From the sequence record NC_061451.1: a stretch of 64,000 bases of DNA. One strand, given 5' to 3'. The notes below the pieces were generated by a model. It was given only the letters and a program-made list of their open reading frames with translations. It did no database searches and was not told where the DNA came from. A program made the position numbers and the translations under genes. Positions 1-64,000 of the stretch are shown here, piece by piece (within the stretch, counting starts at the first letter, position 1; each line of letters begins with the position of its first letter).

Positions 1-1482
1 GAATCGTTCGAAGGCTTCCAGAAGATTAACGGTGCGTGGAAAGTTGAAGACGCTCCTTATCCGATTGAAGTCAATGCTGGTGGCCATGTGTATATTGGCA
101 GTGCTGAGCATCGCCAGTTCACCTTCATGCATGACACAACCGCAGAAGGTATGCGTGTACTTCGTCCTGAGTGGAACACGCTTAGCCAACTGGCTCAGTA
201 CCCTTCTGCGGAAGGTCAGTACGCTGCGATTCGTCTTGCGTCCGTCGAAGAACTCAAGCAGAACACGCCTGATCAATTCGATGCCTCCAGCAAGAACATC
301 GAGCTGGTGCTTTCTAACTGCGGTCCTGAGAAGCGTGATATTAATATCCTCTCTCATGACGGCACAACGTACACAATGCCTGCTGTGCTGATCGACGCCG
401 TTGGTCCTTACGATCACGTTGAAGACTTCGCGCATTACATTCAGGACTTCCTGAACATCGGTATCTATGCGTATGCAGACAACTCCGGTATCTGGATTCC
501 TGGTCTGGTTGAAGCTGACCTGCACAACGCTGTTGCACGCGATGCAGACTCTGGTTATCAGGGCGTTGACTTCTACGCTACCTCGCGTCAGATCAGCTAT
601 CAGATGATGGCAGTTATCTCTGACGTGTTCCCAGAGCTGACCCGCTTCGTTCTGGACTTCAATGCCAAGTACGCCGCAGAACAGGAAGACGTAGTTTATC
701 TGGCGCCTGGCTTTGACATTGCCGAAGCTATGGACGGCATTCTGCACAAAGAGATCAGCGGCTACGACGACCAATACGATCTGCTGATGCAGCAACTGGC
801 ATACGTTGAAGACTGGTTCAGTGTTGATGACCGTCTGCTGCCTGTACCGTTTACGCTGCGTGCGCTTGACAAGCAAGTTGAGTTCTGGGATGTTAACGTC
901 GATGAAACTTCCGTCGTTATCACCAACAACTTCGTTAGTCATAACAGTGACGTCCGCGTTCGTCTGGCCTCTCGCGCTGTGCCTGAAGGCTGGCCGAAAC
1001 TCAAAGACGCGCCTGGCGTTGTCGGTGAGAAGTCTGTTTCTGTTGAAGGTGGTACTGACCGCTATCGCTTCATTGCAGCCAAGACCATCAAGAACAAGAT
1101 GGGCGGTATCCCTAACCAGTTGACGTGGTTACGCCTGTGGGAAGCTGACGGTAACGGTGAAGCGCGTGGCTTTGACCCCGTGTTCGATACATGGCACTAC
1201 GTCAAAACTCTCGGCCTCGTCAACGGTACGCGCAAGTCATTCAAACTGAAAGCACCGTGCCCTGTAGCATCCGAAGTTAAGATGGATTGGGATGACTTCC
1301 GTACGCTGATCAACGGTAACAAAGAACAGATTGTTAGCGTGTGCAAAAAGCTGAAAGTCAAACCTGTATCTCTGCGTCTGTGGGCGTTCAAGTTCGTGCA
1401 GTCCCAGAAAGGCAAAGATATGTTGAAAGCGTCGATCAGTAAGTCCGTTAAGAACGTTAACGACGACGAAGACGACGATTAA
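1..1482 (+). CDS. Hypothetical protein, 5'-truncated by window edge
   Basis: Frame +1 is open from base 1 (ESFEGFQKING...) into the listed 88..1482 ORF; strongly biased codons; acidic DDEDDD end. Confidence 0.8.
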   Translation, partial: ESFEGFQKINGAWKVEDAPYPIEVNAGGHVYIGSAEHRQFTFMHDTTAEGMRVLRPEWNTLSQLAQYPSAEGQYAAIRLASVEELKQNTPDQFDASSKNIELVLSNCGPEKRDINILSHDGTTYTMPAVLIDAVGPYDHVEDFAHYIQDFLNIGIYAYADNSGIWIPGLVEADLHNAVARDADSGYQGVDFYATSRQISYQMMAVISDVFPELTRFVLDFNAKYAAEQEDVVYLAPGFDIAEAMDGILHKEISGYDDQYDLLMQQLAYVEDWFSVDDRLLPVPFTLRALDKQVEFWDVNVDETSVVITNNFVSHNSDVRVRLASRAVPEGWPKLKDAPGVVGEKSVSVEGGTDRYRFIAAKTIKNKMGGIPNQLTWLRLWEADGNGEARGFDPVFDTWHYVKTLGLVNGTRKSFKLKAPCPVASEVKMDWDDFRTLINGNKEQIVSVCKKLKVKPVSLRLWAFKFVQSQKGKDMLKASISKSVKNVNDDEDDD

Positions 1483-1489
1483 TTAACTC

Positions 1490-1507
1490 GCGGTCCTTCG
1501 GGGCCGC
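1490..1507 (+). repeat. GC hairpin GCGGTCCTTCGGGGCCGC, identical to 50376-50393
   Basis: Exact 18-bp match read from sequence; cTTCGg loop; no U-tract follows. Confidence 0.75.
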
Positions 1508-1526
1508 CCTCTACCCGGAGAAAGAG

Positions 1527-1910
1527 ATGCGTACTCTGATTCATACCGCAGACGTAACCAATCTGTCTGTGCTGGAACTGGAAGAAGGCTCTGTAGCAAA
1601 GCCTGTTACTCCAAATCTGATTTCTGATCTCAAAGAGCTGCTGTCACGCGAAAACCTGAGCCAGAACATTCGCCACGTTGTGTTCATCTCTGCTGATCAG
1701 GTCGGCGTATTCACCGAAGCTGAGATGATCAACTACTTCGACCCAATCGAGCAGGTGTCTGAAATCAACGCAGGCAATATCGGTACTGTGCTGGCTATGC
1801 AGGTTATTCGTGTCGATGACAAGACTAATCTGATCGCAGTGGCTGGTGTCACTGATGTGGAAGAAGGCGTTACTATCAACGAGTTCAACGCATCGCCTGT
1901 AAATCTGTAA
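1527..1910 (+). CDS. Hypothetical protein
   Basis: 127 aa ORF with GGAG upstream; no family recognised. Confidence 0.8.
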   Translation: MRTLIHTADVTNLSVLELEEGSVAKPVTPNLISDLKELLSRENLSQNIRHVVFISADQVGVFTEAEMINYFDPIEQVSEINAGNIGTVLAMQVIRVDDKTNLIAVAGVTDVEEGVTINEFNASPVNL

Positions 1911-1980
1911 ATAAAACAAGTGAGGGCAATCGTGTCCTCACTTAACTCACTCTGATAGGGCATTGACCCAGGAGATAAAC

Positions 1981-2703
1981 ATGACAATCAAATTTGTCGA
2001 AGTACCGAACATTAGTATGTTCGAGGGTCTGGTGCATGGCGCCAACCGACACGCACAAAACGCCAACATCGGCGGCAAGGCTCGTTACGCATTCTACGTG
2101 GATGTGACAGAAGCTGCGGCAGAAGCTGCACTGTATTCAATGTTGCGCAAGAAGGCACACGCAGATGTTAGAGCTGTGGGCTACTCTGTTTCTCATACTG
2201 TTCGCGGTATGACTCAACCTAAAGAGATTCCTGTTTTCTTGTCGGACAATTTGTCTCACATATCATTGGATTCTTTGAAACAAAATTTATGTGAGTTGCT
2301 TCGTGCGCTGTGTCGTTCAGCCGCCAGCTCGGATAGCAATATCATTCTGTATTACCAAAAGGACATGGCTTTCATCAAAAGCAAAATGTTCGATTGGGTT
2401 CTTGAAAGCAAGTTAAGCAGACCTTCAAAAGTAGACTGCGAACTGTATGTTCGTTCCTCAAACATTGATCTTAACGTCCTTCTTAATATCGTTAGAGATC
2501 ACGATTATATCGGACACTTTGCATCTAGCATACCACAAGAGATTACAATAGGCTCTGATGCGAGTGCCATAGATGCCGTCAAGTTATGTGACACAGCCGA
2601 CGTACTGGCTGCTCAAGGCCGCAAAGTGCATCTGTGCAATGACATTTACCGCAAAGCGGTGTCTATCTCCTTTGCCGACGGTATTCCGCGTAATCAACTG
2701 TAA
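1981..2703 (+). CDS. Hypothetical protein
   Basis: ATG at 1981 follows GGAG; no family recognised. Confidence 0.75.
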   Translation: MTIKFVEVPNISMFEGLVHGANRHAQNANIGGKARYAFYVDVTEAAAEAALYSMLRKKAHADVRAVGYSVSHTVRGMTQPKEIPVFLSDNLSHISLDSLKQNLCELLRALCRSAASSDSNIILYYQKDMAFIKSKMFDWVLESKLSRPSKVDCELYVRSSNIDLNVLLNIVRDHDYIGHFASSIPQEITIGSDASAIDAVKLCDTADVLAAQGRKVHLCNDIYRKAVSISFADGIPRNQL

Positions 2704-2791
2704 ACCAAACACATTGCTGTGTGTAGTCTTTGGCCAAACTTAGGCTCGGGAGTCCAGGACGGGCTCCCATTTTTATTTCGGAGACAGAACA

Positions 2792-3856
2792 GTGACTGAC
2801 ATTAGAAGCAAAACAGCCTACGAATATCTGCACGACACCTATCTTGAAAACAATTTCTTTGTTGGCGTTCCTCGATCTAAACTCACAGCAAAGTTTCAAG
2901 AGTACCTGAAGACAACTAACGGTAGGCTGCATCGTCACGGTCTTCCTCTCGCTGACTTTATGACGTGGGCCAACATGCGCCCTGAGATTAAAAAGGGCGA
3001 ACAGCAATTTGATGCCGTCATGAGACTGCACAAACTTTCTTTTGATGCGGCCGCTGTGTACACACAATTCGTATGGTCGTTTACCAAAGGTGTGTTCAAG
3101 ATCGATCAAGAGATATGGAAACATCTTGCAGAGGGTGAGCCACCCAAGATACTTCCCTCAGATACGCTCAAGCGTTTGCCTAACTGGTCACAGTGGTTAG
3201 ATACGTCATTGAGAATGGTCCGTCACGATAGCGCCAGTGACACGCTGTTTGCTTTGACCACTGAAGGCTTCTGGTCAACGTATTTGTGCTATGATCATCA
3301 AAACAGAACGCACATGTTCCTCGTAGCGCCTACCGTTATGCAGATAGGCAAAGATAGTTTCATCGCAACCACTCTGGTTATGTTTGACATAACAAAAGAC
3401 CATGAGATGGAAGACAACATGGATTGGCAAATCACCGCCACATCAACTGACGGTCAAACTTCCGTACGCTTTACGAAAGAGCATGAAACGTACGGCAAGA
3501 TACTTGACGGTTTGGTTAGTGCTTGGATTGATTCTGCTGTCAATGCGTTGTTGTTCGTCGCTTCATCCGTTGATAACGTTTATAAAGGAGGTGTAAAGGG
3601 AATCGTCCCACGCAAACAAGGTAAGACGTTCAAAGTTCTACCAATACGTGACGTGCGTGTATGGCATGTAGGTTCAGAGTTGCTTAACGAGATACGCCAG
3701 TATGAATCTGATGTAGCCTCAGAGAGTTCTCAGAATCGCCGTGCTCACATTCGTCGTGGTCATTATCATAACTACTGGTATGGCCCGCGTGATGGTGAAC
3801 GTGTTCTAAAAGCCAAATGGCTTCCACCGTGTGTCGTTCGAGGCACCGCAGAGTAA
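2792..3856 (+). CDS. AcrVA2/FinQ-family protein
   Basis: C-terminal RAHIRRGHYHNYWYG...KWLP matches recalled AcrVA2 RPHIRRGHWHGYWQG...RWQP; also W..TKGVFKIDQEI, LKRLPNW, EGFW, VGSELLNEIRQY in the same order. Confidence 0.75.
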   Translation: MTDIRSKTAYEYLHDTYLENNFFVGVPRSKLTAKFQEYLKTTNGRLHRHGLPLADFMTWANMRPEIKKGEQQFDAVMRLHKLSFDAAAVYTQFVWSFTKGVFKIDQEIWKHLAEGEPPKILPSDTLKRLPNWSQWLDTSLRMVRHDSASDTLFALTTEGFWSTYLCYDHQNRTHMFLVAPTVMQIGKDSFIATTLVMFDITKDHEMEDNMDWQITATSTDGQTSVRFTKEHETYGKILDGLVSAWIDSAVNALLFVASSVDNVYKGGVKGIVPRKQGKTFKVLPIRDVRVWHVGSELLNEIRQYESDVASESSQNRRAHIRRGHYHNYWYGPRDGERVLKAKWLPPCVVRGTAE

Positions 3857-3905
3857 TCACAATCAACCTTATCTTCCACAAAGGCGTTTAGCCTAGGAGA
3901 ATCTT

Positions 3906-4664
3906 ATGTCCCGTGTACAAACGTTGTTCATCCCTGAAGTTGAACGTTTTGAAGCGTATGTTAAGTCGTTGCTGCACATGGCACGCACGCTAGATAACAG
4001 CGGTCGTCAATACAACCGCACGAAACATGTCGTCGTCGTTGGCTCAACAACTCGCATAGTCGAAGCCTACGTCAAAACAACAATCGGCTCTAACACAGTT
4101 CCAGATGGCGTTTTCTGCCTCGGACTGAACCAAGCGCCTGACCTCTATAAGAAGTATGACTTCGGCTCTGCTCATGTTGTACTGATGTTCGATCTGATGT
4201 ATACGTCGGAGAGCGCAATCAACTCACTCGCCCACAGACTGTTTGATATTATCCTGACGCTCAAGCAGCGACCAGAAGATAAAGAACTGAAAAACCTTCC
4301 GATACATATCGTCGGTCAGAACTGGAAGGTGTGGGATGCTATGATGGAGTCGGGTGCAGGCAATGCAGCAAACTACGAATGCTATTCTAAGGGATTGCAG
4401 TTTGCACCCAATCAAACTTTCGAAACAGCCTCATGCATCACGTTTGATCAGCTACTCACGCAGGACCCGAACACTTACGCCAAGCACGACATTTCGATTG
4501 GCCGAGAGTTCACCGTGATTGATCATGCTACGCTGATTCAAAAACTCCATAACATCAAATGGGTGTTGCAGTCAGGCCAGACACAACACAAACTCATCCT
4601 CGACCACGCGTTTCAGCGCATTTTGTTCGAGCAATATCTCTGCTATGAGTTTCAGGGTCTTTAA
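3906..4664 (+). CDS. Hypothetical protein
   Basis: 252 aa ORF, GGAG RBS; no family recognised. Confidence 0.8.
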   Translation: MSRVQTLFIPEVERFEAYVKSLLHMARTLDNSGRQYNRTKHVVVVGSTTRIVEAYVKTTIGSNTVPDGVFCLGLNQAPDLYKKYDFGSAHVVLMFDLMYTSESAINSLAHRLFDIILTLKQRPEDKELKNLPIHIVGQNWKVWDAMMESGAGNAANYECYSKGLQFAPNQTFETASCITFDQLLTQDPNTYAKHDISIGREFTVIDHATLIQKLHNIKWVLQSGQTQHKLILDHAFQRILFEQYLCYEFQGL

Positions 4665-4738
4665 GAATAATCTTAGTCCGCTAACTAATTTAAAAACGTT
4701 GGCAAGTAGTGCTGACGTCTAGTTATCGGAGACATAAC

Positions 4739-5002
4739 GTGTACGAACGTAGCCTCGTGCGATTGAAGTACCACGCCAGAGCAAACCTCTGGTATAATAA
4801 TACAGAACACGCTTGCAGTGAGCGGAAGGCTACTAATGTGCAATGTGAACAATTCTTGGAAGCAACCAAGAACTGTCGCTCTGTGCAGGAGTCGCCTAGT
4901 GTTGTTTCTTTCTACTCAGGAGCCGAGCTTGTTGGTCAAGCAATATGGCAGCATGATGCAGACAGTGACAGCACACTTCAATTCCGGCTTCTACTTGCGT
5001 AA
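4739..5002 (+). CDS. Possible small hypothetical protein
   Basis: GTG at 4739 follows GGAGA; fills an otherwise empty gap. Confidence 0.4.
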   Translation: MYERSLVRLKYHARANLWYNNTEHACSERKATNVQCEQFLEATKNCRSVQESPSVVSFYSGAELVGQAIWQHDADSDSTLQFRLLLA

Positions 5003-5066
5003 CATCCTAAAGGGCTTTCAGATACCTCTGGCGGCCCTTTATCATTTCAATACACGGAGAAAGCCA

Positions 5067-5333
5067 ATGTCTGTTCAGATTCAACTGTCCGAGAAAAACC
5101 TCGACGATATTATGCAGCACTCCACCAGCCGCATCAGCCTGTCTGAGTTGAATGCGCGTCTGGCGCAAGATGAAATCATCATGCAGAACGTGCTGGTGGA
5201 ACGCCCTGTAGGCGCCGGTGTGCCTATCACTGTCGTGCGTGATATTGTTGATCGCTATCTGGAGCTGATTCGCAATCCAGGTCCGATTGACGGTCAATGG
5301 CAGCCGCAAGAATACGCTATCGTGCAATACTGA
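5067..5333 (+). CDS. Hypothetical protein
   Basis: ATG at 5067 after GGAGA, within listed 4818..5333 ORF. Confidence 0.7.
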   Translation: MSVQIQLSEKNLDDIMQHSTSRISLSELNARLAQDEIIMQNVLVERPVGAGVPITVVRDIVDRYLELIRNPGPIDGQWQPQEYAIVQY

Positions 5334-5407
5334 TCTCATGGGTGCCTTAGGGCGCCCATATTCGTTTATATGCTAATTTCTACCTACATTCAACTAGGAG
5401 AGACAGC

Positions 5408-6067
5408 ATGAAAATATTCGTTTCGCTGTCGGCCCCACAAAAACAAAAAGAACCGCCGATTGTAACTGAATCTGATCAAAAGAATCCTCGCGTAAACGAT
5501 AACAGCAAACTCGGTCAAGTGTTTGATGTGTTCGTGCTCCAGCAAATGTCCTATCTCGATATGAAAGAGATTCGTGGCTCTGCTGGTCCAAAATACGCGC
5601 AGGTTATTGCCGACTGGCTTAACAGCCAACGCAGTATCGACAATAAGTTCCGTGTGTCTAAGCGCAGTAAGATCTCTATTGCTGTCAAGAACACTCAACA
5701 GCTTGCCGCTCGCTATACGGACATTTACCTGTTGAGTCCTGAGAGCAATAAAGAGCGTTCGTGGTTGCTTAAAGGCGAAGGCCCACAAGGCAACAACAAG
5801 ACGATTGAGATTGGTCGTAATCTCTTATTAGACGTCCTATATGCTTCTGCTCTGACGTTGCTTGGTGCACACCTCGTAACAGAAGAATGGCCAGGCAACA
5901 GCACGTATGATCAAGTGTTGTTTGAAATGGACAAGCGAAGCAAACGTGGTAAAAGGATTGGTAAGCGCTACCCACGCATTGCCAAAGAAAATGAAAACAC
6001 ACTAATCACGATGATGCAGGACGGGTTGTCTATTGCAGAAATCACCGATTGGGTTCTGAAACAGTAA
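5408..6067 (+). CDS. Hypothetical protein
   Basis: 219 aa ORF, GGAG RBS. Confidence 0.75.
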   Translation: MKIFVSLSAPQKQKEPPIVTESDQKNPRVNDNSKLGQVFDVFVLQQMSYLDMKEIRGSAGPKYAQVIADWLNSQRSIDNKFRVSKRSKISIAVKNTQQLAARYTDIYLLSPESNKERSWLLKGEGPQGNNKTIEIGRNLLLDVLYASALTLLGAHLVTEEWPGNSTYDQVLFEMDKRSKRGKRIGKRYPRIAKENENTLITMMQDGLSIAEITDWVLKQ

Positions 6068-6076
6068 GAGGAATCT

Positions 6077-6889
6077 ATGTCACTCGTAAAACTTCAAGGC
6101 GTCCCGTCCTTGTCCGCGCCTACCAAGGCCCAGAAAGATGCAGCTATCTATATGTTTGGCTCTAAAGGCCATTCTATCGTTGCTGTGTTGGATAAATTCA
6201 GTCGTGCCAAAGAAGTGCGTGCACCGCATCTCGATGGCCTGTTGAAGCTGATGAAGGAAGGCGAAGATGATGAGATCATCAAATTCGTTTCATCTGCTGC
6301 TGGTAAGAAAGCTCTGGCTAACGCGAAAGCATTCGCCGTTGCAAAGACACTGACCGCAAGCATCAAAGCGCTTAAACTGATTCGCGTTCCGATGAAGTGG
6401 ATCGACGGTCACTCGGATGTTGCTGCTGCACGCAACGAAGAAACCAAAGAGATTCGCGCACGCAAGACTGCTGGCAATCGTCCTGAAAAGCCTATCAAGC
6501 TCGATAACCCGCAAGCGCCTGCGCCTGTTACTCCTAAGGCCAAGCCTGTTCACATCCCGTCTGGCAAGTCTGCTGATACGCTGGTGGATGAGATGGGCGA
6601 TATTCCTGCGCGTAAGATCTCAGGCAAGAGTATGCAACAGCGTGAGGAATATTTGAATGCTCTGGGCTTCGTTATCCAGCGCAATATTCCGCGTGCAAAA
6701 GTCAACGTCTCTGCTGACAGCGTTATGGTAACTAAAGGCTCCAAGATTTATACCATTGCACTGACGCCACAAGCGTGGACGCTGCAAGAAGGTGTGACTA
6801 AGAAGCCTAAGCGCATCGGCACAACGTTCGACGTTGTTTCCATACTGTCTGCGATTGATTCTTCCTTCGCGCCTGTACTGATGAAGTAA
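6077..6889 (+). CDS. Lys/Ala/Pro-rich basic hypothetical protein
   Basis: 270 aa, GAGG RBS, central KPIK/APAPVTPKAKP linker. Confidence 0.8.
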   Translation: MSLVKLQGVPSLSAPTKAQKDAAIYMFGSKGHSIVAVLDKFSRAKEVRAPHLDGLLKLMKEGEDDEIIKFVSSAAGKKALANAKAFAVAKTLTASIKALKLIRVPMKWIDGHSDVAAARNEETKEIRARKTAGNRPEKPIKLDNPQAPAPVTPKAKPVHIPSGKSADTLVDEMGDIPARKISGKSMQQREEYLNALGFVIQRNIPRAKVNVSADSVMVTKGSKIYTIALTPQAWTLQEGVTKKPKRIGTTFDVVSILSAIDSSFAPVLMK

Positions 6890-6893
6890 CAAC

Positions 6894-6922
6894 AAAAGGG
6901 TGGCCTAAGGGTCGCCCTTTTT
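6894..6922 (+). terminator. Intrinsic terminator
   Basis: AAAAGGGTGGCC-TAA-GGGTCGCCCTTTTT stem with U-tract after stop codon. Confidence 0.8.
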
Positions 6923-7144
6923 CGATCTATTTGCGTGCCAATCGTAAATAACCTTTCCTCTGCGTTGCCTCTCCTACTCCTGCCTCGACGCCCACACGCT
7001 GCATACTCATTCCATTTGTCTCTACTAACTCTGGCTCTAACTCAAAACCTGCCTCAGTTTCCTGCTAACCTGATCGCTAATTCCTATCTGCAAGCCAAGT
7101 TCTTGCATACGCAAATTTGCTATTAGGTTAAGAGGAATATTCCC

Positions 7145-8983
7145 ATGATTGAAGTAAACTGTTTCGCAGATTTACGCACTACCGCTCCAGCAAAGGCTGG
7201 CGACATGGCGTTACTGAAACGTTACTATGACAAAGACAGTTCGTTTCGTGGGGGCGGCTACTTCATCGGCTTTCCGCAGACAAAAGATCTGCCCGCAGAT
7301 GATGGTGGTATCACGGCAGTAGATGCAAACAAAAGTTTCTTCTGGAAGCGTGTTGTGAATGACCCAGAAGAGATTAACCTGTTCCACTTCGGTGGTCGCT
7401 GCGACGGTAAGACAGATGACAGTGACGCGTTCCTGCGTAACTTCATGTGGACGTGTAAGTCTGCTGACGGTAACGACACTATAGGTGTGCGCTTCCCAAC
7501 AGGCACAACGTTGATCAACCCTATCGATCTTACGCACTTGGGTGAGATACCTGTGTTCGCTATCTATGGTGACACACGTTCTGATAAGGGCTGGCGTCCT
7601 CGTGTCAAGCTGATCAGTAACCAAGGCGAAGCTACTGTATTCAAGTTCAATGCACGCCGCACTATTGTTCGTGGTCTGAACTGGAATGGTCAGTGCTATC
7701 CTGTGAAGGACGGCAAGAAGGTAGACGTGTCCACGATCGTGGGTGCTGTCATGCCTGAGCAGCGTTCAAACAATCAGATCTTCCTTGAGAACATCTGTAC
7801 TATGGGTCAGTACATTGGCGTACAGTGCTTCCGTGCTGAGAGCAACGGCGGATCTGCATTGAAGTTCCAAGACACCATCGATACTTCTATCACAGAGATC
7901 TACGGCAGCAAGAGCTATGGTGCTGTGATTGAAGCCAAGTGGTCGAACACAGTGCAGGCCGGCTGGAACCACTCGACTGCTGTGCGCTTAGAGAACGGTA
8001 ACTTCCAGTACGGCTACGGCCCTGCTGTGTTAGACATGCCGCGTATGACTCAGGCGTTCATGAAGAACGTCTGGATTGAACACACGCGCTTCCCAGGTAA
8101 TATGAACGATGGTCAATGGGTGCTTGAAGGTAACTCGATTGAGAGTTCTGACAACCCACTCAATCTGGCCAACACTCGTTGCGTGATCAATGGCTACTAC
8201 TTCCAAGGCGTTGGTACAATGAACTTGGAACGTGCATCAAGCCCTGACAACTGGCTGAGTGGCTACGAGCGCGGCAGCATTCGTACTGAGACGTACGGTA
8301 TCATCATGACCGATTCCTGCTTCCGCGCAGGCTACTACACGGGTTATAAGATTACCAACAATACAGATCAGGACAAATGGTTCTATCTGGGCAGCTACTC
8401 ATTCCCGAAAGTGAATCAAGTGTGGCAGATTGAACTGCTGGGTACTGCACCAAACGTTGTACCGAACACGAAGCTGCAACAGCCTACGCAGATGGACGGC
8501 ATGGGTCGTCGTGTTATCACAATGCAACGCTGCATTTCACCGCAGAAGAAAGTGTATGCCGATATGCACATGGAAGGAACGGACGCAATCGCCGATGTTG
8601 TGTACCAGCGCCTGTGGGAAGACTACGGCAAGGTGTGGGTTAAGCTGAAAGCCAACAGTGGTGATACTATCTTCAACCTGACCACCACTGGTCCAACTCG
8701 TTTCGAAGCAGGTGTTTGTACGTTGTTCAGCGACGGTCCAATTGAATGCGTGGATCCCGTTCTGACCGAGATGACCACCAGTGTCGAAAAGAATCAGAAG
8801 GACTATGCGCGACCTCAGGCTCGTTTCAGTTTGCACAATGGCCTTGCAGGTGTAGGCGCAAACGAGCAGGGTCTCATCACTATTCAAACCAAAGACGCTA
8901 CAGCACCGAAAGATACCACTAAGCCTGCTGGCTATGTGAGTGTCAATATCAACGGTGTTGATCGTCTCTTGCCTTACTACTAA
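7145..8983 (+). CDS. amsF: AmsF/WceF-like exopolysaccharide-modifying protein (tailspike-like beta-helix), lacking N-terminal export signal and head-binding domain
   Basis: Motifs match recalled Erwinia AmsF/Pantoea WceF: GGGYF, FHFGGRCDGKTDDS, FP.GT, WNHSTAVRLEN, WIEH, QARFSLHNGLAGVGANEQG, KPAGYVSVNING...LPYY. Confidence 0.85.
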   Translation: MIEVNCFADLRTTAPAKAGDMALLKRYYDKDSSFRGGGYFIGFPQTKDLPADDGGITAVDANKSFFWKRVVNDPEEINLFHFGGRCDGKTDDSDAFLRNFMWTCKSADGNDTIGVRFPTGTTLINPIDLTHLGEIPVFAIYGDTRSDKGWRPRVKLISNQGEATVFKFNARRTIVRGLNWNGQCYPVKDGKKVDVSTIVGAVMPEQRSNNQIFLENICTMGQYIGVQCFRAESNGGSALKFQDTIDTSITEIYGSKSYGAVIEAKWSNTVQAGWNHSTAVRLENGNFQYGYGPAVLDMPRMTQAFMKNVWIEHTRFPGNMNDGQWVLEGNSIESSDNPLNLANTRCVINGYYFQGVGTMNLERASSPDNWLSGYERGSIRTETYGIIMTDSCFRAGYYTGYKITNNTDQDKWFYLGSYSFPKVNQVWQIELLGTAPNVVPNTKLQQPTQMDGMGRRVITMQRCISPQKKVYADMHMEGTDAIADVVYQRLWEDYGKVWVKLKANSGDTIFNLTTTGPTRFEAGVCTLFSDGPIECVDPVLTEMTTSVEKNQKDYARPQARFSLHNGLAGVGANEQGLITIQTKDATAPKDTTKPAGYVSVNINGVDRLLPYY

Positions 8984-8988
8984 CAGAC

Positions 8989-9007
8989 GAGGGGCGCAAT
9001 GCCCCTC
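8989..9007 (+). terminator. Hairpin/terminator after amsF-like gene
   Basis: GAGGGGC-GCAAT-GCCCCTC perfect stem. Confidence 0.55.
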
Positions 9008-9068
9008 AACTAAGTCAAATCTCTGTACTCTCCCTAACTCAAATAAGATACGCCGCACAGCGTACTAT

Positions 9069-9122
9069 GCACTAATAAGGTCAAAATGACCATTCTCTGC
9101 TATATGCTGCCTATGCTATAAT
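9069..9122 (+). promoter_or_regulatory. Bipartite phage promoter copy 1
   Basis: GCACTAATAAGGTCAAAAT box; TGcTATAAT at 9114-9122; 33 nt from hexamer to -10. Confidence 0.75.
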
Positions 9123-9168
9123 AGTTGCGAGCGCATTGCTCAATACAATCATGCTGAGGAGCATAACA

Positions 9169-9510
9169 ATGAACGCATCTACTTTCGATTTTTCTATCAT
9201 CTGCACCGAGAGCTTCAACATTAATGAGCTGAACAAAATCGCCGTTGAGCTGAACAAGCTGATCACTAACTCGCAGATCAAAATTGAAGCCGCAGAGCTT
9301 GATGATGAAGGCACAGAGTGCATTCTTCTGGCTATCGGCCTCGATGAAGACGGCGAAGAGACTGGCGAGAACGGCTACTCCCTGCATCTGGACAACGGCG
9401 ACTATCAGATCGTATATCTCGGTGTGCCGCATCCTGACTTCGATAAGCACGAACTTGCGACCAGTGACTTCGAGTTGTTCATCAAATCAGTCAACGGCCT
9501 TGAGTTCTAA
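9169..9510 (+). CDS. Acidic hypothetical protein
   Basis: ATG 9169 after GAGGAG. Confidence 0.75.
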   Translation: MNASTFDFSIICTESFNINELNKIAVELNKLITNSQIKIEAAELDDEGTECILLAIGLDEDGEETGENGYSLHLDNGDYQIVYLGVPHPDFDKHELATSDFELFIKSVNGLEF

Positions 9511-9530
9511 TCACTAATCTGGAGTCCAGT

Positions 9531-9884
9531 ATGCGCCCTAACGCCGCAGCACATCTCGCCGCATCTCTTGCCTTGTTTGCGAAACGTAACCGTAGAGCAA
9601 AATTCACTATCTCTACAAAATCGATAATTCAAGCGACTGATATGGGGACTGGTGCCTATATACCTGATCTATTCATTATGCAATTAGACCTAGAGTTGCG
9701 TCTACGTGGTTACATCCTGATTAAACAGGAGGAGACAAACTACATGATAATGAAAGCTAGACCCCGCAATCATGGCCTTCGCATTTCTTCAAATCATATA
9801 GATGAATATATGAACCTGCCTCTTGAAGTAGTCGATCTTCAACTCTCTGAGACGTTGGACACAGAAGACACAGAAGAAGACTAA
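9531..9884 (+). CDS. Hypothetical protein
   Basis: 117 aa ORF, GGAG RBS. Confidence 0.7.
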   Translation: MRPNAAAHLAASLALFAKRNRRAKFTISTKSIIQATDMGTGAYIPDLFIMQLDLELRLRGYILIKQEETNYMIMKARPRNHGLRISSNHIDEYMNLPLEVVDLQLSETLDTEDTEED

Positions 9885-9936
9885 CACTAATCTGGCAGAA
9901 ATCGCCGTTGTGTTTAGACGCTCAACGGCATACTAT
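9885..9936 (+). promoter_or_regulatory. Bipartite phage promoter copy 2
   Basis: CACTAATCTGGCAGAAAT box; TACTAT at 9931; 32-nt spacing. Confidence 0.6.
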
Positions 9937-9985
9937 TATGTCTCTAGCGCAATGACGCGCTACAACAACGAAAGAGAGAAACAAC

Positions 9986-10240
9986 ATGAGCGAAGACGTT
10001 AAAGTAACAATCGATTTAGTAGCTGACTTTGTATCACGCACCGAAGTTGTGTTTGAAGATGGTCAATCATCTAATGACTGGCTCGCGCCGTATGATCTGC
10101 GCCTGAACGTAACTGAGCCGCAAGGGCCGAACGGCTACCCCGAAGTTGAAATCGTTGGCCAGCGCGATAACGTCTTGCGCTTCTTTGATGAGCAGATGCC
10201 TGATAGCGACATTACAGAAGACTCGCTTGAATCTGCCTAA
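9986..10240 (+). CDS. Small acidic hypothetical protein
   Basis: 84 aa ORF followed by terminator. Confidence 0.75.
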   Translation: MSEDVKVTIDLVADFVSRTEVVFEDGQSSNDWLAPYDLRLNVTEPQGPNGYPEVEIVGQRDNVLRFFDEQMPDSDITEDSLESA

Positions 10241-10255
10241 GCAACAAACAACACT

Positions 10256-10277
10256 GTGGCGTTACGGCGCCACTTTT
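10256..10277 (+). terminator. Intrinsic terminator
   Basis: GTGGCG-TTACGG-CGCCAC-TTTT. Confidence 0.7.
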
Positions 10278-10299
10278 CTATTTCTGATCTGAGGTCAAT

Positions 10300-10839
10300 A
10301 TGAAACAAAAATTCTTATTCTTGCGCATGAGCCGACACGAGCTGAATCAGCATTTGTTTTTACTTCGTGGCATGAGCCGTGAGCGTCTTGAATCATTCAC
10401 TGGCATTATCGCCGTTGTCAAAGACGATACGACGATGGCGAACATCGATGATACTGACCTGTATTATTTCAGCGAAGTAACAGCCGAAGAGACAACATCA
10501 GAGACGCAACAAACCTGGTGGAACCTGATTCATTACTACGACAATCAGATTGCTATCGGCTCACTCCCACGTATAGAGCCGCTGCTGCCTGACGATTTAG
10601 TTGAGCGCATCAAAACAACTCGCAGCAATCGCTTCTACTACGAGTTCGATACGCAAATGCCAGAAGTATTGGCCACTGTTGATCTTGACCTACACTTCTT
10701 ACCGTCTGCCGCTCAGCCTCGTGTGAAGAAGCCTAAAGAAGAACAGCCAGAAGTTAATCCCCTGGCCGCATACACAGTCGAACAACTGTGTGCCGAACTA
10801 CGTACTCGCCTGAGTGCAAAAATCACTATCGAATTTTAA
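10300..10839 (+). CDS. Hypothetical protein
   Basis: 179 aa, GAGG RBS. Confidence 0.75.
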   Translation: MKQKFLFLRMSRHELNQHLFLLRGMSRERLESFTGIIAVVKDDTTMANIDDTDLYYFSEVTAEETTSETQQTWWNLIHYYDNQIAIGSLPRIEPLLPDDLVERIKTTRSNRFYYEFDTQMPEVLATVDLDLHFLPSAAQPRVKKPKEEQPEVNPLAAYTVEQLCAELRTRLSAKITIEF

Positions 10840-10856
10840 TCAACTAGCACAGGGAC

Positions 10857-11486
10857 GTGCCTCTAACTGAGATCAAAACTATGTTCACCAAAGCATTCTT
10901 CTTCAAAACTAACTACTCTGTATTGGCCGAAGGTGAGTTCGCGCTGCCTGTTGACTCACTGACCTCTCTCGTCAACTCGCGTATTTTCATCTGCATCACA
11001 GAAGACAACCTGCGCTTCGCACTGACCAACATCACTGTGCAGCCGATTCGCAATGGCTTCTTGCGCGTTGGCTTCGAGCCGAAGACTGACGTGAATGCAA
11101 TCACTACTCCAATCATCACGCCTAAAACGATGTGGAGCGAGTATGATTTTGATGCGTGCAGTGTCGAAAACATTCCGTCATTCAATATCAGTACGCATGA
11201 AGACAAGAACAACGAACAACTGATTGCACTGTCATATGACCTTCGTATGGCTCTCATGCATTATCGTGAAGGCATGTACTGCGTGACCGACATCGTTTTG
11301 CGTCTGCATGAACACGGCATTTTCGTTGTAGATATTGATCAGAATCTCAAGGTTGCTCTCTCGCCTATCGCCGTGCTTAGCGAACGACCTACACATGCGA
11401 TTAGTCTGAGCAAAGACAACGGCGTGCTGTCCCGCATTGATGACTTCGAGCTGCCTGATCTCGCTAAACTGATCGTCCTACTGTAA
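10857..11486 (+). CDS. Hypothetical protein
   Basis: 209 aa; start may be the ATG at 10881. Confidence 0.7.
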   Translation: MPLTEIKTMFTKAFFFKTNYSVLAEGEFALPVDSLTSLVNSRIFICITEDNLRFALTNITVQPIRNGFLRVGFEPKTDVNAITTPIITPKTMWSEYDFDACSVENIPSFNISTHEDKNNEQLIALSYDLRMALMHYREGMYCVTDIVLRLHEHGIFVVDIDQNLKVALSPIAVLSERPTHAISLSKDNGVLSRIDDFELPDLAKLIVLL

Positions 11487-11498
11487 ACAAACAACTCT

Positions 11499-11522
11499 AG
11501 CCTCGCATCGTGCGGGGCTTTC
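11499..11522 (+). terminator. Intrinsic terminator
   Basis: AGCCTCGCA-TCG-TGCGGGGCT-TT. Confidence 0.6.
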
Positions 11523-11538
11523 TGCTTTGGAGAATACC

Positions 11539-11799
11539 ATGTATCAATATGACCGCGATGAATTGAATGACCTGCCGCTTGACGTGCTGCATGGCGAAGC
11601 TGAAAAGCGTGGCTTGCTCGCTGACCTGGAAGACGATGATGATTGTCCTGACCGTGCAGTGCTGGTGGGCATGATCATTGATGATCAGAACGAGCGCAAT
11701 GCCGAAAACGAAGAGGAAGAGCAGCGCCGTCAGATGCAAGATGACGCTGACGATCACCGTCGCATGTTAGACGAACGCGACGGCTCAGACGACTGCTAA
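11539..11799 (+). CDS. Small acidic protein with HEH/Rho-N-like module
   Basis: LNDLPLDVLHGEAEKRGL...DRAVLVGMIID; ATG 11539 after GGAG. Confidence 0.7.
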   Translation: MYQYDRDELNDLPLDVLHGEAEKRGLLADLEDDDDCPDRAVLVGMIIDDQNERNAENEEEEQRRQMQDDADDHRRMLDERDGSDDC

Positions 11800-11800
11800 C

Positions 11801-12139
11801 ATGCTATACTCTGGGCAGCAATACGATACACTCAGTCCTGACCAGTTGAATGAGTGTTTCAATCTGATTGAAAGTTGCATGGTGGCCTCTGGCTGTCGTG
11901 GCTTTCAAATAGTGTTATCACCATCTGGTCATGGCGATTGTCGTAGCGTCGTCCACATTCAGCACCCACAGTATGCAGGTCACATTGAGTTCCCCTCAGT
12001 TGACCGTGATACTTTTCGTGTGACTCTCGTCGCAACACGCGGTTGCTATGACAGCCGCACCGTGTTCGTACCAAATTCAGATACAGCCTATTCAGTGATA
12101 GGTCTGTATCTCTCAAACTTTATAGGGGCTACAAAATGA
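11801..12139 (+). CDS. Hypothetical protein
   Basis: Coupled ORF in gene array. Confidence 0.65.
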   Translation: MLYSGQQYDTLSPDQLNECFNLIESCMVASGCRGFQIVLSPSGHGDCRSVVHIQHPQYAGHIEFPSVDRDTFRVTLVATRGCYDSRTVFVPNSDTAYSVIGLYLSNFIGATK

Positions 12140-12480
12140 AACGCCGCATTATTCGTATCGATCAGTCAGAGTTCAACGGTGAAGCGCTTGTCTTCCCACC
12201 ATCATTCAACATCACCGGCATTGACGTTGTGGTGCTTGTGACCGTGAAGCACGAAGATTTCGGTGGCTTGAAGTTTCAAGATACCTATCGTGTGAACGAA
12301 CTACGTGTAAGCGAACATACAAATCCCCTGCGTCAGGAGATTGAGATCGTAGAGTACAGCAAACTGCCGAACGATGAAGCAATCTTCACACGACTACTCG
12401 ACGTTGATTATTTCGACGACGACATTGCAGAGCGTGACCTGCGTCTGTACGATGCACCGACCACAATCGTCACTGCGTAA
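12136..12480 (+). CDS. Hypothetical protein
   Basis: Overlapping start/stop coupling. Confidence 0.7.
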   Translation: MKRRIIRIDQSEFNGEALVFPPSFNITGIDVVVLVTVKHEDFGGLKFQDTYRVNELRVSEHTNPLRQEIEIVEYSKLPNDEAIFTRLLDVDYFDDDIAERDLRLYDAPTTIVTA

Positions 12481-12488
12481 TAATCTTT

Positions 12489-12515
12489 AGGGCTGCCATC
12501 TTGGTGGCCCTTTTT
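12489..12515 (+). terminator. Intrinsic terminator
   Basis: AGGGCTGCCA-TCT-TGGTGGCCCT-TTTT. Confidence 0.75.
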
Positions 12516-12563
12516 GTTTTCTGTAAACTACACGCACAATCCCAACAATGCGAGAACGCACAG

Positions 12564-12938
12564 ATGCCAAAGCGCCGCTTTTATTTGATGTTCTTTATCA
12601 GTCAGGCAGAACTCGACGCCAAGACTTTCTATCAACACAACATGCGCATCCTGACAACGATACGCCGCACACGCTGCATTTTCCTTGTGGTAAGAGAGAC
12701 TGGTGAAGTCTATGTGCCAGGCAGCGCCGTGTATCAGTCTGCAATCGAAGAAGATCTAACGCAGATGGTCTTTGACGATCTGCACAAGGCCACCGAGTCT
12801 GTGAATGCGGTTGAGTCCTTTGCTCAAGCCATCGCAGTAAACAAAAACGATAAGACAGTTCGCTACTGCGGCCGCAATCCAGAAGTGAGTGTCGTCTTCT
12901 TTGATCGCATGTTCACGAAAGTGGAGGTTCATCTATGA
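12564..12938 (+). CDS. Hypothetical protein
   Basis: Within listed 12501..12938; start uncertain (12564 or 12588). Confidence 0.65.
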   Translation: MPKRRFYLMFFISQAELDAKTFYQHNMRILTTIRRTRCIFLVVRETGEVYVPGSAVYQSAIEEDLTQMVFDDLHKATESVNAVESFAQAIAVNKNDKTVRYCGRNPEVSVVFFDRMFTKVEVHL

Positions 12939-13210
12939 GTTACGATCCACCAAAGCCAACTACGTCTCTTGGCGCTTCTCTTGCTTCGCGTTGTGCTCAT
13001 TCCACCAGAGAGAAAGCGAACAAGACGCGCAAGAAATACCCCGCGACAAAGACTGTGGTTGCTACACTGACAGCACCTATGCACGCTGCTGTGCAACGTC
13101 TCGCTAACAGTCGCGGCCTGTCTATTCAGAAGTGTCTGGTGCGTATGCTTGAAGCCGAGTTGGCGAAAGAGGGTATCACTTACGCTAAAGAACAGGACGA
13201 AGACGAATGA
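12935..13210 (+). CDS. Ribbon-helix-helix (CopG/Arc-like) DNA-binding protein
   Basis: KTVVATLTAPMHAAVQRLANSRGLSIQKCLVRMLE fits the RHH strand-helix-helix pattern. Confidence 0.55.
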   Translation: MSYDPPKPTTSLGASLASRCAHSTREKANKTRKKYPATKTVVATLTAPMHAAVQRLANSRGLSIQKCLVRMLEAELAKEGITYAKEQDEDE

Positions 13211-13842
13211 AACGTTTAGGTACAGTCATGGCGTTAGGTCTAAAAGACAAAGCGCCAAAGAACACTGACCTCGACATTACGCCCGTTTCGAAAGATGCAG
13301 AATGGGGCTCTTTGAGTCCCTTTCACTTGGGGCCATGTCGAAGCGCAGATGGTATTATGTTCCACAACTTCGAAAATCTCTGGCAGTATAGCAAGGTCTA
13401 CGAAGAACATTTGGAGAACACAAACCTCATCCTCGCTGGAGAGATAAACGCTGATTGGTATCAGTGGCATCTTAAAGGTGCAAGATCAAAACAGGCGCAT
13501 CGCTATCCTATGGGAAAAGGCCAGAAGGCTTTATTCTCCAAATGGGGCGACTTGCGCCTTTCGTACATTCCCGCACGTAAACAGATTTATGTTCCAGGCT
13601 ATGCCGAGCTACTTCTGCCTCAAAAGAAATTCAAACAACTCCTTAAGCAATACAAGGACGGCGCCAACATAATCGTCAGGGACTACGACACCTACGATCT
13701 GCTGAAAGCCTATCCCAATTCTAATCGCATGTGGCTTGATGCTCTCAATAACCCAAACGCCAAGTTCGGTCACAGTTTCGTGATCGCCCTTGCTCTCATA
13801 CTGCACGACAGACCTCTATGGTACAATCAATGGGTGATATAA
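13207..13842 (+). CDS. Conserved viral protein, possibly NADAR-like
   Basis: LSPFHLGP...NFENLWQYSKVY...ARKQIY...KFGH resembles the NADAR LSNF...EH.YQA.K layout; distant. Confidence 0.4.
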   Translation: MKRLGTVMALGLKDKAPKNTDLDITPVSKDAEWGSLSPFHLGPCRSADGIMFHNFENLWQYSKVYEEHLENTNLILAGEINADWYQWHLKGARSKQAHRYPMGKGQKALFSKWGDLRLSYIPARKQIYVPGYAELLLPQKKFKQLLKQYKDGANIIVRDYDTYDLLKAYPNSNRMWLDALNNPNAKFGHSFVIALALILHDRPLWYNQWVI

Positions 13843-14141
13843 TCTACGAATGGGTCCACGACCTTGAAGGTAACGAAAGTCAGAATCTGCCTATCTTGCC
13901 TCCAGACATTTATGCGTATGTGCGCGATGCCGTCACTGGCGCACGTACCCCAATCAACTTTGAAGGCCGCACCGAGTTACAGCGTCAAGACAAGAAAGTC
14001 ATAGGCGTTGTCTATTGGTCTAATCGAGCTAATCTGATTTCATGGACGGGCGTCGAGCGCTTTCGTTTTACGCTGTATGTAGTACGTGCCGCACATAAGT
14101 CAAATGAGCAACATGAGGAAGCTCAAGTCTGCACTAATTAG
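13830..14141 (+). CDS. Hypothetical protein
   Basis: ORF overlapping upstream stop. Confidence 0.6.
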   Translation: MGDIIYEWVHDLEGNESQNLPILPPDIYAYVRDAVTGARTPINFEGRTELQRQDKKVIGVVYWSNRANLISWTGVERFRFTLYVVRAAHKSNEQHEEAQVCTN

Positions 14142-14183
14142 GCTGAAATAGCTATCGCGCATAATACGCTCCTGTGCTATACT
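14131..14183 (+). promoter_or_regulatory. Bipartite phage promoter copy 3
   Basis: GCACTAATTAGGCTGAAAT; TGcTATACT, -10 at 14178; 32-nt spacing. Confidence 0.7.
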
Positions 14184-14228
14184 CATAGACGAAGCAACAC
14201 ATAATCTATTCACGCTAAGGAGCGTATT

Positions 14229-14660
14229 ATGACTATCAACAAGTTTGACTTTCAAACACTGACTACTCCAGAACAATGGTCTTCCGCTGCTTGGGGTTTC
14301 TATCGTGACTTCGCAGATCGTTTGCGTGATACTATCGGCCGCGATGATCTTTACTTCGACATTGAAGTTGATGGTGGCAGCGATAGCGACCAAGTTGCCG
14401 AAGAGATGGTCGATGATGGTGTGATTCATTTACTCATCTCGTACAAAAACGAAGATGAAGATTTCATTAACGCCAAAGGCGTCTGGCTGTTCCAAGTCAC
14501 TTACCCAACAGAAAGTGATATTGACGGTGAGTGGTCTAACCGCTTCGTGGTCGATGTGCAGACCGTTGATATGGAAATCTTAGAGCTGGTGGACTTTGAT
14601 AACGGCCACCCACGTTTGCTTGAAGATATTGCAGCGCGGGTTAATCACTGGTTAGTGTAA
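14229..14660 (+). CDS. Acidic hypothetical protein
   Basis: 143 aa, AAGGAG RBS. Confidence 0.8.
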   Translation: MTINKFDFQTLTTPEQWSSAAWGFYRDFADRLRDTIGRDDLYFDIEVDGGSDSDQVAEEMVDDGVIHLLISYKNEDEDFINAKGVWLFQVTYPTESDIDGEWSNRFVVDVQTVDMEILELVDFDNGHPRLLEDIAARVNHWLV

Positions 14661-14725
14661 TTGCTTGCGGGTCTTTTACGAAGGGCCCGTCGTCAACAAC
14701 ACAAACCTGTTCTAAGGAGAACAAC

Positions 14726-15043
14726 ATGTCATCATTAGTTAAACTGCAATTCATCTTTCCAGAACTGACCTCAGTTACTGTAACTGTTTCTGATTCTGAC
14801 ATTCCTCGCTATCTCAATATTGCAGCGGGCGCAGAAGTAACATACGAAGGCGAGACGGCGCTGGAGCGTATTACTGACGTAAACCTGCTGCGCAATCTTC
14901 TCGTGGTTGATCGTAAAATCCTAGAGATGTTGCTTGAGCGTCACAACAGCGCAAACGTTTCTAGTGAAATCGCTCACGCTGTAGACCAGATCAAGTTTGT
15001 GCCTAATCGAGGCCTAAAGTTAATCGTCAATCGTTACCGCTGA
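14726..15043 (+). CDS. Hypothetical protein, paralogue of 15108..15425
   Basis: Shared FIFPE, GETA, LL.RH and G..L....R motifs; both 105 aa. Confidence 0.8.
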   Translation: MSSLVKLQFIFPELTSVTVTVSDSDIPRYLNIAAGAEVTYEGETALERITDVNLLRNLLVVDRKILEMLLERHNSANVSSEIAHAVDQIKFVPNRGLKLIVNRYR

Positions 15044-15107
15044 GATTTGTGAAGGGCATTTGCGAGTGCTCTTTGAAAATCCTAAACCCTAAGCTGAGGA
15101 GCTTAAC
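15036..15107 (+). repeat. Duplicated intergenic element (second copy 15418-15490)
   Basis: ACCGCT.AGATTTGTGAAGGGCATT...GAGTGCTCTTTGAAAATC in both copies. Confidence 0.85.
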
Positions 15108-15425
15108 ATGTCATCATCTACTGAATTTCATTTCATCTTTCCAGAGTCAACCACTCTTATCGTTACTGTGGGTAACGGCATCGTCCCTGAGTATATGGGC
15201 ATCCCTGCTAATCAAGAAACCCACCTGACGGGTGAGACTGCATTCAACTTTATGCAGAACTCTAACATCGTGGGCGTTATGAATCGTTTTGATCAGTCGC
15301 TTCTCAATCTGCTTATTGATCGCCATGAGCAGAACGAAGAAGAGGAGAGTGCGTTGCGTCAAGCACACATGCAGAAGCACACGAAGAACTTCGGCGTGTA
15401 TCTGCTGATTAAACATCACCGCTAA
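15108..15425 (+). CDS. Hypothetical protein, paralogue of 14726..15043
   Basis: See partner; GAGGAG RBS. Confidence 0.8.
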   Translation: MSSSTEFHFIFPESTTLIVTVGNGIVPEYMGIPANQETHLTGETAFNFMQNSNIVGVMNRFDQSLLNLLIDRHEQNEEEESALRQAHMQKHTKNFGVYLLIKHHR

Positions 15426-15490
15426 GATTTGTGAAGGGCATTCGTTGCTGAGTGCTCTTTGAAAATCAACCCTGTTCTGAGGAGAACAAT

Positions 15491-15901
15491 ATGAAACATG
15501 CACAACCTGGCTCTGTATACACCCTGCGTGAAATGTTGACTGAACTGAGTCTGCGCGACACGCCGAATCTTGGCTTCACTCCTGTTTCTGTGCGCTATCC
15601 AGAAACGAAGGAGATTCGCCAGCAGACGGTTCAGGATTCGCATCTGACCGAAGAAGAAATGCTCGCTCTTCCTGGCTGGGCAGAAACGAAGTGGCGCTAC
15701 ATTCGTGAAACCCATGAGTGGATCCCTGTGTTCGTCGCTGTTGACAATGCAGAGATTGAAGCGCTGTGTGTTATCGAACCCTACACGGACCGCTACTTCC
15801 GTAATGAGGGTATCATGCACGTTTACCCACGCGGCGTTGAGCGTGCGCAGCATAAAGCGTATGACCCAGAAACGCACGGCACACTGGTTAAAGTGGCCTA
15901 A
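15491..15901 (+). CDS. Hypothetical protein
   Basis: ATG 15491 after GAGGAG. Confidence 0.8.
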   Translation: MKHAQPGSVYTLREMLTELSLRDTPNLGFTPVSVRYPETKEIRQQTVQDSHLTEEEMLALPGWAETKWRYIRETHEWIPVFVAVDNAEIEALCVIEPYTDRYFRNEGIMHVYPRGVERAQHKAYDPETHGTLVKVA

Positions 15902-15915
15902 GCACAAACTACCTC

Positions 15916-15937
15916 AAGCGGCTTACGGGCCGCTTTT
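15916..15937 (+). terminator. Intrinsic terminator
   Basis: AAGCGGCT-TACG-GGCCGCTT-TT. Confidence 0.7.
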
Positions 15938-15958
15938 CTTAAACATCAGGAGTCTATC

Positions 15959-16480
15959 ATGAAAACCACCGACGTAGTTCATATCGCTCATCACCTCATG
16001 ACCCATCTCGCATCAGCTCGTCTCATCAGTGCATTGACTTTCATCGGTCAGGACGCTGTGCGTTTCAAAGTTGGTTCGCAGACGTTTGACGTTCGTGGTC
16101 GTCACCCAAGCTTCATCGTTCATCAAGTTGAAGGTGGCTGCTTATGTGCAGACGCAGACTCTGCCGAGATCGAAGCGCAGTTGAACGGTGACCCAATATC
16201 TAGTATGCGTGATCAACTGCCTCATCCTGAGAACGTGCAATCTGCCATCATCGATCACGTCAACTCCATGCCAGACAAAGACGTGCAGAACTTTAGCGAG
16301 CATCAGGGTGGCCCAGACATGGACACGATGTTTGAGCAGCGTCTGTGGTTGAAGAACTGGTTGATTAGTCGTTCAATCGTACTCGCCGACATGCTCGACA
16401 TTGTTGCGTTTCTTGAAGGCACTGAGCGCCGTAACTCACTGGCTATGGCAATTGAACTCAACAAAGGGAAACGCGCATGA
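15959..16480 (+). CDS. Hypothetical protein
   Basis: 173 aa, AGGAG RBS. Confidence 0.75.
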   Translation: MKTTDVVHIAHHLMTHLASARLISALTFIGQDAVRFKVGSQTFDVRGRHPSFIVHQVEGGCLCADADSAEIEAQLNGDPISSMRDQLPHPENVQSAIIDHVNSMPDKDVQNFSEHQGGPDMDTMFEQRLWLKNWLISRSIVLADMLDIVAFLEGTERRNSLAMAIELNKGKRA

Positions 16481-16977
16481 ACTTTGTACGCAGACTTAAA
16501 GCAATCGACCAGTTGCCGTTAATCACTGGTCAGTATTACAATGCGCAAGCCATGGCAGAACAATCAGCATTCGGCTCGTGTGCGTTTCATATAACTGATC
16601 GTGTGGAGCTTGACGGCATCTCGATGTATATTCGTTTCCGCGCCAATCAGCAACGTCTGTGGATGCATCCTGTTTTGATACTCGCATCAATCGACATTGA
16701 ACATCAGGGCTGCGGTATCTTCACTGAACTTCTCGCAGAAGCCCAACGCGTATGTCGTGAGAACAAGTGGGTGCTGCAAATTGAGAACGTGCTTGAGCAA
16801 CGCTTCCGCCGTTTCCTGTTTGATCGTTCATTCGAAACTATCGGCGTTGATAAAGATTGTGCGCACGGTAGCATGTTCTGGTTCTTTGATGAGAAGATCA
16901 AAGAGAGCGCAACGCAGTTCCAAGCGATGGAAGAAAACATCCGAGAACGCGCCGCAGCACAGAAGGCAACAACATGA
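16477..16977 (+). CDS. GNAT-family acetyltransferase-like protein
   Basis: ILASIDIEHQGCGIFTELL resembles GNAT motif A; followed by LQIENV...FRRFL...F. Confidence 0.55.
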   Translation: MNFVRRLKAIDQLPLITGQYYNAQAMAEQSAFGSCAFHITDRVELDGISMYIRFRANQQRLWMHPVLILASIDIEHQGCGIFTELLAEAQRVCRENKWVLQIENVLEQRFRRFLFDRSFETIGVDKDCAHGSMFWFFDEKIKESATQFQAMEENIRERAAAQKATT

Positions 16978-17441
16978 ACATTCCATGGTACATGATGTTT
17001 GCCATTGGCTGTGTGCCTCTTTTCTTCTGCTATGTGACTATGCCGTGGTTTCGCGCTGCTGTCAAAAGACGGTTGCTGTTTAAACCTCGTGACTACGATT
17101 CGGTGCAGGAGATCTTAGACACAGGCATACCACCTGAGATCTCTATCGAATGCTTGCAGGCTAGCTATCGCAGCAACATGCCTGCCAAGTACGCGCAGCA
17201 CATCGACTTCTATCCGCACAAGGAAGGCATCGTGTGTTGTCGCATGAAGTACGACGAGCAATTCCCAATCGCTCGCATATTTAATGGTGTACTCGTCGCA
17301 AACATCGGACTGCTTGCTCTGCCTAGCAAGAAGATGCCGCGCATCACCATTAACTATTCCACTTATCAAGTCACGGACTTTGATAGTGATAATGAGTACC
17401 TGCACATTTATCTTCAACATAAGGAAGGCAAGCATGAATAA
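16974..17441 (+). CDS. Protein with N-terminal transmembrane segment
   Basis: Hydrophobic IPWYMMFAIGCVPLFFCYVTMPWF followed by basic residues. Confidence 0.7.
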   Translation: MNIPWYMMFAIGCVPLFFCYVTMPWFRAAVKRRLLFKPRDYDSVQEILDTGIPPEISIECLQASYRSNMPAKYAQHIDFYPHKEGIVCCRMKYDEQFPIARIFNGVLVANIGLLALPSKKMPRITINYSTYQVTDFDSDNEYLHIYLQHKEGKHE

Positions 17442-18486
17442 CGAATCTGCAATGATCGACGAAGACGTTCTCGAATGGCTCGAAGACCTGACCCGTCATA
17501 AGTTGCTGGACGTGATTGGCTTAATCAACAATCTGATTTTCGTCCATCGTCCTGTTCTCGATCTGCCGACGCTCGGTACAGACGAAGATGTAGCTGCACT
17601 GTCGCACGCTGACCTGACAACGTTGTTCCGTCTGGTTGCACCTGAATGCTCTGTTGATACAAACACGCTGAGCAATCTACAACTGCTTGGGCTTATGCTC
17701 AATCAGAAAGGCGTTGTTGTGTTCTCGCTGCCAAACAACAACAGCCCTATTCTAACTGCCCGTACGTTCAACGTGCCTAATAAGCCGCAGCGCTTGAACC
17801 CAGCCTCTTCTAAGGGTGAGATTGCTACTGCTGTTAGCGCGTGGCTGTTCGGACTGTTCCCGCTTGAGCTGCGTTCTGATCAAAACGACATGCCGCGGGA
17901 GAACGGCCTGTACCTTGCCAAAGACGAGCATGAGCAGATTCGTTTCGGGCGTTTGTTCCGTAACGGCGCAGAAGGTGATGGCTGGACTTTCTGCGAAAGC
18001 TATTCTGATGCTACAGCTACTTACTGGCATCACAGCGATTCACCTGTGGACGACGAACTGCCTATGAGTTTGCTGCATAGCTGGCTGCAAGTCTCCGCAA
18101 CAACTTCACCAAACGAAGTGCATAACGAAAACGTCAGTGTGCTGGTAACTGACTCGCAGCGCATCTTTGCTTTCCTGCGTAGCCTGAGTCAACACGTTAA
18201 AGCTGAGCTGGTGGCCAACTTTGATGGTGTGCTTAATTCAACACATACCAGTGTTGAATCCATCGGGCGTCTGACGCGTGCTGACTGGACAGCCGCTGCC
18301 GTAGCAGTAGCAGATGATAAAGACATGAAGGACGGACTTGGCTCATGGGAAGAGCACAGCGCGTGGGATTGTTTCGTGGCTACGCTACAAAGTCTACGCT
18401 TCAATTTTGATACACGGGAATTCGACCCGATGTATGACTATGGGAAACACGACAATGAGACCGATATTGATCGAGGAGACGAATAA
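17434..18486 (+). CDS. Hypothetical protein
   Basis: ATG 17434 overlaps upstream stop; within listed 17284..18486. Confidence 0.75.
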   Translation: MNNESAMIDEDVLEWLEDLTRHKLLDVIGLINNLIFVHRPVLDLPTLGTDEDVAALSHADLTTLFRLVAPECSVDTNTLSNLQLLGLMLNQKGVVVFSLPNNNSPILTARTFNVPNKPQRLNPASSKGEIATAVSAWLFGLFPLELRSDQNDMPRENGLYLAKDEHEQIRFGRLFRNGAEGDGWTFCESYSDATATYWHHSDSPVDDELPMSLLHSWLQVSATTSPNEVHNENVSVLVTDSQRIFAFLRSLSQHVKAELVANFDGVLNSTHTSVESIGRLTRADWTAAAVAVADDKDMKDGLGSWEEHSAWDCFVATLQSLRFNFDTREFDPMYDYGKHDNETDIDRGDE

Positions 18487-18493
18487 ACTAAGG

Positions 18494-18673
18494 ATGGCCT
18501 ACGCACTGACTGCAATATTTCTATCTTGGCTTGAGCTGAGCATTGCAGTTCGGTATCTCGACTATACACAGATTTTTGATGCGCTGATCATTCTGGTTAG
18601 CGGTGTGAATCTGGTGATTGCTTTTATCTCGTCACTTGATGAGGTAGACCATATCTTTTCGTGGGAAGATTAA
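18494..18673 (+). CDS. Small membrane protein
   Basis: Two hydrophobic stretches; AAGG RBS. Confidence 0.6.
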   Translation: MAYALTAIFLSWLELSIAVRYLDYTQIFDALIILVSGVNLVIAFISSLDEVDHIFSWED

Positions 18674-18674
18674 A

Positions 18675-18881
18675 ATGAAAGACATTGTGCTACACACAGC
18701 CCTTTTATTGACCATGATCGTTGTTAGCTTTTTGACTCTCCACTACATTCGCTTCCTGAGTCTGGGCTACTATATGCTGATCACTATGACAGCATTCGTA
18801 CTGGCAGTCTATGCGTGCAAACGTCTCGCATCTGTCGTATCTAAAAATCGTTTTAACAAAGTGAGAATCAATCGTGGCTAA
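18675..18881 (+). CDS. Small membrane protein (2 TM, basic C-tail)
   Basis: Two hydrophobic helices then KRLASVVSKNRFNK. Confidence 0.65.
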   Translation: MKDIVLHTALLLTMIVVSFLTLHYIRFLSLGYYMLITMTAFVLAVYACKRLASVVSKNRFNKVRINRG

Positions 18882-19419
18882 ATCTTTCGGTGTGTACCTG
18901 ACGTTCATTCTGCGCCATCGCCCGCAAGACATTGGCCTTGCAATGGACACTCAGGGTTGGGTATCAGTTCCTGACTTGCTCGAACGTGCTCAATATAAGA
19001 AGCAGCCAATCACGTTAGAGATGTTGCGTGAAGAAGTTGCTACTGACGGTAAAGGCCGCTTCCAGTTCAACGCTGCCCACTCTCGCATTCGTTGTGTGCA
19101 GGGACATTCAGTTGAGCATGTGATTCTTAATCTAAAGCCGTACACAAATCACAATGACCCGCTGTATCACGGAACGGCCAGCAAGAACGTTGCGTCTATT
19201 CTTGCGCAGGGAATTCTTCGCGGTAAACGTAAACACGTCCACATCGCAACCAACACCGCTACTGCTAAGCAAGTTGGTCAGCGTCACGGTGAACCTGTTG
19301 TGTTTGAGATCGACACGTATGCCATGATTACTCACGGCTATAAGTTCGAACAAGCCGAGAACGGTGTGATTCTTACCGAGCACGTCCCATCCCGATATCT
19401 AAGGTTGGTAGAGTTATGA
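18874..19419 (+). CDS. kptA: RNA 2'-phosphotransferase (Tpt1/KptA)
   Basis: ILRH, GWV, KGRF, IRCVQGHS, LYHGT, R.HVH, NGV.LT..VP..YL signature motifs. Confidence 0.95.
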   Translation: MAKSFGVYLTFILRHRPQDIGLAMDTQGWVSVPDLLERAQYKKQPITLEMLREEVATDGKGRFQFNAAHSRIRCVQGHSVEHVILNLKPYTNHNDPLYHGTASKNVASILAQGILRGKRKHVHIATNTATAKQVGQRHGEPVVFEIDTYAMITHGYKFEQAENGVILTEHVPSRYLRLVEL

Positions 19420-19823
19420 CTGAACAACGAATGAGTTATTGCGGTTCACGTTACATCCGTACATCTTCCGGCAAGTGGTATTTGCTTTTCGAACGAGCAG
19501 CCTGCTTGTGCATCAATCGTCATGGTACCCAGTACTGGCGAGCAGGTACGCAAGTGTGGAAGGATGTGTCTCTCTCAACTCGCGCCACTTTGGAGAACGA
19601 GTTTATCAGTCGTACCCGCAAAGATTTCAGGGAGTCGAAGTCTGCGTACAGCAGATGGGGCAAGGTGATTCGTACACTCATTCTAGGTGCAGGCACTAAC
19701 GAGCATATCCACGATTTAGCGTCGATTCTTGAGTCGCTGAGACAGACGCATATAGGGCGCAAGCAACAGCAACTGCGCACTACATTGGATGAAATAGCTA
19801 TTCAGTCAAGAACTACCCTGTGA
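19416..19823 (+). CDS. Hypothetical protein
   Basis: Coupled ORF. Confidence 0.65.
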   Translation: MTEQRMSYCGSRYIRTSSGKWYLLFERAACLCINRHGTQYWRAGTQVWKDVSLSTRATLENEFISRTRKDFRESKSAYSRWGKVIRTLILGAGTNEHIHDLASILESLRQTHIGRKQQQLRTTLDEIAIQSRTTL

Positions 19824-19829
19824 TATAAT
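19777..19829 (+). promoter_or_regulatory. Bipartite phage promoter copy 4
   Basis: GCACTACATTGGATGAAAT; TGaTATAAT, -10 at 19824; 32-nt spacing. Confidence 0.75.
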
Positions 19830-19880
19830 AGCAGCGAACGCTAAACAGTTTCGTTTAGCTACTTACATGAGGATATGTAT

Positions 19881-19982
19881 ATGATTAACAACTACTGCCC
19901 GTTTCGCGCTGTGATGTACCACGCTTCAATCATCCTTCTCGCCATTTGCTCTGGCGTTGTTTTAGCCCACGCACATTTCTGA
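19881..19982 (+). CDS. 33-aa hydrophobic mini-protein (below ORF-track cutoff)
   Basis: MINNYCPFRAVMYHASIILLAICSGVVLAHAHF; GAGGA RBS; first ORF after promoter 4. Confidence 0.5.
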   Translation: MINNYCPFRAVMYHASIILLAICSGVVLAHAHF

Positions 19983-19989
19983 GGTTATC

Positions 19990-20235
19990 ATGCAAGAGAT
20001 AGAAATTCACGGCGAAGTTGAGATCGCCGACCTCATTGATAGCGAGTCAGTGACTAAGGCAATCGAACGTTTTCAACAAAACCCAACCGAACATAATCGT
20101 GTTCGTATGATCGTGGCAATCTCTGAACATGCTTACGATGAAATGGGAATCACTGTTGATATTTGTGGTAATTCAGATAGCGAGGAAGAAAATCATGATG
20201 CGCAACTTCACAGCAATCCTGCCAGTAACCTGTAA
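19990..20235 (+). CDS. Hypothetical protein
   Basis: GAGG RBS, 81 aa. Confidence 0.65.
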   Translation: MQEIEIHGEVEIADLIDSESVTKAIERFQQNPTEHNRVRMIVAISEHAYDEMGITVDICGNSDSEEENHDAQLHSNPASNL

Positions 20236-21334
20236 TGCCGATTGTTCATTCTGCCCTGAGAAAGAAATGGAGCAGAAAGCTACGAACCGCCAGTGGCTGA
20301 CTAATCTCATTGCGCAGATTAATGATCATGCGGGTGAGTTCGACCACGTTTCTATTTCCGGCGGTGAACCTACGCTCAAGCCAAAGTTCCTGTTTGAAGT
20401 GATCGATGCGATTCGCACTCAAACGGATATCGATAAAGTTGGACTCACGTCAAATGGTCGCTTCCTGAATAAGCAAGACAGCATCTTCCAGTTCCTTGAT
20501 CTGAACACAGACGACATGCTGGAAAGCAAGCTGTCCCATCTGAATATCAGCCGTCATTCATTCGACGATGCCAAGAACAACGAGATCATGAAAGTGCGTT
20601 ACACGTACACGCTTGATGACCTCGTGAAGTTTAGACGTCAACTCGGCACAAAGCTGAGCTTCCACATTAACTTTGTTATCAACGAGCACAACATCGATAA
20701 CATTGAGTGGGAGTTTGCCCAGGCTAATCGATTCATGATGGAGAACCCGTGGATCGATGTAGTGTTCCGCGTTGACTATGCGAACGAAAAGCTGAATCGT
20801 CGTCTGCGTCGTTACGGCCTGTCTGTGCAAGCGTGGCGTGATGCAACTCGCGGCTCTATTCGTGAAGAACGCATAGCGCGTGAGAATCTGAAAAAGAAAC
20901 CCAAACTCGTTCAGTTGTTTGATGGCGTGTTCAGCGGCACAACACAGGACAATGACGGTACATTTACCGATGCGTGTCCAAGCTGTTTCGTACATCGCAG
21001 CCAGAAGATTCATAACAACCACGCGTGGCTCAAAGCATCCTCGTACGAACCGAACGTAGACGAAGAGGAATACACTGAGTACGTGTTCCACATGGACGGT
21101 GAGCTTTACTACGACTGGTCGCGTGCTGAGCCTGTGCCTGACGTAGAGAAGAAACCACGCAAACACAAAGCCATTCGCATTGTCCAGAGAGAAGTGGAAG
21201 AAGATGATATGGATGAAGACATTCCTGCATCTTCTCGTATGGGTTGTCAGTATAGAACTGTCGGATGTTCTTACGGTGAATCAGAATCTGCTGGTGGCTG
21301 CTCATTTAGAACTACTGGCAGCTGTAGCTTTTAA
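20195..21334 (+). CDS. Radical SAM enzyme with C-terminal Cys/aromatic repeat tail
   Basis: CNADCSFC (CxxxCxxC), SISGGEPT, GLTSNG, LNISRH, CPSC; start at ATG 20195 after GAGG. Confidence 0.9.
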   Translation: MMRNFTAILPVTCNADCSFCPEKEMEQKATNRQWLTNLIAQINDHAGEFDHVSISGGEPTLKPKFLFEVIDAIRTQTDIDKVGLTSNGRFLNKQDSIFQFLDLNTDDMLESKLSHLNISRHSFDDAKNNEIMKVRYTYTLDDLVKFRRQLGTKLSFHINFVINEHNIDNIEWEFAQANRFMMENPWIDVVFRVDYANEKLNRRLRRYGLSVQAWRDATRGSIREERIARENLKKKPKLVQLFDGVFSGTTQDNDGTFTDACPSCFVHRSQKIHNNHAWLKASSYEPNVDEEEYTEYVFHMDGELYYDWSRAEPVPDVEKKPRKHKAIRIVQREVEEDDMDEDIPASSRMGCQYRTVGCSYGESESAGGCSFRTTGSCSF

Positions 21335-21347
21335 TTAAGGAAAGATT

Positions 21348-21584
21348 ATGTCAGATCCAAAACCAAAACCAGAAGTAACAAAAGCTGATCTCCAACATCT
21401 GCTGCACGTAGCAGGTGCGTATGAAGGCAACGACCGCCATCGCTGGTACGCAATGTTCGTCGTGCTCAAACTGAAACGTCAGATGGACGGTCAGAACCTG
21501 CCTCGCTCTTGTGCTCATATTACGCATGAGAGCCAAGACTACGAGATCGAAGAGGCTTGCTACAAGCTGGGGTATTTATCATGA
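21348..21584 (+). CDS. Hypothetical protein
   Basis: AAGG RBS. Confidence 0.65.
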   Translation: MSDPKPKPEVTKADLQHLLHVAGAYEGNDRHRWYAMFVVLKLKRQMDGQNLPRSCAHITHESQDYEIEEACYKLGYLS

Positions 21585-21946
21585 AAGAGCGCCGTAACTA
21601 TTACTGGGATAGCCCGTTCTATTACGGGCTGATACTCTGGCGTAAGCGTATGCGCAATGTCGTGCTGTTTCTGATTGCTATCTTAATCTATCATGGCACG
21701 CACGCACCTGCCGTTGAGAACATGTGGATGTGGACAGGCACTATCTTCGGCATTCTCTTTCTCGTCTGCTATATCAAGATGTGGGAATACGAGCGCATGA
21801 TTCTCGAAGCTATGGGGCCGCTGAATAATAACTGCGTTATCGGTGCTCTTAACTTTGAGAGTCTTGAGCGCCGCCATGCTGTTTGGTATCGGAAGAAATT
21901 TAAATCCGAACCACCTAAGACTAACACGTATTCGAGGGAAAACTAA
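21581..21946 (+). CDS. Membrane protein (2 TM)
   Basis: VVLFLIAILIY and WMWTGTIFGILFLVCY helices. Confidence 0.7.
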   Translation: MKERRNYYWDSPFYYGLILWRKRMRNVVLFLIAILIYHGTHAPAVENMWMWTGTIFGILFLVCYIKMWEYERMILEAMGPLNNNCVIGALNFESLERRHAVWYRKKFKSEPPKTNTYSREN

Positions 21947-22308
21947 TGCCACGTATGTTCACACAAACTCATCGCAACAAATATAAACTGACCGAAGCTG
22001 ATGCAGACTATCACGGTGATGCCTGCGAAGCTGTCTACCTTGAAGGTATGGAGTTACTCAAAGAGCTTCACTATCTGAAAGGGCTTCTGCATGATCGTCA
22101 CATTGCAGAAAAGCCGATGCCCATTCCTCCTGAGTCTAAGCGTTGGTCAAAGTGGATGGCTTGCACGAAAATGTCACAGCTTGATGTGCGCTCCACTGAC
22201 CGTCTGCGCAAGCGCTATCGTCGTGTCATGGAAGAACTCAAGATTGCCCGCGTGTCTTATACGTTGCTGCACACGGCACGACATGCACCGGCGGTCGAGG
22301 TTAAGTAA
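21946..22308 (+). CDS. Hypothetical protein
   Basis: TAATG coupling. Confidence 0.7.
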   Translation: MPRMFTQTHRNKYKLTEADADYHGDACEAVYLEGMELLKELHYLKGLLHDRHIAEKPMPIPPESKRWSKWMACTKMSQLDVRSTDRLRKRYRRVMEELKIARVSYTLLHTARHAPAVEVK

Positions 22309-22589
22309 TGCAGTTTACTTCAAAAGAAGAAATAGACGAAACGTATGCAATGGTTGTTCATGCCATGCTGGCCGCCCTTGTGCCTGACGATACTCGCACA
22401 AAAGACCAACGCGTTCTCGACTACGTGGCGAAGCACTTAGCGCCCAATAACATTTTTGACAGGGATCTGTTTAGCATTACATTTGAACATCGGTTCAAGT
22501 TTCAAACAACACACAGGATGATGCGCAATGCTAAAGTGAGCGGCGCACCTTTTCTATATCTAAAGCAGGCTCATAGCCTAAAGAATTGA
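22308..22589 (+). CDS. Hypothetical protein
   Basis: TAATG coupling. Confidence 0.65.
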   Translation: MQFTSKEEIDETYAMVVHAMLAALVPDDTRTKDQRVLDYVAKHLAPNNIFDRDLFSITFEHRFKFQTTHRMMRNAKVSGAPFLYLKQAHSLKN

Positions 22590-22599
22590 GGTTAGTATC

Positions 22600-22863
22600 A
22601 TGGCAGTAGGTTTCGCCAAAGATGATGACGTGTCCAACACCGTCGAAACAAACGTGCTGAATGAAATCGACCGCGCTCGTTCTGAGTTGCGTGGCGCTGG
22701 TAGTTCGCATTGTATCAACCCTGACTGTGGTGCAGAGATTCCACTCATGCGCCGCGTAGCAATGCCGAACGCTCGCTACTGCGTTAGCTGTCAAGCACAC
22801 CACGACGGTACGCCGACTGCTGGCTACAATCGTCGTGGTTCCAAAGATTCTCAACTGAGGTAG
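22600..22863 (+). CDS. DksA/TraR-family C4 zinc-finger protein
   Basis: CINPDCGAEIPLMRRVAMPNARYCVSCQ; N-terminus MAVGFAKDD; short TraR/YbiI-like size. Confidence 0.9.
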   Translation: MAVGFAKDDDVSNTVETNVLNEIDRARSELRGAGSSHCINPDCGAEIPLMRRVAMPNARYCVSCQAHHDGTPTAGYNRRGSKDSQLR

Positions 22864-22868
22864 AAACT

Positions 22869-23177
22869 ATGTTAAGCAAACTTTGGGCTGCCTTAGGGAT
22901 AACTTATCCGTCAGTCGATAGCGCCCTACTCAAGAATGCAAAGTGTGTGCGTATAGGTCAGGACGGCTACTGCATTCGCTCTGCTTCTGGTTTTGCAGAA
23001 GCACTTACCCATCATATGGCCCGAGACTATGTTACTTTGGCCTCTGACACTGAGGCTAGAAAGAAGATTGTTGACCGAGCACAGTCTTTGACATACCCAT
23101 GCGTTGTTTGGTTCACTGGTCATGATTTTAATTCTATGTCTGTGGGTGATCCAAACATGGCCTACCCGGTACAATAG
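22869..23177 (+). CDS. Hypothetical protein
   Basis: ORF in array. Confidence 0.6.
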   Translation: MLSKLWAALGITYPSVDSALLKNAKCVRIGQDGYCIRSASGFAEALTHHMARDYVTLASDTEARKKIVDRAQSLTYPCVVWFTGHDFNSMSVGDPNMAYPVQ

Positions 23178-23196
23178 AAAACACGTGGAGAATAAA

Positions 23197-23337
23197 ATGT
23201 CCGAACCAGACAGAGAGAGTGAAGTACCTTGTGCGCGATGCACTAAGCCCACACCTGTTGTTGATTTGGGTGGGCCTTACGGTGATCTGTGTGATGACTG
23301 TGTAACGCTGATGCGTGAAGAACAGGAGGAAGAATGA
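23197..23337 (+). CDS. Small CxxC...CxxC zinc-finger protein
   Basis: CARC...CDDC; ATG 23197 after GGAG. Confidence 0.6.
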   Translation: MSEPDRESEVPCARCTKPTPVVDLGGPYGDLCDDCVTLMREEQEEE

Positions 23338-23516
23338 AACTGTCCGAATCTGAGTTAGAGTCTTTGCGTTTTCGTATGCGTCTGCGTGAGCAACCCAAGC
23401 CGATGCCTGACACGCACAAAATGCCAGACAAGAAGTTTGACAGTCATAAGCTGGACAAGTCCACTGATATGACGCTCGGCGATGTTCGCCACCACTTCCC
23501 TCCAAAAGGAAATTGA
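23334..23516 (+). CDS. Small hypothetical protein
   Basis: ATGA coupling, GGAGG RBS. Confidence 0.55.
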   Translation: MKLSESELESLRFRMRLREQPKPMPDTHKMPDKKFDSHKLDKSTDMTLGDVRHHFPPKGN

Positions 23517-23517
23517 A

Positions 23518-23850
23518 ATGGAAGAGATTCTTGATGTTGACAGCAAGATGTATGCTGTCTATGACGGTCACGTTGTTACCAACTATCATCATGAAGGTAG
23601 CGGCGTGATGTACATCGAAGACAGCTTCTGGCTCAGCTTGAATCTGCGCGATGATCTTTTCCCTGCGCCTGCAACTCGTTTGGCGCATTACAAAAACATA
23701 CACACTCGTTCTATTGATCGCGTCCGTGTTAGCACCCTTCAGGATATACGCGAATCCTTGTATAAGGTTCGTCACTATATTCGTTGGTTCGAGTATATCT
23801 CCGAAGATAAGCTGCAAGGTTTGCAGCACCTGTTCCGCGAACCTGATTAA
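23518..23850 (+). CDS. Hypothetical protein
   Basis: ATG 23518 after AAGG. Confidence 0.65.
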   Translation: MEEILDVDSKMYAVYDGHVVTNYHHEGSGVMYIEDSFWLSLNLRDDLFPAPATRLAHYKNIHTRSIDRVRVSTLQDIRESLYKVRHYIRWFEYISEDKLQGLQHLFREPD

Positions 23851-23947
23851 AGGTAACGCTCATGTGTTTGCTAGTCAATTTCCTCAAGGACGAGGGTACG
23901 ATGCGTATCTGTAAACGTATACAACAACCCAACTAAAGGTAGCGATC

Positions 23948-24313
23948 ATGATTTCTCGAATCAGTAATCTCCTCTTTGCCGAATCAATGTCCGTTGAGCA
24001 GTTAGCGCAGGCATTGCGTATTGAAAACTTCAACGCGACTGTTCGTGGTGAGTTCAAGTTGGTTGCTGGCACTAACTCCAGTGGCTATATTACTTCTGCA
24101 CTGTCAGGCCCTGTCGAAGTGCTGCGCGACCTGAAAGGCGTTCAGACTTTGAAAGATGCAGGATTCTCTGACCCTGACATTGCACTCGCTCTCGGCATCG
24201 ACCGTTTGCGTCTCAAGAAAGTTTATAACGAGGCACGCAAGAGCAACAAGAAGCCTGTTGAGCCGGCTCCAGTGCAGCGTACCTCTAAAGCAATTTCACT
24301 CGACGATCTGTAA
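23948..24313 (+). CDS. Putative HTH DNA-binding protein
   Basis: LKDAGFSDPDIALALGIDRLRLKKVY fits an HTH pattern. Confidence 0.5.
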   Translation: MISRISNLLFAESMSVEQLAQALRIENFNATVRGEFKLVAGTNSSGYITSALSGPVEVLRDLKGVQTLKDAGFSDPDIALALGIDRLRLKKVYNEARKSNKKPVEPAPVQRTSKAISLDDL

Positions 24314-24323
24314 GGAAACAATC

Positions 24324-25028
24324 ATGACAAGTAAATTTGAAAAGTCGGATGCATCTACTCGCCGCGCCGAACTGCTGGTACTGATGTGTGAGATCTACAC
24401 GTCATTGCGTGACCAGTCGTTGTCTGAGTCAGAGACAAAAGCCTTTGCGTTGTTCAAAGACATTATGGATTTGGCTGACGTGCGCACAGTCGATGCCGTG
24501 TTTTCTGAAATCGAACACGAACTGGATCCTAAAGTTGAAGGTCTGCTGAATTATGTCCACAGAACGTTTATGCTGCATGACACTCTGTGCAAAGCTGAGG
24601 CAGAAGCCGCAGCAAAACTCAAAGCTGAGGAGGCGCGTGAGCATGTACGCAAACACACGTACAAGCCTCCTGTGGAAAAGCTCATTAGTAAAGAGCAGAT
24701 AACCGAACTGTGTGCAGGCCTGACTGCATACGTTGAACGCGAAGATGTTCGACCTAAAGTCAACGTCGATCTTATCGATGATATCCTCGAATCGTTGGAC
24801 AAGAACTACACGTTCATCGACACGCTCGACCTGTCCAATCACCTTGAAGGTGAAGATCTGAAAACTGCCGTCAAGCTGATTGAAGACGCAGTGACCGAGA
24901 GCCACCAACCACTGAAAGAAGTCATGGACACTATCTGGTGCCACATGGCTAAACGCGATTTGCCTGCCGTTGACTTCTTTGACCAATACGGCAATGCCGA
25001 AGATGAGAACTATGCACTTGCACCTTAA
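24324..25028 (+). CDS. Helical hypothetical protein
   Basis: ATG 24324 after AAGG. Confidence 0.75.
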   Translation: MTSKFEKSDASTRRAELLVLMCEIYTSLRDQSLSESETKAFALFKDIMDLADVRTVDAVFSEIEHELDPKVEGLLNYVHRTFMLHDTLCKAEAEAAAKLKAEEAREHVRKHTYKPPVEKLISKEQITELCAGLTAYVEREDVRPKVNVDLIDDILESLDKNYTFIDTLDLSNHLEGEDLKTAVKLIEDAVTESHQPLKEVMDTIWCHMAKRDLPAVDFFDQYGNAEDENYALAP

Positions 25029-25209
25029 ACGTTATTGGCGGGCACTCATTGTGTTGCTCGTCGTTTTCATCATTAGTTGTTTGCTGCCCATTCTTGAAGT
25101 GCGCAACCCAACACTGACTCTTATCGTGGTCGTGATTGTTGCCTGCTACTTCATTGCAGTCTGGGCATACAAACCTGTTAAAGCAATTAAGGAAGAGTTG
25201 GATGACTAG
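25012..25209 (+). CDS. Small membrane protein (2 TM)
   Basis: ALIVLLVVFIISCLL and LTLIVVVIVACYFIAVW. Confidence 0.65.
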   Translation: MHLHLKRYWRALIVLLVVFIISCLLPILEVRNPTLTLIVVVIVACYFIAVWAYKPVKAIKEELDD

Positions 25210-25759
25210 TCGTAAGAACGAGGTCAAGTTGACTGACGCTGAGATAGCCGCAGGCGCACGGCAGATACTTGAGATGCTGGTTAGTATGCGTCTCAGTGCG
25301 CATCATCAGGATGTCGGCTATGAAACGCTGTACACCGATTCTTTGGGTGAGACGCAGGGCGGTTGGTACGTAGCATTCGACAGCATGAGCCGTACTCGAC
25401 TCAAAGAATCCAAAGCTGTATCGTGGCGCAACGTTGGCATGGTCTCTGGTGATTCGCTCGAAGATGTTCTCACAACGCTACGAACGCTCCGCCGCGATAT
25501 GTCCAATCGCGTACATGCGCCCACACCAGAAGAACGTGAGCGCGTACTCAACTTGCGTGATAGCAACATACGCAACGCACTGACTAAGTTCCACAAGGGT
25601 GAGTCGCTGTCTGATGGTGAACTCAACCTGAGCATTAAGCATTTTCAGTCGTTAGAGAATGCGCTTCGCGTAGATGAGTTGTTGCAACTTGCAGCACCCT
25701 ACATTACTCAGAATCTCAACGTGCTCTTAGGATATAAAGAAGCACGCCGTCGCAAATAA
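25202..25759 (+). CDS. Hypothetical protein
   Basis: ATG 25202 overlapping upstream stop. Confidence 0.7.
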   Translation: MTSRKNEVKLTDAEIAAGARQILEMLVSMRLSAHHQDVGYETLYTDSLGETQGGWYVAFDSMSRTRLKESKAVSWRNVGMVSGDSLEDVLTTLRTLRRDMSNRVHAPTPEERERVLNLRDSNIRNALTKFHKGESLSDGELNLSIKHFQSLENALRVDELLQLAAPYITQNLNVLLGYKEARRRK

Positions 25760-25764
25760 CAATC

Positions 25765-25796
25765 GGGAGATCCCTAACAAGGGGTTTCCCTTTTTG
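25765..25796 (+). terminator. Intrinsic terminator
   Basis: GGGAGATCCC-TAACAA-GGGGTTTCCC-TTTTT. Confidence 0.7.
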
Positions 25797-25815
25797 CATT
25801 TCTGGAGCAAATTTT

Positions 25816-26796
25816 ATGCGTTTTGGTTTCGCCTGCAAACTGCTTGATGACAACGGTAAACAACCGTACACGAACAAGAGCCTGAGCTATGCTCACTTCT
25901 CCAAGCTGTCTCAGACAGAGCAGCAAGAAAAGCTGGTGCTCGTCGTCACACACAATCTGACCTCGTTACTTGAGATGATCAGACACGTTGGTCGTCTGCG
26001 TACAGACTTGCGCATGTTTCGAATCACAAGCGAGCTACTTCCGCTGTTCACGCACCCGATGGTCACACGCATGTATCTCCAAACACACATGACCAAACTG
26101 ACAGACACGATGTTGGCAACATGTGGTGCAGCGGCTAGACGTCTTGGTGTTCGACTGTCATTCCACCCTGGTCAGTTTACCGTGCTTGCGTCTGACCGAC
26201 CCGACGTTATGCTCAACTCGATTAACGAAATGGAATATCACGCCTACTGTGCGCAGGCTATGGGCTACGGTCGTAAGTTCCAAGATTTCAAAATCAACAT
26301 TCATTTGAGTGGTCGTCGTGGTGCCACAGGTTTCAGAGACGCCTACTCTCGTCTAAGCGATCATTGTCGCAAGATGATCACGGTAGAGAATGACGAGTAC
26401 ACTTCCTCGATCGAGGATTGTCTTGAGCTTGCCGACATTTGTCCTGTTGTTCTCGACATTCACCATCACTGGGTAATGACTAACGAATACATTCAGCCGA
26501 CCGATGATCGTGTTCAACGTGTCATTGACTCGTGGCGAGGCGTTCGCCCTGTTGCGCATTACTCTGTGTCACGCCCAGAGTTCATACCGTCTACAGGTCT
26601 GCCTGATCAGAACAAGCTAGAAGCAAAGTCTGCCTCGCTGCGTGCTCATTCTGACTACTACCACAATGACAGCGTAAACGAGTGGGCCCTCAGCTTCGAG
26701 CAATTCGACCTGATGTGCGAGTCTAAAGCGAAGAATCTAGCACGCACGAAACTAGCCCTTTTTAAGGGCAACTCTGCACAAATATGGTCAAAATAA
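25816..26796 (+). CDS. uvsE: UV DNA damage endonuclease (UVDE)
   Basis: GFACK, MFRITS, RLSFHPGQF, INIH, VENDE, VLDIHHHW, AHYS, AHSDY, MCESKAKNLA motifs. Confidence 0.95.
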   Translation: MRFGFACKLLDDNGKQPYTNKSLSYAHFSKLSQTEQQEKLVLVVTHNLTSLLEMIRHVGRLRTDLRMFRITSELLPLFTHPMVTRMYLQTHMTKLTDTMLATCGAAARRLGVRLSFHPGQFTVLASDRPDVMLNSINEMEYHAYCAQAMGYGRKFQDFKINIHLSGRRGATGFRDAYSRLSDHCRKMITVENDEYTSSIEDCLELADICPVVLDIHHHWVMTNEYIQPTDDRVQRVIDSWRGVRPVAHYSVSRPEFIPSTGLPDQNKLEAKSASLRAHSDYYHNDSVNEWALSFEQFDLMCESKAKNLARTKLALFKGNSAQIWSK

Positions 26797-26829
26797 GGCT
26801 TGTTTTAGAAGGTGCCCCTATGATACACT
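26776..26829 (+). promoter_or_regulatory. Bipartite phage promoter copy 5
   Basis: GCACAAATATGGTCAAAAT; TGaTACACT, -10 at 26824; 33-nt spacing. Confidence 0.75.
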
Positions 26830-26880
26830 GATTACGAGCACTGTATGCTCGTTTCTACTGATTCAAGAGGATAAGACAAT

Positions 26881-27177
26881 ATGTTCATTACAACTCTAAA
26901 CGCAAACACTGCGAAACCTGCACCGAAAGCAATCAACCACATGAACCTCGACCTTGCACCTTCTGGTCGCATTTCTTGTGTCTGGCCTGGCGCACTCGAT
27001 GTTCCTGCGAACATCAAACGTTTCTGCCGTGCTTGTGAAATCATTACCGACCTTGACCCATGTATGCGTCTTCGTTTCAAAGGTCGTCGCTCTGACGTTC
27101 TGGCGCTCATTACCAAGATCGCTCCTGACAACCCTGACCTCGCAGCGCGAATTGCGGGCACTATCACTGAGGCTTAA
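26881..27177 (+). CDS. Hypothetical protein
   Basis: GAGG RBS; first gene after promoter 5. Confidence 0.75.
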   Translation: MFITTLNANTAKPAPKAINHMNLDLAPSGRISCVWPGALDVPANIKRFCRACEIITDLDPCMRLRFKGRRSDVLALITKIAPDNPDLAARIAGTITEA

Positions 27178-27178
27178 A

Positions 27179-27442
27179 ATGAAAATCCCCTGTCTGAATG
27201 CTGTGTATGGTATTACGAACACCAATACTCCACTCGTGGATAAACGCGGCTTTCGTTGTATTGAATCGAAATATGTTGACGGAACGGAGGTTAGATTACA
27301 ACGACAAGCCCATGACATTCATGAACGTGTGGTAGTGGCCTATGACCAGTATGGTCGTGCAGTGTATGGAACACTGACTCCGCCCGCATCGTTCGAAGTG
27401 CGTGACAGCAAGGAAAGCGACCAATATAACAAGGCGCCCTAG
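27179..27442 (+). CDS. Hypothetical protein
   Basis: ATG 27179 right after upstream stop. Confidence 0.6.
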   Translation: MKIPCLNAVYGITNTNTPLVDKRGFRCIESKYVDGTEVRLQRQAHDIHERVVVAYDQYGRAVYGTLTPPASFEVRDSKESDQYNKAP

Positions 27443-27520
27443 CAAGCTCACAACGAAGCCATAGAATGAATACTAAGAAGTCTAACAATTCATGCGCTGA
27501 CCTACTCGTGGGGTGTCAAA

Positions 27521-27898
27521 ATGATCGTAGTATGTAACTCTTCAAAGGAATTTTCTGTTGAACGTTTGAAACACGGGGACGCATTTGTATTCGGCAAGAC
27601 GCGAATGCTTCTGCGAGCGGACTATCTGATACTAACAGATAAGCACAATGCTTTTTACGTGGTTCGCAAATCTGATGTTGTTTGGGCTCCCGAATTAACT
27701 GGCGCTACGCACATGATTAAGATCAGGGCGTATGCCCAGATTAAGCCGTTCGAACTCCATGCAGCATGTCCACAGTTCAATGGTCGTGTTTACGGAACAA
27801 TCGCTTTCCGTAACCCACACTTTGAACATAGAATGAATACACTTCGTTATAGTGAGACAATCTTTGGAGGTCAACATGGCACGGTATCATGTGTTTAG
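27521..27898 (+). CDS. Hypothetical protein
   Basis: 125 aa ORF. Confidence 0.6.
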   Translation: MIVVCNSSKEFSVERLKHGDAFVFGKTRMLLRADYLILTDKHNAFYVVRKSDVVWAPELTGATHMIKIRAYAQIKPFELHAACPQFNGRVYGTIAFRNPHFEHRMNTLRYSETIFGGQHGTVSCV

Positions 27899-28124
27899 TG
27901 CAGAAAGCAAATACTACGGCGAAGCATACGAGGGAACGCACTTAAAAGCGATTGACCTCGGGTACCCAGTTACCCACGCCGAGTTTAAAAATTTCGAGAG
28001 TGCTAAGGAATGCGCAGATAAGTTACATGAGGTTTGCGATATGGGCTGGATTGTATACAACGCTTTTTCAGAAGTACCTGTATACGACAGCCGCACTATT
28101 GAAGGTGAGTCTGTAAATAACTAA
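27876..28124 (+). CDS. Hypothetical protein
   Basis: ATG 27876 after GGAGG. Confidence 0.7.
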   Translation: MARYHVFSAESKYYGEAYEGTHLKAIDLGYPVTHAEFKNFESAKECADKLHEVCDMGWIVYNAFSEVPVYDSRTIEGESVNN

Positions 28125-28195
28125 CAGACGACCTTGCATCTTCCGTGTGATGCTTACGGGCGTCACGCACATTCACTGTGATAATGAGGTTCAAA

Positions 28196-28711
28196 ATGAA
28201 ATACGCTTCAATCGTTCTTGCTACTCTGCTTGCCACTTCTTTCGCTGCGTCTGCCGCTAACTATAAAGCACCAGCGCCTGTTAAGGGTATGCAGTCTAGC
28301 GGTATGCACATCGATGATCAACTGGACGATAGCTGCCAGACCAAACTGTCTCAAGCCATCGACTTGCGCGACTCTGTTGTTGACTTCACTGTTAGTCGCA
28401 ATCAGATTGATACTGTGGCCGCTTGGCCGCTTGTGTGTTCCCCAACAGTCGAAGCAAAGACTGTTAGTGTTGAGCGTATGGGTTCTGACCTGACGATCAC
28501 TTACGTTAACAACGACGACACGCTGCACCCGCTGACTCTGACATTGCAGCGTGTTGAATCTGAATCCGAAGATGACGCACCAGCGTATCAGATCGTCCAA
28601 GTAGGCGACATGAACGCAATGGGTTATCAAGAGCAGGCTGACGTTAAAGATTGGCTGCTGGACTGTTACGCTGCTACGTTGCAGACTGGCATTCCACTGA
28701 GCATGAACTAA
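28196..28711 (+). CDS. Secreted/periplasmic protein with Sec signal peptide
   Basis: MKYASIVLATLLATSFAASA (A-x-A cleavage site); two Cys pairs. Confidence 0.75.
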   Translation: MKYASIVLATLLATSFAASAANYKAPAPVKGMQSSGMHIDDQLDDSCQTKLSQAIDLRDSVVDFTVSRNQIDTVAAWPLVCSPTVEAKTVSVERMGSDLTITYVNNDDTLHPLTLTLQRVESESEDDAPAYQIVQVGDMNAMGYQEQADVKDWLLDCYAATLQTGIPLSMN

Positions 28712-28989
28712 TGCAGCACCGTCGTAAAGTAAAGGCCGAGTCAAAGCAACGTTCAATACCCGAAGACTGGCCTGTATTCAAAGACATGTTGCTGACGTTG
28801 CGCATCGCTGTACTCACGGACGAGAAACCTCACGCTAAACTGCGTGCGCTTGCTCTCCAATGGTATACAGATGGGAAGTATCGTAACCCTGTCTGTGATT
28901 CTGTTCTGCTTAGGTTGACCGCTGAGAAACGACCTAAGCAAACTCTTGATCAATTGATCACTCTCTATAACTTTCTTGAGGAAGAATAA
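28711..28989 (+). CDS. Basic hypothetical protein
   Basis: TAATG coupling. Confidence 0.65.
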   Translation: MQHRRKVKAESKQRSIPEDWPVFKDMLLTLRIAVLTDEKPHAKLRALALQWYTDGKYRNPVCDSVLLRLTAEKRPKQTLDQLITLYNFLEEE

Positions 28990-28991
28990 AA

Positions 28992-30203
28992 ATGGCTATC
29001 ATTTCCGCAGAAGAACAAGCGCGTCTGGACTCACTTGCTGCTATCGTAGCTAAGATGTGGGCACAAGGCGGCCCTGCTGTGCGTGATGCTCTGCGCTACG
29101 TTGCTAACCAAATGCTGAGCGACGAGCATTCATTCCTGTACGAAGAAGTGCCTGGTGTAACGCCTGACATTGAATCTGTCTACCACCATCTGAGCGATTT
29201 GCCACTGACGGGTATGACCCGCATCGTGCGCAATCCTGACTTGATCAGCTCGCTTGAAGATCTGATGAACAAAAACGAGCGTGAGATCTTCGGCTCTGCC
29301 GTACGTAACAGCGCGTACACTATGTTCAAACTTTTACCGCAGAATGAAACCTCGGTGTTCTGCCATCCAGGTAAAGGTGCTACCTCTCGCACCCAGCCGC
29401 GTCAGGTCGCTGAAAGACTGCATCGCGGTTTAAGCTACATGTTGTCCGTGCGCGGTCTGGACGCGTATATCAAAAAGGCTGATAATCAGATTCGCTCTTA
29501 CGGGCATACTCGCCTAGCCTCTCTGGTAATCGCAGTCGCAGTCAAAGGCGAACGCAGTGTTGCTACTCGCATCGTACCTCTGTGGCGTATGGACGATCAC
29601 ACGGAAGAGGTAGGCACGATTGAACTTGATCAGGATATCCCGAACGATCAGCCCGCTTACTCAACTGCGGTAGAAACCGATAGTCAGGTTTGGCAGAAGT
29701 TCGATGCAGAACACCTTATCGCTATCCTGCTCAAGCATGAGAATCATAGCGCGTCTAAGTTACGTGGCATGGACCGCGAAGAATTAGACGATACCTATGA
29801 AGCCTTCGTTGATGACTATCTTGACGACAACCAAGATGAGGAAGAAGATGAAGGGTGGGACGAAGAAGAGGATGAAGACGAAGAAGATGCCTTCTGTCCT
29901 GAAATCCCTTCGCGCCTAGCTCTGCCTATTGAACTGCCTATTGTTAATCTCGAACGTCCGAAGTTGGACATTCGTCCAGGTATGCGTTTGAAGACCAAAA
30001 AGCCTAAACAGTCTCATATTCAGAATATTCTGATTGATCCAGTTTGGCACGCAGTTGACCTACAAGACGAGAACAATATTCATTATTTCAGTGTGTCTAT
30101 TGTTGCCCGTGATACTGTCGGTCATAAGGCTATTTCAGCTTCGCCGCTTGAAGCACTGACTATCTCCAACGTGCTGATGCAGATCGCTGAAACTAACACT
30201 TAA
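28992..30203 (+). CDS. Protein with HEH-like module and acidic linker
   Basis: FDAEHLIAILLKH...KLRGMDREELDDTY followed by poly-D/E. Confidence 0.75.
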   Translation: MAIISAEEQARLDSLAAIVAKMWAQGGPAVRDALRYVANQMLSDEHSFLYEEVPGVTPDIESVYHHLSDLPLTGMTRIVRNPDLISSLEDLMNKNEREIFGSAVRNSAYTMFKLLPQNETSVFCHPGKGATSRTQPRQVAERLHRGLSYMLSVRGLDAYIKKADNQIRSYGHTRLASLVIAVAVKGERSVATRIVPLWRMDDHTEEVGTIELDQDIPNDQPAYSTAVETDSQVWQKFDAEHLIAILLKHENHSASKLRGMDREELDDTYEAFVDDYLDDNQDEEEDEGWDEEEDEDEEDAFCPEIPSRLALPIELPIVNLERPKLDIRPGMRLKTKKPKQSHIQNILIDPVWHAVDLQDENNIHYFSVSIVARDTVGHKAISASPLEALTISNVLMQIAETNT

Positions 30204-30248
30204 CTGGACAAAACAGCGCTTCTTAACGAGGCGCTTTTCTGCTATAAT
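30197..30248 (+). promoter_or_regulatory. Bipartite phage promoter copy 6
   Basis: CACTTAACTGGACAAAAC; TGcTATAAT, -10 at 30243; 32-nt spacing. Confidence 0.8.
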
Positions 30249-30314
30249 AGCAGCTAGAGCATAAGCTCTCACGTTTGCATTTACTATACGTTAAATACGG
30301 GAACCTCACATATT

Positions 30315-30617
30315 ATGGCACGTAACATTTCACGCAAGAAAGCGCTCGACCTGATGGCAAAAACTTACAACGAAAAACATCCAGAGTATTTGCCGCGCCT
30401 CATGAAAGAGGACATGAATGCGAAAGACCTGTTCGAATTCCGTGAAGATGTTGTAGCTCAAATTCAGGCAGGTTTGAATCCTGCGAAAGTTGTTGATGAT
30501 ATGATCGACAACGCAATACGCGTCACCACGATGCGCCGCCGTATGAGCAATGATTATAATCCGAAAATCTCCGACGTTCTTACCGATGAACTGCGTGAGG
30601 AACTTCGTAAACTCTAA
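30315..30617 (+). CDS. Hypothetical protein
   Basis: 100 aa ORF. Confidence 0.7.
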   Translation: MARNISRKKALDLMAKTYNEKHPEYLPRLMKEDMNAKDLFEFREDVVAQIQAGLNPAKVVDDMIDNAIRVTTMRRRMSNDYNPKISDVLTDELREELRKL

Positions 30618-30626
30618 GGAATAAAA

Positions 30627-31187
30627 ATGAAAAACTACGGTTACTTCTTTATCCTGAATCACATCGCACTCGCCGTAGATAGCGCCAGCAAGGAAGCTGG
30701 CTTTAAAGATTTGGTTGAGCTGGACATGTTCAATCGCGCTTCTGTTTTAGTTGTAGCTGACGCCGAGCCAAGGGGACGTCAGATTGCAAACGATTTGACC
30801 GCTGCACTTTATCCACGAGCGGCTGATTGTGTGCCAACAGTTGAGCAACGCATGATGTTAGTGCAAGCTCTGCATGATGCCGAAATCGAAAAGATTCTTG
30901 GCAACATCCGCTTCTTCGTACCGCACGCTCACACGCGAGAAGATTTGATTTCGCGTTTCGGCTTTTACGTGGAGAACGATCAGCCTGCGCTGTTTATGCC
31001 GTACTACATGCGAAAGCATATTCTCAGTGATACCGCTGTGTTCTGCGAGGGGCGTCTGACTTCATTCAGAGACGCTTGCTCTAACGGAACTGTCACTGAG
31101 AACATCCGTGACTACGGCCTATTGACTGCGCAAGCGTACGGAAAAGACAACGTGCCTGAAATGTATCAGGACCTGCCTTTGTTTTAA
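30627..31187 (+). CDS. Hypothetical protein
   Basis: AAGG RBS. Confidence 0.75.
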   Translation: MKNYGYFFILNHIALAVDSASKEAGFKDLVELDMFNRASVLVVADAEPRGRQIANDLTAALYPRAADCVPTVEQRMMLVQALHDAEIEKILGNIRFFVPHAHTREDLISRFGFYVENDQPALFMPYYMRKHILSDTAVFCEGRLTSFRDACSNGTVTENIRDYGLLTAQAYGKDNVPEMYQDLPLF

Positions 31188-31198
31188 GGAGACACCTC

Positions 31199-31666
31199 AT
31201 GGGTGTAGTTAACGGTATCAGTTCAACTAAGTTCCCGCGTCGAGGGCGGGACGAAGGTCTGACAGTCATTCTTCGTCGTCGCTGGGGATTGTACCCAGCG
31301 GTTATTGTTCGTCAAGATCACGGCGAACCCAACAACACGATTCATCGCATCGAGGCTAAAGCGCTACCCAAGCGCTTCTTTGATGGCAGTCATGAACTCT
31401 ATGTTGCTGAGTATTATCAAACGAACTTCCCTAAAGACACTCCCATCTGCGCTGCTGGTGAAGTTGAAGGTCTGTTCGTTGAGATTGTATTCGACCATGA
31501 CGTTCGCAACAAGTGCGAAGGCATCTGTGTGACCGATCGCGGTATGCAGAAAATCTTTTTGATCACGACAGGTCAACACGAAGGTCGTTACGTCACTGAG
31601 GCCGAGTGTGATTACAAAGTCAAACCTAAACTTGTAAAGGATAATAGAGATGACAGTAACATCTGA
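31199..31666 (+). CDS. Hypothetical protein, apparent internal duplication of a small beta domain
   Basis: Two FP...(E)GL.V...G..V.D units; ends GRYVTEAECDY. Confidence 0.7.
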   Translation: MGVVNGISSTKFPRRGRDEGLTVILRRRWGLYPAVIVRQDHGEPNNTIHRIEAKALPKRFFDGSHELYVAEYYQTNFPKDTPICAAGEVEGLFVEIVFDHDVRNKCEGICVTDRGMQKIFLITTGQHEGRYVTEAECDYKVKPKLVKDNRDDSNI

Positions 31667-31955
31667 ACACTCAACAACATCTAGCTGCAAGCGTGCGACT
31701 ACAGGTCTGGGTCGTTTGACTAGCGGTGATCAGTTCTTCCTGTCGCTGGCCATCACTGGTTCTAAGACAGGCGAAGATGCAGGCTTCATTGATTCCGTTC
31801 GTGATCTGCACAAGCACATCGCTGCGTTTGCAGCAAAGCATGAGGTTACGCAAGTGACCGCGTTTCTTGGACATAACGTTATGTCCGACGCCGAGTACAC
31901 GTTAGAGTTCAACGTGTCTCAAGTATTCACACTCAAAAAAGAAAGGACGTATTAA
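31650..31955 (+). CDS. Hypothetical protein
   Basis: Coupled ORF. Confidence 0.6.
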   Translation: MTVTSEHSTTSSCKRATTGLGRLTSGDQFFLSLAITGSKTGEDAGFIDSVRDLHKHIAAFAAKHEVTQVTAFLGHNVMSDAEYTLEFNVSQVFTLKKERTY

Positions 31956-32500
31956 TGGAATTTCAAATTAAGCCAGACTTGCAGACCTACCCAAATTTCA
32001 TTCTGCCCAAGCGCGGCTCTGCTCAGGCGGCGGGCCTCGACCTGTTTGCGCAGGAAGATATGATCTTCACTGAAACCACTGAGCTGTTTAATCTGGGCTT
32101 CCGCGCCGCTGTGCCTGAAGGCTACGTTGCCTTAATCGTACCGCGCTCTGGCTTGGGTGCTAAGTTCAACATGCAACTGTCAAACACGATGGGCGTTATC
32201 GATAGCGACTATCGCGGTGATTGGATGGCAGCTTTCCATCTGGGCGGTAAAGGCACTCAAGCTGATACGCTGCCGCCATACGGTCAGTATCAGAAAGAGT
32301 TCTATCATCACGGCAGTGAGCTGTGGGAAAAAGCGAATCAAAACGAAGCGCCTATGCTCCTAGTTCCTAAAGGTGATGCGTTTGCACAGGTGCTGTTCTT
32401 TGAAGTACCGTTGATGCAAGTGACTCTGGTCGACGAGCTGCCTGAAACAGAGCGTGGTGAAGGTGGTTTCGGTTCTACCACTAAGTCGCAAAGTGCCTGA
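31955..32500 (+). CDS. dut: dUTPase (trimeric)
   Basis: All five motifs: AGLDL, PRSGL, GVIDSDYRG, AQVL, RGEGGFGST. Confidence 0.95.
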   Translation: MEFQIKPDLQTYPNFILPKRGSAQAAGLDLFAQEDMIFTETTELFNLGFRAAVPEGYVALIVPRSGLGAKFNMQLSNTMGVIDSDYRGDWMAAFHLGGKGTQADTLPPYGQYQKEFYHHGSELWEKANQNEAPMLLVPKGDAFAQVLFFEVPLMQVTLVDELPETERGEGGFGSTTKSQSA

Positions 32501-32708
32501 TTACCTTATCTTCATCTTGATCGCCTACTACATTGTAGGCTTCATGCAGTTTATGCGTGAAGTGTTCAGTTCTAAACTGAGTGAGAGCGAACGCTTGGCT
32601 GTCATTAAAGAAGATGAGGACACTCCAACGTCCGTAGTTTGGGCGCAGGCATTTAAGCTGATGTTATACGTTCTGTTCATTCACATACCAATGTGGATAT
32701 TCAGATAA
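32493..32708 (+). CDS. Small membrane protein
   Basis: YLIFILIAYYIVGFM and LMLYVLFIHIPMWIF. Confidence 0.55.
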   Translation: MPDYLIFILIAYYIVGFMQFMREVFSSKLSESERLAVIKEDEDTPTSVVWAQAFKLMLYVLFIHIPMWIFR

Positions 32709-32718
32709 CGTCAATCGT

Positions 32719-32742
32719 TAGGTCCTTGCGGGGACCTATTTT
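32719..32742 (+). terminator. Intrinsic terminator
   Basis: TAGGTCC-TTGCG-GGGACCTA-TTTT. Confidence 0.7.
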
Positions 32743-32759
32743 ATCGTAATATAAACACT

Positions 32760-33080
32760 ATGAGCAAAAAGAAACCGCAGTACATTCTGCCTCGTGAGCG
32801 TCCTACGCGCTTGCCAAATCTGCGTGCTTATCTGATGCATCTGGCACGCAACCCAAACAAACATCGTGCCGTCCTTGAGATGCATTGCAATGCAGCGCTG
32901 GCCCAGCTGCGTAAAGATCGTTTCTTTCTTGGCAGACTGTTTGCTCATAAGGTGTATACGAAGTCGAGCAAGGTCGCATACACAATAGTATGGATTGACC
33001 CGTACAACTACGATTGCCTTGTTCTAAATCATATAAAAAGGAGAGTAGAGTTTAAAAACCTTTACGGCCTGATTCTTTGA
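32760..33080 (+). CDS. Basic hypothetical protein
   Basis: 106 aa ORF. Confidence 0.6.
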   Translation: MSKKKPQYILPRERPTRLPNLRAYLMHLARNPNKHRAVLEMHCNAALAQLRKDRFFLGRLFAHKVYTKSSKVAYTIVWIDPYNYDCLVLNHIKRRVEFKNLYGLIL

Positions 33081-33113
33081 TTAGGTCCTAGCGCCTTCAC
33101 ACTAGGAGACACA

Positions 33114-33794
33114 ATGACTATTCTTATTTCTAACCGCACCGACGAGGTGATTCGCCAACTCAACGTAGCTATCTGGTCAAGCGTTCTATTCGGACTCATT
33201 GTACTTGCATCAATTCTGGTGCAGCCGAATGCAACAGCCAGCGTCTCTACGGGCCCTGATAACGTTATCGATATGTCCTCAACAACTTCACTCGATCCCT
33301 CCAATCGTGTGGCAAGAGAATACAAGGAGATTGCAAAGACGCTAGTTGTGCAAGACGAGCGAAGGCCCTCGCGTTCTGTTACGAGAGAGCGCCTCCGACA
33401 ATTGTACTCGCATCTACCGCACCCCAATGATTTAGGCAGGCAGATTGATTTGGCCGCTGCAAAGTATGCAGTGGACGCAAAGCTGATTCTTTCCATTTGC
33501 GTTTCCGAGTCGCATCTTCGTGCTAAAGTCAGAAACAAGTCTGGTGCAACAGGTATCTGCCAAGTAATGGCTAAGATGCATGGGCATTCAGCAAAAGACC
33601 TCCTCGATTATCGTATCAACATTGATGCGGCAACGAAGATAATTGCAGATCTTAATAAACAGTGTCGTGGTCGTACTGCTTGTGTTATTCAAGCGTACAA
33701 CACAGGCTGGGGAGCATATTCGAAGGGTGCCCGTGCACCGCAATACTTGGCTAAAGTTAGATCAGAGATGCGCAAGCACCCATCATCATCCTAA
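33114..33794 (+). CDS. Lytic transglycosylase (SLT/GH23) with N-terminal membrane anchor
   Basis: VSES catalytic Glu, GATGICQVM, NIDAA, AYNTG; TM VAIWSSVLFGLIVLASILV. Confidence 0.9.
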   Translation: MTILISNRTDEVIRQLNVAIWSSVLFGLIVLASILVQPNATASVSTGPDNVIDMSSTTSLDPSNRVAREYKEIAKTLVVQDERRPSRSVTRERLRQLYSHLPHPNDLGRQIDLAAAKYAVDAKLILSICVSESHLRAKVRNKSGATGICQVMAKMHGHSAKDLLDYRINIDAATKIIADLNKQCRGRTACVIQAYNTGWGAYSKGARAPQYLAKVRSEMRKHPSSS

Positions 33795-33807
33795 AGAGGA
33801 CATAATA

Positions 33808-34461
33808 ATGAGCACCGCCAACATCGCAGACTTGTACAAAATGCAGTTCCAGATTCTCAAACCACTTTCGCCTCGCCAAGAGTACGCACTGATTGTGCTA
33901 CATGCTTCCGCGACCGAAGATGACGTTCGTGGTCTGGCCGAAGTTGTTGTTCGTGATTACCCGCACGTTGCGCGTCTGTATGATGCGTTTGCTGCTGCGA
34001 CTGAGTACGGTGATAACTCTGTACCGTTCATCATTCCAGTATCAAACAGTGAGCACGTCACCGAAGAGATTTACGCTATCGTTGATCACTCACTCGTCGT
34101 TGCGCCAAGTCTGCGCCAACTTTTGGAGCAAGCCCTTGAGCGTGTTCAATACATGCCAGAGACTGCTGACGAAAGACGTTTCGTAATTGAACGCGAACCC
34201 CTGACTATGGGCTGGTTCATTGATTGTGTCCTTGACGCGTACAACTGTGGTCAACTGCCTATGGCTGTTCGTCCATCGAAAGCGCAACAAGAAATGCGTA
34301 ACGAAAACCTGCTGTCGTTCAATCAGCTCCGTGATGCTGATATGTTCAGCGGCGAGATCGACTACACGCAAGCCTTACAGCCAAGTATGCAAGCGCGTCA
34401 CATTGCAGCTAAGCTGATCGCACGTCTGCAAAACAGCAAGCGTGCCGTAACTGTTAACTAA
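33808..34461 (+). CDS. Hypothetical protein
   Basis: ATG 33808 after GAGG. Confidence 0.75.
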   Translation: MSTANIADLYKMQFQILKPLSPRQEYALIVLHASATEDDVRGLAEVVVRDYPHVARLYDAFAAATEYGDNSVPFIIPVSNSEHVTEEIYAIVDHSLVVAPSLRQLLEQALERVQYMPETADERRFVIEREPLTMGWFIDCVLDAYNCGQLPMAVRPSKAQQEMRNENLLSFNQLRDADMFSGEIDYTQALQPSMQARHIAAKLIARLQNSKRAVTVN

Positions 34462-34467
34462 CAACTC

Positions 34468-34495
34468 GGGAGACCTTAACTGGTTTCCCTTTTTA
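34468..34495 (+). terminator. Intrinsic terminator
   Basis: GGGAGACC-TTAACT-GGTTTCCC-TTTT. Confidence 0.65.
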
Positions 34496-34525
34496 CTTTC
34501 TCGCTGAATTTTTAAGGAAATTCCA

Positions 34526-35671
34526 ATGACTAATTCATCTCTGCCTTTCGTTTCTTGGTTCGAACGTGACAACTACTTTGATGACATGATTGAGCGTCTC
34601 GACCTCAAACGTCTCTGGGGCTATGTTGAAAAGAACAACGTGGTCAACAAGACTAAATACAATCTGCCTAACCTCACTGCCTACCACACCACCGAGCACA
34701 TGAAAGAAGTTGCGTGCATTGCGTCCTCTCTACTGCACCGCGAGTCGAACCACGACTGGCAGATTCGTCTGATGGAATATCCGTTAGTCGTCGCGTGCCT
34801 TTTCCACGATATGAATCACAGTCTGGGTAAATATACTGATGACGTGAACATCAACCATGCGCTCGTTGCGTTTAATGACTATCTTAATACCAAAGATGAG
34901 AATCAGGGCAACGACAAGCTGCTGTTTGAATATCGCGATCAGATCTGTGCACTGATTCGTTGCACCCAATTCCCGTTCCATGACTCACGCAAGCCAACTA
35001 ACCTGATGGAACGCTGCATTCGTGATGCGGACATTTTATACGGCCTGCAGGATGACGCAATGCCTGCTGTTGTGATTGGTCTACTGGATGAAGTGAACGT
35101 TCGTTTGGCTCCAGAAAGCAAATACTCCACCGCACAGTGGGTGGCAGGTCGCATTGAGTTCCTGTTGTCGTGCGAGATGTTCACCGAAACTGCTAACAAA
35201 ATCTTCTGCGATGCTCTTAGCACCAACAGCCCGAACTATCACGGTAATGTGCTGCAATCTTTCCTTGAGATGAAAGTGCGGCTGATCGATGTTCGTGCAG
35301 ATAAGCTACGTGGTGGTGATGTTATCTGGACAGACACAGAGAACGACTCAGCCTATCGTCCACGCCAAATCAGAAACATCGGCAACGAAGCGCTGCCAGA
35401 CGTTAACGTGTATTTCACTGACGGTCAGGCTTGCGGCTATCGTAGCGGGGAGACCGTTCAGTTGCTGCCTAACACTGAGATGGTGAAGCTCGAAGACATT
35501 GTAGTTGGCGACATTATTCTTGAGCCTGCACAGGGTGAAGTGAAGCGCGATCTGCATCGCATCGTAAACATCGCTAACGGTGGCCTGCATGAAAGCGTGC
35601 TCTATCTCGAAAATGGCGGTGTGTTTACGTCAGCGCCCAAAGGCCGTGTCTGTCGTGTAGTCAGCAAATAA
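34526..35671 (+). CDS. HD-domain phosphohydrolase with two C-terminal beta repeats
   Basis: YH...H, ACLFHD, IRDAD; C-terminal ADKLRGGDVI and LEDIVVGDII repeats. Confidence 0.8.
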   Translation: MTNSSLPFVSWFERDNYFDDMIERLDLKRLWGYVEKNNVVNKTKYNLPNLTAYHTTEHMKEVACIASSLLHRESNHDWQIRLMEYPLVVACLFHDMNHSLGKYTDDVNINHALVAFNDYLNTKDENQGNDKLLFEYRDQICALIRCTQFPFHDSRKPTNLMERCIRDADILYGLQDDAMPAVVIGLLDEVNVRLAPESKYSTAQWVAGRIEFLLSCEMFTETANKIFCDALSTNSPNYHGNVLQSFLEMKVRLIDVRADKLRGGDVIWTDTENDSAYRPRQIRNIGNEALPDVNVYFTDGQACGYRSGETVQLLPNTEMVKLEDIVVGDIILEPAQGEVKRDLHRIVNIANGGLHESVLYLENGGVFTSAPKGRVCRVVSK

Positions 35672-35716
35672 CTGGACGAAATAAGGCTACTCTGCTTAGG
35701 CTGCTTATGCTATAAT
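35664..35716 (+). promoter_or_regulatory. Bipartite phage promoter copy 7
   Basis: GCAAATAACTGGACGAAAT; TGcTATAAT, -10 at 35711; 32-nt spacing. Confidence 0.8.
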
Positions 35717-35758
35717 ATGCGTGAGCAGTCATTTATCATATTCTCAAGGGAGAAACGT

Positions 35759-36433
35759 ATGTACAGATCATTCAATCCAGATATGACAGGCAAGTTTTTC
35801 GTAATCGAACACAGCTTTAAAATTCAAAACATCTTTTGGATGGGCTTCAAAACGATTGATGGCAGAGAAATCATTTTGCCTATTCCTGCACGTGACGCAC
35901 AGAGTGGTTATCGTGTTGGCCGAGAAGCGGCCTTCCCTGTAATTCGCTCCAACATTAATACGAACGCTGACCCAGATTCAGACGTCTTGTTCGAACATAC
36001 GGTAGGCATCTTGCATATGCGAGCACGCCGTTTCGAAACTCAGATCATGACGCGCACTGCCGTCTCTTATACTGGCTTGCTGCCTGACGTCCGTATGGCA
36101 AAAGAGGGCGAGCGCTATGTTACGCCTCTTAATTCGTTTGAAGGTCCTCTTATTCCTGCACTGAGTCGTCGTCTTACTCATTTCTGCGAAGAAACGCCGA
36201 TGCTGCACAGTTCTTTCCTTGAGACGTTCTCTGACGAAGAGTGGTCGAAACTGAAAGCCGCACCTGTATCAATCAATGATTGGCATAGTGTTTCTAACTC
36301 TATTCGTGAGGGTAAGCTAAAGCCTACAGTTAATATCCCAGACTTCTATCTGTCTACCCGTAAAGAAGATACGACAATACCGTCAGACGTTATCGAATAT
36401 TACGCCGAAGCTAACGCACGAGGTGACATATAG
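35759..36433 (+). CDS. Hypothetical protein
   Basis: ATG 35759 after GGGAG. Confidence 0.7.
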   Translation: MYRSFNPDMTGKFFVIEHSFKIQNIFWMGFKTIDGREIILPIPARDAQSGYRVGREAAFPVIRSNINTNADPDSDVLFEHTVGILHMRARRFETQIMTRTAVSYTGLLPDVRMAKEGERYVTPLNSFEGPLIPALSRRLTHFCEETPMLHSSFLETFSDEEWSKLKAAPVSINDWHSVSNSIREGKLKPTVNIPDFYLSTRKEDTTIPSDVIEYYAEANARGDI

Positions 36434-36666
36434 TGAGCAACGTCATACATCAAACGTCCGAGACTGTCTTCTACGTTCTTGGTGCTGTAACCCTTCTTGC
36501 TCACCTTGTGGGCTTCGTTAAGAACTGGCTCAAGATTCATGAGATGCGCCAGAAGCGCCGCGATAGACTCGCAAAAGCTAAAACTCCGCACGAAAAGATG
36601 CAACGCCGTCTGGGTAAAGCTCGGCGCGATGCTCTGCTTTATAAACCTCGCAAAGTAAGGAATTGA
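36433..36666 (+). CDS. Small membrane-anchored basic protein
   Basis: TM VFYVLGAVTLLAHLVGFV then R/K-rich tail. Confidence 0.6.
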   Translation: MSNVIHQTSETVFYVLGAVTLLAHLVGFVKNWLKIHEMRQKRRDRLAKAKTPHEKMQRRLGKARRDALLYKPRKVRN

Positions 36667-36668
36667 TT

Positions 36669-36971
36669 ATGTCTTCTGATTTACGCCGCAAGCTCATGGC
36701 TGTGCTTGACAAGATGTTTGAGCACAAGTCTGAAAACAATCTCGCAGACGACACGGCCTACTCCGTACCTCGTTCTGAGTTCTCTATGATTGCACCTGAG
36801 AGTGCTGCTGAGAAATGCGCGGTCATTACAGAGATTCTGCGTGACGGCCACATCATCAATCTGTACGGTCCGTATGCCGTTACTGTTAGTCGTGATAGTG
36901 AAGGCCAACAGGTGTTTGTGTTCGTCCGCGTTCCAGACTATCAAGACATTGTTGCTGTGGAGAAACTGTGA
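36669..36971 (+). CDS. Hypothetical protein
   Basis: AAGG RBS. Confidence 0.7.
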   Translation: MSSDLRRKLMAVLDKMFEHKSENNLADDTAYSVPRSEFSMIAPESAAEKCAVITEILRDGHIINLYGPYAVTVSRDSEGQQVFVFVRVPDYQDIVAVEKL

Positions 36972-37519
36972 TGGAACAGATCGACATGTTCTACCAAGAT
37001 CAGCCTCAGCAAACAACAACGCGTGCTGAATACTATAACCCGCACATCTCAGAAGAAGATCGTCTTCGCCAGTGGCGTTATGTGCAAGCTGCATTCGGTG
37101 GCGGTCCTGCAGGTAGTCCTATTCGTGTTGAGAAGATGCCGAAAGACATTACCAACATTCATGAGTTCATCATTGTGCCTAACGAGAAACAGCGTAAGGA
37201 AATGAATGAACTCATGGGAGATCCCCAAGACCCGTCCGACCAGAAGTATCTGACGATGCTGTACACGTACACGACAAAAGTCGGTATGATGGTACGCTCG
37301 TTCCAAGAGCTGGCTGAACGTGGTGGCCCTATGGGTTGTCTCAACGTGTTCACTACAACGAACATCTATGAGTCTCGCCTGCTTGTGTTCTGGAATAAGA
37401 ACCCTCTCGAAGATCAAGAGGAGTACACACAGTGGCTTGACCACATTCGCGGAAACTTCAACAAGAAGTCCCGACGCTTCTATGAGATTTCCTCAGAGCG
37501 TGAACTTTACTCAGCATAA
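36968..37519 (+). CDS. Hypothetical protein
   Basis: GTGA coupling. Confidence 0.7.
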   Translation: MMEQIDMFYQDQPQQTTTRAEYYNPHISEEDRLRQWRYVQAAFGGGPAGSPIRVEKMPKDITNIHEFIIVPNEKQRKEMNELMGDPQDPSDQKYLTMLYTYTTKVGMMVRSFQELAERGGPMGCLNVFTTTNIYESRLLVFWNKNPLEDQEEYTQWLDHIRGNFNKKSRRFYEISSERELYSA

Positions 37520-37556
37520 TTCATTTTGGCCTTGCGGGGCCAATTAGGAGAACATC

Positions 37557-38948
37557 ATGATTTTCGATCTGCGCAAAAGTTTGGCCATGGTTCGTACCGT
37601 AATCGATGACCAAGTAATCTATAACTTCTACAACATGATTGGCCGCGATATGCAACTGCCCGGTACTACTCTCAAAGAGATTATCGACGTGCAGCGTAAG
37701 GGCGAACTGTGCACCAACATCATGTGGGGTACTCAGAAGATGGAGTATCGCACACTCAGATTCGATGAGCGTGGTGATCTTCTCTTAGACGTGACCGTTG
37801 GTCCGCATTGCTACGCACGGCTCTCTTACGATCAGATTGAACACTATGGGCGCAAAGAGTTTAAGGCTATTAACTGCATCGAGATCGATAGCTACCTCGC
37901 CCGTGACATTAGAGCGCATCTTCGCGCAGTGGGCCAAACTGAGCCTAAGCTCGAATGGTATGACAACGTGTCGGATGATGAACTGAAGGACGCTCTACTT
38001 TCAGTTGGTCACATGGGACCTCTGGCTTATGAAGGTAAATCTCGTAACCAGTTAGAGGACATGTTTGAGAAATTCCAGCGTAAGCACGATGCAGAATACA
38101 AGTACACGCACGCGCATATTGGCTTAGACCCAGACGAAAAGCTGCCTGCTGATTTGTATGAAGATGAGGCACGCTCAATCACTCGTCGTTCTTTTGCTCC
38201 TCAGAAGACTGTCGATATGATGATCACTGAGATCTCAAACGTGATGCGCATGTTCGATATCTGGGATTCAGCGCCGACATCCGAGACGCATGAGTGGTCA
38301 ATGCAGGAGGCGTACATGGCCTTCTATAACAGCTTAGTGATTGATAGCGATGGCAGCCGTCTGCGTGAACTGAAAGATAATCCACAGTTCGCTATCAACT
38401 TCATCTACGGCATGGCGGCAGACCTGAATTGGATTCACATCAACGAGATGACCGAAGACTATCGTGGCTCGGTTGTGAATCGCATCCTGCAGGAGATTGC
38501 TGTTGAGATCAGCACCTCTGATGATTACTGCACGACGGAGCACGGCATCGCTCTTATTAAGAAAGAAGAAGAGACAGAAGAAGAGGAGGAGGATGCTTCT
38601 GAGCCCGTCTCCATCGAAAAGAAAAAGAAGAAAGGCTTCCCGGATATTCGCTCAGTAGAAGAGGTGAACTATGACGCACTGCATATCATCGAGATTACAT
38701 ACAAACTGCCCAAGCAGCCTAAGCTGCGCACTAAGCTAGACGTACTGCAATCTCGTGAGTGCTATCTTGAGCACTTCTTCGGTTGTTTGAAAGAAAATGA
38801 TTGGCATAGATTAGACAATATCACTAATCTTGACCTGCGCCGTATTGTTGGTGCTGTTACTAAATCTAATGGTGGTAGATTCAGCCACAACGCCCTGTTA
38901 AACATAATTAAACGTGCAGCTAAGAAACTGGCTGCCACTGAGTTCTAA
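37557..38948 (+). CDS. Hypothetical protein with HEH-like module
   Basis: YDNVSDDELKDALLSVG...GKSRNQLEDMF; AGGAG RBS. Confidence 0.8.
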   Translation: MIFDLRKSLAMVRTVIDDQVIYNFYNMIGRDMQLPGTTLKEIIDVQRKGELCTNIMWGTQKMEYRTLRFDERGDLLLDVTVGPHCYARLSYDQIEHYGRKEFKAINCIEIDSYLARDIRAHLRAVGQTEPKLEWYDNVSDDELKDALLSVGHMGPLAYEGKSRNQLEDMFEKFQRKHDAEYKYTHAHIGLDPDEKLPADLYEDEARSITRRSFAPQKTVDMMITEISNVMRMFDIWDSAPTSETHEWSMQEAYMAFYNSLVIDSDGSRLRELKDNPQFAINFIYGMAADLNWIHINEMTEDYRGSVVNRILQEIAVEISTSDDYCTTEHGIALIKKEEETEEEEEDASEPVSIEKKKKKGFPDIRSVEEVNYDALHIIEITYKLPKQPKLRTKLDVLQSRECYLEHFFGCLKENDWHRLDNITNLDLRRIVGAVTKSNGGRFSHNALLNIIKRAAKKLAATEF

Positions 38949-38981
38949 CCGCTATTATACCTAACATTGTAGGGAACCAAA

Positions 38982-39404
38982 ATGAATTTCAATCCAAACA
39001 TCATTGTTGTTGATCGTGTTGTTGTCATGGCCACCAAAGAGACCACAGACAAGTGGGCTGTTGCTGCAAAGCAAGATCGTGACAACGCACAGTTCGGTAT
39101 GGCTTTATTGCACGCGGAGCTTCAACGCAAAATCAGTAGCACGCTGCGTAACGCCAACCCTGAATCGATGTTCCGTCCAGAGATATTCTGGGCGGACTAC
39201 GGCCCGCTCTCCGTTAGCGGCTTCATGTATATTGAGAGCAGTGCGGACGAAGAAGTGTTGAATCAGGCAGATGACCGCGATTACCTGTGCCATCTTGAAG
39301 CGATCAAAAACATCGCCGCATCTATGGGACACACCGTTGTTATTCAGCGTGTGAAAGCCCAGTTCCCTATTGTTGATACTCGCGTACCTGTTGCTTATGC
39401 CTAA
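38982..39404 (+). CDS. Hypothetical protein
   Basis: 140 aa ORF. Confidence 0.7.
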   Translation: MNFNPNIIVVDRVVVMATKETTDKWAVAAKQDRDNAQFGMALLHAELQRKISSTLRNANPESMFRPEIFWADYGPLSVSGFMYIESSADEEVLNQADDRDYLCHLEAIKNIAASMGHTVVIQRVKAQFPIVDTRVPVAYA

Positions 39405-39414
39405 GAGGTGACCT

Positions 39415-39711
39415 ATGTCTGAACAAACTCAATTGCCTGGCCAAGTCGTTATCGTTTGTGTTATGCAGGAATCTGATTCTTTCATGGGTCAGAAGTTTGA
39501 TGGCTATGTGTACTTGCTTAATCCAGAACACAAAGAGATGTTTGAACGTCACCTGCAGGCGCACAAAAGTCGTGAGAACTATTCACACATTATCAGCCAC
39601 GCTAATCACTATATAACTAGCACGGGCTTCGATGCGCTTCATGCTGCTATACGCAAAGATGCAAACAGACCCTGGCTGTGGTCAGATACTGATTACACGA
39701 TAACTGCATAA
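39415..39711 (+). CDS. Hypothetical protein
   Basis: GAGGTG RBS. Confidence 0.7.
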   Translation: MSEQTQLPGQVVIVCVMQESDSFMGQKFDGYVYLLNPEHKEMFERHLQAHKSRENYSHIISHANHYITSTGFDALHAAIRKDANRPWLWSDTDYTITA

Positions 39712-39758
39712 ATCTGGACAAAATAGAGGTAGCTAGAAAAAGCTGCCCCTGATATACT
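39706..39758 (+). promoter_or_regulatory. Bipartite phage promoter copy 8
   Basis: GCATAAATCTGGACAAAAT; TGaTATACT, -10 at 39753; 32-nt spacing. Confidence 0.8.
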
Positions 39759-39811
39759 AAAAGCGTAGCTTGTGCTGCGCTTTTTTACTTTCTGTCTGAG
39801 GAGACAACAAA

Positions 39812-40267
39812 ATGAAACCAATCAAAGCAACTGAGGCTGATAAAGCGCTTCAAAACGAATGTATGGACGCTGTTGCTCAGTGTATTATCCTGAACACACC
39901 CGACTGGCGCGATGTAGCGATTGCAGGTTTGCGCCTGTATCTGGTTGCAGCAAAGATGAGCGGCGCGGAAATCCCGTGTATGCAATTCGAACATAACGGC
40001 AAGCCGTGCCGTTTGTCGTTCAAGATGAACCTTGTTGATGAAGGCGAAGAGTTCACTCCGAACGAAGTGAACCAAGCGCACCAGCAAGAAATGATCGAAT
40101 GCATTCTTGCTAAGACCGAAGCGCTCGGCGGTTACAGTTACTTTGATTTGTTCGTTTGCTCAGGCCGCCTATTTATGATTGGCTTCGACGGTATGGCCGA
40201 CACCGTTCCTGCTCTGATGTTCCGCTCAGACAAAAAGAACTACCGCGTTAACTTGATCAACGGATAA
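39812..40267 (+). CDS. Hypothetical protein
   Basis: GAGGAG RBS. Confidence 0.75.
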   Translation: MKPIKATEADKALQNECMDAVAQCIILNTPDWRDVAIAGLRLYLVAAKMSGAEIPCMQFEHNGKPCRLSFKMNLVDEGEEFTPNEVNQAHQQEMIECILAKTEALGGYSYFDLFVCSGRLFMIGFDGMADTVPALMFRSDKKNYRVNLING

Positions 40268-40270
40268 GCT

Positions 40271-40453
40271 GTGAAGACCACCAACGACCTGATTAAAGAA
40301 TTAAAGCAACATCGTGTTATCATCATTGAAGAACACGACAAGCATATTCTGCCTGACCTGACATTCGCCCTGAGTTGCTTATGCATCGATCATACTAAGC
40401 GTGTGGTCGAAACAAAGCGTAGTGCTCAGGCAACCAAAATCAAACTCGCATGA
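40271..40453 (+). CDS. Small hypothetical protein
   Basis: Fills gap in array. Confidence 0.5.
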   Translation: MKTTNDLIKELKQHRVIIIEEHDKHILPDLTFALSCLCIDHTKRVVETKRSAQATKIKLA

Positions 40454-40460
40454 GGTTACT

Positions 40461-40898
40461 ATGAAATTTGATCAAGCACCAACGAAAGCACAACTCGTGC
40501 TGCTGGCCCTCGCTCTCGAATCCGTTCTCCTCTCTATGGAGAAAACGTTTATCAACCGTAATCTGCTGGAGCAGTTACTTGCGAAGTACGGCATCTCGTT
40601 TAACGATCTGAAAGAGTTGCGAGAGTACGGCGAAAAGCATTCCGCCATCGGTACCAGCGTTGCTCAAGTTATGGAGATAGCTGCCTTGCATGTGGCTCAT
40701 CTGAAAACAGAACCTGTGCCTGAATACAGTCAAGACGACCTTGATCTAATTCGCGTAGAATACGAGCCAATCGATACGTCTGTCCTACGCCAGGGCGCTG
40801 TGAATGATGGGGTTATCACAGTGCAGCAAGCAGCCACTTTTGAGCGCGATCAGATACTGACTGCTATTCTTGAGTACCGACTGCGCTCAGAAGCATAA
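40461..40898 (+). CDS. Hypothetical protein
   Basis: ATG 40461 after GAGG. Confidence 0.7.
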   Translation: MKFDQAPTKAQLVLLALALESVLLSMEKTFINRNLLEQLLAKYGISFNDLKELREYGEKHSAIGTSVAQVMEIAALHVAHLKTEPVPEYSQDDLDLIRVEYEPIDTSVLRQGAVNDGVITVQQAATFERDQILTAILEYRLRSEA

Positions 40899-40945
40899 AT
40901 CTGGACAAAATCGTGGTTGTAGCAAAAACCGTCCTATGTTATAAT
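40893..40945 (+). promoter_or_regulatory. Bipartite phage promoter copy 9
   Basis: GCATAAATCTGGACAAAAT; TGtTATAAT, -10 at 40940; 32-nt spacing. Confidence 0.85.
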
Positions 40946-41002
40946 AGAGATGTAGCGTAGACGTGAGGTATGCGCTATAAATTGAATGACGCGTTTTTGC
41001 TT

Positions 41003-41036
41003 GACTGTAAGGTAGCGGTATCTTACAGTCCTTTTT
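41003..41036 (+). terminator. Conserved hairpin plus U-tract (copy A)
   Basis: GACTGTAAG/CTTACAGTC stem then CTTTTT; homologous to 42057-42091. Confidence 0.7.
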
Positions 41037-41154
41037 CAAGTGGCTTCGAAGTTTGAGGCTTCTTGCGAAAGGTCAAATGTACCTTTGAGCGTTTTCGGAT
41101 TTACGCGGTTTTCACCGACTGCGCTCTCACTTTAAACCGCAAAGGAAATACATC

Positions 41155-41976
41155 ATGCCAGAAGCACGCAAACCTCGCCCAGCTGATCGTTTCGCTAAAG
41201 CCCGTGCAGAGAAAAACTCACCGGAGCGTCAAGATGCGGCAGCCCAGCGCACGTATAAAGACACTCCGCCTAAATCTGTTCAGGTGAAACTTGATGCTGT
41301 GGCAGCTTCTAAGAAGAAAGTTTCTCGCGGCCCCAAGGCCTCTCGTCCACGTCAGTCGCCTGCTGTTGACGCAGCACCAAAGCCTCGCATTCGTGATGAG
41401 GAACGTGTGTACAATCTCGTACACATGATTCTCTCTGCGTGGAAAGCCGATGCAGAAAACGCGGCAGCAAGTGTGGGAATCATTAAAGTGTCTCGTCGTA
41501 AGATTGAGGGTGCGTTACGCGATCTCAAGAATACGCGCTTCACTAAAATCCCAGGCTTAATCAATGACGTGCTTGTCTACAATGAACTGGTAGCTGAGTT
41601 CGGACAGTGGGTGTACGTCGAGCACGACAGTCCTGATTGGATTTTTGTGCGCCTGCCTGAAAACAGCACGCCTGTGATTCGCGCTGACATTAGCTATGCC
41701 AAGACGGGTGAAACTTCCACGTCTGTTTCGACTTCTAGTGAAGTTCTGCTGAAAGATCTTAGCGAAGACGAAGAAGATGAGATCCCCGAGAATGTCGAGT
41801 ACGACGATGCGGACGAGACTGACGAAGACGAAGAGGAGCCGTATGACTACAGCGCTTGGTCTCTGCGTGACCTGCAGGAGTATGCGAAGCGCTATGACTT
41901 CTTGCAGCCCGACACTGAGGGGTTTGATGATCGCGAGAAGTTGATAGCAGCCATCGAGCTGGGGGAACAGCACTAA
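41155..41976 (+). CDS. Basic N-terminus, acidic linker, C-terminal HEH-like module
   Basis: YSAWSLRDLQEYAKRYDFL...DREKLIAAIE. Confidence 0.8.
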   Translation: MPEARKPRPADRFAKARAEKNSPERQDAAAQRTYKDTPPKSVQVKLDAVAASKKKVSRGPKASRPRQSPAVDAAPKPRIRDEERVYNLVHMILSAWKADAENAAASVGIIKVSRRKIEGALRDLKNTRFTKIPGLINDVLVYNELVAEFGQWVYVEHDSPDWIFVRLPENSTPVIRADISYAKTGETSTSVSTSSEVLLKDLSEDEEDEIPENVEYDDADETDEDEEEPYDYSAWSLRDLQEYAKRYDFLQPDTEGFDDREKLIAAIELGEQH

Positions 41977-42030
41977 GCACAAATATGGACAAAATAGTGG
42001 TAGCATCTAAAGCATGACCTGTGCTACACT
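41977..42030 (+). promoter_or_regulatory. Bipartite phage promoter copy 10
   Basis: GCACAAATATGGACAAAAT; TGcTACACT, -10 at 42025; 33-nt spacing. Confidence 0.8.
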
Positions 42031-42036
42031 ATAGAT

Positions 42037-42091
42037 CGAATGCCTTGTAGTTTTTTGACTGTGAGTTACTTTCCGGCTCACAGTCCTTTTT
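42037..42091 (+). ncRNA. Candidate short RNA from promoter 10 ending at hairpin copy B
   Basis: No ORF between promoters 10 and 11; GACTGTGAG/CTCACAGTC stem plus U-tract. Confidence 0.4.
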
Positions 42092-42149
42092 AAAGTGCTC
42101 TCCCAAGAACGCTTTAAAAAGCACAGACTGCCTGCGCTTTTGATAGACA

Positions 42150-42202
42150 GCATAAATCTGGACAAAATCATGGTTGTATCAGAATGCTGCCTGTCATACA
42201 CT
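42150..42202 (+). promoter_or_regulatory. Bipartite phage promoter copy 11
   Basis: GCATAAATCTGGACAAAAT; TACACT at 42197; 32-nt spacing. Confidence 0.8.
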
Positions 42203-42263
42203 TTAATGAGTCGAGCAATAGTGCTCGCAACAAACTAAATCCCAATACTGAGGAGTATTACAC

Positions 42264-43853
42264 ATGGCACGTTTCGAAACTAACACTAACCTGGTTGGCA
42301 AAACTATCGTCCTGCTGAACGGCACCAAAGCGAAGATTGAAGACGCTATCGTTTCTGGCTACAAAGTGAAAGGCCAGACCAAGCGCATCGCAACCCGTGA
42401 CGTTATCAAAGAGGGTGCGCACTTTAAAGAAATCGAGCGCACGCCGCTGAGCCAGCTGGAAGATACTGGTGAAGGTTATGTGAAGTTGAAAGAAGCCAAA
42501 GCTGCTTCTAAGAAAGCGCCTGCGAAAGACGCTAAAGCTACTGGCAAAAAAGCTGCGGCAAAAGACAAGCCTGCTAAGACCAGCAAAAAAGCTGCCGCTA
42601 AAGATAAGCCAGCGAAAGAGCAAGAGCCGAAAGTTCGCCGTAAGTCTGCGAAAGAGCAGGGCAACGATTATCAGGAACTCGCGCAGGCTATCATCAAAGG
42701 CGGTCGCCGTGCAGCGCCAGTTGAAATTGACAGCGTAGACGAAGCGCTGACCGATGCAATCGCTAAGCGTCTGACCGCTGTTGTCGAATCGTCTGAGATT
42801 GCGAAACTCGCCGCTGATAACAAAACGCCGATCGCTAACGCACTGACCGTAACTTACGGTGCTGAGTTTGCGACTGATGCAAACGTTGTGCAGATTACGC
42901 TGAACCTGCAATACGCTAAGCCGACTGCTGTTGAGTCTGCCGCTCCTACTCTGGAGAATGCCGAAGCAATCGCAATGCGTGCTGCTAAAATGGCCGCGCC
43001 GAAAGTGAGCGCTAAACTCAAGAAGGCAGTGCGTGAAGCATTCGATATTGAAACAGACCTTGAGCTGGGTACTGTGATTATGTCAGGCGATGATCAATTC
43101 GCTTACTACGGCGAAAGCGCGAAGCACGCTGGCAAAGCGCTGCTGTATGTTGTCGAAACTGACAAGTTCAAATCTGTCTTGGCCTCTACTCTGACCGACT
43201 ACGAACTGCCTGCTGATGAAGAAGCTGAGGCAGAAGAAGAGGAGGAAGAAGAAGAGGAGGAAGAAGAACCCGCTGATGACTTCGACGACGAAGAGGAAGA
43301 AGATGCGGACGATGCAGATGATGCCGACGATGCTGATGGCGACGACGACGAATTCCAGTACGTTGCTGTAGGCGATGAACACTTTGCTCTGGTCAACAAA
43401 AAGATCACAGCCAAGTATCACGATGCACTGGCTGAGCAATTCGGCGTTAGCACCGAAGCGCTGGTCCCAGGCTTAGTGTTGACCAACGGCGAGATCACTT
43501 TCGCTTATCTGGGCAACGATAGCAAAGGCGGCCTGCTCGTTATCGACCTCGACGACGATGCGGACGAAGACGACAACGTTCTGGTCTACCCGAAAGCCGA
43601 CGTTAAATCTCTGACCGACTTCTCTCCTGTGCTGGGTGATGCAGATGAAGAAGACGCAGACGATGCAGAAGAGACCGACGAAGAAGACGAAGATCAGGAC
43701 GACGACTTCGAATTTGACGATGCGCCGACTGCCGACCTCGAAGATCTGTCCGACGATGAGCTGCGTGACCGCGCTGTTGAGATGGGCCTGACCACTGTAC
43801 GCAAAGCTGACAAAATGAACGCCAAGCAACTGCGTGCGCTGCTGTCTGAATAA
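42264..43853 (+). CDS. Multi-domain protein: beta N-domain, Lys/Ala tract, poly-acidic tracts, C-terminal HEH-like module
   Basis: KKAPAKDAK tract; E/D runs; LEDLSDDELRDRAVEMGL...KMNAKQLRALL. Confidence 0.85.
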   Translation: MARFETNTNLVGKTIVLLNGTKAKIEDAIVSGYKVKGQTKRIATRDVIKEGAHFKEIERTPLSQLEDTGEGYVKLKEAKAASKKAPAKDAKATGKKAAAKDKPAKTSKKAAAKDKPAKEQEPKVRRKSAKEQGNDYQELAQAIIKGGRRAAPVEIDSVDEALTDAIAKRLTAVVESSEIAKLAADNKTPIANALTVTYGAEFATDANVVQITLNLQYAKPTAVESAAPTLENAEAIAMRAAKMAAPKVSAKLKKAVREAFDIETDLELGTVIMSGDDQFAYYGESAKHAGKALLYVVETDKFKSVLASTLTDYELPADEEAEAEEEEEEEEEEEEPADDFDDEEEEDADDADDADDADGDDDEFQYVAVGDEHFALVNKKITAKYHDALAEQFGVSTEALVPGLVLTNGEITFAYLGNDSKGGLLVIDLDDDADEDDNVLVYPKADVKSLTDFSPVLGDADEEDADDAEETDEEDEDQDDDFEFDDAPTADLEDLSDDELRDRAVEMGLTTVRKADKMNAKQLRALLSE

Positions 43854-43876
43854 GTAACCTGTAGTTCTGAATACAT

Positions 43877-43894
43877 GCGGCTCGAAAGGGCCGC
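43877..43894 (+). other. GC hairpin related to 1490/50376 hairpins
   Basis: GCGGCTC-GAAA-GGGCCGC preceded by ACAT, as at 50372. Confidence 0.55.
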
Positions 43895-43928
43895 ACACTG
43901 ACAACAAAGTTGATTGAGGAATCACATT

Positions 43929-45215
43929 ATGTCAAACGCAAACAAAATTCTGCTTAACGCTCGTGTACGCCGCTTAGACGGTACTGTTACTTACATCAAC
44001 AAAGTGAATGCTAACGGTTATAGCACCGATGCGAAAGGCCCGCAGATTCCTGTCAAGCGCATTGTGTTTGCAGGCAAGATGCTGAAAGAGATTGAACAGC
44101 CCTTTGAGAAAGGCGAGCACGTCATTGTGCAGGGCGTTGCAGTGAAGCTGAACAAGCGCCAGCAACGTGAGCTTGCTGATGGCACTCTCGATGAGAAAGC
44201 GCTGCGTCCTGAGTTCGGTAAGCTGGCAGTGATTGACCCTGATACAGGCAAAGCAACTGACGGCAAGAAAGTGAAGCCAACCAAGTCTGATGCTAAAGCC
44301 CCGAAAGCTGGCGCGAAAGCAAGTCTGAAAGCAACGCGTGAGCACAACAAAGAGCCGAAGCGCAGTCGCAAACAGCACAAAGCTGAAACGAACGATCTCA
44401 AAGACAGTCTGGACATTATCGACGAACGCAAATCACCGAAAGCGTCTCTGATTGAACGTCTGGATGCAGCAATCGCCGAAGCGAAAACGAAAGCACGCCG
44501 TAAGCTGTTAGCCGAAACGTTCGACATGGACTGGGCTGATATTAAAAAGCATGGCGGTGCAGGTATCGTTAAGCAGCACGGCCGCAAGAACGCCCAGAAG
44601 TTTATTGATCGTCAGACAGTGCAGGTCGATAGCACAACGTTCATCAAACAAATGCCAGCGCCGCTCAAGCGTCTTATTCAGGACACTGAGTTGCGTCTCA
44701 ATCAAAAGCAGATTGAGCAAGTGCTTGGTGCGCTGGGGCTTGATACGCAATTCTACGCAGTCGCCGTGCAGGAGCTGCTGGGCAAACTCAAACTGTCCAT
44801 AGGCGGTCGCGTGATCGAAGGCGAAGTTGTTCGAAAGGAGAACACGCCGAAGCCAAAAAGGTTCGTACACGCTGAGGCGCTATATGCAGACAAGAAAGAA
44901 GCGAAACGCCGCGTAAGCAAAATGAAATATGCGCTGCTGATTCCGCCTACGAAAGGTCTGCCTGCGTTACGCATCCATCAGGCAGAGGCAAAGCAGTCAC
45001 TCGCCGTTCTGCTGCACCTGAAGCCTGGGAACATCAAGCGTGGTCTGCTTGCGTATGACAACAAAGGCCGTGAGTATATGTATGTCGCTTGCGATATGAC
45101 GGGCCCTGTGTTCATCGATAAAGATAGCAACGAACTGGCGTTCACGTATGCCAATCTGATCGATAACTTCAAACTCAAAGCGCAGCCTGTGTCTGAACTG
45201 GACGTGGCCGTATGA
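43929..45215 (+). CDS. Basic protein sharing an N-terminal domain with 42264..43853
   Basis: L.GT...I.....GY.....I....V...G...KEIE in both. Confidence 0.8.
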   Translation: MSNANKILLNARVRRLDGTVTYINKVNANGYSTDAKGPQIPVKRIVFAGKMLKEIEQPFEKGEHVIVQGVAVKLNKRQQRELADGTLDEKALRPEFGKLAVIDPDTGKATDGKKVKPTKSDAKAPKAGAKASLKATREHNKEPKRSRKQHKAETNDLKDSLDIIDERKSPKASLIERLDAAIAEAKTKARRKLLAETFDMDWADIKKHGGAGIVKQHGRKNAQKFIDRQTVQVDSTTFIKQMPAPLKRLIQDTELRLNQKQIEQVLGALGLDTQFYAVAVQELLGKLKLSIGGRVIEGEVVRKENTPKPKRFVHAEALYADKKEAKRRVSKMKYALLIPPTKGLPALRIHQAEAKQSLAVLLHLKPGNIKRGLLAYDNKGREYMYVACDMTGPVFIDKDSNELAFTYANLIDNFKLKAQPVSELDVAV

Positions 45216-45598
45216 GAACTGAAATCATCGTAGCGGGAGTTCTCTCTCAACTTTACACGCGGCTGATTACGGCCGCTATAATGAAAGCGCATGTGTATTA
45301 CTCAGACCTTGCGCCGGTGGTATTCGGTGTGCAGCTTACCAAAGTCGGTAAGTCGCAGTATCAAGCGCTGTGGGATTTAGTAGCGCTGACGATGCAGATG
45401 GACCACGCACACGGCCGACCGCCTGTTGCTGCTCTGTATGTGTCTCGCGCTAATGCATCAAAACGACCGCCGCAAGCATTCTTCGCTGAATACGAGCGGC
45501 TAACTGGTAAGCGACTCAATGACGACGACTGGGAAGAGTTAGTCGATGAAGTATGGGCAGCTTACTCTCCACCAGAAATCTGTCAGGAGCCGACATGA
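45212..45598 (+). CDS. Hypothetical protein
   Basis: YYSDLA...DHAHGRPPVAALYVS...FF...W motif; family not named. Confidence 0.65.
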   Translation: MRTEIIVAGVLSQLYTRLITAAIMKAHVYYSDLAPVVFGVQLTKVGKSQYQALWDLVALTMQMDHAHGRPPVAALYVSRANASKRPPQAFFAEYERLTGKRLNDDDWEELVDEVWAAYSPPEICQEPT

Positions 45599-46053
45599 AG
45601 AAGTTGAAAGCCGTAAAGGTTAAAATTAGCCGCGGTGGTTATAAGCCTTCTTCTAAGGAAGAGGCAAAGAAGCTGGTGGCAGAGTTTCTGCTCGGCACCA
45701 TCGGCATTAGCCCAACGCAAGTCAGTCAACAACTGCTGTTGAATATCACGAACTACAACTATTTGACCTCTGTTGCGTATTCTGGACGTTCTACAGATTA
45801 CAGCCAGGCGGCAGCGCACAAAACTGTAAAAGAACTAAATGAATTTTGTCGAAAGCATAAAATTCAACTGGGCTTGCTAATTATGCCCCACACGTCGGCG
45901 TCTGAATATGATGGTGACGTAATTGTTGCAATCCCGTGGGAGCATGTTAAGAACAATCCGCAAATCCAGTCTGCCGTTAATTCTCTGTTTGAATCGGTTG
46001 AAGCAGACGGCTACCCACAGTATGTGACTGATGCTAAAACAGTAGAGGGATAA
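45595..46053 (+). CDS. Hypothetical protein
   Basis: ATG 45595 after AGGAG. Confidence 0.7.
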   Translation: MKKLKAVKVKISRGGYKPSSKEEAKKLVAEFLLGTIGISPTQVSQQLLLNITNYNYLTSVAYSGRSTDYSQAAAHKTVKELNEFCRKHKIQLGLLIMPHTSASEYDGDVIVAIPWEHVKNNPQIQSAVNSLFESVEADGYPQYVTDAKTVEG

Positions 46054-46054
46054 G

Positions 46055-47335
46055 ATGTTCTACGACTATGTATTCAACTTCGACGAGCGCCAGACGCTAC
46101 TGTCGTTAGCGGAATCCAAGTATCTTCTTAAACGGGACATTCCCGAGTATCTTAAAAAGTCCAAACACGCAATTGAGATTCGTCACACTGTGACCAATCG
46201 TGGACGCGAGCGCCGCTCAGGAACAATAACAACTCCTATCGTGCCGCGTATTCACACCCGTGATGTTATGCGCTTGCTTGATGATATTCGTGACAACGCG
46301 ACTTACAGCTCCTGCCAAAGTCTCGCTGAACTGTTTGAATTGGGCTTGGGCGTTCCGCGCCAGAAAGATATTGCTACTTACCTTCATGCTTATTCGCGTG
46401 AGCACGATAAGAAAGGTATCGGTATCAAGTATATCCGCAAGCTGGTGGTTGATTATCATCGTAAGCACCGTCGTAGTATGGCGGGCAGTCGCTGGTTAAT
46501 GCCTGCTGCTTACACGGCCAATCTGCTGAACATGCAGAACTTCATTCATCTGAAAGAAGACGGCTACAAGGGTAAAGTCAAAACGCCAGACGGCATCCCT
46601 GTAGTCTTGATTTACCAGAGCACTGAATACGCGACTGGCGAGTTTACTCTGTGTGACGCATTCATGATTAGTCCGATGGGATATCCAATGCCGTTCGCAC
46701 AGATTGCGCTGCGTCCCGAGTTCAAGGCTGTGCCTAAAACGTTTTGCTCCCAAGCTCTGCGTGGCAAAGGCATGTACTCAATGGTTCTCGGTATGATTTA
46801 CTGGGAGAAAGGTGATTCAGTCGAATTGACACGCGAAGTCATGGAGATTGATGACAACCAGTATCTCACGTTGCTCGATGATGAACGTTATGCTGACCGC
46901 CGCTCTGATGAATATTCAGCGATGCTGGTCAAGCGTGAAGAGTTCCGTCGCAATCGTGACAAGTGGCAGTCAGTGATTGATAAGTACGGCCAGACAGTTC
47001 GAACCCTCAAGCCTGAGATTAGCGCTCGTCTTGATCGTGCTCGTCAGTTCTTCTACGACCGCTCCGAGTTCCTGAAAGAGTTCGAGTCTCAGGAGAAGCG
47101 TGAGAACACCCGCGCATCAAAACGTTTTGCTGTAGCGTCTGCGATGTTTGCTGCGATTGACTGTGGGACAATTGCTGATCGTCAGACCTACCTTGCAGTG
47201 AGCACAAAGATTGATAAAGTGCATGACATTCTCGGTAAGTGGGGATTCAACACTGTAAAATCTGTTAATGCTAGTTTGAAGAAGTCTCTTTTAACCTATG
47301 ACGAATCAGGCGTATCTCGCGTCTGGTCACTATAA
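46055..47335 (+). CDS. Hypothetical protein with one Sel1-like repeat
   Basis: CQSLAELFELGLGVPRQKDIATYLH. Confidence 0.7.
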   Translation: MFYDYVFNFDERQTLLSLAESKYLLKRDIPEYLKKSKHAIEIRHTVTNRGRERRSGTITTPIVPRIHTRDVMRLLDDIRDNATYSSCQSLAELFELGLGVPRQKDIATYLHAYSREHDKKGIGIKYIRKLVVDYHRKHRRSMAGSRWLMPAAYTANLLNMQNFIHLKEDGYKGKVKTPDGIPVVLIYQSTEYATGEFTLCDAFMISPMGYPMPFAQIALRPEFKAVPKTFCSQALRGKGMYSMVLGMIYWEKGDSVELTREVMEIDDNQYLTLLDDERYADRRSDEYSAMLVKREEFRRNRDKWQSVIDKYGQTVRTLKPEISARLDRARQFFYDRSEFLKEFESQEKRENTRASKRFAVASAMFAAIDCGTIADRQTYLAVSTKIDKVHDILGKWGFNTVKSVNASLKKSLLTYDESGVSRVWSL

Positions 47336-47356
47336 CCCTTATCTGAGGAGATAAAC

Positions 47357-50300
47357 ATGTCCGAGAACAATCAAAGCGGAGCTACTCGCTTCGGCACAGA
47401 AGTGCAGGCCGGCATCGCAGAAGCGCAACGCCGTGCTAACTCTGCTGAGAGTGGCAAGCTGAACAAATGCACGATCATCGTGCTGACTTCGATTGACGCC
47501 AACCAGCGTTACTCTTATCTGTCCGCAGACGAACAACTGCGCGAAGAACTGGTGCGTGGTAAAGTAATCAATCGTCTGCCTGATCTGTTAGAGCGTGCTG
47601 GTGGTAATACCGCTGCTGACAATAACAGCGCGTTCCACATCCTGCATCCAAACAACGGTGTGCCTACCTCGATCGATGCTCGCATCAAAGTGGGCGAAGG
47701 CAATGCGGTCATTCTGTCATATACTGTAAACAAAGCAGTGACAGAGATGCACGGTAGCTTATCGCTTGCTCTGTTTGCATCTGGCGCCGAAGACTTAAAT
47801 GATCTGGCCGCTGATTTCGGTATTCACGCAATTGCGATTGTTGAAGAATCGAAAGCCGCTGAGTTCATCAAAGGACTTGAAGCTCAGGTGGAAGCGTTGA
47901 ATATTGTAAATCTCACTAGCATTGATGATTCTAACGATTCGTTAGACCTGCCAGTGATTGACTTCGCTGCATTAGCGGGCAATCCTACAACAGTGCTTAC
48001 GGGCGCTGTGCGTACCTTCATCATGCAATCAATCAGCGGCGAAGTCTTCGCTGCAATCCCTAATAACGGAGAACTGAACGTGAAAAACGATAACGTGGCT
48101 CAGCCTGCTGACCTGGAAGAAGACTTCGACAACAATGATGAGATTGTTGATCAGAACGGCGGCGAAGGCGAAGTTACTGGCGAAGAGCTGCTGGGCTACA
48201 AAGCAGAAAATCTTTCGCTTGACCAAATGCGTAGTGCGCTTGAAGCGATCAACTACGACCTGTCTGAAATGACGGAAGAAGCAATCCGTGAAGCGTTCGA
48301 AACTGAACAGAACCTTTACCTGGGTGGCGGCGATGATGAATCTTCCGAAGAAGAGGAAGATGAAGACGCCACTGATGTTGACAGCGACGAAGAAGAAGAG
48401 GAAGAAGACGAGGAGTTCGATGCTCCTGCGTATCTGGCTCAAGCGCTCGCTGCTGAAAACTTTAGCCGTAGCGATCTGAAACTGCTGGTCAAGTCGCAAG
48501 ACCTGAAAGTGATGAAGAACGACACTCCTGAAACTCTGGTGCAGAAGCTGCTGGACCTGGTGCAGGACGCATCGTCTGATGAAGTGTTCGAACTGATCAC
48601 TGTGTTCGTTGAACTGCTGGACGAGCACGGCGTTGAGTGTGACGCGCTGCGTGCTACCATCGCTGAGGATGAAAGCGATGAAGACGAAGAAGAGGACGGC
48701 GAAGACGAAGACGCCGATGAAGATGGCGACGACGAAGAAGAGGAAGATGAAGAGGAGTCTGATGAAGACGAATCTGAAACCGAATCTGACGACGAACCTG
48801 CAACGCTGTTTTCTGCCTCTGACGTTACTGATCCTCTCGACTACTTCCAGTTCGAAGGTGGTGACCTGACTCACGAACAACGCGCCGCTGCCGTACAGGC
48901 GATGGGTTCAAGCACTGTTGGTCTGAACATCGTTCAGGTCATGAAAGCGTTCAATCAAATCCGTTCACAGTCTAACGCGATTGACATTGCCGCTGATGAA
49001 GCCGACTCTGCGCTGTACGACATGCTGACTGCGCTGCCGTATGCAACGCTGCTGAGCTTCGCTCAAGAGATTGAGCTGGACGTTGACGGCGAAGAGTCTG
49101 CCGAAGATCTCGTCACTTTGCTGATGGACGAATCTACTGCCGACAGCGATACGCTGAAAGCGCTGGCGTATGTGTTTGAAACCTACGGCGGCCTGGGTGT
49201 TGAAGCAGATGATATCCTGCTGATGGACTGGCATGAAGCGCTGGCGCTGGTTATTCCTGTGTATGCATCGTCAGACGAAGTTGAGTCCGATGCAGAAGAA
49301 GACGAAGACGAAGACGTTATCGCTGATGAAGATTCGTCTAACGCTAACCTGAAGTTCCTGAAATCTGTTGACGTCAACAACCCTGTCGGCCCGATGCTCG
49401 AAGTTGATATGGACCGCACTCTGGTTATCAACTACACCTTCACTGACGGTAACACTTACCGCGATGTGCAAGATGAGCTGGCTGATATCGGTGGCGTTAA
49501 CTACCGCTTCCCGTTCAATCTGGGCAAAGCTGGTAAAGCAAACAAGAGCAGCGCGCCTGGTAGCCTGATTGCTCCTGCTGAACATCTGATCGCAATGTTA
49601 GACCGCGCTGGTACTACTCGCTTCTTAGCTGACCCGAACACCTTCGATGTTGGTGTGTGGGCAGAATCTCTGGAGCGTATGCTGAACGCAGAAATCGCTA
49701 ACAATCTGTATGCTGGTCGCATTGAAGACGGCGCTGACCCGCAGCAAGCTGGCATCGTAGTCGGTGACTTCATCGATGAAGACGAGCAAGCAGAAGTTGC
49801 TGACCTCGGCCTGCTGGATGAAGATGAGCTGGAAGCGTACACTGGTGATCATCTGCCGATTGCAAGCCTGTACAATGCGCAAGCCCGCGTACGTCCAGTC
49901 AACGTCGATAGCTCTTACGTTGCACTGAGCACCGTAGTGCTGAACGTTGCAGTCCCTGGCTTCTGGTGTGACTCTGATGTTGGCCGTCTGGTGCAAGCGT
50001 GTGTTAATCGCGTAATCAGCCTGGCAGAAAGCGTTGAAGGCATCAAAGTGTACGCAGGCTTCACTCTGGAATCTGCTGCGCTGCTGAACAACGGTCGCCT
50101 GTACGAAGTTGTTGGTGCGCTGCGTGAGATGGACGGTGTGCAGTCTTACTCCGCCGCAGACGCTGCTAACTTCTCAGAAGCGGAAGACATTATCGAAGTA
50201 GCGTCTTCTATCGATGATCGTGACCTGCCGTTCACTGTACTGGCAAGCGGCCTGTCTGGCGCAACGTTTGAAAACGGCGGTGACCTGACCGTGCTGGTTC

Positions 50301-50368
50301 CGTGCTCTGTCTTCGACGAAGAAGAAGATGAGTCCGAAGAGGACGAGTCAGAAGAAGACGAAGAGTAA
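47357..50368 (+). CDS. 1003-aa highly acidic protein with three HEH-like modules
   Basis: Long D/E tracts; AENLSLDQMRSAL, AENFSRSDLKLLV...PETLVQKLL, LPYATLLSFAQEIEL...AEDLVTLL; GAGGAG RBS. Confidence 0.85.
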   Translation: MSENNQSGATRFGTEVQAGIAEAQRRANSAESGKLNKCTIIVLTSIDANQRYSYLSADEQLREELVRGKVINRLPDLLERAGGNTAADNNSAFHILHPNNGVPTSIDARIKVGEGNAVILSYTVNKAVTEMHGSLSLALFASGAEDLNDLAADFGIHAIAIVEESKAAEFIKGLEAQVEALNIVNLTSIDDSNDSLDLPVIDFAALAGNPTTVLTGAVRTFIMQSISGEVFAAIPNNGELNVKNDNVAQPADLEEDFDNNDEIVDQNGGEGEVTGEELLGYKAENLSLDQMRSALEAINYDLSEMTEEAIREAFETEQNLYLGGGDDESSEEEEDEDATDVDSDEEEEEEDEEFDAPAYLAQALAAENFSRSDLKLLVKSQDLKVMKNDTPETLVQKLLDLVQDASSDEVFELITVFVELLDEHGVECDALRATIAEDESDEDEEEDGEDEDADEDGDDEEEEDEEESDEDESETESDDEPATLFSASDVTDPLDYFQFEGGDLTHEQRAAAVQAMGSSTVGLNIVQVMKAFNQIRSQSNAIDIAADEADSALYDMLTALPYATLLSFAQEIELDVDGEESAEDLVTLLMDESTADSDTLKALAYVFETYGGLGVEADDILLMDWHEALALVIPVYASSDEVESDAEEDEDEDVIADEDSSNANLKFLKSVDVNNPVGPMLEVDMDRTLVINYTFTDGNTYRDVQDELADIGGVNYRFPFNLGKAGKANKSSAPGSLIAPAEHLIAMLDRAGTTRFLADPNTFDVGVWAESLERMLNAEIANNLYAGRIEDGADPQQAGIVVGDFIDEDEQAEVADLGLLDEDELEAYTGDHLPIASLYNAQARVRPVNVDSSYVALSTVVLNVAVPGFWCDSDVGRLVQACVNRVISLAESVEGIKVYAGFTLESAALLNNGRLYEVVGALREMDGVQSYSAADAANFSEAEDIIEVASSIDDRDLPFTVLASGLSGATFENGGDLTVLVPCSVFDEEEDESEEDESEEDEE

Positions 50369-50375
50369 TTGACAT

Positions 50376-50393
50376 GCGGTCCTTCGGGGCCGC
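50376..50393 (+). repeat. GC hairpin identical to 1490-1507
   Basis: Exact 18-bp match. Confidence 0.75.
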
Positions 50394-50419
50394 AATCTTT
50401 CTCAACAGGAACTGTCTAA

Positions 50420-51241
50420 ATGTCAGAACAAGTTGACCACGCAACTAACATCATTAAGATGGTTAGTGACCGTGATGCTAAGATTAGCGAGCTGTCTGTT
50501 ACGGCAAACGAGCTGCAAGGTCAGGTGAATGACTATGCTGCCGAACTCGCCGCATCTGCTGTGCGTGAAACTGCATTGCGTTTGAAGCTACGTTCTCAAG
50601 AGCGCCAGACGAATACCGATTTAGTTCGTCTGGAAACTCGCACGAAAGAGCTGGTGGATATTTCAAACACTCAGATGGCCGAAAGTAACGAGCTTAAAGC
50701 ACGCGTTGAAGAAATGAACGCTAAGCTGGCGCAAGTTGACCCGATGCCGTTCGTGCTGCATCTGGTTGCTGTGCAAGCCGCATCTGTGTTCTCGTACATG
50801 GTGCAGTCGTTTGCTCATGCTCATGTTAACCAGCGCACCAACGATACCACACGCACACTCAGTGCTCTGATGGTAGGCGAAACAGCGCGGCGTTATCAGT
50901 CTTTCGAAAAGACCATCGCTCGTTACTGCAACTCGATTGGCGCTGAACGTCCGAAAGCAAATGATGTGCGTAACGCTTTCCCTGACTTCATGCGTAATGA
51001 AGCTGATTTATTCTGTAAAGACCCGAAGTACAGTCACGATTGCATGGCGTTAGCTGCTATGCTTAATCTGCCTCGTACATCGTGGATGTATCGAAAGTCT
51101 CTGGACGCCGTAAACCACTTCGCGTGGATTGCAGCTTTCGAAGGCAGTCCTCAAGAGTTTGAGTCAGATTCAGATTACAACGAATTATACGTTAACTCGC
51201 TTATCGATATTGCAAGCGCGTTAATCGGGCAAAACTTTTAA
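50420..51241 (+). CDS. Protein with N-terminal coiled coil
   Basis: Heptad-rich first ~105 aa. Confidence 0.75.
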   Translation: MSEQVDHATNIIKMVSDRDAKISELSVTANELQGQVNDYAAELAASAVRETALRLKLRSQERQTNTDLVRLETRTKELVDISNTQMAESNELKARVEEMNAKLAQVDPMPFVLHLVAVQAASVFSYMVQSFAHAHVNQRTNDTTRTLSALMVGETARRYQSFEKTIARYCNSIGAERPKANDVRNAFPDFMRNEADLFCKDPKYSHDCMALAAMLNLPRTSWMYRKSLDAVNHFAWIAAFEGSPQEFESDSDYNELYVNSLIDIASALIGQNF

Positions 51242-51286
51242 TCTGTAAAACTTCCCTGTGATTTATTCTGTAAACACTAATTGAAG
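51242..51286 (+). promoter_or_regulatory. Paired TCTGTAAA boxes upstream of 51337 gene
   Basis: AATCTGTAAAACT...TCTGTAAACACTAATTGAAG; repeated at 51922-52000. Confidence 0.55.
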
Positions 51287-51336
51287 TTCGCAACGGGCAA
51301 AAGCCCAAATCGAAAAATTAACGGAGTTCCACTACA

Positions 51337-51906
51337 ATGGCAAAAGCTACTAAGTCAACTAACCTGGTTCCTACCCTGGTTTCTCGCATCGCTAAAAAGT
51401 CTGGCTCTATCGGTACTTCGAAAGCAAAAGCAACTGACCTGCCGCATGACATTCTGATCGAATCTCAGCACGTTGTCGAAATCATCGGTTATATCACTGA
51501 CCGTTCTGCGAACCACGTTACTCTGCGTCACAAAAAAGGCCACGGTTCTTCTTCTCAGATCGTTTCAACCTTCGGCCCGGGTCAACTGCTGACCGTTCTG
51601 GGTGAAGCTGGTTCACACGGTTCTGTGCGTGCGCTGATTACTGCTCCGGTCTGCGAACTGAAAGGCTTCACCATTAAGTATGACGGCGATACCATCATCG
51701 CTACTTCTATCGAAACTGGCGAAGTGATTCACGTTAACACCCAGCTGGCCGGTCACACCGTTCGCGCTACTGTGAACGAAACTGCCGCCGCTAAGAAATA
51801 CGGCACGCCTGCTCCAGGCAAAGGCAAGAAAGATGCTAAGCCTGCTAAAGCAGACAAAGCAGCGAAAGGCGGTAAGAAAAAGAAAGGTAGCGACGAAGAC
51901 TTTTAA
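51337..51906 (+). CDS. Basic protein with Lys/Ala tail ending SDEDF
   Basis: Host-optimal codons; KADKAAKGGKKKKGSDEDF C-terminus. Confidence 0.85.
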   Translation: MAKATKSTNLVPTLVSRIAKKSGSIGTSKAKATDLPHDILIESQHVVEIIGYITDRSANHVTLRHKKGHGSSSQIVSTFGPGQLLTVLGEAGSHGSVRALITAPVCELKGFTIKYDGDTIIATSIETGEVIHVNTQLAGHTVRATVNETAAAKKYGTPAPGKGKKDAKPAKADKAAKGGKKKKGSDEDF

Positions 51907-51921
51907 TCGCTGATCTGAAAA

Positions 51922-52000
51922 TCTGTAAAAACTGATTATGCAGAGCAACAAAAAATAAAGTTGCTCTGCCGTTAAACGAATCTGTAAACATTAATTGAAG
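51922..52000 (+). promoter_or_regulatory. Paired TCTGTAAA boxes flanking a perfect hairpin
   Basis: TCTGTAAAAACT, GCAGAGCAAC/GTTGCTCTGC stem, TCTGTAAACATTAATTGAAG. Confidence 0.55.
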
Positions 52001-52036
52001 CAAGTCGCTTCTCATCCCATACAGGAAATAAAAACC

Positions 52037-52789
52037 ATGGCTAAATCTGCTAAAGTAACCGTAACCGTCGCACAGAAAGTTCTGGCTCAGATGCTGGGTG
52101 TTGTTGTAGCGAACGCAAGCGAGAAAGAACTCGTTGCGATTCTGTCTGACCTGGGCCTGACTGTTGCTGCGAAAGGTAAAGGTGCTAAAGCTGAGAAAGC
52201 TGCGAAAGGCGGCAAGAAAGCTAAAGCCGCTACCGTTGCTCAGATCGTTAAGGCCGTTGAAGAAGAGGAAGCTATCTCCCTCGACGGCGTGAGTGAAGAT
52301 GACCTGCGTGCTGCGGTCGTCAAAGCTAAGCTGGCTAAGGCCAACAAAGCTAAAGCGCTGGACGAAGAGGAGTTGACTGAACTCCTGACCGACGCAATGG
52401 GTGCCGAGTCTGATGAAGACGAGGAAGAGGACGAAGAAGAAGAGGACGAAGACGAGGACGAAGACGACTCGGACGACGAAGACGAAGATGAAGACGACGA
52501 GGACTCAGATGATGAAGATGAGGAGGAGGAAGACGAAGACGAGGATGAAGATGAGGACGAAGATGAAGATCTCGACCTCGACGGCCTCGACGAAGACGAA
52601 CTCCGCGCCCTCGTGATCGACAACAAGCTGGCCACTAAGGCCAAAGCTAAAAAGATGGACGAAGACGAACTTCGTGAACTGTGTGAATCCCACTTCGGCG
52701 GCGACGATGAAGACGAAGACGAAGATGAGGACGAAGACGATGAAGACTTCGACGACGAAGACGAAGACGAAGACGAAGACGACGAATAA
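52037..52789 (+). CDS. Charge-blocked protein: basic tract, two HEH-like modules, long poly-D/E tracts
   Basis: LDGVSEDDLRAAVV...LDEEELTELL and LDGLDEDELRALVI...MDEDELRELC; ATG 52037. Confidence 0.85.
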   Translation: MAKSAKVTVTVAQKVLAQMLGVVVANASEKELVAILSDLGLTVAAKGKGAKAEKAAKGGKKAKAATVAQIVKAVEEEEAISLDGVSEDDLRAAVVKAKLAKANKAKALDEEELTELLTDAMGAESDEDEEEDEEEEDEDEDEDDSDDEDEDEDDEDSDDEDEEEEDEDEDEDEDEDEDLDLDGLDEDELRALVIDNKLATKAKAKKMDEDELRELCESHFGGDDEDEDEDEDEDDEDFDDEDEDEDEDDE

Positions 52790-53002
52790 GTCCTGATCTG
52801 CCGCTGCCCTGCAAGACTAATGAGTGTCTGCGCAGGGCAAGAAATATTCGAAAAATAGTTCGAATTATTTCGCAAAAAGTTTGAAAAATTCCTGTCGTTG
52901 TTTATTGCACATAGTAATATTCGACTACAGGAATTAAACCTGAAAAATTTTACTTTTATCCAACGCGACGAGTCGCACACAATAAATTCACGGAGTATTA
53001 CG

Positions 53003-53515
53003 ATGACTAAGAAAATCATTTCTGGCCTGAACAAAAACCTGAAAGCTATCGCTAAATCAGAAGCTGCCCTGGCCAAAACTGTTGTTGCTACCAACAAAGA
53101 GATCGAAAACCTGGGTTCACAGCGTGCTGGTATCGAAGCGCAGATCGCTGAACTGTCTGGCGTTGCTGCTCCTGCCAAAGCTGATAAAAAAGCTAAAGGC
53201 GCGAAAGCAGAAAAAGCGGCCAAGCCTGCTAAAGCTGAAAAAGCAGCTAAAGCCGGTAAGAAAGAAAAAGCTGCTAAAGCTGAAAAGCCTGCCAAAGCTG
53301 ATAAAAAAGCTAAAGGCGCGAAAGCGGATAAAGCTGCTAAGCCTGCCAAAGCTGAAAAAGCTGGCAAGAAAGAAAAAGCTGCTACCAAGCCTGCTAAAGC
53401 TGATAAAAAAGCTAAAGGCGCCAAGGCCGACAAAGCTGCTAAAGGCGGTAAAGCTGACAAAGCCGGTAAGAAAAAGAAAGCGCAGTCTGATGACTTCGAA
53501 TTCGAAATGGAATAA
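53003..53515 (+). CDS. Histone H1/AlgP-like Lys-Ala-Pro protein with N-terminal coiled coil
   Basis: PAKADKKAKGAKA repeats; ends DDFEFEME; ATG 53003 after GGAG. Confidence 0.8.
   Translation: MTKKIISGLNKNLKAIAKSEAALAKTVVATNKEIENLGSQRAGIEAQIAELSGVAAPAKADKKAKGAKAEKAAKPAKAEKAAKAGKKEKAAKAEKPAKADKKAKGAKADKAAKPAKAEKAGKKEKAATKPAKADKKAKGAKADKAAKGGKADKAGKKKKAQSDDFEFEME
53171..53430 (+). repeat. Coding tandem repeat (3 units of ~102-117 bp)
   Basis: CCTGC(C/T)AAAGCTGATAAAAAAGCTAAAGGCGC at 53171, 53288, 53390. Confidence 0.85.
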
Positions 53516-53612
53516 GCAAGCGGTCGCATAGCGCGATAACTTGATCGAGAGGGCAGCGCTGACGGGCGTTTGCCCTCTTGTCGTATCTATCTCATTTTCG
53601 AGGCTCTTTAAA

Positions 53613-54098
53613 ATGTCCAAACAAGAAGTATTCAACAGGCTTGATGATCTTCACTCCAAAGAACGTGAGCGTATCAAACAAGCCAAGCAAGGCCCCTCCT
53701 ATTTCGAACTGACGAACCTGCGTATTGAAGCAGCCGCTCGTCTAGCTCGTGCTCTCCAAACTCTCAAAGCCGCAAACGTTGTTGGTAACGTTGAAGGTGT
53801 CTCTCTGCAGGAAGATGCGCTTGAAGTCGCTCAAGCCTACTGGACTGCTATCTTAGATGGCTTAACCCCTGTAGTAGTTGATGACTCGCCTATGCGCAAG
53901 CTGCTTGCTGGTATGCCTGCATGTATCGAAGCCTTCCGTGTTGTCGTAATGGAAAGCGCTATGCGTGAACATCTGGTCGTTCAATGCAATGCGATTGCAG
54001 ATGACATTAAGGGCTTCCCGCAACTGACTGGGCATGTTCTGCCTACTATTCAACACACCTGCGAAGAGGGGTGCAACTGTGGCTCAATCACTGAGTGA
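53613..54098 (+). CDS. Hypothetical protein
   Basis: ATG 53613 after GAGG. Confidence 0.7.
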   Translation: MSKQEVFNRLDDLHSKERERIKQAKQGPSYFELTNLRIEAAARLARALQTLKAANVVGNVEGVSLQEDALEVAQAYWTAILDGLTPVVVDDSPMRKLLAGMPACIEAFRVVVMESAMREHLVVQCNAIADDIKGFPQLTGHVLPTIQHTCEEGCNCGSITE

Positions 54099-54849
54099 GA
54101 AGATTAACCGTTACTTCAATCTGATGGAGGACATCCGTGCTGAGATGTTCCGTGTGATTGATGTATCTGACCGTTACTTCGGTATCGTTAGTTTCAACAC
54201 TAACATGCAGGCACTGCAAACCACACTGGTGAGCAAGTCCACCCTGATGGAAGTTAAGCTGCTTGAGGGTATCACTGGTGCGGAGCTGATTGCGTTTGGC
54301 AATATGGTTCACACTGTAGAGCAATGGGTTGCTGGTGGCATGAAGGGTGCTTTCCCTATCGAGCAGACCAAAGACGTGTATGCCAAATATCGCGCTGCTA
54401 CCTCAGATGAACCACAGGCACAAAGTGAACCTGAGCCTGCTAATACCCCGCAGCCTGATGCTGATGAGTTAGACAGCCAGGAACTGGACAATATCAAAGT
54501 TCAACTTCTGTCCTTCGATGACTCTGAACTGATCGACCATGCCGCTCAGTTTAAACTTGGGACGCGTACACGCCTGAGAAGAATGAGCCGAGACGATCTG
54601 CTGGACATGCTGTTTGACCATCACGGTATCTATGCAGAAAACGACCAGCGCCGTAATGAAAGTGTTGCAGACTGGTTAGAACGTATACCTCTTGATGATG
54701 CGCTCCGTGAAGTCGACCGCATAGATGATAGCAGTGTACTTGATCACGTTGCGGACGCTATGAGCGTTATGACGGGTGTCAATGACGCTGTGACGCGAGC
54801 GCGTATTAAGCAGGCTCTGAAAGAGCTACACACTAAGCCCGCGCAGTAA
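54079..54849 (+). CDS. Protein with HEH-like module
   Basis: LLSFDDSELIDHAAQFKLGTRTRLRRMSRDDLLDML; likely GTG start 54079. Confidence 0.75.
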   Translation: MAQSLSEKINRYFNLMEDIRAEMFRVIDVSDRYFGIVSFNTNMQALQTTLVSKSTLMEVKLLEGITGAELIAFGNMVHTVEQWVAGGMKGAFPIEQTKDVYAKYRAATSDEPQAQSEPEPANTPQPDADELDSQELDNIKVQLLSFDDSELIDHAAQFKLGTRTRLRRMSRDDLLDMLFDHHGIYAENDQRRNESVADWLERIPLDDALREVDRIDDSSVLDHVADAMSVMTGVNDAVTRARIKQALKELHTKPAQ

Positions 54850-54865
54850 GTCAAATTTGTCTCTA

Positions 54866-54918
54866 CACTAAGCTGGACAGATCGTGGGTAGCGTCTGACG
54901 CTCTGCCTATGTTATAAT
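54866..54918 (+). promoter_or_regulatory. Bipartite phage promoter copy 12 (upstream of topoisomerase)
   Basis: CACTAAGCTGGACAGATC; TGtTATAAT, -10 at 54913; 33-nt spacing. Confidence 0.75.
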
Positions 54919-54989
54919 ACATATAGGACAAGTAGTGTCTGAATATGCTAATATCGAGTGGTCAACGCTACTCATTAGGAGAAACGAAA

Positions 54990-57014
54990 ATGGCGAAAAC
55001 GCCTAAAGCCGCAAAAGTCAAAAAGGGTGACGGCTCCCAAGATGGCTTCACTATCGCAGAAGGCCTCGACGGTATAAGATTGAATCCCGGCATGTACATG
55101 GGTCAACAGGGCGCGGACATGGCGTATCGCGCTGTGAAAGAACCTGTGGACAATGACTACGATGAATACATCGCAGGTCGTAACAAGTTGATCGAAGTGG
55201 TCATTGATTACGATAGCGACCTGAACATCGTAGCTGACCAAGCAGGCGGCATTCCTACCGACTTCAAGAAACTGAAAGACGGTACGAAAGAAACGATCAT
55301 GACCGCAGCGTTTAGCCGTGTTCATGCGGGTGGTAAATTCAACGATCAGGCATATAAGACCTCTGCTGGTACACACGGTGTAGGTGTAGCTGCACTGAAC
55401 GCAATCTCCAGTCAGTTGCGTGTGTGGTCAATGTACAAAGGCAGTTGCGCTTATCAGATGTGGCAATGCGGCGAAGTCAAGTCTGGCAAAGACCCTAAGA
55501 AAGTCAAGACCATCGACAAAGACGTTATGAGCCTGTTGCGCGATAAGAAGCACAGCAAGTACGGTACTGTGGTAGCGTGGACGCTTGACCAGACCGTTGT
55601 GTCTGCTGATGCACAGCGTGGTAAGAAGCTGCCTAAGAACTACCGTCACGCTGCTCCTAATCCAGCTCAGCTTGGCGAGTGGCTGCGTAACATGTCAATG
55701 CTCAACCCAGGCCTTGAGATTCGCCTGACGTTGATCAAGAAGGGCAAGCGCAAAGAGTTCACGTTCATCAACAAGAAAGACCTGAACTATGTTGTGAAGA
55801 CTATGTGTGAAGAACGCGAGCTGGGTACTGTCGGCAAGCCGTTCATCTTCAAGTCTGACAATATCACGGCTGCGCTCGTCTGGACAGATCATGCAGACAC
55901 CGACAACTTCCTCAGTTTCGTTAACACCAGCCCAACAGTTGACGGCGGGTGGCATGTAGTAGGTTTCCGTGATGCTCTGTTTGATGCAATCAAGCCGTTC
56001 ATGAAAGAACCGAAAGGTAAGGGCAAGAAAAAGCAGGGCTTCAAACAAGAAGACTTGTTGATTGGCCTGACCGGTATGTTCGACTGGCGTATGCACGGTG
56101 CTCAATACACCTCGCAGGTAAAAGACAAGCTGGCCAGCCGCGTCGAGAAAGACGTGTACGAAATGCTGAAAGATGCTTTCGTGAAATACTTCAAGGACAA
56201 TAAGAAGGTCGCTACGACAATCATCAAACGTGCCGAAGCGATGAACAAGGGACGTGAAGAACTCAGCGCTGTCGTTAAGTCTATGGCTGACACGAAGAAG
56301 AAGCTGAAAGGTAACGCACTGCCTGCCGACCTCGTTGTCGCAAACAAGTGTAAGCCGCATGAGCGCGAGCTTGTCGTGGTGGAAGGGGATTCTGCTGGTG
56401 GTACTGCGAAAGATGCGCGTAACCCTGACTATCAGGAAGTTATGAAAGCTGGTGGTAAGCCGCTGAACGGTCTGAAAGCAAGTCTGGCTGACGTGCTCAA
56501 GCACAAAGAAGTGCAGGGTATGCTGGTGAGTATCGGTGCTGACCTGAAATCACTTGACCCGAAAGCAGAAGCGCCAAAGTTGAGCACGAAGAATCTGCGT
56601 ATCGGCAACATCCTGTTCCTTGCTGATGCTGACCCCGATGGCTTCCACATCAACGTGCTGTTCCTCGGCGTTATCTATCGCTTGCTGCCTGACTTGATGA
56701 AAGAAGGCCGTGTGTGGATTGTTGATGCACCGCTGTACAACGTTATTCATCAAGGCAAACACTACGGTGGTATGACGTTTGAAGAATGCCGTGCTAAAGC
56801 GCCGTCTGCTGTAAAAGACAAAGACATTGTACGCGCCAAAGGTTGGGGTGAAGTTGAACCTGACGTGCTTGAAGCAATCGCGTTCAATCCGAAAACTCGT
56901 CGTCTCATTCGTGTTAACCCGTTTGAGAACGTCGAGCAGGAACGTTTCTTTAGAGGTGTAGTTGCAGAAGATGCAGTTCACCGTCGTCGCTTGCTCGGTC
57001 TGGAGGCAGCATGA
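54990..57014 (+). CDS. gyrB: Type IIA DNA topoisomerase B subunit (GyrB/ParE-like: GHKL ATPase plus TOPRIM)
   Basis: IRLNPGMY, EPVDN..DE, HAGGKF, GTHGVGV, VEGDSA, DADPDG.HI, KGWGE; ATG 54990 after AGGAG. Confidence 0.92.
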   Translation: MAKTPKAAKVKKGDGSQDGFTIAEGLDGIRLNPGMYMGQQGADMAYRAVKEPVDNDYDEYIAGRNKLIEVVIDYDSDLNIVADQAGGIPTDFKKLKDGTKETIMTAAFSRVHAGGKFNDQAYKTSAGTHGVGVAALNAISSQLRVWSMYKGSCAYQMWQCGEVKSGKDPKKVKTIDKDVMSLLRDKKHSKYGTVVAWTLDQTVVSADAQRGKKLPKNYRHAAPNPAQLGEWLRNMSMLNPGLEIRLTLIKKGKRKEFTFINKKDLNYVVKTMCEERELGTVGKPFIFKSDNITAALVWTDHADTDNFLSFVNTSPTVDGGWHVVGFRDALFDAIKPFMKEPKGKGKKKQGFKQEDLLIGLTGMFDWRMHGAQYTSQVKDKLASRVEKDVYEMLKDAFVKYFKDNKKVATTIIKRAEAMNKGREELSAVVKSMADTKKKLKGNALPADLVVANKCKPHERELVVVEGDSAGGTAKDARNPDYQEVMKAGGKPLNGLKASLADVLKHKEVQGMLVSIGADLKSLDPKAEAPKLSTKNLRIGNILFLADADPDGFHINVLFLGVIYRLLPDLMKEGRVWIVDAPLYNVIHQGKHYGGMTFEECRAKAPSAVKDKDIVRAKGWGEVEPDVLEAIAFNPKTRRLIRVNPFENVEQERFFRGVVAEDAVHRRRLLGLEAA

Positions 57015-57268
57015 TGTTCAACAACGCAAAATGGTCTGACGGTACGATGCTACGTTTTCTCGATATGCCTGACGTCCAGCATCCGCCAATGACCGAAGAA
57101 CAACACAAGCAGTATGAGGCGTTAATGGCAAAAGGTCGTGAGTTGTCGAAAAACGTTACTGTATCTGCATTCAGTGTAGTTGACGGTAAGCCTGCTAAGC
57201 GTGTGCAGGTGCAGATGAGTCGCACAACTCTCGATAAGATTAATGCGATGCACTCAGGAGATCAGTAA
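57011..57268 (+). CDS. Small protein, paralogue of 57268..57507
   Basis: FLDMPDVQHPPMTEEQH. Confidence 0.65.
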   Translation: MMFNNAKWSDGTMLRFLDMPDVQHPPMTEEQHKQYEALMAKGRELSKNVTVSAFSVVDGKPAKRVQVQMSRTTLDKINAMHSGDQ

Positions 57269-57507
57269 TGCTCAAGGGTAAGAAAGTCAACCAAGCACCG
57301 TCGCGTGCTGCACGAATCTTTCCTGTAGTCGCTGGTACAGAGCACTGGCATATCCCGTTGTTCGATATGCCTGACATTCACATCAATATGAGCGAGGAGC
57401 AGAAAGCTCGTCTTGATTCTGCTATGGCTAACGTCAAGCAACACATTAAAGATAGCCCGTACAACGGGAAGCGATTCTTTACTATGCCTGGAGATGCTCA
57501 TGAATAA
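57268..57507 (+). CDS. Small protein, paralogue of 57011..57268
   Basis: LFDMPDIHINMSEEQK. Confidence 0.65.
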   Translation: MLKGKKVNQAPSRAARIFPVVAGTEHWHIPLFDMPDIHINMSEEQKARLDSAMANVKQHIKDSPYNGKRFFTMPGDAHE

Positions 57508-57739
57508 GTTCCAGCGTCACATTAAATCTCTGCCCGAATCTGGTGCCAGCTTTCAGCAAGCAGCACCGCTCGGCCGTACTGTCGTAACACATTCAGCGGG
57601 TATCACACGCGGTGTAACTCGCATGGCTTATCCTCAGTTGCAGCAAATCCCGCGCAACTTATCGGGCCTGAATGATGTGAACGTTCGTCGCATCGATATT
57701 AACTTGGATGAAAACGTTTTCATCCAGACGCATTCGTAA
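57500..57739 (+). CDS. Small hypothetical protein
   Basis: ATG 57500 after GGAG. Confidence 0.55.
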   Translation: MNKFQRHIKSLPESGASFQQAAPLGRTVVTHSAGITRGVTRMAYPQLQQIPRNLSGLNDVNVRRIDINLDENVFIQTHS

Positions 57740-57748
57740 GAGGCTGGC

Positions 57749-59410
57749 ATGCCAATCAAACCTAAGAAAGTCAAAGCGGCCAAAGCAGTTAAGCCTGCTA
57801 AAGCGACCGCCGTTGCAAAGCCACTTAAAGTCAAAGTGAAGTCGAAAGCCGTTTCTGTCGATGACATTAAGACGAAGAAAAAGTCGAAAGAAGTCGCCAC
57901 AGTGCAGACAGGCGCATCGCTCTATCCGATGATTGGTCAAGACGAATCGAACATTCGTGATCAGGGCCTCGCAGATTACACACGCCACGCGCTGGGTGTG
58001 TACGGTTCTTACGTTGTTGAAGACCGTGCTATCGCTGACTATCGTGATGGCCTCAAGCCTGTGCACCGTGCGCTGCTGTGGTCGTTGTCTGATCTTAACT
58101 TGCGTCCTGGCGGTGCGTTCAAGAAGTCTGCGCGTACTGTTGGTGACACGATTGGTAAGTATCACCCGCACGGCGATGCAGCCTGCTACGGCGCAATGGT
58201 AACGATTGCAAACACAGTGCCCCCAGCTGTTGCGGGTTCTGGTAACTGGGGTAGCCCTGTTGACCCTGCTGCTGCGATGCGTTATACCGAAGCGAAGATG
58301 AGTAAGTTCACGGGCACGTTCTTGCTCGACTCTGATTACTTAGAAGTTGTGCCGCGTGTGCCTAACTTCTCAAACGATCTTGAGCTGCCGCTTTACTTGC
58401 CTGCTCTGTTGCCGTACATGTTGTTCAATGGCTCTGTGCCTGCACCAGCGTACGGCGTTAAGTGTGGCAACCCGTCATTCAGCTTCACGTCCGTATCTAA
58501 AGTCGTGTGTGAGATGCTGAGCGGCAAAGAGTACACAGCGAAGACGCTGGCGAAGACGCTTGAGATTCGCCATGAGTTCGGCTGTATCGACGTTAGCTCT
58601 GACGAAGATATGTACCAGCTTATCTCAACAGGCCGTGGCAAAGTCACATACGAACCGCTGATTAAGATCGATGAGAAGTCGAAGACCATCACGATTCAAA
58701 CGTATGTGCCTGCTGGCATGTCCAATACTGCGGGTATCACTAAGAAGCTGGAGAAGATTTCTGAGTGGCCAGGCATTAGCTCCGCAGCAAACGCCAGTGG
58801 CAAGAAGAACAAGAACGCAGGTCCTTACGGTGCAGCGTTTGAGTTCCGCGTACGTGGTAGTGAAGACCAGTTGTACGAACTCGCCTCACGCATTCAGAAG
58901 GAAGTGACTGCTGGCGTCAACTACAATCTGGGCGTTACGATTCGTCGCGCCGATAAGCCGAACACCTTCAAGTATCTGAACTATCTGGATTACTTCAAGG
59001 CGTGGGTAGCGTATCGTATCAAACTCGAAACAGCCATGCTGAACAACAAGCTGGCCAAAGCAGAGAAAGCCCTGCACTTGCAGCAAGTTTATCTGTGGGC
59101 AGTTGACAACATGAAGCAACTGCTGGCAGCCTTGCCTAAAGTGTTAGTCGCAGAAGATCCAGACAAAGCGCTGGCCAAAGCGTGCAAGATTCCAGTTGAA
59201 GATGCGAAGATCATCCTCGACCGTCAAGTGCGTAAGCTCGCCAAGCTGGAACGTGGTGGTCTGATTGCCAAAATCAAAGACATTAAGGAAGAGATTGCTG
59301 GATATAAGGCAGGCTTGAAAGCGCCAGGCAAATATGCAGCACAGAGCACGGCTGCTAAAGTCAAAGCGTACATCAAATCACCTGATGATAAGCTGCCCGT
59401 AAGTCTTTGA
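57749..59410 (+). CDS. gyrA: Type IIA DNA topoisomerase A subunit (GyrA/ParC-like, no C-terminal pinwheel)
   Basis: RAIADYRDGLKPVHR, KSARTVG, KYHPHGD, AAMRYTE (catalytic Tyr). Confidence 0.92.
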   Translation: MPIKPKKVKAAKAVKPAKATAVAKPLKVKVKSKAVSVDDIKTKKKSKEVATVQTGASLYPMIGQDESNIRDQGLADYTRHALGVYGSYVVEDRAIADYRDGLKPVHRALLWSLSDLNLRPGGAFKKSARTVGDTIGKYHPHGDAACYGAMVTIANTVPPAVAGSGNWGSPVDPAAAMRYTEAKMSKFTGTFLLDSDYLEVVPRVPNFSNDLELPLYLPALLPYMLFNGSVPAPAYGVKCGNPSFSFTSVSKVVCEMLSGKEYTAKTLAKTLEIRHEFGCIDVSSDEDMYQLISTGRGKVTYEPLIKIDEKSKTITIQTYVPAGMSNTAGITKKLEKISEWPGISSAANASGKKNKNAGPYGAAFEFRVRGSEDQLYELASRIQKEVTAGVNYNLGVTIRRADKPNTFKYLNYLDYFKAWVAYRIKLETAMLNNKLAKAEKALHLQQVYLWAVDNMKQLLAALPKVLVAEDPDKALAKACKIPVEDAKIILDRQVRKLAKLERGGLIAKIKDIKEEIAGYKAGLKAPGKYAAQSTAAKVKAYIKSPDDKLPVSL

Positions 59411-59439
59411 AAATCTGTAAATAGACTATGATAAACTCT

Positions 59440-59491
59440 GCACTAAGTTGGACAGAAGCCGCTTGAGATTATTCTTAGTCTATGATATACT
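59440..59491 (+). promoter_or_regulatory. Bipartite phage promoter copy 13
   Basis: GCACTAAGTTGGACAGAAG; TGaTATACT, -10 at 59486; 31-nt spacing. Confidence 0.7.
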
Positions 59492-59765
59492 GGTACTGTT
59501 GATTGCAGACATTCTGACGAGGGTTTTCTGCAATCATGCCAGAAAGAGGAGGGTAGCGTATATAAGCAAAAGACGTAGCATAAAGTTGGGATGAAAATTC
59601 GAGCCGAAAAGGCCGGACGCTGTTTCAAGATTGACCTCTGAAACGGCAAATATTATAATCGACCTACAGAATACTAATATGTAGTTGCAGCACATTAGTT
59701 TCGACGTGTCGCTAGGGCCAAGAGTACGGTCCTCAACTCTTTTATGAGAAGTTTGGAATCCGCAA

Positions 59766-61040
59766 ATGAAAAATCAGGTACACAACCTCAAAGCTGGTTT
59801 GAACGTAGTTGTCACCTCACTGACGGAACTGCGTTCTGGAAAAAACATGAAGCGCCAGCATGTTGTTGAAGTATTAGGTCAGCCGTCTTCCGTTTTGACT
59901 GACCTCACAAAGGCATTGAAAAGTAATACCTTCAAGTCATATCCTGATGTACTCCAGTTGCGCGACTCAGTTCGTGCGACAAGCACTACCTGTCTTAACC
60001 TGTTAGAGCAAGTGGTATCACGCCGTATCAAGCCACGCGATCTGATGGAAAAACTTGGTGAAGTTGTGAAGTCGTTTGAAGCCGACGTTAAGCTGGCTGA
60101 TTCGACCCTCGGGTATCTGCCTGAATCTCGTAAGACTCTCTCGCTCGATGACGTTGAGCGCGATGCTGATGGTAAGCTGAATCTCAAATCCTTGAATGCG
60201 GTCAGTGAAAAGATCTATGAGCAAGAGACGAACGATAAGGCGATACGCAGAGAGCAACGCGAAGACGCAGCGACAGTAAAGACCAGTCGTGTGCTCCAGC
60301 GGCTCAAAGAGTCGTATGCTCACAAAGTCCCAAGAACGTTCAATAAAGCCATTCAAATAATCCAATTGCCTGTGATGGCACGATTCGGTACGCTCGCTAT
60401 GAGTCCTGAGTCGCTGTCTAAGATGGGATTCAAAATTCAAACTGCTGGTCTGCACTCCACCCCGAGTTCTGACTTAGGTATTGTCTTTGAAAACCAGTTG
60501 CTGCTTTTCTTCCGTATGTCTGATGCTAAAGGCGTTGCAGAAGAAGCTGCAAAGAAACACAAGGACCTCGATGGAACTCTCGTAGAACGCAAACGCCTCC
60601 AGAAAGAAAGAAACGCAGAACGCCGCGACATTAAAAAGCTCAATCAGCTTTTGGCGGAAAACAAGTCACTCGTAGCCAAGCGCAAAATCCGTGAACAAAT
60701 TGCGGAAGCACAAGGCAACGTTGACGACATTACTGCGACTCTTGATGACATGGACCAAAAGGTGCGCTCATCGAACTCCAAAGAGCGTGTGTATCGTCAG
60801 ATGAAAACATCAAGCGATCACGCGATGCTGGATTACCTTAACCCTATCGTCGATATGCTCAACGAGAAAAGCAGTTCAACTCTCGGTCTGTTTACTACCA
60901 TGCCGTTACGCGGTGTCATGAAAGACGCTGACGTGCATTGCGCATGGCTCATGGAACAATCAGCTATTCGACTTCTGTTGCGCCACTGTGGCGGTGACGT
61001 GAAGTTGCAGAACTGGTTCTTGCCGTGGACTAATGGCTAA
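59766..61040 (+). CDS. Coiled-coil-rich hypothetical protein
   Basis: 424 aa with charged heptad segments. Confidence 0.8.
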   Translation: MKNQVHNLKAGLNVVVTSLTELRSGKNMKRQHVVEVLGQPSSVLTDLTKALKSNTFKSYPDVLQLRDSVRATSTTCLNLLEQVVSRRIKPRDLMEKLGEVVKSFEADVKLADSTLGYLPESRKTLSLDDVERDADGKLNLKSLNAVSEKIYEQETNDKAIRREQREDAATVKTSRVLQRLKESYAHKVPRTFNKAIQIIQLPVMARFGTLAMSPESLSKMGFKIQTAGLHSTPSSDLGIVFENQLLLFFRMSDAKGVAEEAAKKHKDLDGTLVERKRLQKERNAERRDIKKLNQLLAENKSLVAKRKIREQIAEAQGNVDDITATLDDMDQKVRSSNSKERVYRQMKTSSDHAMLDYLNPIVDMLNEKSSSTLGLFTTMPLRGVMKDADVHCAWLMEQSAIRLLLRHCGGDVKLQNWFLPWTNG

Positions 61041-61572
61041 CGAAAATCGTTTACCAGCGGAAACAAAAGGTGCGTTAACACGGTGTATCATCTGCGGTCA
61101 GTTCAGTCGCGCGATTCACTACCACCATACTGTTCCCCGCTCACTGGGAGGCGAGCACTCGCTCCAAATCCCAATAGACGGTAACTGCCACACAACGCTC
61201 CATGCGAAAGCAGAAGCTGTGGTAGCGCGTTTGGCCGGTAACCGTAAACAACCAATTGGTCAGTTCTGGGACGACCCAGATGCTGAACAACGAGCTGAAA
61301 TGTGGCTAACGATTCTGGTAGATGCAATGCTTAATCCTCCAGTGCAGCCCGGACAGAAAGAAGTCCTGTTGCCGATGATTAAGGTTGATTTAGAAACCAG
61401 ACATGCGTTAGAATTGTTGAAGCGTGACACACCAGGCATAACAAACATGGGCCAAGTGTTGCGCTACTGTATTGAGACAACGTTAAAGGTTAAGGGGTTA
61501 AAAAATGGCAAATCAGAAAATCCGCACTCTGGACATCAAAGCACTCGTAAAAAGCGAGATGACCTGTGGTGA
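61033..61572 (+). CDS. HNH-motif protein with possible C-terminal RHH
   Basis: CIIC...HHTVPRSLGG...NCHTTLH; MIKVDLETRHALELLK...MGQVLRYCIE. Confidence 0.75.
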   Translation: MANENRLPAETKGALTRCIICGQFSRAIHYHHTVPRSLGGEHSLQIPIDGNCHTTLHAKAEAVVARLAGNRKQPIGQFWDDPDAEQRAEMWLTILVDAMLNPPVQPGQKEVLLPMIKVDLETRHALELLKRDTPGITNMGQVLRYCIETTLKVKGLKNGKSENPHSGHQSTRKKRDDLW

Positions 61573-62368
61573 TTGCAGAGGGTTGACGCGGGATGCGTTA
61601 TTACCTACAGCGGAAAAACCGTGTGCTACTCAAGGGCAGTTGCCAGATGCTAAGATCTGCAAACACTATCGCCCTGACAGCGCATCACTGACTACCTTAA
61701 TGTCTGAGAATGGCGATTCATTGATCGCTATGTTCAACACAGTAAAAGACTTTAGCACCAAAGACTTGCACGTTGTTGCTGGTCTGTTGTTACGTGAAGC
61801 GAAGACACGTAGCTACGGTGTGCGCATAGGTCAAGCTGTGTTCGTGCGCTATCAAGGCCGCGAGACGCGCAACTATCTCAACAACTTTATGGCAGCGCGT
61901 GTGCTTGACGTTGACGACGAAACGATTCGCCTTATTTCCGAGAAGGGTGACATTGTTCTGACTTACGCCAACACAGGGTTCTCTGGACCGTCTGTCTATT
62001 CTAAACAGCAATTCACCAAACTGCGCAAGGAGATGAAAGCCAGTGGTAAGTTGATCGATCCTGAACGTCAGATCAAGACTACGAAACGCATGTTACCTAT
62101 GGAAGACAATGTTAGCTTCTCCGCACCAAGCTCGCTCGATGGCTTCTCAATCCCGATGATGGATGAAGTTGTCAAAGGCCGTGGTGCTAAGCGTAAGGGC
62201 AAGAAGACCAACACGCTGGTGGACATTGTGAGCATGATCGATAACGGTTATGACATGGGTGCAGAGCAAGACGAGTCTGGTGTTATGTCGCTGGGCAGCA
62301 ACAGCTACAAAAACAAAGGCAAGCGCATTCAGAAGGGCGCTGTCGAACTGTCTGACCTCGAAGGTTAA
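61505..62368 (+). CDS. Protein with N-terminal Cys4 metal-binding motif
   Basis: CGDC...C...C, then a beta-rich segment GQAVFVRY...ARVLDVD. Confidence 0.7.
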   Translation: MANQKIRTLDIKALVKSEMTCGDCRGLTRDALLPTAEKPCATQGQLPDAKICKHYRPDSASLTTLMSENGDSLIAMFNTVKDFSTKDLHVVAGLLLREAKTRSYGVRIGQAVFVRYQGRETRNYLNNFMAARVLDVDDETIRLISEKGDIVLTYANTGFSGPSVYSKQQFTKLRKEMKASGKLIDPERQIKTTKRMLPMEDNVSFSAPSSLDGFSIPMMDEVVKGRGAKRKGKKTNTLVDIVSMIDNGYDMGAEQDESGVMSLGSNSYKNKGKRIQKGAVELSDLEG

Positions 62369-62409
62369 TCTGAACAATTCTACCATAATATACGATTAGG
62401 ATCTCGGAA

Positions 62410-63549
62410 ATGATCACAGAAGAAATCACTCTTAATGCTTACCTCTCACAGCGTCTGAACCTCGAAGAAGATTCAGAGCAATTCCGCCGAGTATACGCAG
62501 CCACGATCAAATATATTGGCAGCGGTTATAAGTCTATCGCAGGTTATCATCGTGACCTGCAATCCGAAGTAGATTTTAAGCAATTTGAGTTCACAGCGCC
62601 AGACTTGCGTATTGATATTTCTTCCATATGTCGTTTTACTCTCAAGCTGCGTTTCTTCGTGCTGGCTGTATGCTTGCACAAGGACCCAAAAGAGATTGTT
62701 CAAAAGTATGCAGCGTATGGTCTCTCCAAGCGTGAGGCCGTGCTTGCATGGAATACATTGTTGAAAGAAGTCGCATCCCGCACACAGATTCGTCGTATGG
62801 CCAAACAGAAGTCCAAGACTAAGGGCGGCCTTGATGTTACGATGGTTAGTAGTCGTGAGCTTCGTCTTCGCCTTGACCAGACAGCCAGCCTGTTTGCTGA
62901 ATTGCATCGCAGTGCGAAGCGTCTGGTCAGAAAGAATCTTATGTGGGTGAGCAAGAGCGAGAACATCCCTCTGCCAGATCTGACCTGTGACATTATGTGC
63001 AAGGTGCTGTTGTCGTATTATCAGTCGCTGCCTAATCGTTTCTCAGAAGCCCACCAGCTCAACTACCTGCGTGCGTCTCTGAACAACCGCATCAACAACA
63101 TGAACAACTACTACAGTGCAGACTGCCGCAAGCGTATGCACAAAGTGGGCGAAGACAAGTATGAGATTCTTGTTATGTCTGACAATCAGATGTGGCATAA
63201 TCCAGAAGATGATTCGTCTGCCTCGTATGAGGACCTGTTGGCTTCTGATGCGCGTGTTCATACCGAAGAGATGGAAAACAATCTGACTATTAATCGCCTT
63301 CTTGAGGAAGCTGAAGGCACTAAGCGCCACAAGCTGTACAGTACGGTGTTGGGCCGAGACTGTGCCGAGTTCACTGAGTATCTCCGTGACAACGGTATGC
63401 TCAAACAGACAATGACGTGTGCGACTCAATGGTTCATGGCCAAGCCCTACAAGTTCATTCGTAAGCATCTTGCGCAATGGCTTGAAGTGGCAGTTGAGAC
63501 GGTTAACGCCGGTCTGGTAACATTACGTGGTTCTTTGCAGGCAGCATGA
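62410..63549 (+). CDS. Putative divergent RNA polymerase sigma-factor-like protein
   Basis: LHRSAKRLVRK...PDLTCDIMCKVLLSYY...NYLRASLNNRINN resembles sigma70 region 2; no definitive motif. Confidence 0.5.
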   Translation: MITEEITLNAYLSQRLNLEEDSEQFRRVYAATIKYIGSGYKSIAGYHRDLQSEVDFKQFEFTAPDLRIDISSICRFTLKLRFFVLAVCLHKDPKEIVQKYAAYGLSKREAVLAWNTLLKEVASRTQIRRMAKQKSKTKGGLDVTMVSSRELRLRLDQTASLFAELHRSAKRLVRKNLMWVSKSENIPLPDLTCDIMCKVLLSYYQSLPNRFSEAHQLNYLRASLNNRINNMNNYYSADCRKRMHKVGEDKYEILVMSDNQMWHNPEDDSSASYEDLLASDARVHTEEMENNLTINRLLEEAEGTKRHKLYSTVLGRDCAEFTEYLRDNGMLKQTMTCATQWFMAKPYKFIRKHLAQWLEVAVETVNAGLVTLRGSLQAA

Positions 63550-63938
63550 GAGGTCACCAATTAGATATGCAGCAGTCAATCATCAACACTGATTTGGAGC
63601 GCTCAGCTTTCGCTCTGTTCAGCCGTTCTCAGTTAGCTGAGGACTATAAGCGTACCGTATTGTATCTCGTGTATAAGACTGTAAATCGTAATGGCATGAT
63701 GCAGGTTAATCGCCTCATCTATGAACTCGGTCAGAAGTATGAACTCAACCGCGAAGATGTTAAGTCAGCTATCGGTGCGCTCAAAGCTCCGTTCGCGTTT
63801 AACGCGCTGTCTGTGTTCGTGCCTCGTGCCGACGTTAAAACAAATCGAGTGTGTCGTACTAGCTCTAACCCTGCGATTGATAATTGGTTAGCAGAAGTAG
63901 AGCACAATTTCCCACACATCAGTCGTATGTTGCAGTAG
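63546..63938 (+). CDS. Hypothetical protein (possible winged helix)
   Basis: ATGA coupling; helix pattern NRLIYELGQKYELNREDVKSAIGAL. Confidence 0.65.
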   Translation: MRGHQLDMQQSIINTDLERSAFALFSRSQLAEDYKRTVLYLVYKTVNRNGMMQVNRLIYELGQKYELNREDVKSAIGALKAPFAFNALSVFVPRADVKTNRVCRTSSNPAIDNWLAEVEHNFPHISRMLQ

Positions 63939-63946
63939 GGGCGCAG

Positions 63947-64000
63947 ATGGAAATGTTTTCGCTTGGCCTTGAGATCAGGGCCATCCGAACTATAACTAAT
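63947..64000 (+). CDS. Start of an ORF running off the window
   Basis: ATG 63947 open to the end of the window. Confidence 0.35.
   Translation, partial: MEMFSLGLEIRAIRTITN

Follow-up and report, generated by a model that had tools for sequence, protein, structure and literature searches.

Which protein is encoded at positions 2792..3856 (+ strand) of the stretch shown above, and against whose gene would it be directed? The window, that is, the whole 64 000-nucleotide stretch of NC_061451.1 that was analysed, was 100% identical to the Erwinia phages pEa_SNUABM_14 and pEa_SNUABM_7 (genus Snuvirus; genome size 264–266 kb, ~265 kb), so that an earlier note, made from the sequence alone, had correctly placed the gene in an enterobacterial jumbo phage. 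A single + strand open reading frame was found at these positions (354 amino acids plus stop, intact, GTG start), and its bounds coincided exactly with the annotated coding sequence YP_010303390.1 of NC_061451.1. This is gene gp249 of pEa_SNUABM_7, currently annotated as "hypothetical protein" in both phage genomes. A ribosome-binding site (GGAGA, 2780..2784, + strand) was read directly from the sequence 7 nt 5' of the GTG codon, and this start is credible because the starts of the homologues align there.

The product had previously been assigned to the AcrVA2/FinQ family on the strength of five ordered motifs. All five were located in the translation, in the order given: W95..TKGVFKIDQEI, LPNW (residues 129–132), GFW..Y (159–164), VG.EL.NE.R.Y (293–304), and RAHIRRGHYHNYWYG...KW.P (317–345). 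When gp249 was searched against all PDB sequences with phmmer, AcrVA2 (7ci1_A, E 2.2e-13) was the sole match, residues 87–349 of gp249 being aligned over residues 72–316 of 7ci1_A with each of the five motifs paired with its AcrVA2 counterpart. A PDB search with a profile built from eight homologues again returned AcrVA2 as the sole match. Judged from these alignments, the likeness to AcrVA2 is far above chance level. The tblastn search against plasmids returned 582 records, mostly conjugative, in which the matching genes were annotated finQ (E 7e-9 to 3e-8, i.e. ~1e-8; query residues 95–349; 23% identity). The AF2 model of gp249 (pLDDT 82.3, pTM 0.82) was compared with the PDB by Foldseek and matched 7ci2_A (E 8.5e-12) and 7ci1_A (E 4.7e-10), with probability 1.0; beyond these two AcrVA2 structures nothing was found below E 0.1 (next E 0.12). 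The global fold match to 7ci1/7ci2 gave a TM of 0.42–0.52 and an rmsd of 11 Å; with a TM of only ~0.5 at this rmsd, the domain arrangement may therefore differ from that of AcrVA2.

The match to the AcrVA2-like family is already catalogued in Pfam: the label PF26125.1 ("AcrVA2-like") is precomputed for P0001, which is 99% identical to gp249 and belongs to the same 90% cluster, and for seven of seven other homologues. A direct local Pfam-A scan of gp249 gave no match, presumably with a library version that lacks the PF26125 model; no meaningful match was obtained with NCBIfam or PADLOC, and the PHROGs scan returned phrog_6160 only ("unknown function"). A contig scan with two narrow peptide patterns returned 1 MAG and was uninformative on distribution. 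The earlier family claim is fully supported at the level of sequence, profile, and predicted fold as well as by the conserved residues of known function described below. It is practically certain that gp249 belongs to the AcrVA2-like family (PF26125; AcrVA2, FinQ), in which it is read as a functional protein. The label "hypothetical protein" is thereby corrected for ~60 Erwinia phage genome records.

Three parts are distinguished in the predicted structure, all coordinates referring to the + strand. The N-terminal helical domain (residues 1–113, 2792..3130) contains AF2 helices at residues 9–19, 28–41, 53–59, 72–98, and 106–113. It can be aligned by sequence only inside the jumbo-phage clade (29% mean pairwise identity for residues 1–85), and the alignments of distant family members to gp249 mostly start at residue 56–86. 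Near the end of this domain lie W95 (3074–3076) and D105 (3104–3106), the equivalents of AcrVA2 W79 and D89. The middle domain (residues 114–315, 3131..3736) comprises the LPNW and GFW motifs, a large beta-sheet, and helices 235–263 (long) and 295–309 of the AF2 model; P122, P130, G159, and G294 (gp249 numbering) are conserved in 94–100% of the family. Within it, the hypervariable core (residues 136–232, 3197..3487) is the least conserved part of gp249, with 25% mean pairwise identity among 10 syntenic alleles, and is proposed as the specificity surface. The C-terminal four-strand module (residues 316–354, 3737..3853; 67% mean pairwise identity in the clade) carries H319 (3746–3748), R321 (3752–3754), and H324 (3761–3763), which correspond to AcrVA2 H286, R288, and H291, together with H326, W329, and W343.

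Conservation was scored over 156 diverse representatives of the family, which amounts to ~2,400 sequence clusters. Values of 96% for W95, 82% for D105 (D or E), 99% for H319, 100% for R321, and 99% for H324 were obtained, and H326 and W343 reached 96% and 97%, respectively. The five AcrVA2 residues that were tested by mutation (W79, D89, H286, R288, and H291; Marino et al., bioRxiv 10.1101/2022.11.29.518452) are all kept in gp249 (five of five), and H286, R288, and H291 were found essential to mRNA down-regulation in the same work. The C-terminal module is regarded as the putative conserved effector part. AcrVA2 residues E98, D129, and D195, reported as holding the Cas12a peptide (Marino et al.), fall in the phmmer alignment on E116, D150, and ~220–221 of gp249, the latter two within residues 136–232. 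An HEPN-type RNase was considered for the C-terminal module, as R321-x4-H326 fits the pattern Rx4-6H, and was rejected: the motif is located in beta-strands 316–321/324–330 of the AF2 model, and the HEPN fold is all-alpha. No HEPN structure or family match to gp249 was obtained with Foldseek against the PDB or in the local Pfam-A scan. AcrVA2 is itself reported, in a passage of PMC13728456, not to be the enzyme that cleaves the mRNA.

AcrVA2 recognises the nascent Cas12a chain, and its C-terminal part associates with ribosomes/polysomes (Marino et al.); the mRNA decay proceeds via a recruited cellular RNase, according to a section of PMC13728456. By homology, gp249 would likewise act as a protein of two parts. 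The conserved part (residues 316–354 with H319, R321, H324, and H326, plus W95, D105, LPNW, and GFW) would associate with translating ribosomes, and the mRNA under translation would be destroyed by a host RNase that gp249 recruits. Recognition of one specific nascent peptide would fall to the hypervariable beta-sheet of residues 136–232 and to the N-terminal helices peculiar to the clade, and the recognised chain would be a non-Cas12a protein made in the infected cell, the leading guess being a host factor, involved in defence or otherwise. An AcrVA2-type mechanism combined with a non-Cas12a, host-encoded target is, by this analogy, the explanation that we favour, at slightly better than an even chance. 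Against it, the mechanism has been shown in one family member only, and the fold match to AcrVA2 stays at ~0.5 TM with 11 Å rmsd.

The same fold might also serve another biochemistry, gp249 binding a completed protein stoichiometrically or acting on transcription, rather than triggering decay through a nascent chain. AcrVA2 does bind mature Cas12a too, at a second site (7CI2 peptide), but this binding was shown to be non-inhibitory (Marino et al.), and the residues conserved family-wide are those for mRNA down-regulation, not those for binding of the mature protein. Classical FinQ was described as causing Rho-independent transcription termination at several tra sites, as summarised in a passage of PMC8744291 that cites Ham and Skurray 1989; the lower tra mRNA seen with FinQ, however, also fits co-translational decay. 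Although nascent-chain-triggered decay has been demonstrated for only one of the ~2,400 sequence clusters, such a different biochemistry is considered decidedly unlikely.

The CRISPR equipment of the host bears on which chain may be recognised. E. amylovora carries a type I-E CRISPR system and a remnant I-F array, and type V is not mentioned (PMC9004355), so that the premise of the earlier note regarding the host (type I-E/I-F, not Cas12a) holds. A type I-E host without reported Cas12a makes a non-Cas12a target of gp249 likely, and the name "anti-CRISPR" is not transferable to gp249 because only type I-E and the remnant I-F array are on record for the host. A true anti-Cas12a protein, retained for natural hosts with type V-A CRISPR, would agree with the AcrVA2 homology and with the incompletely known natural host range of these phages. 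This stands against the type I-E system and remnant I-F array of the isolation host, again with type V not mentioned (PMC9004355), against the discovery of most family members without Cas12a (Marino et al.), and against an identity to AcrVA2 of ~20%, which is lowest in the presumed recognition region; we consider it extremely improbable. Plasmids and megaphages carry AcrVA2 orthologues, which are usually found in the absence of Cas12a and may be directed at other targets (Marino et al.), and a 2019 preprint describes huge-phage proteins that cluster with AcrVA2 (bioRxiv 10.1101/572362). The suggestion that gp249 silences a different nascent protein is a reasonable prediction and not a new one, because other targets were already proposed for AcrVA2 orthologues by Marino et al.

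In five genera of Erwinia/Dickeya jumbo phages the gp249 homologue occupies a fixed slot, immediately behind the genes for sigma factor, SSB, and UvsX and in the same orientation, and was found in the same place in 10 of the 10 genera-spanning loci examined. Between genera, the AcrVA2-like alleles were 25–48% identical versus 59–79% for UvsX; within Alexandravirus, UvsX was 87–97% identical versus 28–75% for the AcrVA2-like gene. The alleles are exchanged in a cassette-like manner, the breakpoints being the conserved spacer and the conserved 3' end. Among six Snuvirus genomes, 31–38 nucleotide differences in gp249 resulted in 0–5 amino-acid differences, and the dN/dS of 0.008–0.043 corresponds to very strong purifying selection. 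To judge by this selection and by its presence in all ten loci, gp249 is in use, and in its allele divergence and cassette-like replacement the locus resembles a gene engaged in conflict. G+C content gave no hint of a foreign source, as the block (0.45–0.48) differs little from its flanks (0.50–0.53). The fixed slot, the cassette-like allele swaps, the purifying selection, and the conserved C-terminus as opposed to the hypervariable sheet are new here.

A housekeeping regulator, by which one phage gene or a central host gene would be turned off at a set time with no anti-defence role, would account for the presence of the gene in every clade member examined, for its fixed same-strand slot behind sigma factor, SSB, and UvsX, and for the very strong purifying selection inside the genus. 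The regulator of a conserved gene is itself expected to be conserved, however, and the presumed recognition part of gp249 is its most variable stretch; moreover, whole alleles are replaced while the neighbouring core genes remain 87–97% identical. We therefore regard such a regulator as very unlikely. The universality of the gene in the clade, beside replication and transcription genes, is also untypical of accessory anti-defence genes and in this respect counts against the favoured, host-directed explanation.

E. amylovora is a near-clonal host, and phages that share one host species carry alleles down to 25% identical. Allele class does not go with the host, the allele of Dickeya phage AD1 being 69–75% identical to Erwinia-phage alleles, a pattern that sits uneasily with an arms race over one host target. 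Instead of a host gene, gp249 might be aimed at a rival mobile element and silence a gene of a co-infecting phage, a prophage, or a plasmid, in a FinQ-like form of exclusion or competition. Very different alleles circulate and swap among phages of one host species, and allele class does not track host genus; this pattern accords more readily with conflict among phages than with one directed against a near-clonal host. FinQ acts on the tra genes of a co-resident plasmid and lowers their mRNA (PMC8744291; Marino et al.). Long-term exclusion, however, is less obviously needed by strictly lytic jumbo phages, and the best-studied member, AcrVA2, targets host defence. We consider a rival element unlikely as the target, though plausible enough to be kept in mind alongside the favoured host-encoded one.

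The gene is part of a fast-diverging four-gene block after UvsX, of which gp247 (127 aa, 1527..1910, + strand) is the first member, with 19–43% identity between genera as compared with 59–79% for UvsX. The annotated upstream neighbour gp248 (240 aa, 1981..2703, + strand) is hypervariable (17–26% identity between genera, dN/dS 0.06–0.18) and is a remote paralogue of the downstream neighbour gp250 (252 aa, 3906..4664, + strand; AF2 pLDDT 81.5), the two families being matched by hhalign with a probability of 97.7% and E 1.5e-12. Searches with gp247, gp248, and gp250, singly or as profiles, gave no Pfam, PHROG, or PDB match, and the gp250 model had no Foldseek match in the PDB below E 0.01. A role of gp248 and gp250 as specific partners of the AcrVA2-like protein was rejected, their alleles not co-varying with the AcrVA2-like alleles.

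The spacer between gp248 and gp249 contains two elements on the + strand. A 22-nt non-coding box with a CACA-N4-TGTG inverted repeat (2708..2729) was invariant except for one position in the alignment across genera, in contrast to the hypervariable genes on either side. The second, detected by a terminator scan, is a terminator-like element (2748..2778) consisting of a G+C-rich hairpin (2748–2768) and a subsequent T-run. The hairpin has kept its position in eight phages from three genera; its covariation is thin, with a both-side change in 2 of 17 predicted pairs. Between SNUABM_17 and AD1, nucleotide identity peaked at 74% in this spacer, with flanks at ~40%. The 22-nt box had no match in Rfam; since the 64-kb window holds a single copy of it, a general phage promoter motif was rejected.

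Taken further, the post-UvsX slot could be a swap-in cassette site, at which a conserved ribosome-coupled mRNA-decay module would be re-aimed by exchange of its recognition domain, at least three allele classes (25–35% identical to one another) being directed, in one and the same host, at separate nascent proteins; such a site is proposed tentatively and is rather doubtful. The paralogues on either side, gp248 and gp250, might serve as accessory components. If true, the phage set would amount to a natural collection of gene silencers that act through nascent chains and differ in specificity. To our knowledge, AcrVA2 is so far the sole bacterial protein to couple the reading of a nascent chain to destruction of the corresponding mRNA, and the family targets we know of are Cas12a and, loosely, the F tra genes; we know of none for other members. 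Several deeply different alleles are combined here at one locus with strong constraint and one well-studied host without Cas12a. Allele diversity at one constrained locus on one host is therefore convenient for finding a second target and the part that sets specificity.

Among known relatives, AcrVA2 originates from a Moraxella bovoculi prophage (PDB 7CI1/7CI2; the preprint of Marino et al. is cited as Nature 2026 in PMC13728456). According to the AF2 model, gp249 has in common with it a three-part layout with a helical N-terminal part, a middle part of beta-sheet and helix, and a four-strand C-terminal part. In contrast to AcrVA2, to which it is ~20% identical, gp249 has 354 amino acids (323 in the crystallised AcrVA2 chain), its N-terminal 85 residues and central sheet cannot be aligned confidently, and it is encoded by a strictly lytic 265-kb phage whose host has no reported Cas12a, with no AcrVA1 neighbour. 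Proteins of the same family are also encoded by Klebsiella phage FBKp24, Salmonella phage SA002, Dickeya phage JA13, and Erwinia phage RisingSun (tblastn E 1e-9 to 1e-26, predicted-fold TM 0.54–0.69). Their genomic neighbourhoods differ from that of gp249, no gp248/gp250-type neighbour being found in FBKp24, and the label "putative mycothiosynthase" of the RisingSun homologue received no support in this analysis. Previously described AcrVA2-like phage proteins comprise the huge-phage clusters (bioRxiv 10.1101/572362), those of the "megaphages" of Marino et al., and ORF43 of Shewanella phage vB_SbaS_Y11 (PMC10846135). Like gp249, these are uncharacterised and belong to phages of hosts without Cas12a, the genus Shewanella carrying type I-E as here; those reports do not deal with the locus in Erwinia/Dickeya jumbo phages, with its constant position and the paralogues beside it, or with the replacement of its alleles. 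FinQ, the fertility inhibition protein of IncI1-type conjugative plasmids, has the C-terminal HxR module in common with gp249. It differs in being plasmid-borne and in acting on F transfer genes, and it sets the precedent of a family protein whose target is not part of CRISPR.

The AcrVA2-like gene gp249 was found in the ORF listing at 2792..3856 on the + strand, where the earlier note had placed it; it comprises 354 codons with a GTG start, carries a ribosome-binding site (GGAGA, read from the sequence, + strand) 7 nt upstream of that start, and is intact, with zero stops and zero frameshifts. The RefSeq record gives a CDS with identical bounds, labelled 'hypothetical protein', and the five motifs quoted in the note were all present in the translation in the order given. 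The attribution to an enterobacterial jumbo phage was borne out by 100% identity of 3 kb of the window to Erwinia phages pEa_SNUABM_14 and pEa_SNUABM_7 (Snuvirus, 264-266 kb; Korean stream water, isolation host Erwinia amylovora). The homologue was single-copy in every genome compared from the clade of Erwinia/Dickeya jumbo phages that share this locus. The 64-kb window was devoid of tRNA and tmRNA genes, and its long ORFs lay nearly all on the + strand.

A phmmer search with gp249 against all PDB sequences returned AcrVA2, the anti-Cas12a protein of a Moraxella bovoculi prophage, as the sole match (7ci1_A, E 2.2e-13); residues 87-349 were aligned with chain residues 72-316, every quoted motif facing its AcrVA2 counterpart. 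AcrVA2 was again the only PDB match of an eight-homologue profile. An AlphaFold2 model built on an eight-homologue alignment was confident (pLDDT 82.3, pTM 0.82), and in Foldseek it matched 7ci2_A (E 8.5e-12) and 7ci1_A (E 4.7e-10), both with probability 1.0, the next-best PDB match reaching only E 0.12. The global TM-score against the AcrVA2 structures was only 0.42-0.52 (rmsd >11 Å); judged from the model, the domains are alike and their mutual arrangement may differ. When 72,556 plasmids were searched in translation, 582 records matched, mostly conjugative Escherichia/Salmonella plasmids on which the matched gene was annotated finQ, for a fertility-inhibition protein (E 7e-9 to 3e-8, covering gp249 residues 95-349). 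Precomputed annotation assigned Pfam PF26125.1, named 'AcrVA2-like' in contig annotations, to a 99%-identical cluster representative of gp249 and to all other homologues; a direct scan of the local Pfam-A copy gave no match, the model presumably being absent from that copy. The family is large, since a full HMMER search with the homologue profile retrieved 2,438 sequence clusters at E ≤ 0.001, of which 725 reached E ≤ 1e-10. PDB sequence match, profile, fold, plasmid finQ matches and Pfam label all support the assignment made in the earlier note, and with these several independent searches gp249 is placed almost certainly in the AcrVA2/FinQ family. A structural homologue in BFVD (A0A223LH45 of Erwinia phage vB_EamM_RisingSun; Foldseek E 6e-15, TM 0.54) is annotated 'putative mycothiosynthase', a name backed by no result here.

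AcrVA2 is weakened by the exchanges W79A and D89A, and H286A, R288A and H291A each abolish down-regulation of cas12a mRNA with binding intact (Marino et al., bioRxiv 10.1101/2022.11.29.518452). With the 7ci1_A chain index equal to the residue number of that study plus 1, these positions correspond to gp249 W95, D105, H319, R321 and H324, and all five are kept. Among 156 diverse family representatives, the shares were 96% for W95, 69% D plus 13% E for D105, 99% for H319, 100% for R321 and 99% for H324; H326 (96%), W329 (91%), W343 (97%), P130 (100%) and G294 (97%) were similarly computed. The protein divides into conserved and variable parts: mean pairwise identity over ten alleles was 67% in residues 316-354, 46% in 86-135, 41% in 266-315, 30% in 233-265, 29% in 1-85 and 25% in 136-232. 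For the AcrVA2 residues that reportedly bind the Cas12a peptide in the co-crystal (E98, D129 and D195; Marino et al.), the counterparts are E116, D150 and roughly residue 220, of which the last two fall within the most variable stretch; the alignment is weak there and the mapping only approximate.

AcrVA2 recognises nascent Cas12a through a short conserved motif in the N-terminal part of the chain; the ensuing mRNA loss requires translation, is independent of promoter and codons, and affects cas12a as the sole transcript reduced in the transcriptome (Marino et al., bioRxiv 10.1101/2022.11.29.518452). According to a review from 2026 that discusses the Nature paper on AcrVA2 (PMC13728456), association with ribosomes and polysomes is through the C-terminal part, and the mRNA is cut by a cellular RNase. 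By analogy, the conserved C-terminal module of gp249 would serve the ribosome-coupled step, and the variable middle and N-terminal parts would choose the nascent chain. The premise that the host carries type I systems rather than Cas12a agrees with the literature: the account consulted for E. amylovora lists a type I-E system together with a remnant I-F array and makes no mention of Cas12 (PMC9004355), so the recognised chain is very probably not Cas12a, and a true anti-Cas12a function is highly improbable. A non-Cas12a target is a plausible hypothesis, and an AcrVA2-type mechanism directed at such a host-encoded target is considered somewhat better than an even bet. That the same fold performs other biochemistry, as a stoichiometric binder or through transcription termination as in the older FinQ model (PMC8744291), appears distinctly unlikely.

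The locus order (sigma factor, SSB, UvsX-like recombinase, gp247, gp248, AcrVA2-like gene, gp250, gp251) is common to Snuvirus, Alexandravirus (Alexandra, AD1 of Dickeya, SNUABM_3, _16, _17 and _35), Sasquatchvirus Y3, Yoloswagvirus and Rivsvirus SNUABM_5. This fixed position and the universal presence of gp249 in the clade examined would suit a switch with a housekeeping role in the infection cycle; the hypervariable presumed recognition part speaks against this reading, which is rated very unlikely. Between genera, SSB and UvsX were 66-88% and 59-79% identical to those of the window phage, and gp247-gp250 formed a strongly divergent four-gene block (gp247, 1527-1910, 19-43%; gp248, 1981-2703, 17-26%; gp249, 25-48%; gp250, 3906-4664, 37-41%). 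Within Alexandravirus, UvsX was 87-97% identical versus 28% to 75% for the AcrVA2-like protein, the SNUABM_17 allele having its nearest relatives in Y3 (55%) and in the window phage (45%). The gene tree was discordant with the phage core genes and contained at least three deep allele classes: Snuvirus with Y3 and SNUABM_17 (Yoloswag and SNUABM_5 more distant); SNUABM_3; and Alexandra with AD1, SNUABM_35 and SNUABM_16. These classes do not track host, the AD1 allele being 69-75% identical to those of Erwinia phages and same-host phages differing to 25%, which speaks for a FinQ-like action against a rival mobile element; that reading is nevertheless rated rather unlikely.

Sliding nucleotide comparison of SNUABM_17 (L007:5100-7100, counterpart of window 1527-4664) with AD1 gave identities of ~90% in UvsX, ~40% in gp248, 74% in the spacer upstream of the AcrVA2-like gene, ~40% in most of that gene, 70% in its last 100 nt and 95-100% in gp250; gp250 was 99% identical, the adjoining AcrVA2-like gene 29%. 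Each of gp247, gp248, the AcrVA2-like gene and gp250 had its own relatedness pattern among phages with 87-97% identical core genes. The pattern is one of gene-by-gene cassette replacement; the crossovers are placed in the spacer and in the 3' end of the AcrVA2-like gene, both of them conserved. In six Snuvirus genomes, 31-38 nucleotide differences in gp249 caused only 0-5 amino-acid differences; its dN/dS (0.008-0.043) was below that of gp248 (0.06-0.18) and gp250 (0.07-0.16), and gp249 is therefore in use. The same low dN/dS ruled out a decaying relic. The diversity stems from deep exchanged alleles, not ongoing rapid change. The UvsX-like CDS of SNUABM_17 (L007:1080-4655) measures 3,576 bp versus ~2,500 bp in the other nine phages, which suggests an inserted element, for example an intein or extra domain.

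The products of gp248 and gp250 (~240-250 aa) are remote paralogues (hhalign probability 97.7%, E 1.5e-12, 224 columns), and their families also cross-hit each other. At least one adjoins the AcrVA2-like gene in every clade member examined; their alleles showed no co-variation with AcrVA2-like alleles across the clade loci compared, such genes were absent beside the homologues of Klebsiella phage FBKp24 and one proteobacterial MAG, and the gp250 model had no fold match among solved structures (Foldseek). The spacer upstream of gp249 contains a non-coding box of 22 nt (2708-2729), which includes a CACA-N4-TGTG inverted repeat and is invariant except at one position across three genera, with flanking genes only 17-48% identical; it is followed, directly before the ribosome-binding site, by a conserved G+C hairpin and T-run (2748-2778). 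The box occurred once in the 64-kb window and had no match in Rfam; box and hairpin might act as a regulatory site, form the 3' terminus of the transcript from upstream, or serve as the crossover point in cassette exchange. The annotated TTG start of Alexandra gp249 (L002:5935-6987) lies 40 nt past the upstream gene, so that the CDS spans box and hairpin; the aligned downstream ATG, preceded by AGGAGA, looks like the real start. Farther along, gp254 (6077-6889) adjoins an EPS depolymerase gene (7145-8983); only its first ~140-170 residues are conserved (54-82%) with the longer proteins of Alexandra (699 aa), AD1 (512 aa) and Yoloswag (485 aa), the pattern of a putative tail-fibre or adaptor protein whose anchoring end is conserved and whose distal ends are exchanged.

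No description was found in the literature of the constant place that gp249 occupies in this clade of Erwinia/Dickeya jumbo phages, of cassette-like replacement of its alleles combined with strong constraint inside a genus, of the conserved upstream non-coding box or of the two flanking paralogues. AcrVA2-like proteins in other phages have already been noted (bioRxiv 10.1101/572362; PMC10846135), and the gp249 cluster is already filed as AcrVA2-like in Pfam. The mechanism is published for one family member, and the occurrence of the family on plasmids and 'megaphages', mostly without Cas12a, has been reported together with the proposal of other targets (Marino et al., bioRxiv 10.1101/2022.11.29.518452); the idea of a non-Cas12a target is thus not original and repeats that of the published authors.

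Follow-up and report, generated by a model that had tools for sequence, protein, structure and literature searches.

EPS depolymerases of the AmsF/WceF family have been described from Erwinia and Pantoea phages and from the chromosomes of their hosts. WceF of Pantoea stewartii (PDB 6TGF) is a proven stewartan hydrolase that carries a Tat signal at residues 1-28, a head domain at residues 34-146 and a neck at residues 166-229, and the paper describing it defines no catalytic residues (PMC7949094). The operon-encoded relative P0122 lies inside a Wza-Wzb-Wzc-glycosyltransferase cluster and has a KRREVL sequence with a hydrophobic region, the PF09008 Head_binding domain and PF27114. The virion-borne depolymerases of Erwinia and Pantoea phages (DpoL1, which is gp17 of phage L1, and the PhiEa1h, S2 and Rexella types) are proteins of 650-1218 aa with N-terminal particle-binding parts that are encoded in tail modules; the L1 gp17 gene, for example, is located between gp16 and the holin gene. 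For the phage L1 depolymerase, the N-terminal part is dispensable for activity (Born 2014, as cited in PMC10194208). Enzymes of ~610-640 aa with little N-terminal extension are encoded among hypothetical genes by the jumbo Erwinia phages RAY (gp76) and Ea35-70 and by the Pantoea phage Kyle (gp14), with RAY placed closer in the family to the operon-type AmsF (39-42% identity). The origin of such genes has been discussed in both directions: capture from the host was proposed in 2018 for gp24 of phage phiEaP-8, annotated as 'AmsF-like' (PMC6200048), whereas the authors of the WceF study suggested transfer from phage to bacterium (PMC7949094).

In this study, we analyzed a gene of this family in a 64-kb window, the whole stretch of DNA under investigation. 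Its sequence at 7145-8983 is 100% identical to that of the Erwinia jumbo phages pEa_SNUABM_7/14, where RefSeq lists it as gp255 'EPS depolymerase', so that the gene itself was previously annotated and is not new; the new element is the link between this phage gene and bacterial lysis cassettes. The open reading frame is intact, it begins at the first start codon past an in-frame stop, and an upstream in-frame extension is impossible. A literature search on the source phage returned a review only, and no virion proteome was found for Snuvirus or Yoloswagvirus. The features of the locus are as follows.

6894-6921, plus strand: terminator of the preceding gene, a hairpin with a 12-bp stem and a 4-nt loop that is followed by a U-run.
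6922-7144, plus strand: non-coding leader of ~220 nt with a conserved 16-nt block, a pyrimidine-rich tract, a small hairpin and an RBS.
6938-6953, plus strand: conserved 16-nt leader block CCAATCRTAAATAACC, identical in three jumbo relatives.
7089-7107, plus strand: small leader hairpin, its pairing kept through differing stem sequences in three relatives.
7130-7136, plus strand: RBS AAGAGGA in the leader of the depolymerase gene.
7145-8983, plus strand: predicted EPS depolymerase CDS, 612 aa, headless member of the AmsF/WceF/phage-tailspike beta-helix family.
7145-7342, plus strand: neck domain, ~residues 1-66 (WceF 166-229), from the 6TGF alignment; limits approximate.
7361-8290, plus strand: right-handed parallel beta-helix, ~residues 73-382 (WceF 236-514); limits approximate.
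8297-8980, plus strand: C-terminal trimerisation/binding part, from the 6TGF alignment and the WceF limits, with a triple beta-helix (~385-399), a beta-sandwich (~399-535) and a stem (~558-612).
8989-9007, plus strand: GC-rich hairpin 6 nt past the stop codon (7-bp stem, 5-nt loop, no U-run).

Residues 4-612 of the protein align with residues 170-732 of the 6TGF chain (E=6e-76), and 6TGF is also the best fold match of its AlphaFold model (E=2e-35), for which the underlying alignment left out the row of the phiEaP-8 protein. The match to phrog_4250 'EPS depolymerase' (E=4e-196) covers only positions 150-725 of the 786-position profile. Precomputed Pfam annotation assigns PF27114 Phage_tail_beta only; a separate Pfam-A scan of the protein returned no family, and an NCBIfam search returned no meaningful match. 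The domain limits were transferred from those of WceF (PMC7949094) through the 6TGF alignment, and the two proteins share the same succession of neck, beta-helix, triple beta-helix, beta-sandwich and stem, with a ~20-residue insertion near residues 183-203 of the phage protein. Two low-pLDDT segments, 372-397 and 561-582, coincide with regions where the chains of the WceF trimer intertwine. The beta-helix keeps the family-wide residues D243, D246, H276, E312, H313, E333 and E375 in a comparison that included L1 gp17, RAY, Kyle and the operon-type AmsF.

What distinguishes the protein from these relatives is its N-terminus. The alignment begins at WceF residue 170, and the phage protein thus starts at the neck, with neither a Tat signal nor a head. 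Neither an RR motif nor a hydrophobic stretch occurs in its first 60 residues, the P22-tailspike-like head domain (PF09008) is absent, and positions 1-149 of the phrog_4250 profile, which represent the N-terminal particle-binding part, are unmatched. A separate head or anchor supplied by the upstream ORFs was considered and rejected, the 270-aa and 219-aa neighbours having no Pfam or PHROG matches. Compared to WceF and the operon type, to which it is 30-37% identical, the protein therefore lacks the export signal, the P22-like head and the surrounding EPS biosynthesis cluster. The virion-borne depolymerases, including its top viral fold matches, which are all 650-1218 aa long, share its PHROG, fold and host genus and presumably its EPS target, but are longer, carry N-terminal particle-binding parts and are only 27-33% identical to it. 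RAY, Ea35-70 and Kyle, with enzymes 30-36% identical to it, represent different family branches.

The genomic context differs from that of the virion-borne enzymes as well. In the jumbo phages, the gene follows SSB/UvsX among small unknown genes, and its neighbours have no structural PHROG or Pfam matches. The homologue in the N4-like phiEaP8 is located after replication genes and tRNAs, and that of uncultivated 172-176-kb phages between primase/ThyA/ligase and DNA polymerase, so that the context is non-structural in all three phage lineages and none of the genes belongs to a tail module. The structural genes of jumbo phages are scattered, which makes a location among replication genes weak evidence. 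A sequence-only reading of the window had described a stand-alone gene of the AmsF/WceF type, alike over its whole length, without a Tat signal or head-binding domain and pointing to an Erwinia or Pantoea host; the structural matches, the gene context and the identity to Erwinia phages agree with this description, the host being Erwinia.

Comparison with its homologues placed the gene in a separate headless stand-alone clade, which is monophyletic (100/100 bootstraps) and has no signal peptide. Its members have 580-615 aa and start at the neck with MIEVN, a beginning found in each of the 120 headless sequences aligned. The phage members come from three virulent lineages, are 62-100% identical to the protein studied here and form a monophyletic group (100/100); among them are the stand-alone genes for phiEaP-8 gp24, Yoloswag gp246 and the pEa_SNUABM_5 and pEa_SNUABM_30 homologues, which encode proteins of 599-615 aa with the MIEVN start and 60-81% identity. 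As phiEaP-8 is an unrelated N4-like podovirus, the gene has moved between phage lineages; the upstream region of gp24 is not shared with the window. The chromosomal members are Erwiniaceae proteins of ~580-610 aa with 41-52% identity, and the 80 genome loci, together with closely related viral loci, all match from residue 1. Bacterial headless copies were non-monophyletic in 75/100 bootstraps, and neighbor joining (NJ) with two distance corrections did not settle on a sister group for the phage clade among the bacterial groups, so that the tree does not tell in which direction the gene was transferred.

The closest cellular relatives, although named 'AmsF' in databases, are not located in EPS operons: no such case was found among the headless chromosomal copies. 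They are encoded behind a cassette of repressor, N/Q antiterminator, endolysin, holin and spanin genes, with the headless ORF directly downstream of the endolysin, holin and spanin genes. A lysis gene occurs near the headless ORF in 78 of the 80 loci, and the nearby genes include endolysins (75 loci), antiterminators (73) and holins (71). A literature search found no description of these cassettes, and nothing relevant came up on AmsF together with phages and holins. Among known systems, the one most similar to the bacterial relatives, as distinct from the phage gene, is type 10 lysis-cassette protein release, for example in Yersinia entomophaga, where phage-derived holin, endolysin and spanin genes likewise stand beside the gene of a signal-less exoprotein on a bacterial chromosome (PMC10847048). 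The Erwiniaceae cassettes differ from that system in having lambdoid-type repressor and N/Q antiterminator genes and in a cargo that would be an EPS depolymerase.

Taken together, these observations lead us to propose, with a probability of roughly 60%, that the gene product is a beta-helix glycosidase that forms trimers and cleaves the amylovoran-type capsular EPS of the host, and that this enzyme is headless, signal-less and not built into the virion. We infer the enzymatic activity from the residues conserved across the family, the amylovoran-type substrate from host and family, and soluble release, as opposed to virion attachment, from the absence of an anchor together with the gene context. 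Having neither a virion anchor nor an export signal, the enzyme would probably become free after lysis. It would be made in the cytoplasm during infection, where it has no substrate, and be set free as the cell lyses; it may then strip the EPS off neighbouring cells and debris, which would open the cell surface to progeny phages whose own particles lack an enzyme of this family. For the chromosomal cassettes, lysis would likewise be the sole evident exit of the headless protein from the cell. WceF constructs without the head domain aggregated (PMC7949094), and a headless form is consequently not automatically a stable soluble trimer; conservation across the clade argues that the headless protein does fold. 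The proposed role would give a jumbo fire-blight phage without a spike-borne enzyme of this family a possible route past the amylovoran capsule, by means of a compact depolymerase that needs no anchor.

A broader scenario, which we put forward tentatively and at somewhat less than even odds, connects the phage gene with the cassettes. The headless depolymerase would be a mobile release-by-lysis module, and at least 80 Erwiniaceae species would carry it as the cargo of conserved lambdoid-prophage cassettes. Virulent phages of three lineages would exchange the module with these cassettes and use the free enzyme, and the cassette itself might serve as a regulated, lysis-dependent, type-10-like system that releases an EPS-degrading enzyme for biofilm dispersal or competition. 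Under this scenario, 'AmsF' would be a misnomer for these chromosomal proteins. Their location behind phage-type lysis genes and outside EPS clusters makes both the name and the account of a captured host gene misleading. Across Erwiniaceae and their phages, EPS glycosidases resembling tailspikes are deployed in cells in at least two ways, one a Tat-exported form of the EPS operon with a head domain and the other a headless form of lysis cassettes; the latter is tied to the phage gene pool through a clade whose members share the same ORF boundaries.

Among the alternatives to a free enzyme, we consider it unlikely, though deserving of attention, that the protein belongs to the virion as a tailspike that sits on the baseplate or a different fibre via its neck or an unrecognized adaptor and digests EPS at adsorption in the manner of DpoL1 of phage L1. 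Some tailspikes dock on other spikes or on adaptors via short N-terminal or neck-like modules, and the lack of a known anchor is for this reason no proof of absence from the virion. The family is dominated by tailspikes, residues 4-93 have weak matches to 'tail fiber protein' PHROGs, the pEa_SNUABM_5 homologue is annotated 'tail spike associated glycoside hydrolase', and the neck resembles the pre-beta-helix insert in the branched tailspikes of phage CBA120 (PMC7949094). These similarities are outweighed, in our estimation, by the absence of both the particle-binding profile positions and the P22-type head, by the location outside tail modules in every phage lineage and the lack of structural-protein signatures in the neighbouring genes, and by the occurrence of the same ORF architecture in lysis cassettes on chromosomes, where there is no virion to bind to. 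A protein without catalysis, either a lectin-like EPS binder or a degenerating remnant that plays no part in infection, appears very improbable. WceF is slow and forms clusters with stewartan in a lectin-like manner (PMC7949094), and the family is without defined catalytic residues; however, the ORF is intact in all relatives seen, every acidic and histidine position conserved across the family is kept, the gene position is constant across jumbo relatives at 67-100% protein identity, and the dN/dS of 0.10-0.17 between phage copies indicates purifying selection. Snuvirus copies show ~2% DNA divergence and <=0.7% protein divergence.

The sequence-only reading had also explained the gene as a host EPS-operon gene taken over by the phage. 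Such a capture would have started from a cellular EPS-remodelling gene, AmsF/WceF of an ams/wce operon, and would have removed the Tat signal and the head domain of its product. Full-length homology to WceF at the family level, the name 'AmsF' of the nearest bacterial homologues, the earlier proposal for the phiEaP-8 homologue (PMC6200048) and the non-monophyly of the bacterial headless copies, which makes a bacterial source possible, all speak for such a capture, but we judge it quite improbable in this form. The operon-type P0122 is just 35-37% identical to the phage protein, in the same range as the phage Kyle depolymerase and below the 41-52% of the headless chromosomal proteins encoded outside operons, and operon-encoded AmsF/WceF types are in general no closer to it than some other phage depolymerases. 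The expected nesting with operon AmsF/WceF was not found in the NJ tree, where the sister of the headless clade is a group containing phage Kyle and not P0122. The MIEVN start common to all 120 headless sequences places the trimming before the split of phage and bacterial copies, and the close relatives named 'AmsF' belong to phage-type lysis cassettes; a headless copy labelled E. amylovora occurs in one assembly only, and the authors of the WceF study favour the opposite direction (PMC7949094). The composition of the gene is that of the phage and gives no sign of a recent transfer, and relatives with 67-80% protein identity have the gene at the same position; any capture would accordingly be old. 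The gene is the single copy of its family in the phage genome, with one place per record.

The regions flanking the gene were analyzed for regulatory elements. The gene had been described as bracketed by its own hairpins, and a hairpin was indeed found on each side, but the upstream one is the terminator of the preceding gene. The downstream hairpin at 8989-9007 (-15.4 kcal/mol, z -4.7) is not kept in Yoloswag, where the next gene begins 14 nt past the stop codon. A sigma-70 promoter scan upstream of the gene gave no candidate, and an Rfam search over 6500-9600 gave no match above noise. The conserved block CCAATCRTAAATAACC is missing from phiEaP-8 and from the bacterial loci, and, with one exact copy in the window, it was rejected as a recurrent phage promoter. 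The small leader hairpin at 7089-7107 is weak in energy (-5.4 kcal/mol), and the fold of the 236-nt leader (z -2.5), in which the RBS region is paired, is suggestive only, being based on three sequences. The hairpin at 6894-6921 (-19.1 kcal/mol, z -4.4) is kept in Yoloswag and in the metagenomic relative L017 and marks the 5' limit of the depolymerase transcription unit. As a further observation on the chromosomal loci, the cassettes of Duffyella also carry a colicin-M-domain protein.

The window is part of an Erwinia amylovora jumbo phage, and the gene at 7145-8983 (+) is 100% identical to its counterparts in pEa_SNUABM_7 and pEa_SNUABM_14 (genus Snuvirus, ~265 kb), labelled in RefSeq as gp255 "EPS depolymerase". 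Its intact open reading frame (612 aa) opens with the first start codon that follows an in-frame stop, and its ribosome-binding site (RBS) is good. In profile searches the protein matched PHROG 4250 (EPS depolymerase; E=4e-196) over profile positions 150-725 of 786 only. The best solved relative is the Pantoea stewartii stewartan hydrolase WceF (6TGF; E=6e-76), with residues 4-612 of the query aligned to WceF 170-732. In a fold search with the AlphaFold model of the query (pLDDT 78), WceF also ranked first (E=2e-35), followed by phage tailspike depolymerases, and the matches among viral models, each with a length of 650-1218 aa, were EPS depolymerases from phages of Erwinia, Pantoea, and Xanthomonas.

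[quoted passage not shown] Thus, the phage protein begins exactly at the neck domain, and it has all WceF domains downstream of that point. Neither an RR motif nor a hydrophobic stretch was found at its N-terminus, confirming the sequence-only reading of an AmsF/WceF-like body without Tat signal or head domain, for which stand-alone headless depolymerase is the right description. The protein keeps all seven acidic or histidine residues that the whole family conserves (D243, D246, H276, E312, H313, E333, and E375), and its C-terminal trimerisation part is complete, so it is expected to be an active trimeric glycosidase acting on amylovoran-type EPS.

Protein and DNA searches arranged the relatives in the following hierarchy of identity to the query.

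Relatives of the query protein
64-100%: Snuvirus, Yoloswagvirus, related jumbo phages, and metagenomic contigs
60-63%: phiEaP-8-type N4-like podoviruses and 172-176-kb uncultivated phages
41-52%: chromosomal proteins of Erwinia, Pantoea, Duffyella, Mixta, Izhakiella, and Kalamiella (581-612 aa)
27-37%: all others, among them the operon-encoded AmsF/WceF type and the classical phage depolymerases (L1 gp17, RAY gp76, and Kyle gp14)

Every member of the first three tiers has the MIEVN start and a conserved N-terminal continuation. Taken together, these tiers constitute the headless clade, which was monophyletic in 100/100 bootstraps, as was its phage subgroup. A third, uncultivated phage lineage (IMG/VR contigs L101:8001-9803 and L102, 172-176 kb) encodes a 600-aa headless homologue with 62-63% identity, flanked by primase, exonuclease, thymidylate synthase, and ligase versus DNA polymerase genes.

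The true operon-type protein (P0122, 739 aa) is encoded between glycosyltransferases of a Wza-Wzb-Wzc cluster and has a Tat-type signal and a PF09008 head-binding domain. Headless bacterial proteins (e.g., P0026, P0028, P0039, and P0064) are entered in databases as "amylovoran biosynthesis protein AmsF"; none of the chromosomal ones examined is surrounded by an EPS cluster, and the name was probably transferred by similarity. Five bacterial contexts were read gene by gene, with labels confirmed by PHROG scans.

Genes next to headless depolymerase genes
Assembly labelled E. amylovora: upstream repressor, Q antiterminator, and lysozyme
E. pyri and E. aphidicola (two contexts): upstream two holins, and a CI-type repressor in E. 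pyri only
P. stewartii: upstream S24 repressor, N-like antiterminator, endolysin, holin, and spanin
Duffyella: upstream holin, lysozyme, and LysC; downstream a colicin-M-domain protein

For P0039, the headless copy with the E. amylovora label, a single assembly is the only record. Scanning a single genome for each species yielded 80 loci, 100% of them in Erwiniaceae and 100% headless. When these loci were searched by tblastn with reference cassette proteins, matches within ~4 kb upstream, nearly always on the same strand, were obtained for endolysin (75/80 loci), N/Q antiterminator (73), holin (71), and repressor (70), the majority being full-length for endolysin, antiterminator, and repressor. 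The closest cellular relatives are therefore phage-derived lysis-cassette cargo, not EPS-biosynthesis genes. The chromosomal cassette of Erwiniaceae has the order S24/HTH repressor, N- or Q-like antiterminator, endolysin, holin, spanin, and headless depolymerase (loci L002, L003, L005, L006-L011, and L018-L097; for example, L005:5086-9749), and it was seen in 80 species-representative genomes, some with 2-3 copies. The cassette may serve to release an EPS-degrading enzyme through lysis, its nearest analogue being the lysis-cassette ("type 10") release of exoproteins. In the Duffyella type (L006:10044-10856 and L129:12039-12851), a gene for a colicin M domain (PF14859) protein lies downstream of the depolymerase, beside a small ORF that is a candidate immunity gene, which suggests that this cassette may also release a bacteriocin.

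These contexts bear on the proposal that a host EPS gene had been domesticated by the phage. Within the headless clade, two bacterial groups and the phage group form a near-trichotomy (internal branch 0.004), and with either of two distance corrections the bootstrap support for every branching arrangement stayed below 40%. The GC and GC3 of the phage gene are inside the range of other window genes, Yoloswag and a metagenomic relative with 67% identity share its position downstream of a UvsX-like recombinase gene, and dN/dS among phage copies is 0.10-0.17; thus the gene is old in the phage lineage and under constraint. Phage-to-bacterium transfer was a speculation of the WceF authors (PMC7949094), and the opposite direction one of the phiEaP-8 authors for their own homologue (PMC6200048). 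The tree shows no ancient bacterial source of the phage gene, though there may have been one. Domestication of a host EPS gene is unsupported, since operon-type P0122 is only 35-37% identical and closer bacterial kin reside in lysis cassettes; the sequence-only reading stands in part, as to the headless depolymerase.

The query gene has no signal peptide, known virion anchor, or structural neighbours, its homologue lies among replication or nucleotide-metabolism genes in 3/3 virulent phage lineages, and in bacteria lysis genes accompany the identical ORF. The simplest reading, with a probability of roughly 0.6, is a free enzyme that would build up in the cytoplasm, be set free by lysis, and clear EPS around neighbouring cells to the benefit of progeny phages. 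The activity of DpoL1 (L1 gp17) is reported not to need the N-terminal part (Born 2014, as cited in PMC10194208), which is compatible with this model. Attachment to the virion would call for the retained neck domain or an unidentified adaptor, and with neither anchor nor structural neighbours recognised we consider it rather unlikely. Annotation as EPS depolymerase, the AmsF/WceF likeness of the family (PMC10194208, PMC7949094), host capture as proposed for the phiEaP-8 homologue (PMC6200048), and free phage depolymerases as a category were already in the literature. Three points appear undescribed in the searchable literature: how the headless MIEVN clade is delimited, that it recurs outside tail modules in three phage lineages, and that it is linked to a conserved repressor/antiterminator/lysis cassette on Erwiniaceae chromosomes. 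We found no paper there describing this cassette with its depolymerase.

Elements flanking the gene
6894-6921: hairpin (-19.1 kcal/mol) followed by a U-run, conserved in relatives
6922-7144: unusually long, pyrimidine-rich leader (~220 nt) between terminator and start
6938-6953: 16-nt block shared unchanged by three jumbo relatives and present once in the window
7059-7094 / 7102-7137: imperfect 36-nt inverted repeat that would pair with the RBS
7089-7107: small hairpin, its pairing kept in relatives despite different sequences
8989-9007: hairpin (-15.4 kcal/mol) without U-run, 3' of the stop codon
9113-9121: extended -10-like TGCTATAAT, ~48 nt 5' of the next gene (9169-9510)

Both hairpins said to bracket the gene exist, the upstream one terminating the preceding gene and the downstream one having no counterpart in Yoloswag. 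The TGCTATAAT element was unreported by the promoter scan because it has no -35 match.

Of the ten large window ORFs scanned, none was recognised as a structural gene, and the remaining content comprises DNA-metabolism genes and genes without assigned function. The 354-aa protein encoded at 2792-3856 belongs to phrog_6160, and its homologue in a metagenomic relative (L017) has a precomputed Pfam match to PF26125 'AcrVA2-like', so the gene is possibly anti-CRISPR-like. A 401-aa protein (20129-21334) has an N-terminal radical-SAM domain (PHROG matches, E=1e-9 to 4e-6), and the genes for the topoisomerase II large subunit (54945-57014) and second subunit (57749-59410) are split by ~730 bp of small ORFs.

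Follow-up and report, generated by a model that had tools for sequence, protein, structure and literature searches.

How does a large bacteriophage direct transcription without an RNA polymerase of its own? Jumbo phages of the PaBG/Lu11 type must reprogram the host enzyme because they lack one, and none is annotated in Erwinia phage pEa_SNUABM_7 (Snuvirus), a phage of this type with a genome of 265,635 bp. The question arises here from 13 promoter-like repeats in the last 64 kb of that genome (record NC_061451.1), the stretch of DNA analysed in full and referred to below as the window. Each repeat carries a conserved box upstream of a -10 element. Our literature searches found no transcriptome or promoter map for PaBG/Lu11-type jumbo phages and no description of the conserved upstream box, and the box motif strings matched only unrelated primer sequences. 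A scan of the 64-kb window against Rfam matched no families, and ARAGORN found no tRNA in it. As set out below, the 13 repeats are a real promoter family that is complete in the genome, and they most likely represent the complete early promoter set, through which host RNA polymerase would be recruited.

All 13 boxes listed in the initial annotation were located at their coordinates, on the + strand, and the three said to be identical (39706, 40893 and 42150) are so. The IUPAC consensus given for them was too narrow, as only 4 sites match it exactly, and we therefore replaced it with a 23-column matrix and scanned both strands of the genome over all of its length. This whole-genome motif scan, which the initial annotation had proposed, returned exactly these 13 sites, scoring 20.4–31.5 bits, with the next best site in the genome at 14.6. 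A simpler count of 19-mers with at most 3 mismatches gave 5 occurrences, compared with 0.01 expected by chance. The 13 sites are co-oriented with the genes around them, in a block of small genes of unknown function at 210–261 kb. The promoters cluster where gene content varies. In the 10 units scanned, the first gene never had an annotated function.

The first seven promoters, all on the + strand like the remainder, have a simple layout. Promoter 1 (9063–9122; box 9069–9087, -10 TATAAT 9117–9122) serves gp256 (9169–9510), and promoter 2 (9878–9936; box 9884–9902, -10 TACTAT 9931–9936, with no TG before it) serves gp258 (9986–10240). Promoter 3 (14125–14183), whose box (14131–14149) is a AGGCTGAAAT variant, has a TATACT -10 (14178–14183) and serves gp268 (14229–14660). 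The box of promoter 4 (19771–19859; box 19777–19795, -10 TATAAT 19824–19829) sits within the 3′ end of gp279; a 5′ stem-loop follows (19840–19859), and the gene served is gp280 (19881–19982). Promoter 5 (26770–26851; box 26776–26794, -10 TACACT 26824–26829) also has a 5′ stem-loop (26835–26851), ahead of gp297 (26881–27177). Promoters 6 (30190–30248; box 30196–30214, -10 TATAAT 30243–30248) and 7 (35658–35716; box 35664–35682, -10 TATAAT 35711–35716) serve gp304 (30315–30617) and gp314 (35759–36433), respectively.

The next three promoters are followed by terminator-like structures. At promoter 8 (39700–39790; box 39706–39724, -10 TATACT 39753–39758), which serves gp321 (39812–40267), a terminator-like hairpin and T-run (39759–39790) begin directly 3′ of the -10. 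Promoter 9 (40887–41036; box 40893–40911, -10 TATAAT 40940–40945) is followed by a hairpin and then by a terminator-like hairpin (41003–41030) and T-run, ahead of gp324 (41155–41976) downstream; it is predicted to produce a short RNA or leader of ~85 nt. Promoter 10 (41971–42091; box 41977–41995, -10 TACACT 42025–42030), with its terminator-like hairpin (42057–42085) and T-run, is predicted to give a short RNA of ~55 nt. Promoter 11 (42144–42227; box 42150–42168, -10 TACACT 42197–42202), where TC takes the place of TG before the -10, has a 5′ stem-loop (42212–42227) and serves gp325 (42264–43853). As the initial annotation had it, the regulon includes a topoisomerase: promoter 12 (54859–54918; box 54865–54883, -10 TATAAT 54913–54918) serves gp337 (54990–57014), the gene for the topoisomerase II large subunit. 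Promoter 13 (59434–59491; box 59440–59458, -10 TATACT 59486–59491) serves gp342 (59766–61040), and a class-M motif (59415) lies just 5′ of its box.

The core elements resemble those of host σ70 promoters. All 13 -10 hexamers fit the predicted TA(T/C)(A/T)(A/C)T (TATAAT six times, TATACT and TACACT three times each, TACTAT once), and the TG extension expected at most sites is present at 11 of the 13, and at 39 of 42 when sites in relatives are included. The sequence preceding the -10 has the consensus cct(a/g)TGn, an extension of the TRTGn type. The -35 had been called degenerate; it is indeed weak, with ~1–4 of 6 matches to TTGACA at 17–18 bp, but it is not random. Its first T is present at all 13 sites by reading of the site sequences (at least 75% in the consensus tally), mostly precedes a T or A, lies 5–6 nt 3′ of the box, and is separated from the -10 by 17–18 bp. 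Over 42 sites in five phages the consensus reads T-t-g at -35, a 17-bp spacer and TRTGnTAtAaT. Three other architectures were rejected. A σ54 promoter, which would have GG at -24 and GC at -12 and no TATAAT, does not fit: the conserved GG is at -49/-48, no GC stands 12 nt from it on the 3′ side, and the -10 is of the TATAAT type. Nor does a spacer hairpin that would bring TGGACA into the -35 register, as spacer inverted repeats are inconsistent among sites (judged by eye) and an ordinary -35 position exists. A MotA-type middle promoter was set aside because the box has its centre near -50 and leaves a -35-like element in place, which bears out the earlier view that the geometry differs from that of the T4 MotA box at -30.

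The box ends 27–29 nt before the -10, which is the 31–33 nt from TGGACA to the -10 first reported. An upstream element at a fixed distance is real; its placement, given as -45 to -62, is corrected to -59 to -41 at all 13 sites, with a conserved 'aactct' extending 5′ to about -65. The whole upstream block has the consensus aactctGCAyWAAnnTGGACAAAAT, with an invariant C at -58 and GG at -49/-48. Its AA steps at -54/-53 and -43/-42 are about 11 bp apart. Dyad symmetry is lacking (best score 0.41, compared with ~0.25 for random sequence; perfect arms of at most 5 nt), which sets the box apart from the sites of CRP, Mor, C and Ogr. An internal 10-bp direct repeat (GCACTAA / GGACAAA) was considered and dropped, being weak (0.44–0.47 at offset 10, compared with 0.41–0.42 at 11), and by eye the box does not fit the consensus sequences of IHF, Fis or CRP. 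The left part, TGCACTA, may resemble an NtrC half-site; the right half does not. At seven sites the upstream gene ends with a stop codon at, within or just past the box (positions 1–21), and an eighth upstream gene has coding sequence that runs through box 19777, so that the box is transcribed in read-through RNA. At promoter 2, box position 1 is the end of the upstream stop codon.

Conservation among relatives follows the same geometry. In a phylogenetic footprint of the window sites against Alexandra, AD1, Y3 and JA29, three other genera keep the box, its spacing and the -10 at orthologous positions within scrambled flanks: identity is ~0.3 in the flanks, 1.0 at box positions C2, A3, G11 and A17, and 0.97 at the -35 T. 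In 42 sites of five phages, 28 ± 1 nt separate the end of the box from the -10. Within the genus, where overall identity is 97.3%, box positions are identical in 297 of 297 cases and TGn/-10 positions in 108 of 108. In IMG/VR, the 15 box matches that lie on jumbo-phage contigs of ~260 kb are followed at the right distance by a -10 of the TAnnnT type; with one exception, possibly due to chance, the remaining matches are not. The Salmondvirus lineage has a co-varying variant of the box, with GTGTCC for CTGGAC. In JA29, two boxes lie 27 nt before TCTGTAAA(C/A)T in place of TATAAT, a hint that the reader of the box is independent of the type of -10. A matrix scan of the Pseudomonas relative HRDY3 found no box-like sites. 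At about 9 of the 13 promoters the transcript would begin with a stem-loop, which covaries between genera, with 2 of 7 pairs compensatory at promoter 4 and 3 of 6 at promoter 11.

Which polymerase reads these promoters, and when? Two further promoter-like motif classes precede replication and sigma genes and structural genes. The motif aTCTGTAAAyA occurs at 23 co-oriented upstream sites (1.2 expected) and CTAATTT/TAATTT likewise at 23 sites, co-oriented and upstream of genes (1.0 expected). The genes behind these two classes include sigma and SSB genes. As these other gene sets use the two other motifs, the box class is best read as the early class, served by host σ70, and the early assignment is plausible. 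In a scan of intergenic gaps of at least 40 bp, in which promoters inside genes were possibly missed, the best σ70-like promoters were almost only the 13 box sites; one σ70-like promoter has no box (window positions 59631–59659).

We regard it as evenly balanced whether the 13 elements are early promoters for the unmodified host σ70 polymerase in which the box acts as an upstream activating element at the docking site of the α-subunit C-terminal domain (α-CTD). On infection, this polymerase would recognise the TRTGn-extended -10 and the weak -35 at 17–18 bp, and the 19–25-bp box (-41 to -59/-65) would supply the missing affinity. It lies exactly where both α-CTDs would dock, and the AA steps would be the two α-CTD subsites. 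The resulting promoters may be strong enough to outcompete those of the host, as with T4 early promoters, and the short stem-loop that starts most transcripts probably protects their 5′ ends.

The least secure step in this scheme is the reading of the box by α-CTD. The E. coli rrnB P1 or SELEX-derived UP consensus is an α-CTD site at -38 to -59 and is nearly all A/T. The box resembles it in position relative to the -35 and -10, lying within -40 to -60 and adjoining the -35, in its AA steps, and in its proximal part (CAAAATAG), which is like the proximal subsite. In contrast, its invariant C and GG and its base composition (45–68% A+T) are not UP-like, its distal half (GCAy..nnTGG) is off the consensus, and it does not match the A/T-rich subsites as a whole: against the UP consensus it scores 6.8/14, which is above a background of 4.4/14, and best at the proximal subsite. 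At ~27 bits conserved base by base among genera, the box looks more like the site of a sequence-specific protein.

Among known systems, the box class appears closest to the early promoters of T4, which are of the 'UP/-35/TGn/-10' type with extra consensus regions (PMC2988021). Both phages lack a polymerase of their own, as far as pEa_SNUABM_7 is annotated; its promoters, like those of T4, would be read immediately by the host holoenzyme; and both promoter sets, present in many copies among clustered small early genes, have an extended -10 and additional conservation between -40 and -60, where A-tracts lie near -42 and -52. An enzyme that ADP-ribosylates RNA polymerase is annotated in both. In T4, Alt and ModA act on Arg265 of the α subunit (PMC2988021); the pEa_SNUABM_7 candidate is annotated from a single partial PHROG match (E 2.6e-13) and has no NCBIfam matches. 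Unlike T4 early promoters, those of pEa_SNUABM_7 have a weak -35 (T, T/A only) and an upstream block of different consensus that is not simply A/T-rich. T4 middle promoters, which depend on MotA/AsiA sigma appropriation, likewise join a phage-specific element to a host-type, often TG-extended -10, but the 9-bp MotA box is centred at -30 and replaces the -35 (PMC2988021), whereas a -35-like T(T/A)G remains here. The promoters also recall the PeSL cassettes of T4-type phages, reportedly described by Arbiol et al. in 2010 as units of early promoter and stem-loop: both are repeated modules flanking small variable genes, although the PeSL stem-loop is said to precede the promoter, while that of pEa_SNUABM_7 lies 3′ of the -10.

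The strongest rival keeps host σ70 and makes the box the site of a dedicated activator of the class I type, acting near -50. We consider this possible, if rather doubtful as a whole; the activator would be a phage early protein (the promoters then being delayed-early or middle), a protein that enters together with the injected DNA, or one supplied by the host. The high information content of the box, its invariant G and C positions and its conservation in four genera all argue for such a protein, as do the strict spacing to the -10, the box-less promoter at 59631–59659, which could be an immediate-early start, and the Salmondvirus variant, which would be expected of a phage protein co-evolving with its site. 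The weak -35 is like that of activator-dependent promoters, and the class I phage promoters of Mu (Mor/C), P2 (Ogr) and P4 (Delta), like those of the CRP type, similarly pair a weak -35 with an upstream site that is conserved and constant in its distance. However, those sites are dyad-symmetric while the box is asymmetric, and no candidate DNA-binding protein was found, the first genes of the scanned units being without annotated function. Moreover, an activator made by the phage would leave the genome almost without early promoters. A more specific proposal, which we hold only tentatively and think somewhat unlikely, is that the box is no UP element and is the site of a previously unrecognised, asymmetric, sequence-specific factor docking at about -50 on host σ70 promoters, either a virion-delivered or immediate-early protein or an α-CTD altered by the ADP-ribosylase.

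It is improbable that the box is instead an operator, at which a phage protein bound at -41 to -65 would shut off the early promoters at the early-to-middle switch by blocking the docking of α-CTD or RNA polymerase. Its position next to the -35 of every member of a class that must be turned off would suit this role, as would sequence-specific conservation beyond the needs of an UP element. However, the strict spacing to the -10 is what one would expect of an activating site and is unneeded for occlusion, the A-tracts at the α-CTD positions suggest a positive role, and the box has neither dyad symmetry nor a candidate repressor.

Reading by a phage sigma factor, as the initial annotation had also suggested, is very improbable. 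The phage does encode a σ70-family protein, gp244 (PHROG 17569), for whose PaBG homologue there is HHpred evidence of a sigma factor (PMC7412058); its C-terminal part would read the box and its region 2 the TATAAT-like element. Sequence matches to gp244 were found neither in the PDB nor in NCBIfam, and its AlphaFold model is confident only for the N-terminal ~170 residues (mean pLDDT 59; <50 for residues 207–328). The -10, TGn, -35 and 17-bp spacer all fit host σ70, whose region 2.4 differs from the putative region 2.4 of gp244 (WWILNAQT). Given the geometry of the polymerase, sigma region 4 could not reach an element 31–33 bp from the -10. Furthermore, the sigma gene itself lies behind an aTCTGTAAAtA motif in eight relatives, and there are two further abundant motif classes that something must read. 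Finally, it is scarcely credible that the box plays no part in initiation and is an RNA-level signal or the boundary of a recombination cassette travelling with the promoters: although it is present in read-through RNA (seven stop-codon sites and gp279) and the promoters are grouped where gene content is variable, its distance to the -10 is fixed, the stop codons occupy differing box positions, and the three identical copies are not recent duplications, since their identity ends at the box edges.

Early promoters read by host σ70, with the box as an upstream activating element, thus remain our preferred reading, and the genome now has a proposed promoter map of three classes, in which the 13 box promoters stand beside the classes marked by aTCTGTAAAyA and by CTAATTT. 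The conserved 25-bp upstream element either widens what α-CTD reads or marks a new activator. If a new factor does act at about -50, host polymerase would be redirected in a way distinct from the MotA/AsiA sigma appropriation of T4, and this mode would be common to jumbo phages of Erwinia and Dickeya from at least four genera. The box promoters are candidate strong, compact promoters for work in Erwinia and other enterobacteria, and should help to define the early genes of phages considered for the biocontrol of fire blight.

The 19-bp box that the initial annotation had placed at 13 positions on the + strand (window 9069, 9884, 14131, 19777, 26776, 30196, 35664, 39706, 40893, 41977, 42150, 54865 and 59440) was present at all 13, and three of the 19-mers are indeed identical. 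A matrix built from these sites defined the family sharply, although the IUPAC consensus first written for it fits only four of them. When both strands of the whole genome were scanned with this matrix, the 13 sites scored 20.4–31.5 bits and everything else ≤14.6 bits; these 13 are thus the complete set. A −10 hexamer lies 27–29 nt past each box (TATAAT in six cases, TATACT in three, TACACT in three and TACTAT in one) and is TG-extended in 11 of the 13. The topoisomerase II large-subunit gene is, as proposed, among the genes served, and is the annotated exception: the box-promoter units that were scanned (10 of 12) all start with a gene of no known function.

By megablast the window is 100% identical to Erwinia phage pEa_SNUABM_7 and to pEa_SNUABM_14, a sibling that hardly differs from it, and it matches exactly the final 64,000 bases of NC_061451.1 (window position = record position − 201,635). 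pEa_SNUABM_7 is a myovirus of 265,635 bp in the genus Snuvirus, one of the jumbo phages of the PaBG/Lu11 (‘Lupandier’) group. Its + strand genes lie at 1–46 kb and 186–265 kb, and the structural and replication block is on the − strand. Within the tail-gene block, 1.3 kb of sequence (NC_061451.1 86656–87974, outside the window) is devoid of annotated genes.

We aligned 42 sites, comprising the 13 from the window and orthologous and paralogous sites in the phages Alexandra, Dickeya phage AD1, Y3 and JA29. The consensus, aAcTct GCA.AaAactGGacaAAAT ag.ggTtg..t, 17-bp spacer, cct.TGa TAtAaT a, upheld the upstream box and the −10, but the unit has four or five parts and is not bipartite, as it had been called. 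The box occupies −59 to −41, with conservation extending to about −65. It is followed by a weak −35 that opens with a nearly invariant T and lies at the canonical 17–18-bp distance from the −10, then by an extended −10 of the TRTGn type, the −10 hexamer and, usually, a stem-loop a few nt into the transcript. The initial 40 nt of the RNA fold more stably than random windows do (mean −8.4 versus −6.4 kcal/mol, P about 0.01), and compensatory changes retain the stem in two orthologous sets (3 of 6 and 2 of 7 pairs). We looked for dyad symmetry in the box and found none.

At orthologous promoter sites in three other genera (Alexandravirus, Sasquatchvirus and Salmondvirus), whose topoisomerase genes are 66–93% identical in protein sequence, the surrounding sequence can hardly be aligned at all (about 0.3 identity). 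Across these same sites, C2, A3, G11 and A17 of the box are invariant, and G12 (0.93) and the −35 T (0.97) nearly so. Against a 97.3%-identical congener, no base had changed in the 12 boxes compared (0/297) or in the TGn/−10 blocks (0/108); the neighbouring segments are 98.2–98.8% identical. Seven upstream genes have stop codons that fall at, within or just past the box, at differing box positions, and an eighth upstream gene crosses it into the spacer, so coding constraint does not account for this conservation. As a natural control, we scanned IMG/VR with the commonest box form. It matched 15 times on jumbo-phage contigs of ~260 kb, in every case with a TAnnnT-type −10 at the correct distance. 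The remaining matches, which lacked such a −10 apart from one possible chance exception (L027), were chance matches and a single conserved stretch of coding sequence in unrelated phages.

Several hairpins and repeats were observed in the window. Behind two box promoters, similar terminator-like hairpins follow within 55–85 nt (window 40952–41036 and 42037–42091; GACTGTAAG..CTTACAGTC and GACTGTGAG..CTCACAGTC, each followed by CTTTTT), predicting short non-coding RNAs or attenuated leaders. A strong hairpin with a T-run, conserved in three genera, begins 1 nt past the −10 of promoter 39706 (window 39759–39790). Because the predicted start falls inside its 5′ arm, it could stop upstream read-through and spare transcripts that start there. 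In pEa_SNUABM_13, the segment homologous to window about 40998–41092 (30896–30990 in the sequence compared, L087) is a 95-nt tRNA-Glu(UUC) according to ARAGORN and the record; in the window, a small number of changes around the T-arm (GGGTTCGATACCC to GGTCAAATGTACC) abolish that call. The stretch would be a tRNA-like element in decay, or else the call is false. The 3′ end of the gp333 gene (within window 52702–53003) is a GAAGAC-type repeat of acidic codons, and the A/T-rich 214-bp gap after it contains a 20-nt inverted repeat (52887–52906/52916–52935) and repeated TTCGAA-like words. Near-identical neighbouring intergenic regions at window 14660–15425 (GATTTGTGAAGGGCATT..GTGCTCTTTGAAAATC) precede the 318-bp genes gp269 and gp270, suggesting a tandem gene duplication.

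What reads these promoters? Sigma70 of the E. coli type recognises a −10, TGn, spacer and residual −35 of this kind, so we take the box promoters to be ones that unmodified host polymerase would read, and they are probably the early class. No RNA polymerase gene is found among the annotations of NC_061451.1. The box occupies exactly the position of a UP element bound by alpha-CTD; at its 3′ end, CAAAATAG is similar to a UP proximal subsite, and AA steps are conserved at −54/−53 and −43/−42. However, its A+T content is only 45–68%, its C and GG positions are invariant, and its information content of about 27 bits gives it a specificity well beyond that of any UP element. A dedicated factor that binds DNA asymmetrically, whether injected, immediate-early or of the host, is on these grounds a serious rival to alpha-CTD as its reader. 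Of the readers named in the initial annotation, alpha-CTD and a phage activator stay as candidates. That the box is an operator for shut-off is a weaker proposal than a dedicated factor. The phage sigma factor gp244, annotated just upstream of the window with the backing of a PHROG match, is an unlikely reader: the promoter elements are host-like, its own gene lies behind a different motif (class M), and its conserved SYVKWWILNAQT segment is unlike region 2.4 of sigma70. A sigma70-like factor has been described in PaBG (PMC7412058).

All intergenic gaps of at least 40 bp were examined, and two further promoter-like motifs emerged. Class M, aTCTGTAAAyA, is found on both strands ahead of the sigma, SSB and UvsX-region genes and further genes of the replication type. 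The genome has 23 such sites upstream of, and co-oriented with, a gene where 1.2 would be expected; not one faces the wrong way. Sites reading aATCTGTAAAyA are at window 1905, 2698, 11481, 12521, 23909, 51243, 51268, 51923, 51982 and 59415, the last adjoining box 59440 on its upstream side. The site before the sigma gene (NC_061451.1 198174) is kept about 40 nt from that gene in eight relatives with differing flanks. Dickeya phage JA29 (L012) has a variant box, TCTGCAAA..AGTGTCCAAAAT, with the form CTGCAAA..GTG(C/T)C..AAAT at L012 3190 and 6632. The −10 position behind these two boxes reads TCTGTAAA(C/A)T (TCTGTAAACT or TCTGTAAAAT), so that the upstream box is there joined to the class M core. 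Class L, (g)CTAATTT, precedes many structural genes (window 4685 and 5373, and about 20 sites on the − strand at NC_061451.1 50–186 kb); co-oriented upstream sites number 23, where 1.0 would be expected. Class L has no −35-like partner and in this recalls late promoters made of a single block.

When all of these gaps were ranked by likeness to TTGACA-N16–18-TATAAT, box promoters made up most of the top. One top-ranked sigma70-like site has no box (window 59631–59659, TTGACC-17-TATAAT). Its −10 (TACTATAAT-CGACC) and some 110 nt of leader, within window 59631–59766, show strong conservation in Alexandra, AD1 and Y3, which suggests that a conserved structured leader precedes gp342, the gene behind box 59440.

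MotA-type, sigma54-type and dyad-activator-type promoters were each rejected, as their defining geometries are absent here; the initial annotation had already set the family apart from MotA. The closest precedent is the early promoters of T4, which have a ‘UP/−35/TGn/−10’ structure with additional conserved regions and whose activity is modulated by ADP-ribosylation of alpha Arg265 (PMC2988021). pEa_SNUABM_7 has an annotated RNA polymerase ADP-ribosylase, gp209, which a PHROG match backs only partially. By analogy, the box promoters would work like T4-type early promoters and are best filed beside them, differing in their distinct, non-A/T-rich upstream box and 5′ stem-loop. A literature search that covered Y3 and Lu11 in part turned up no account of this motif, nor of any class of promoter in these phages. 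The family itself is a solid finding, and the three classes suggest a programme of the T4 kind, running from early (host sigma70) through middle to late.
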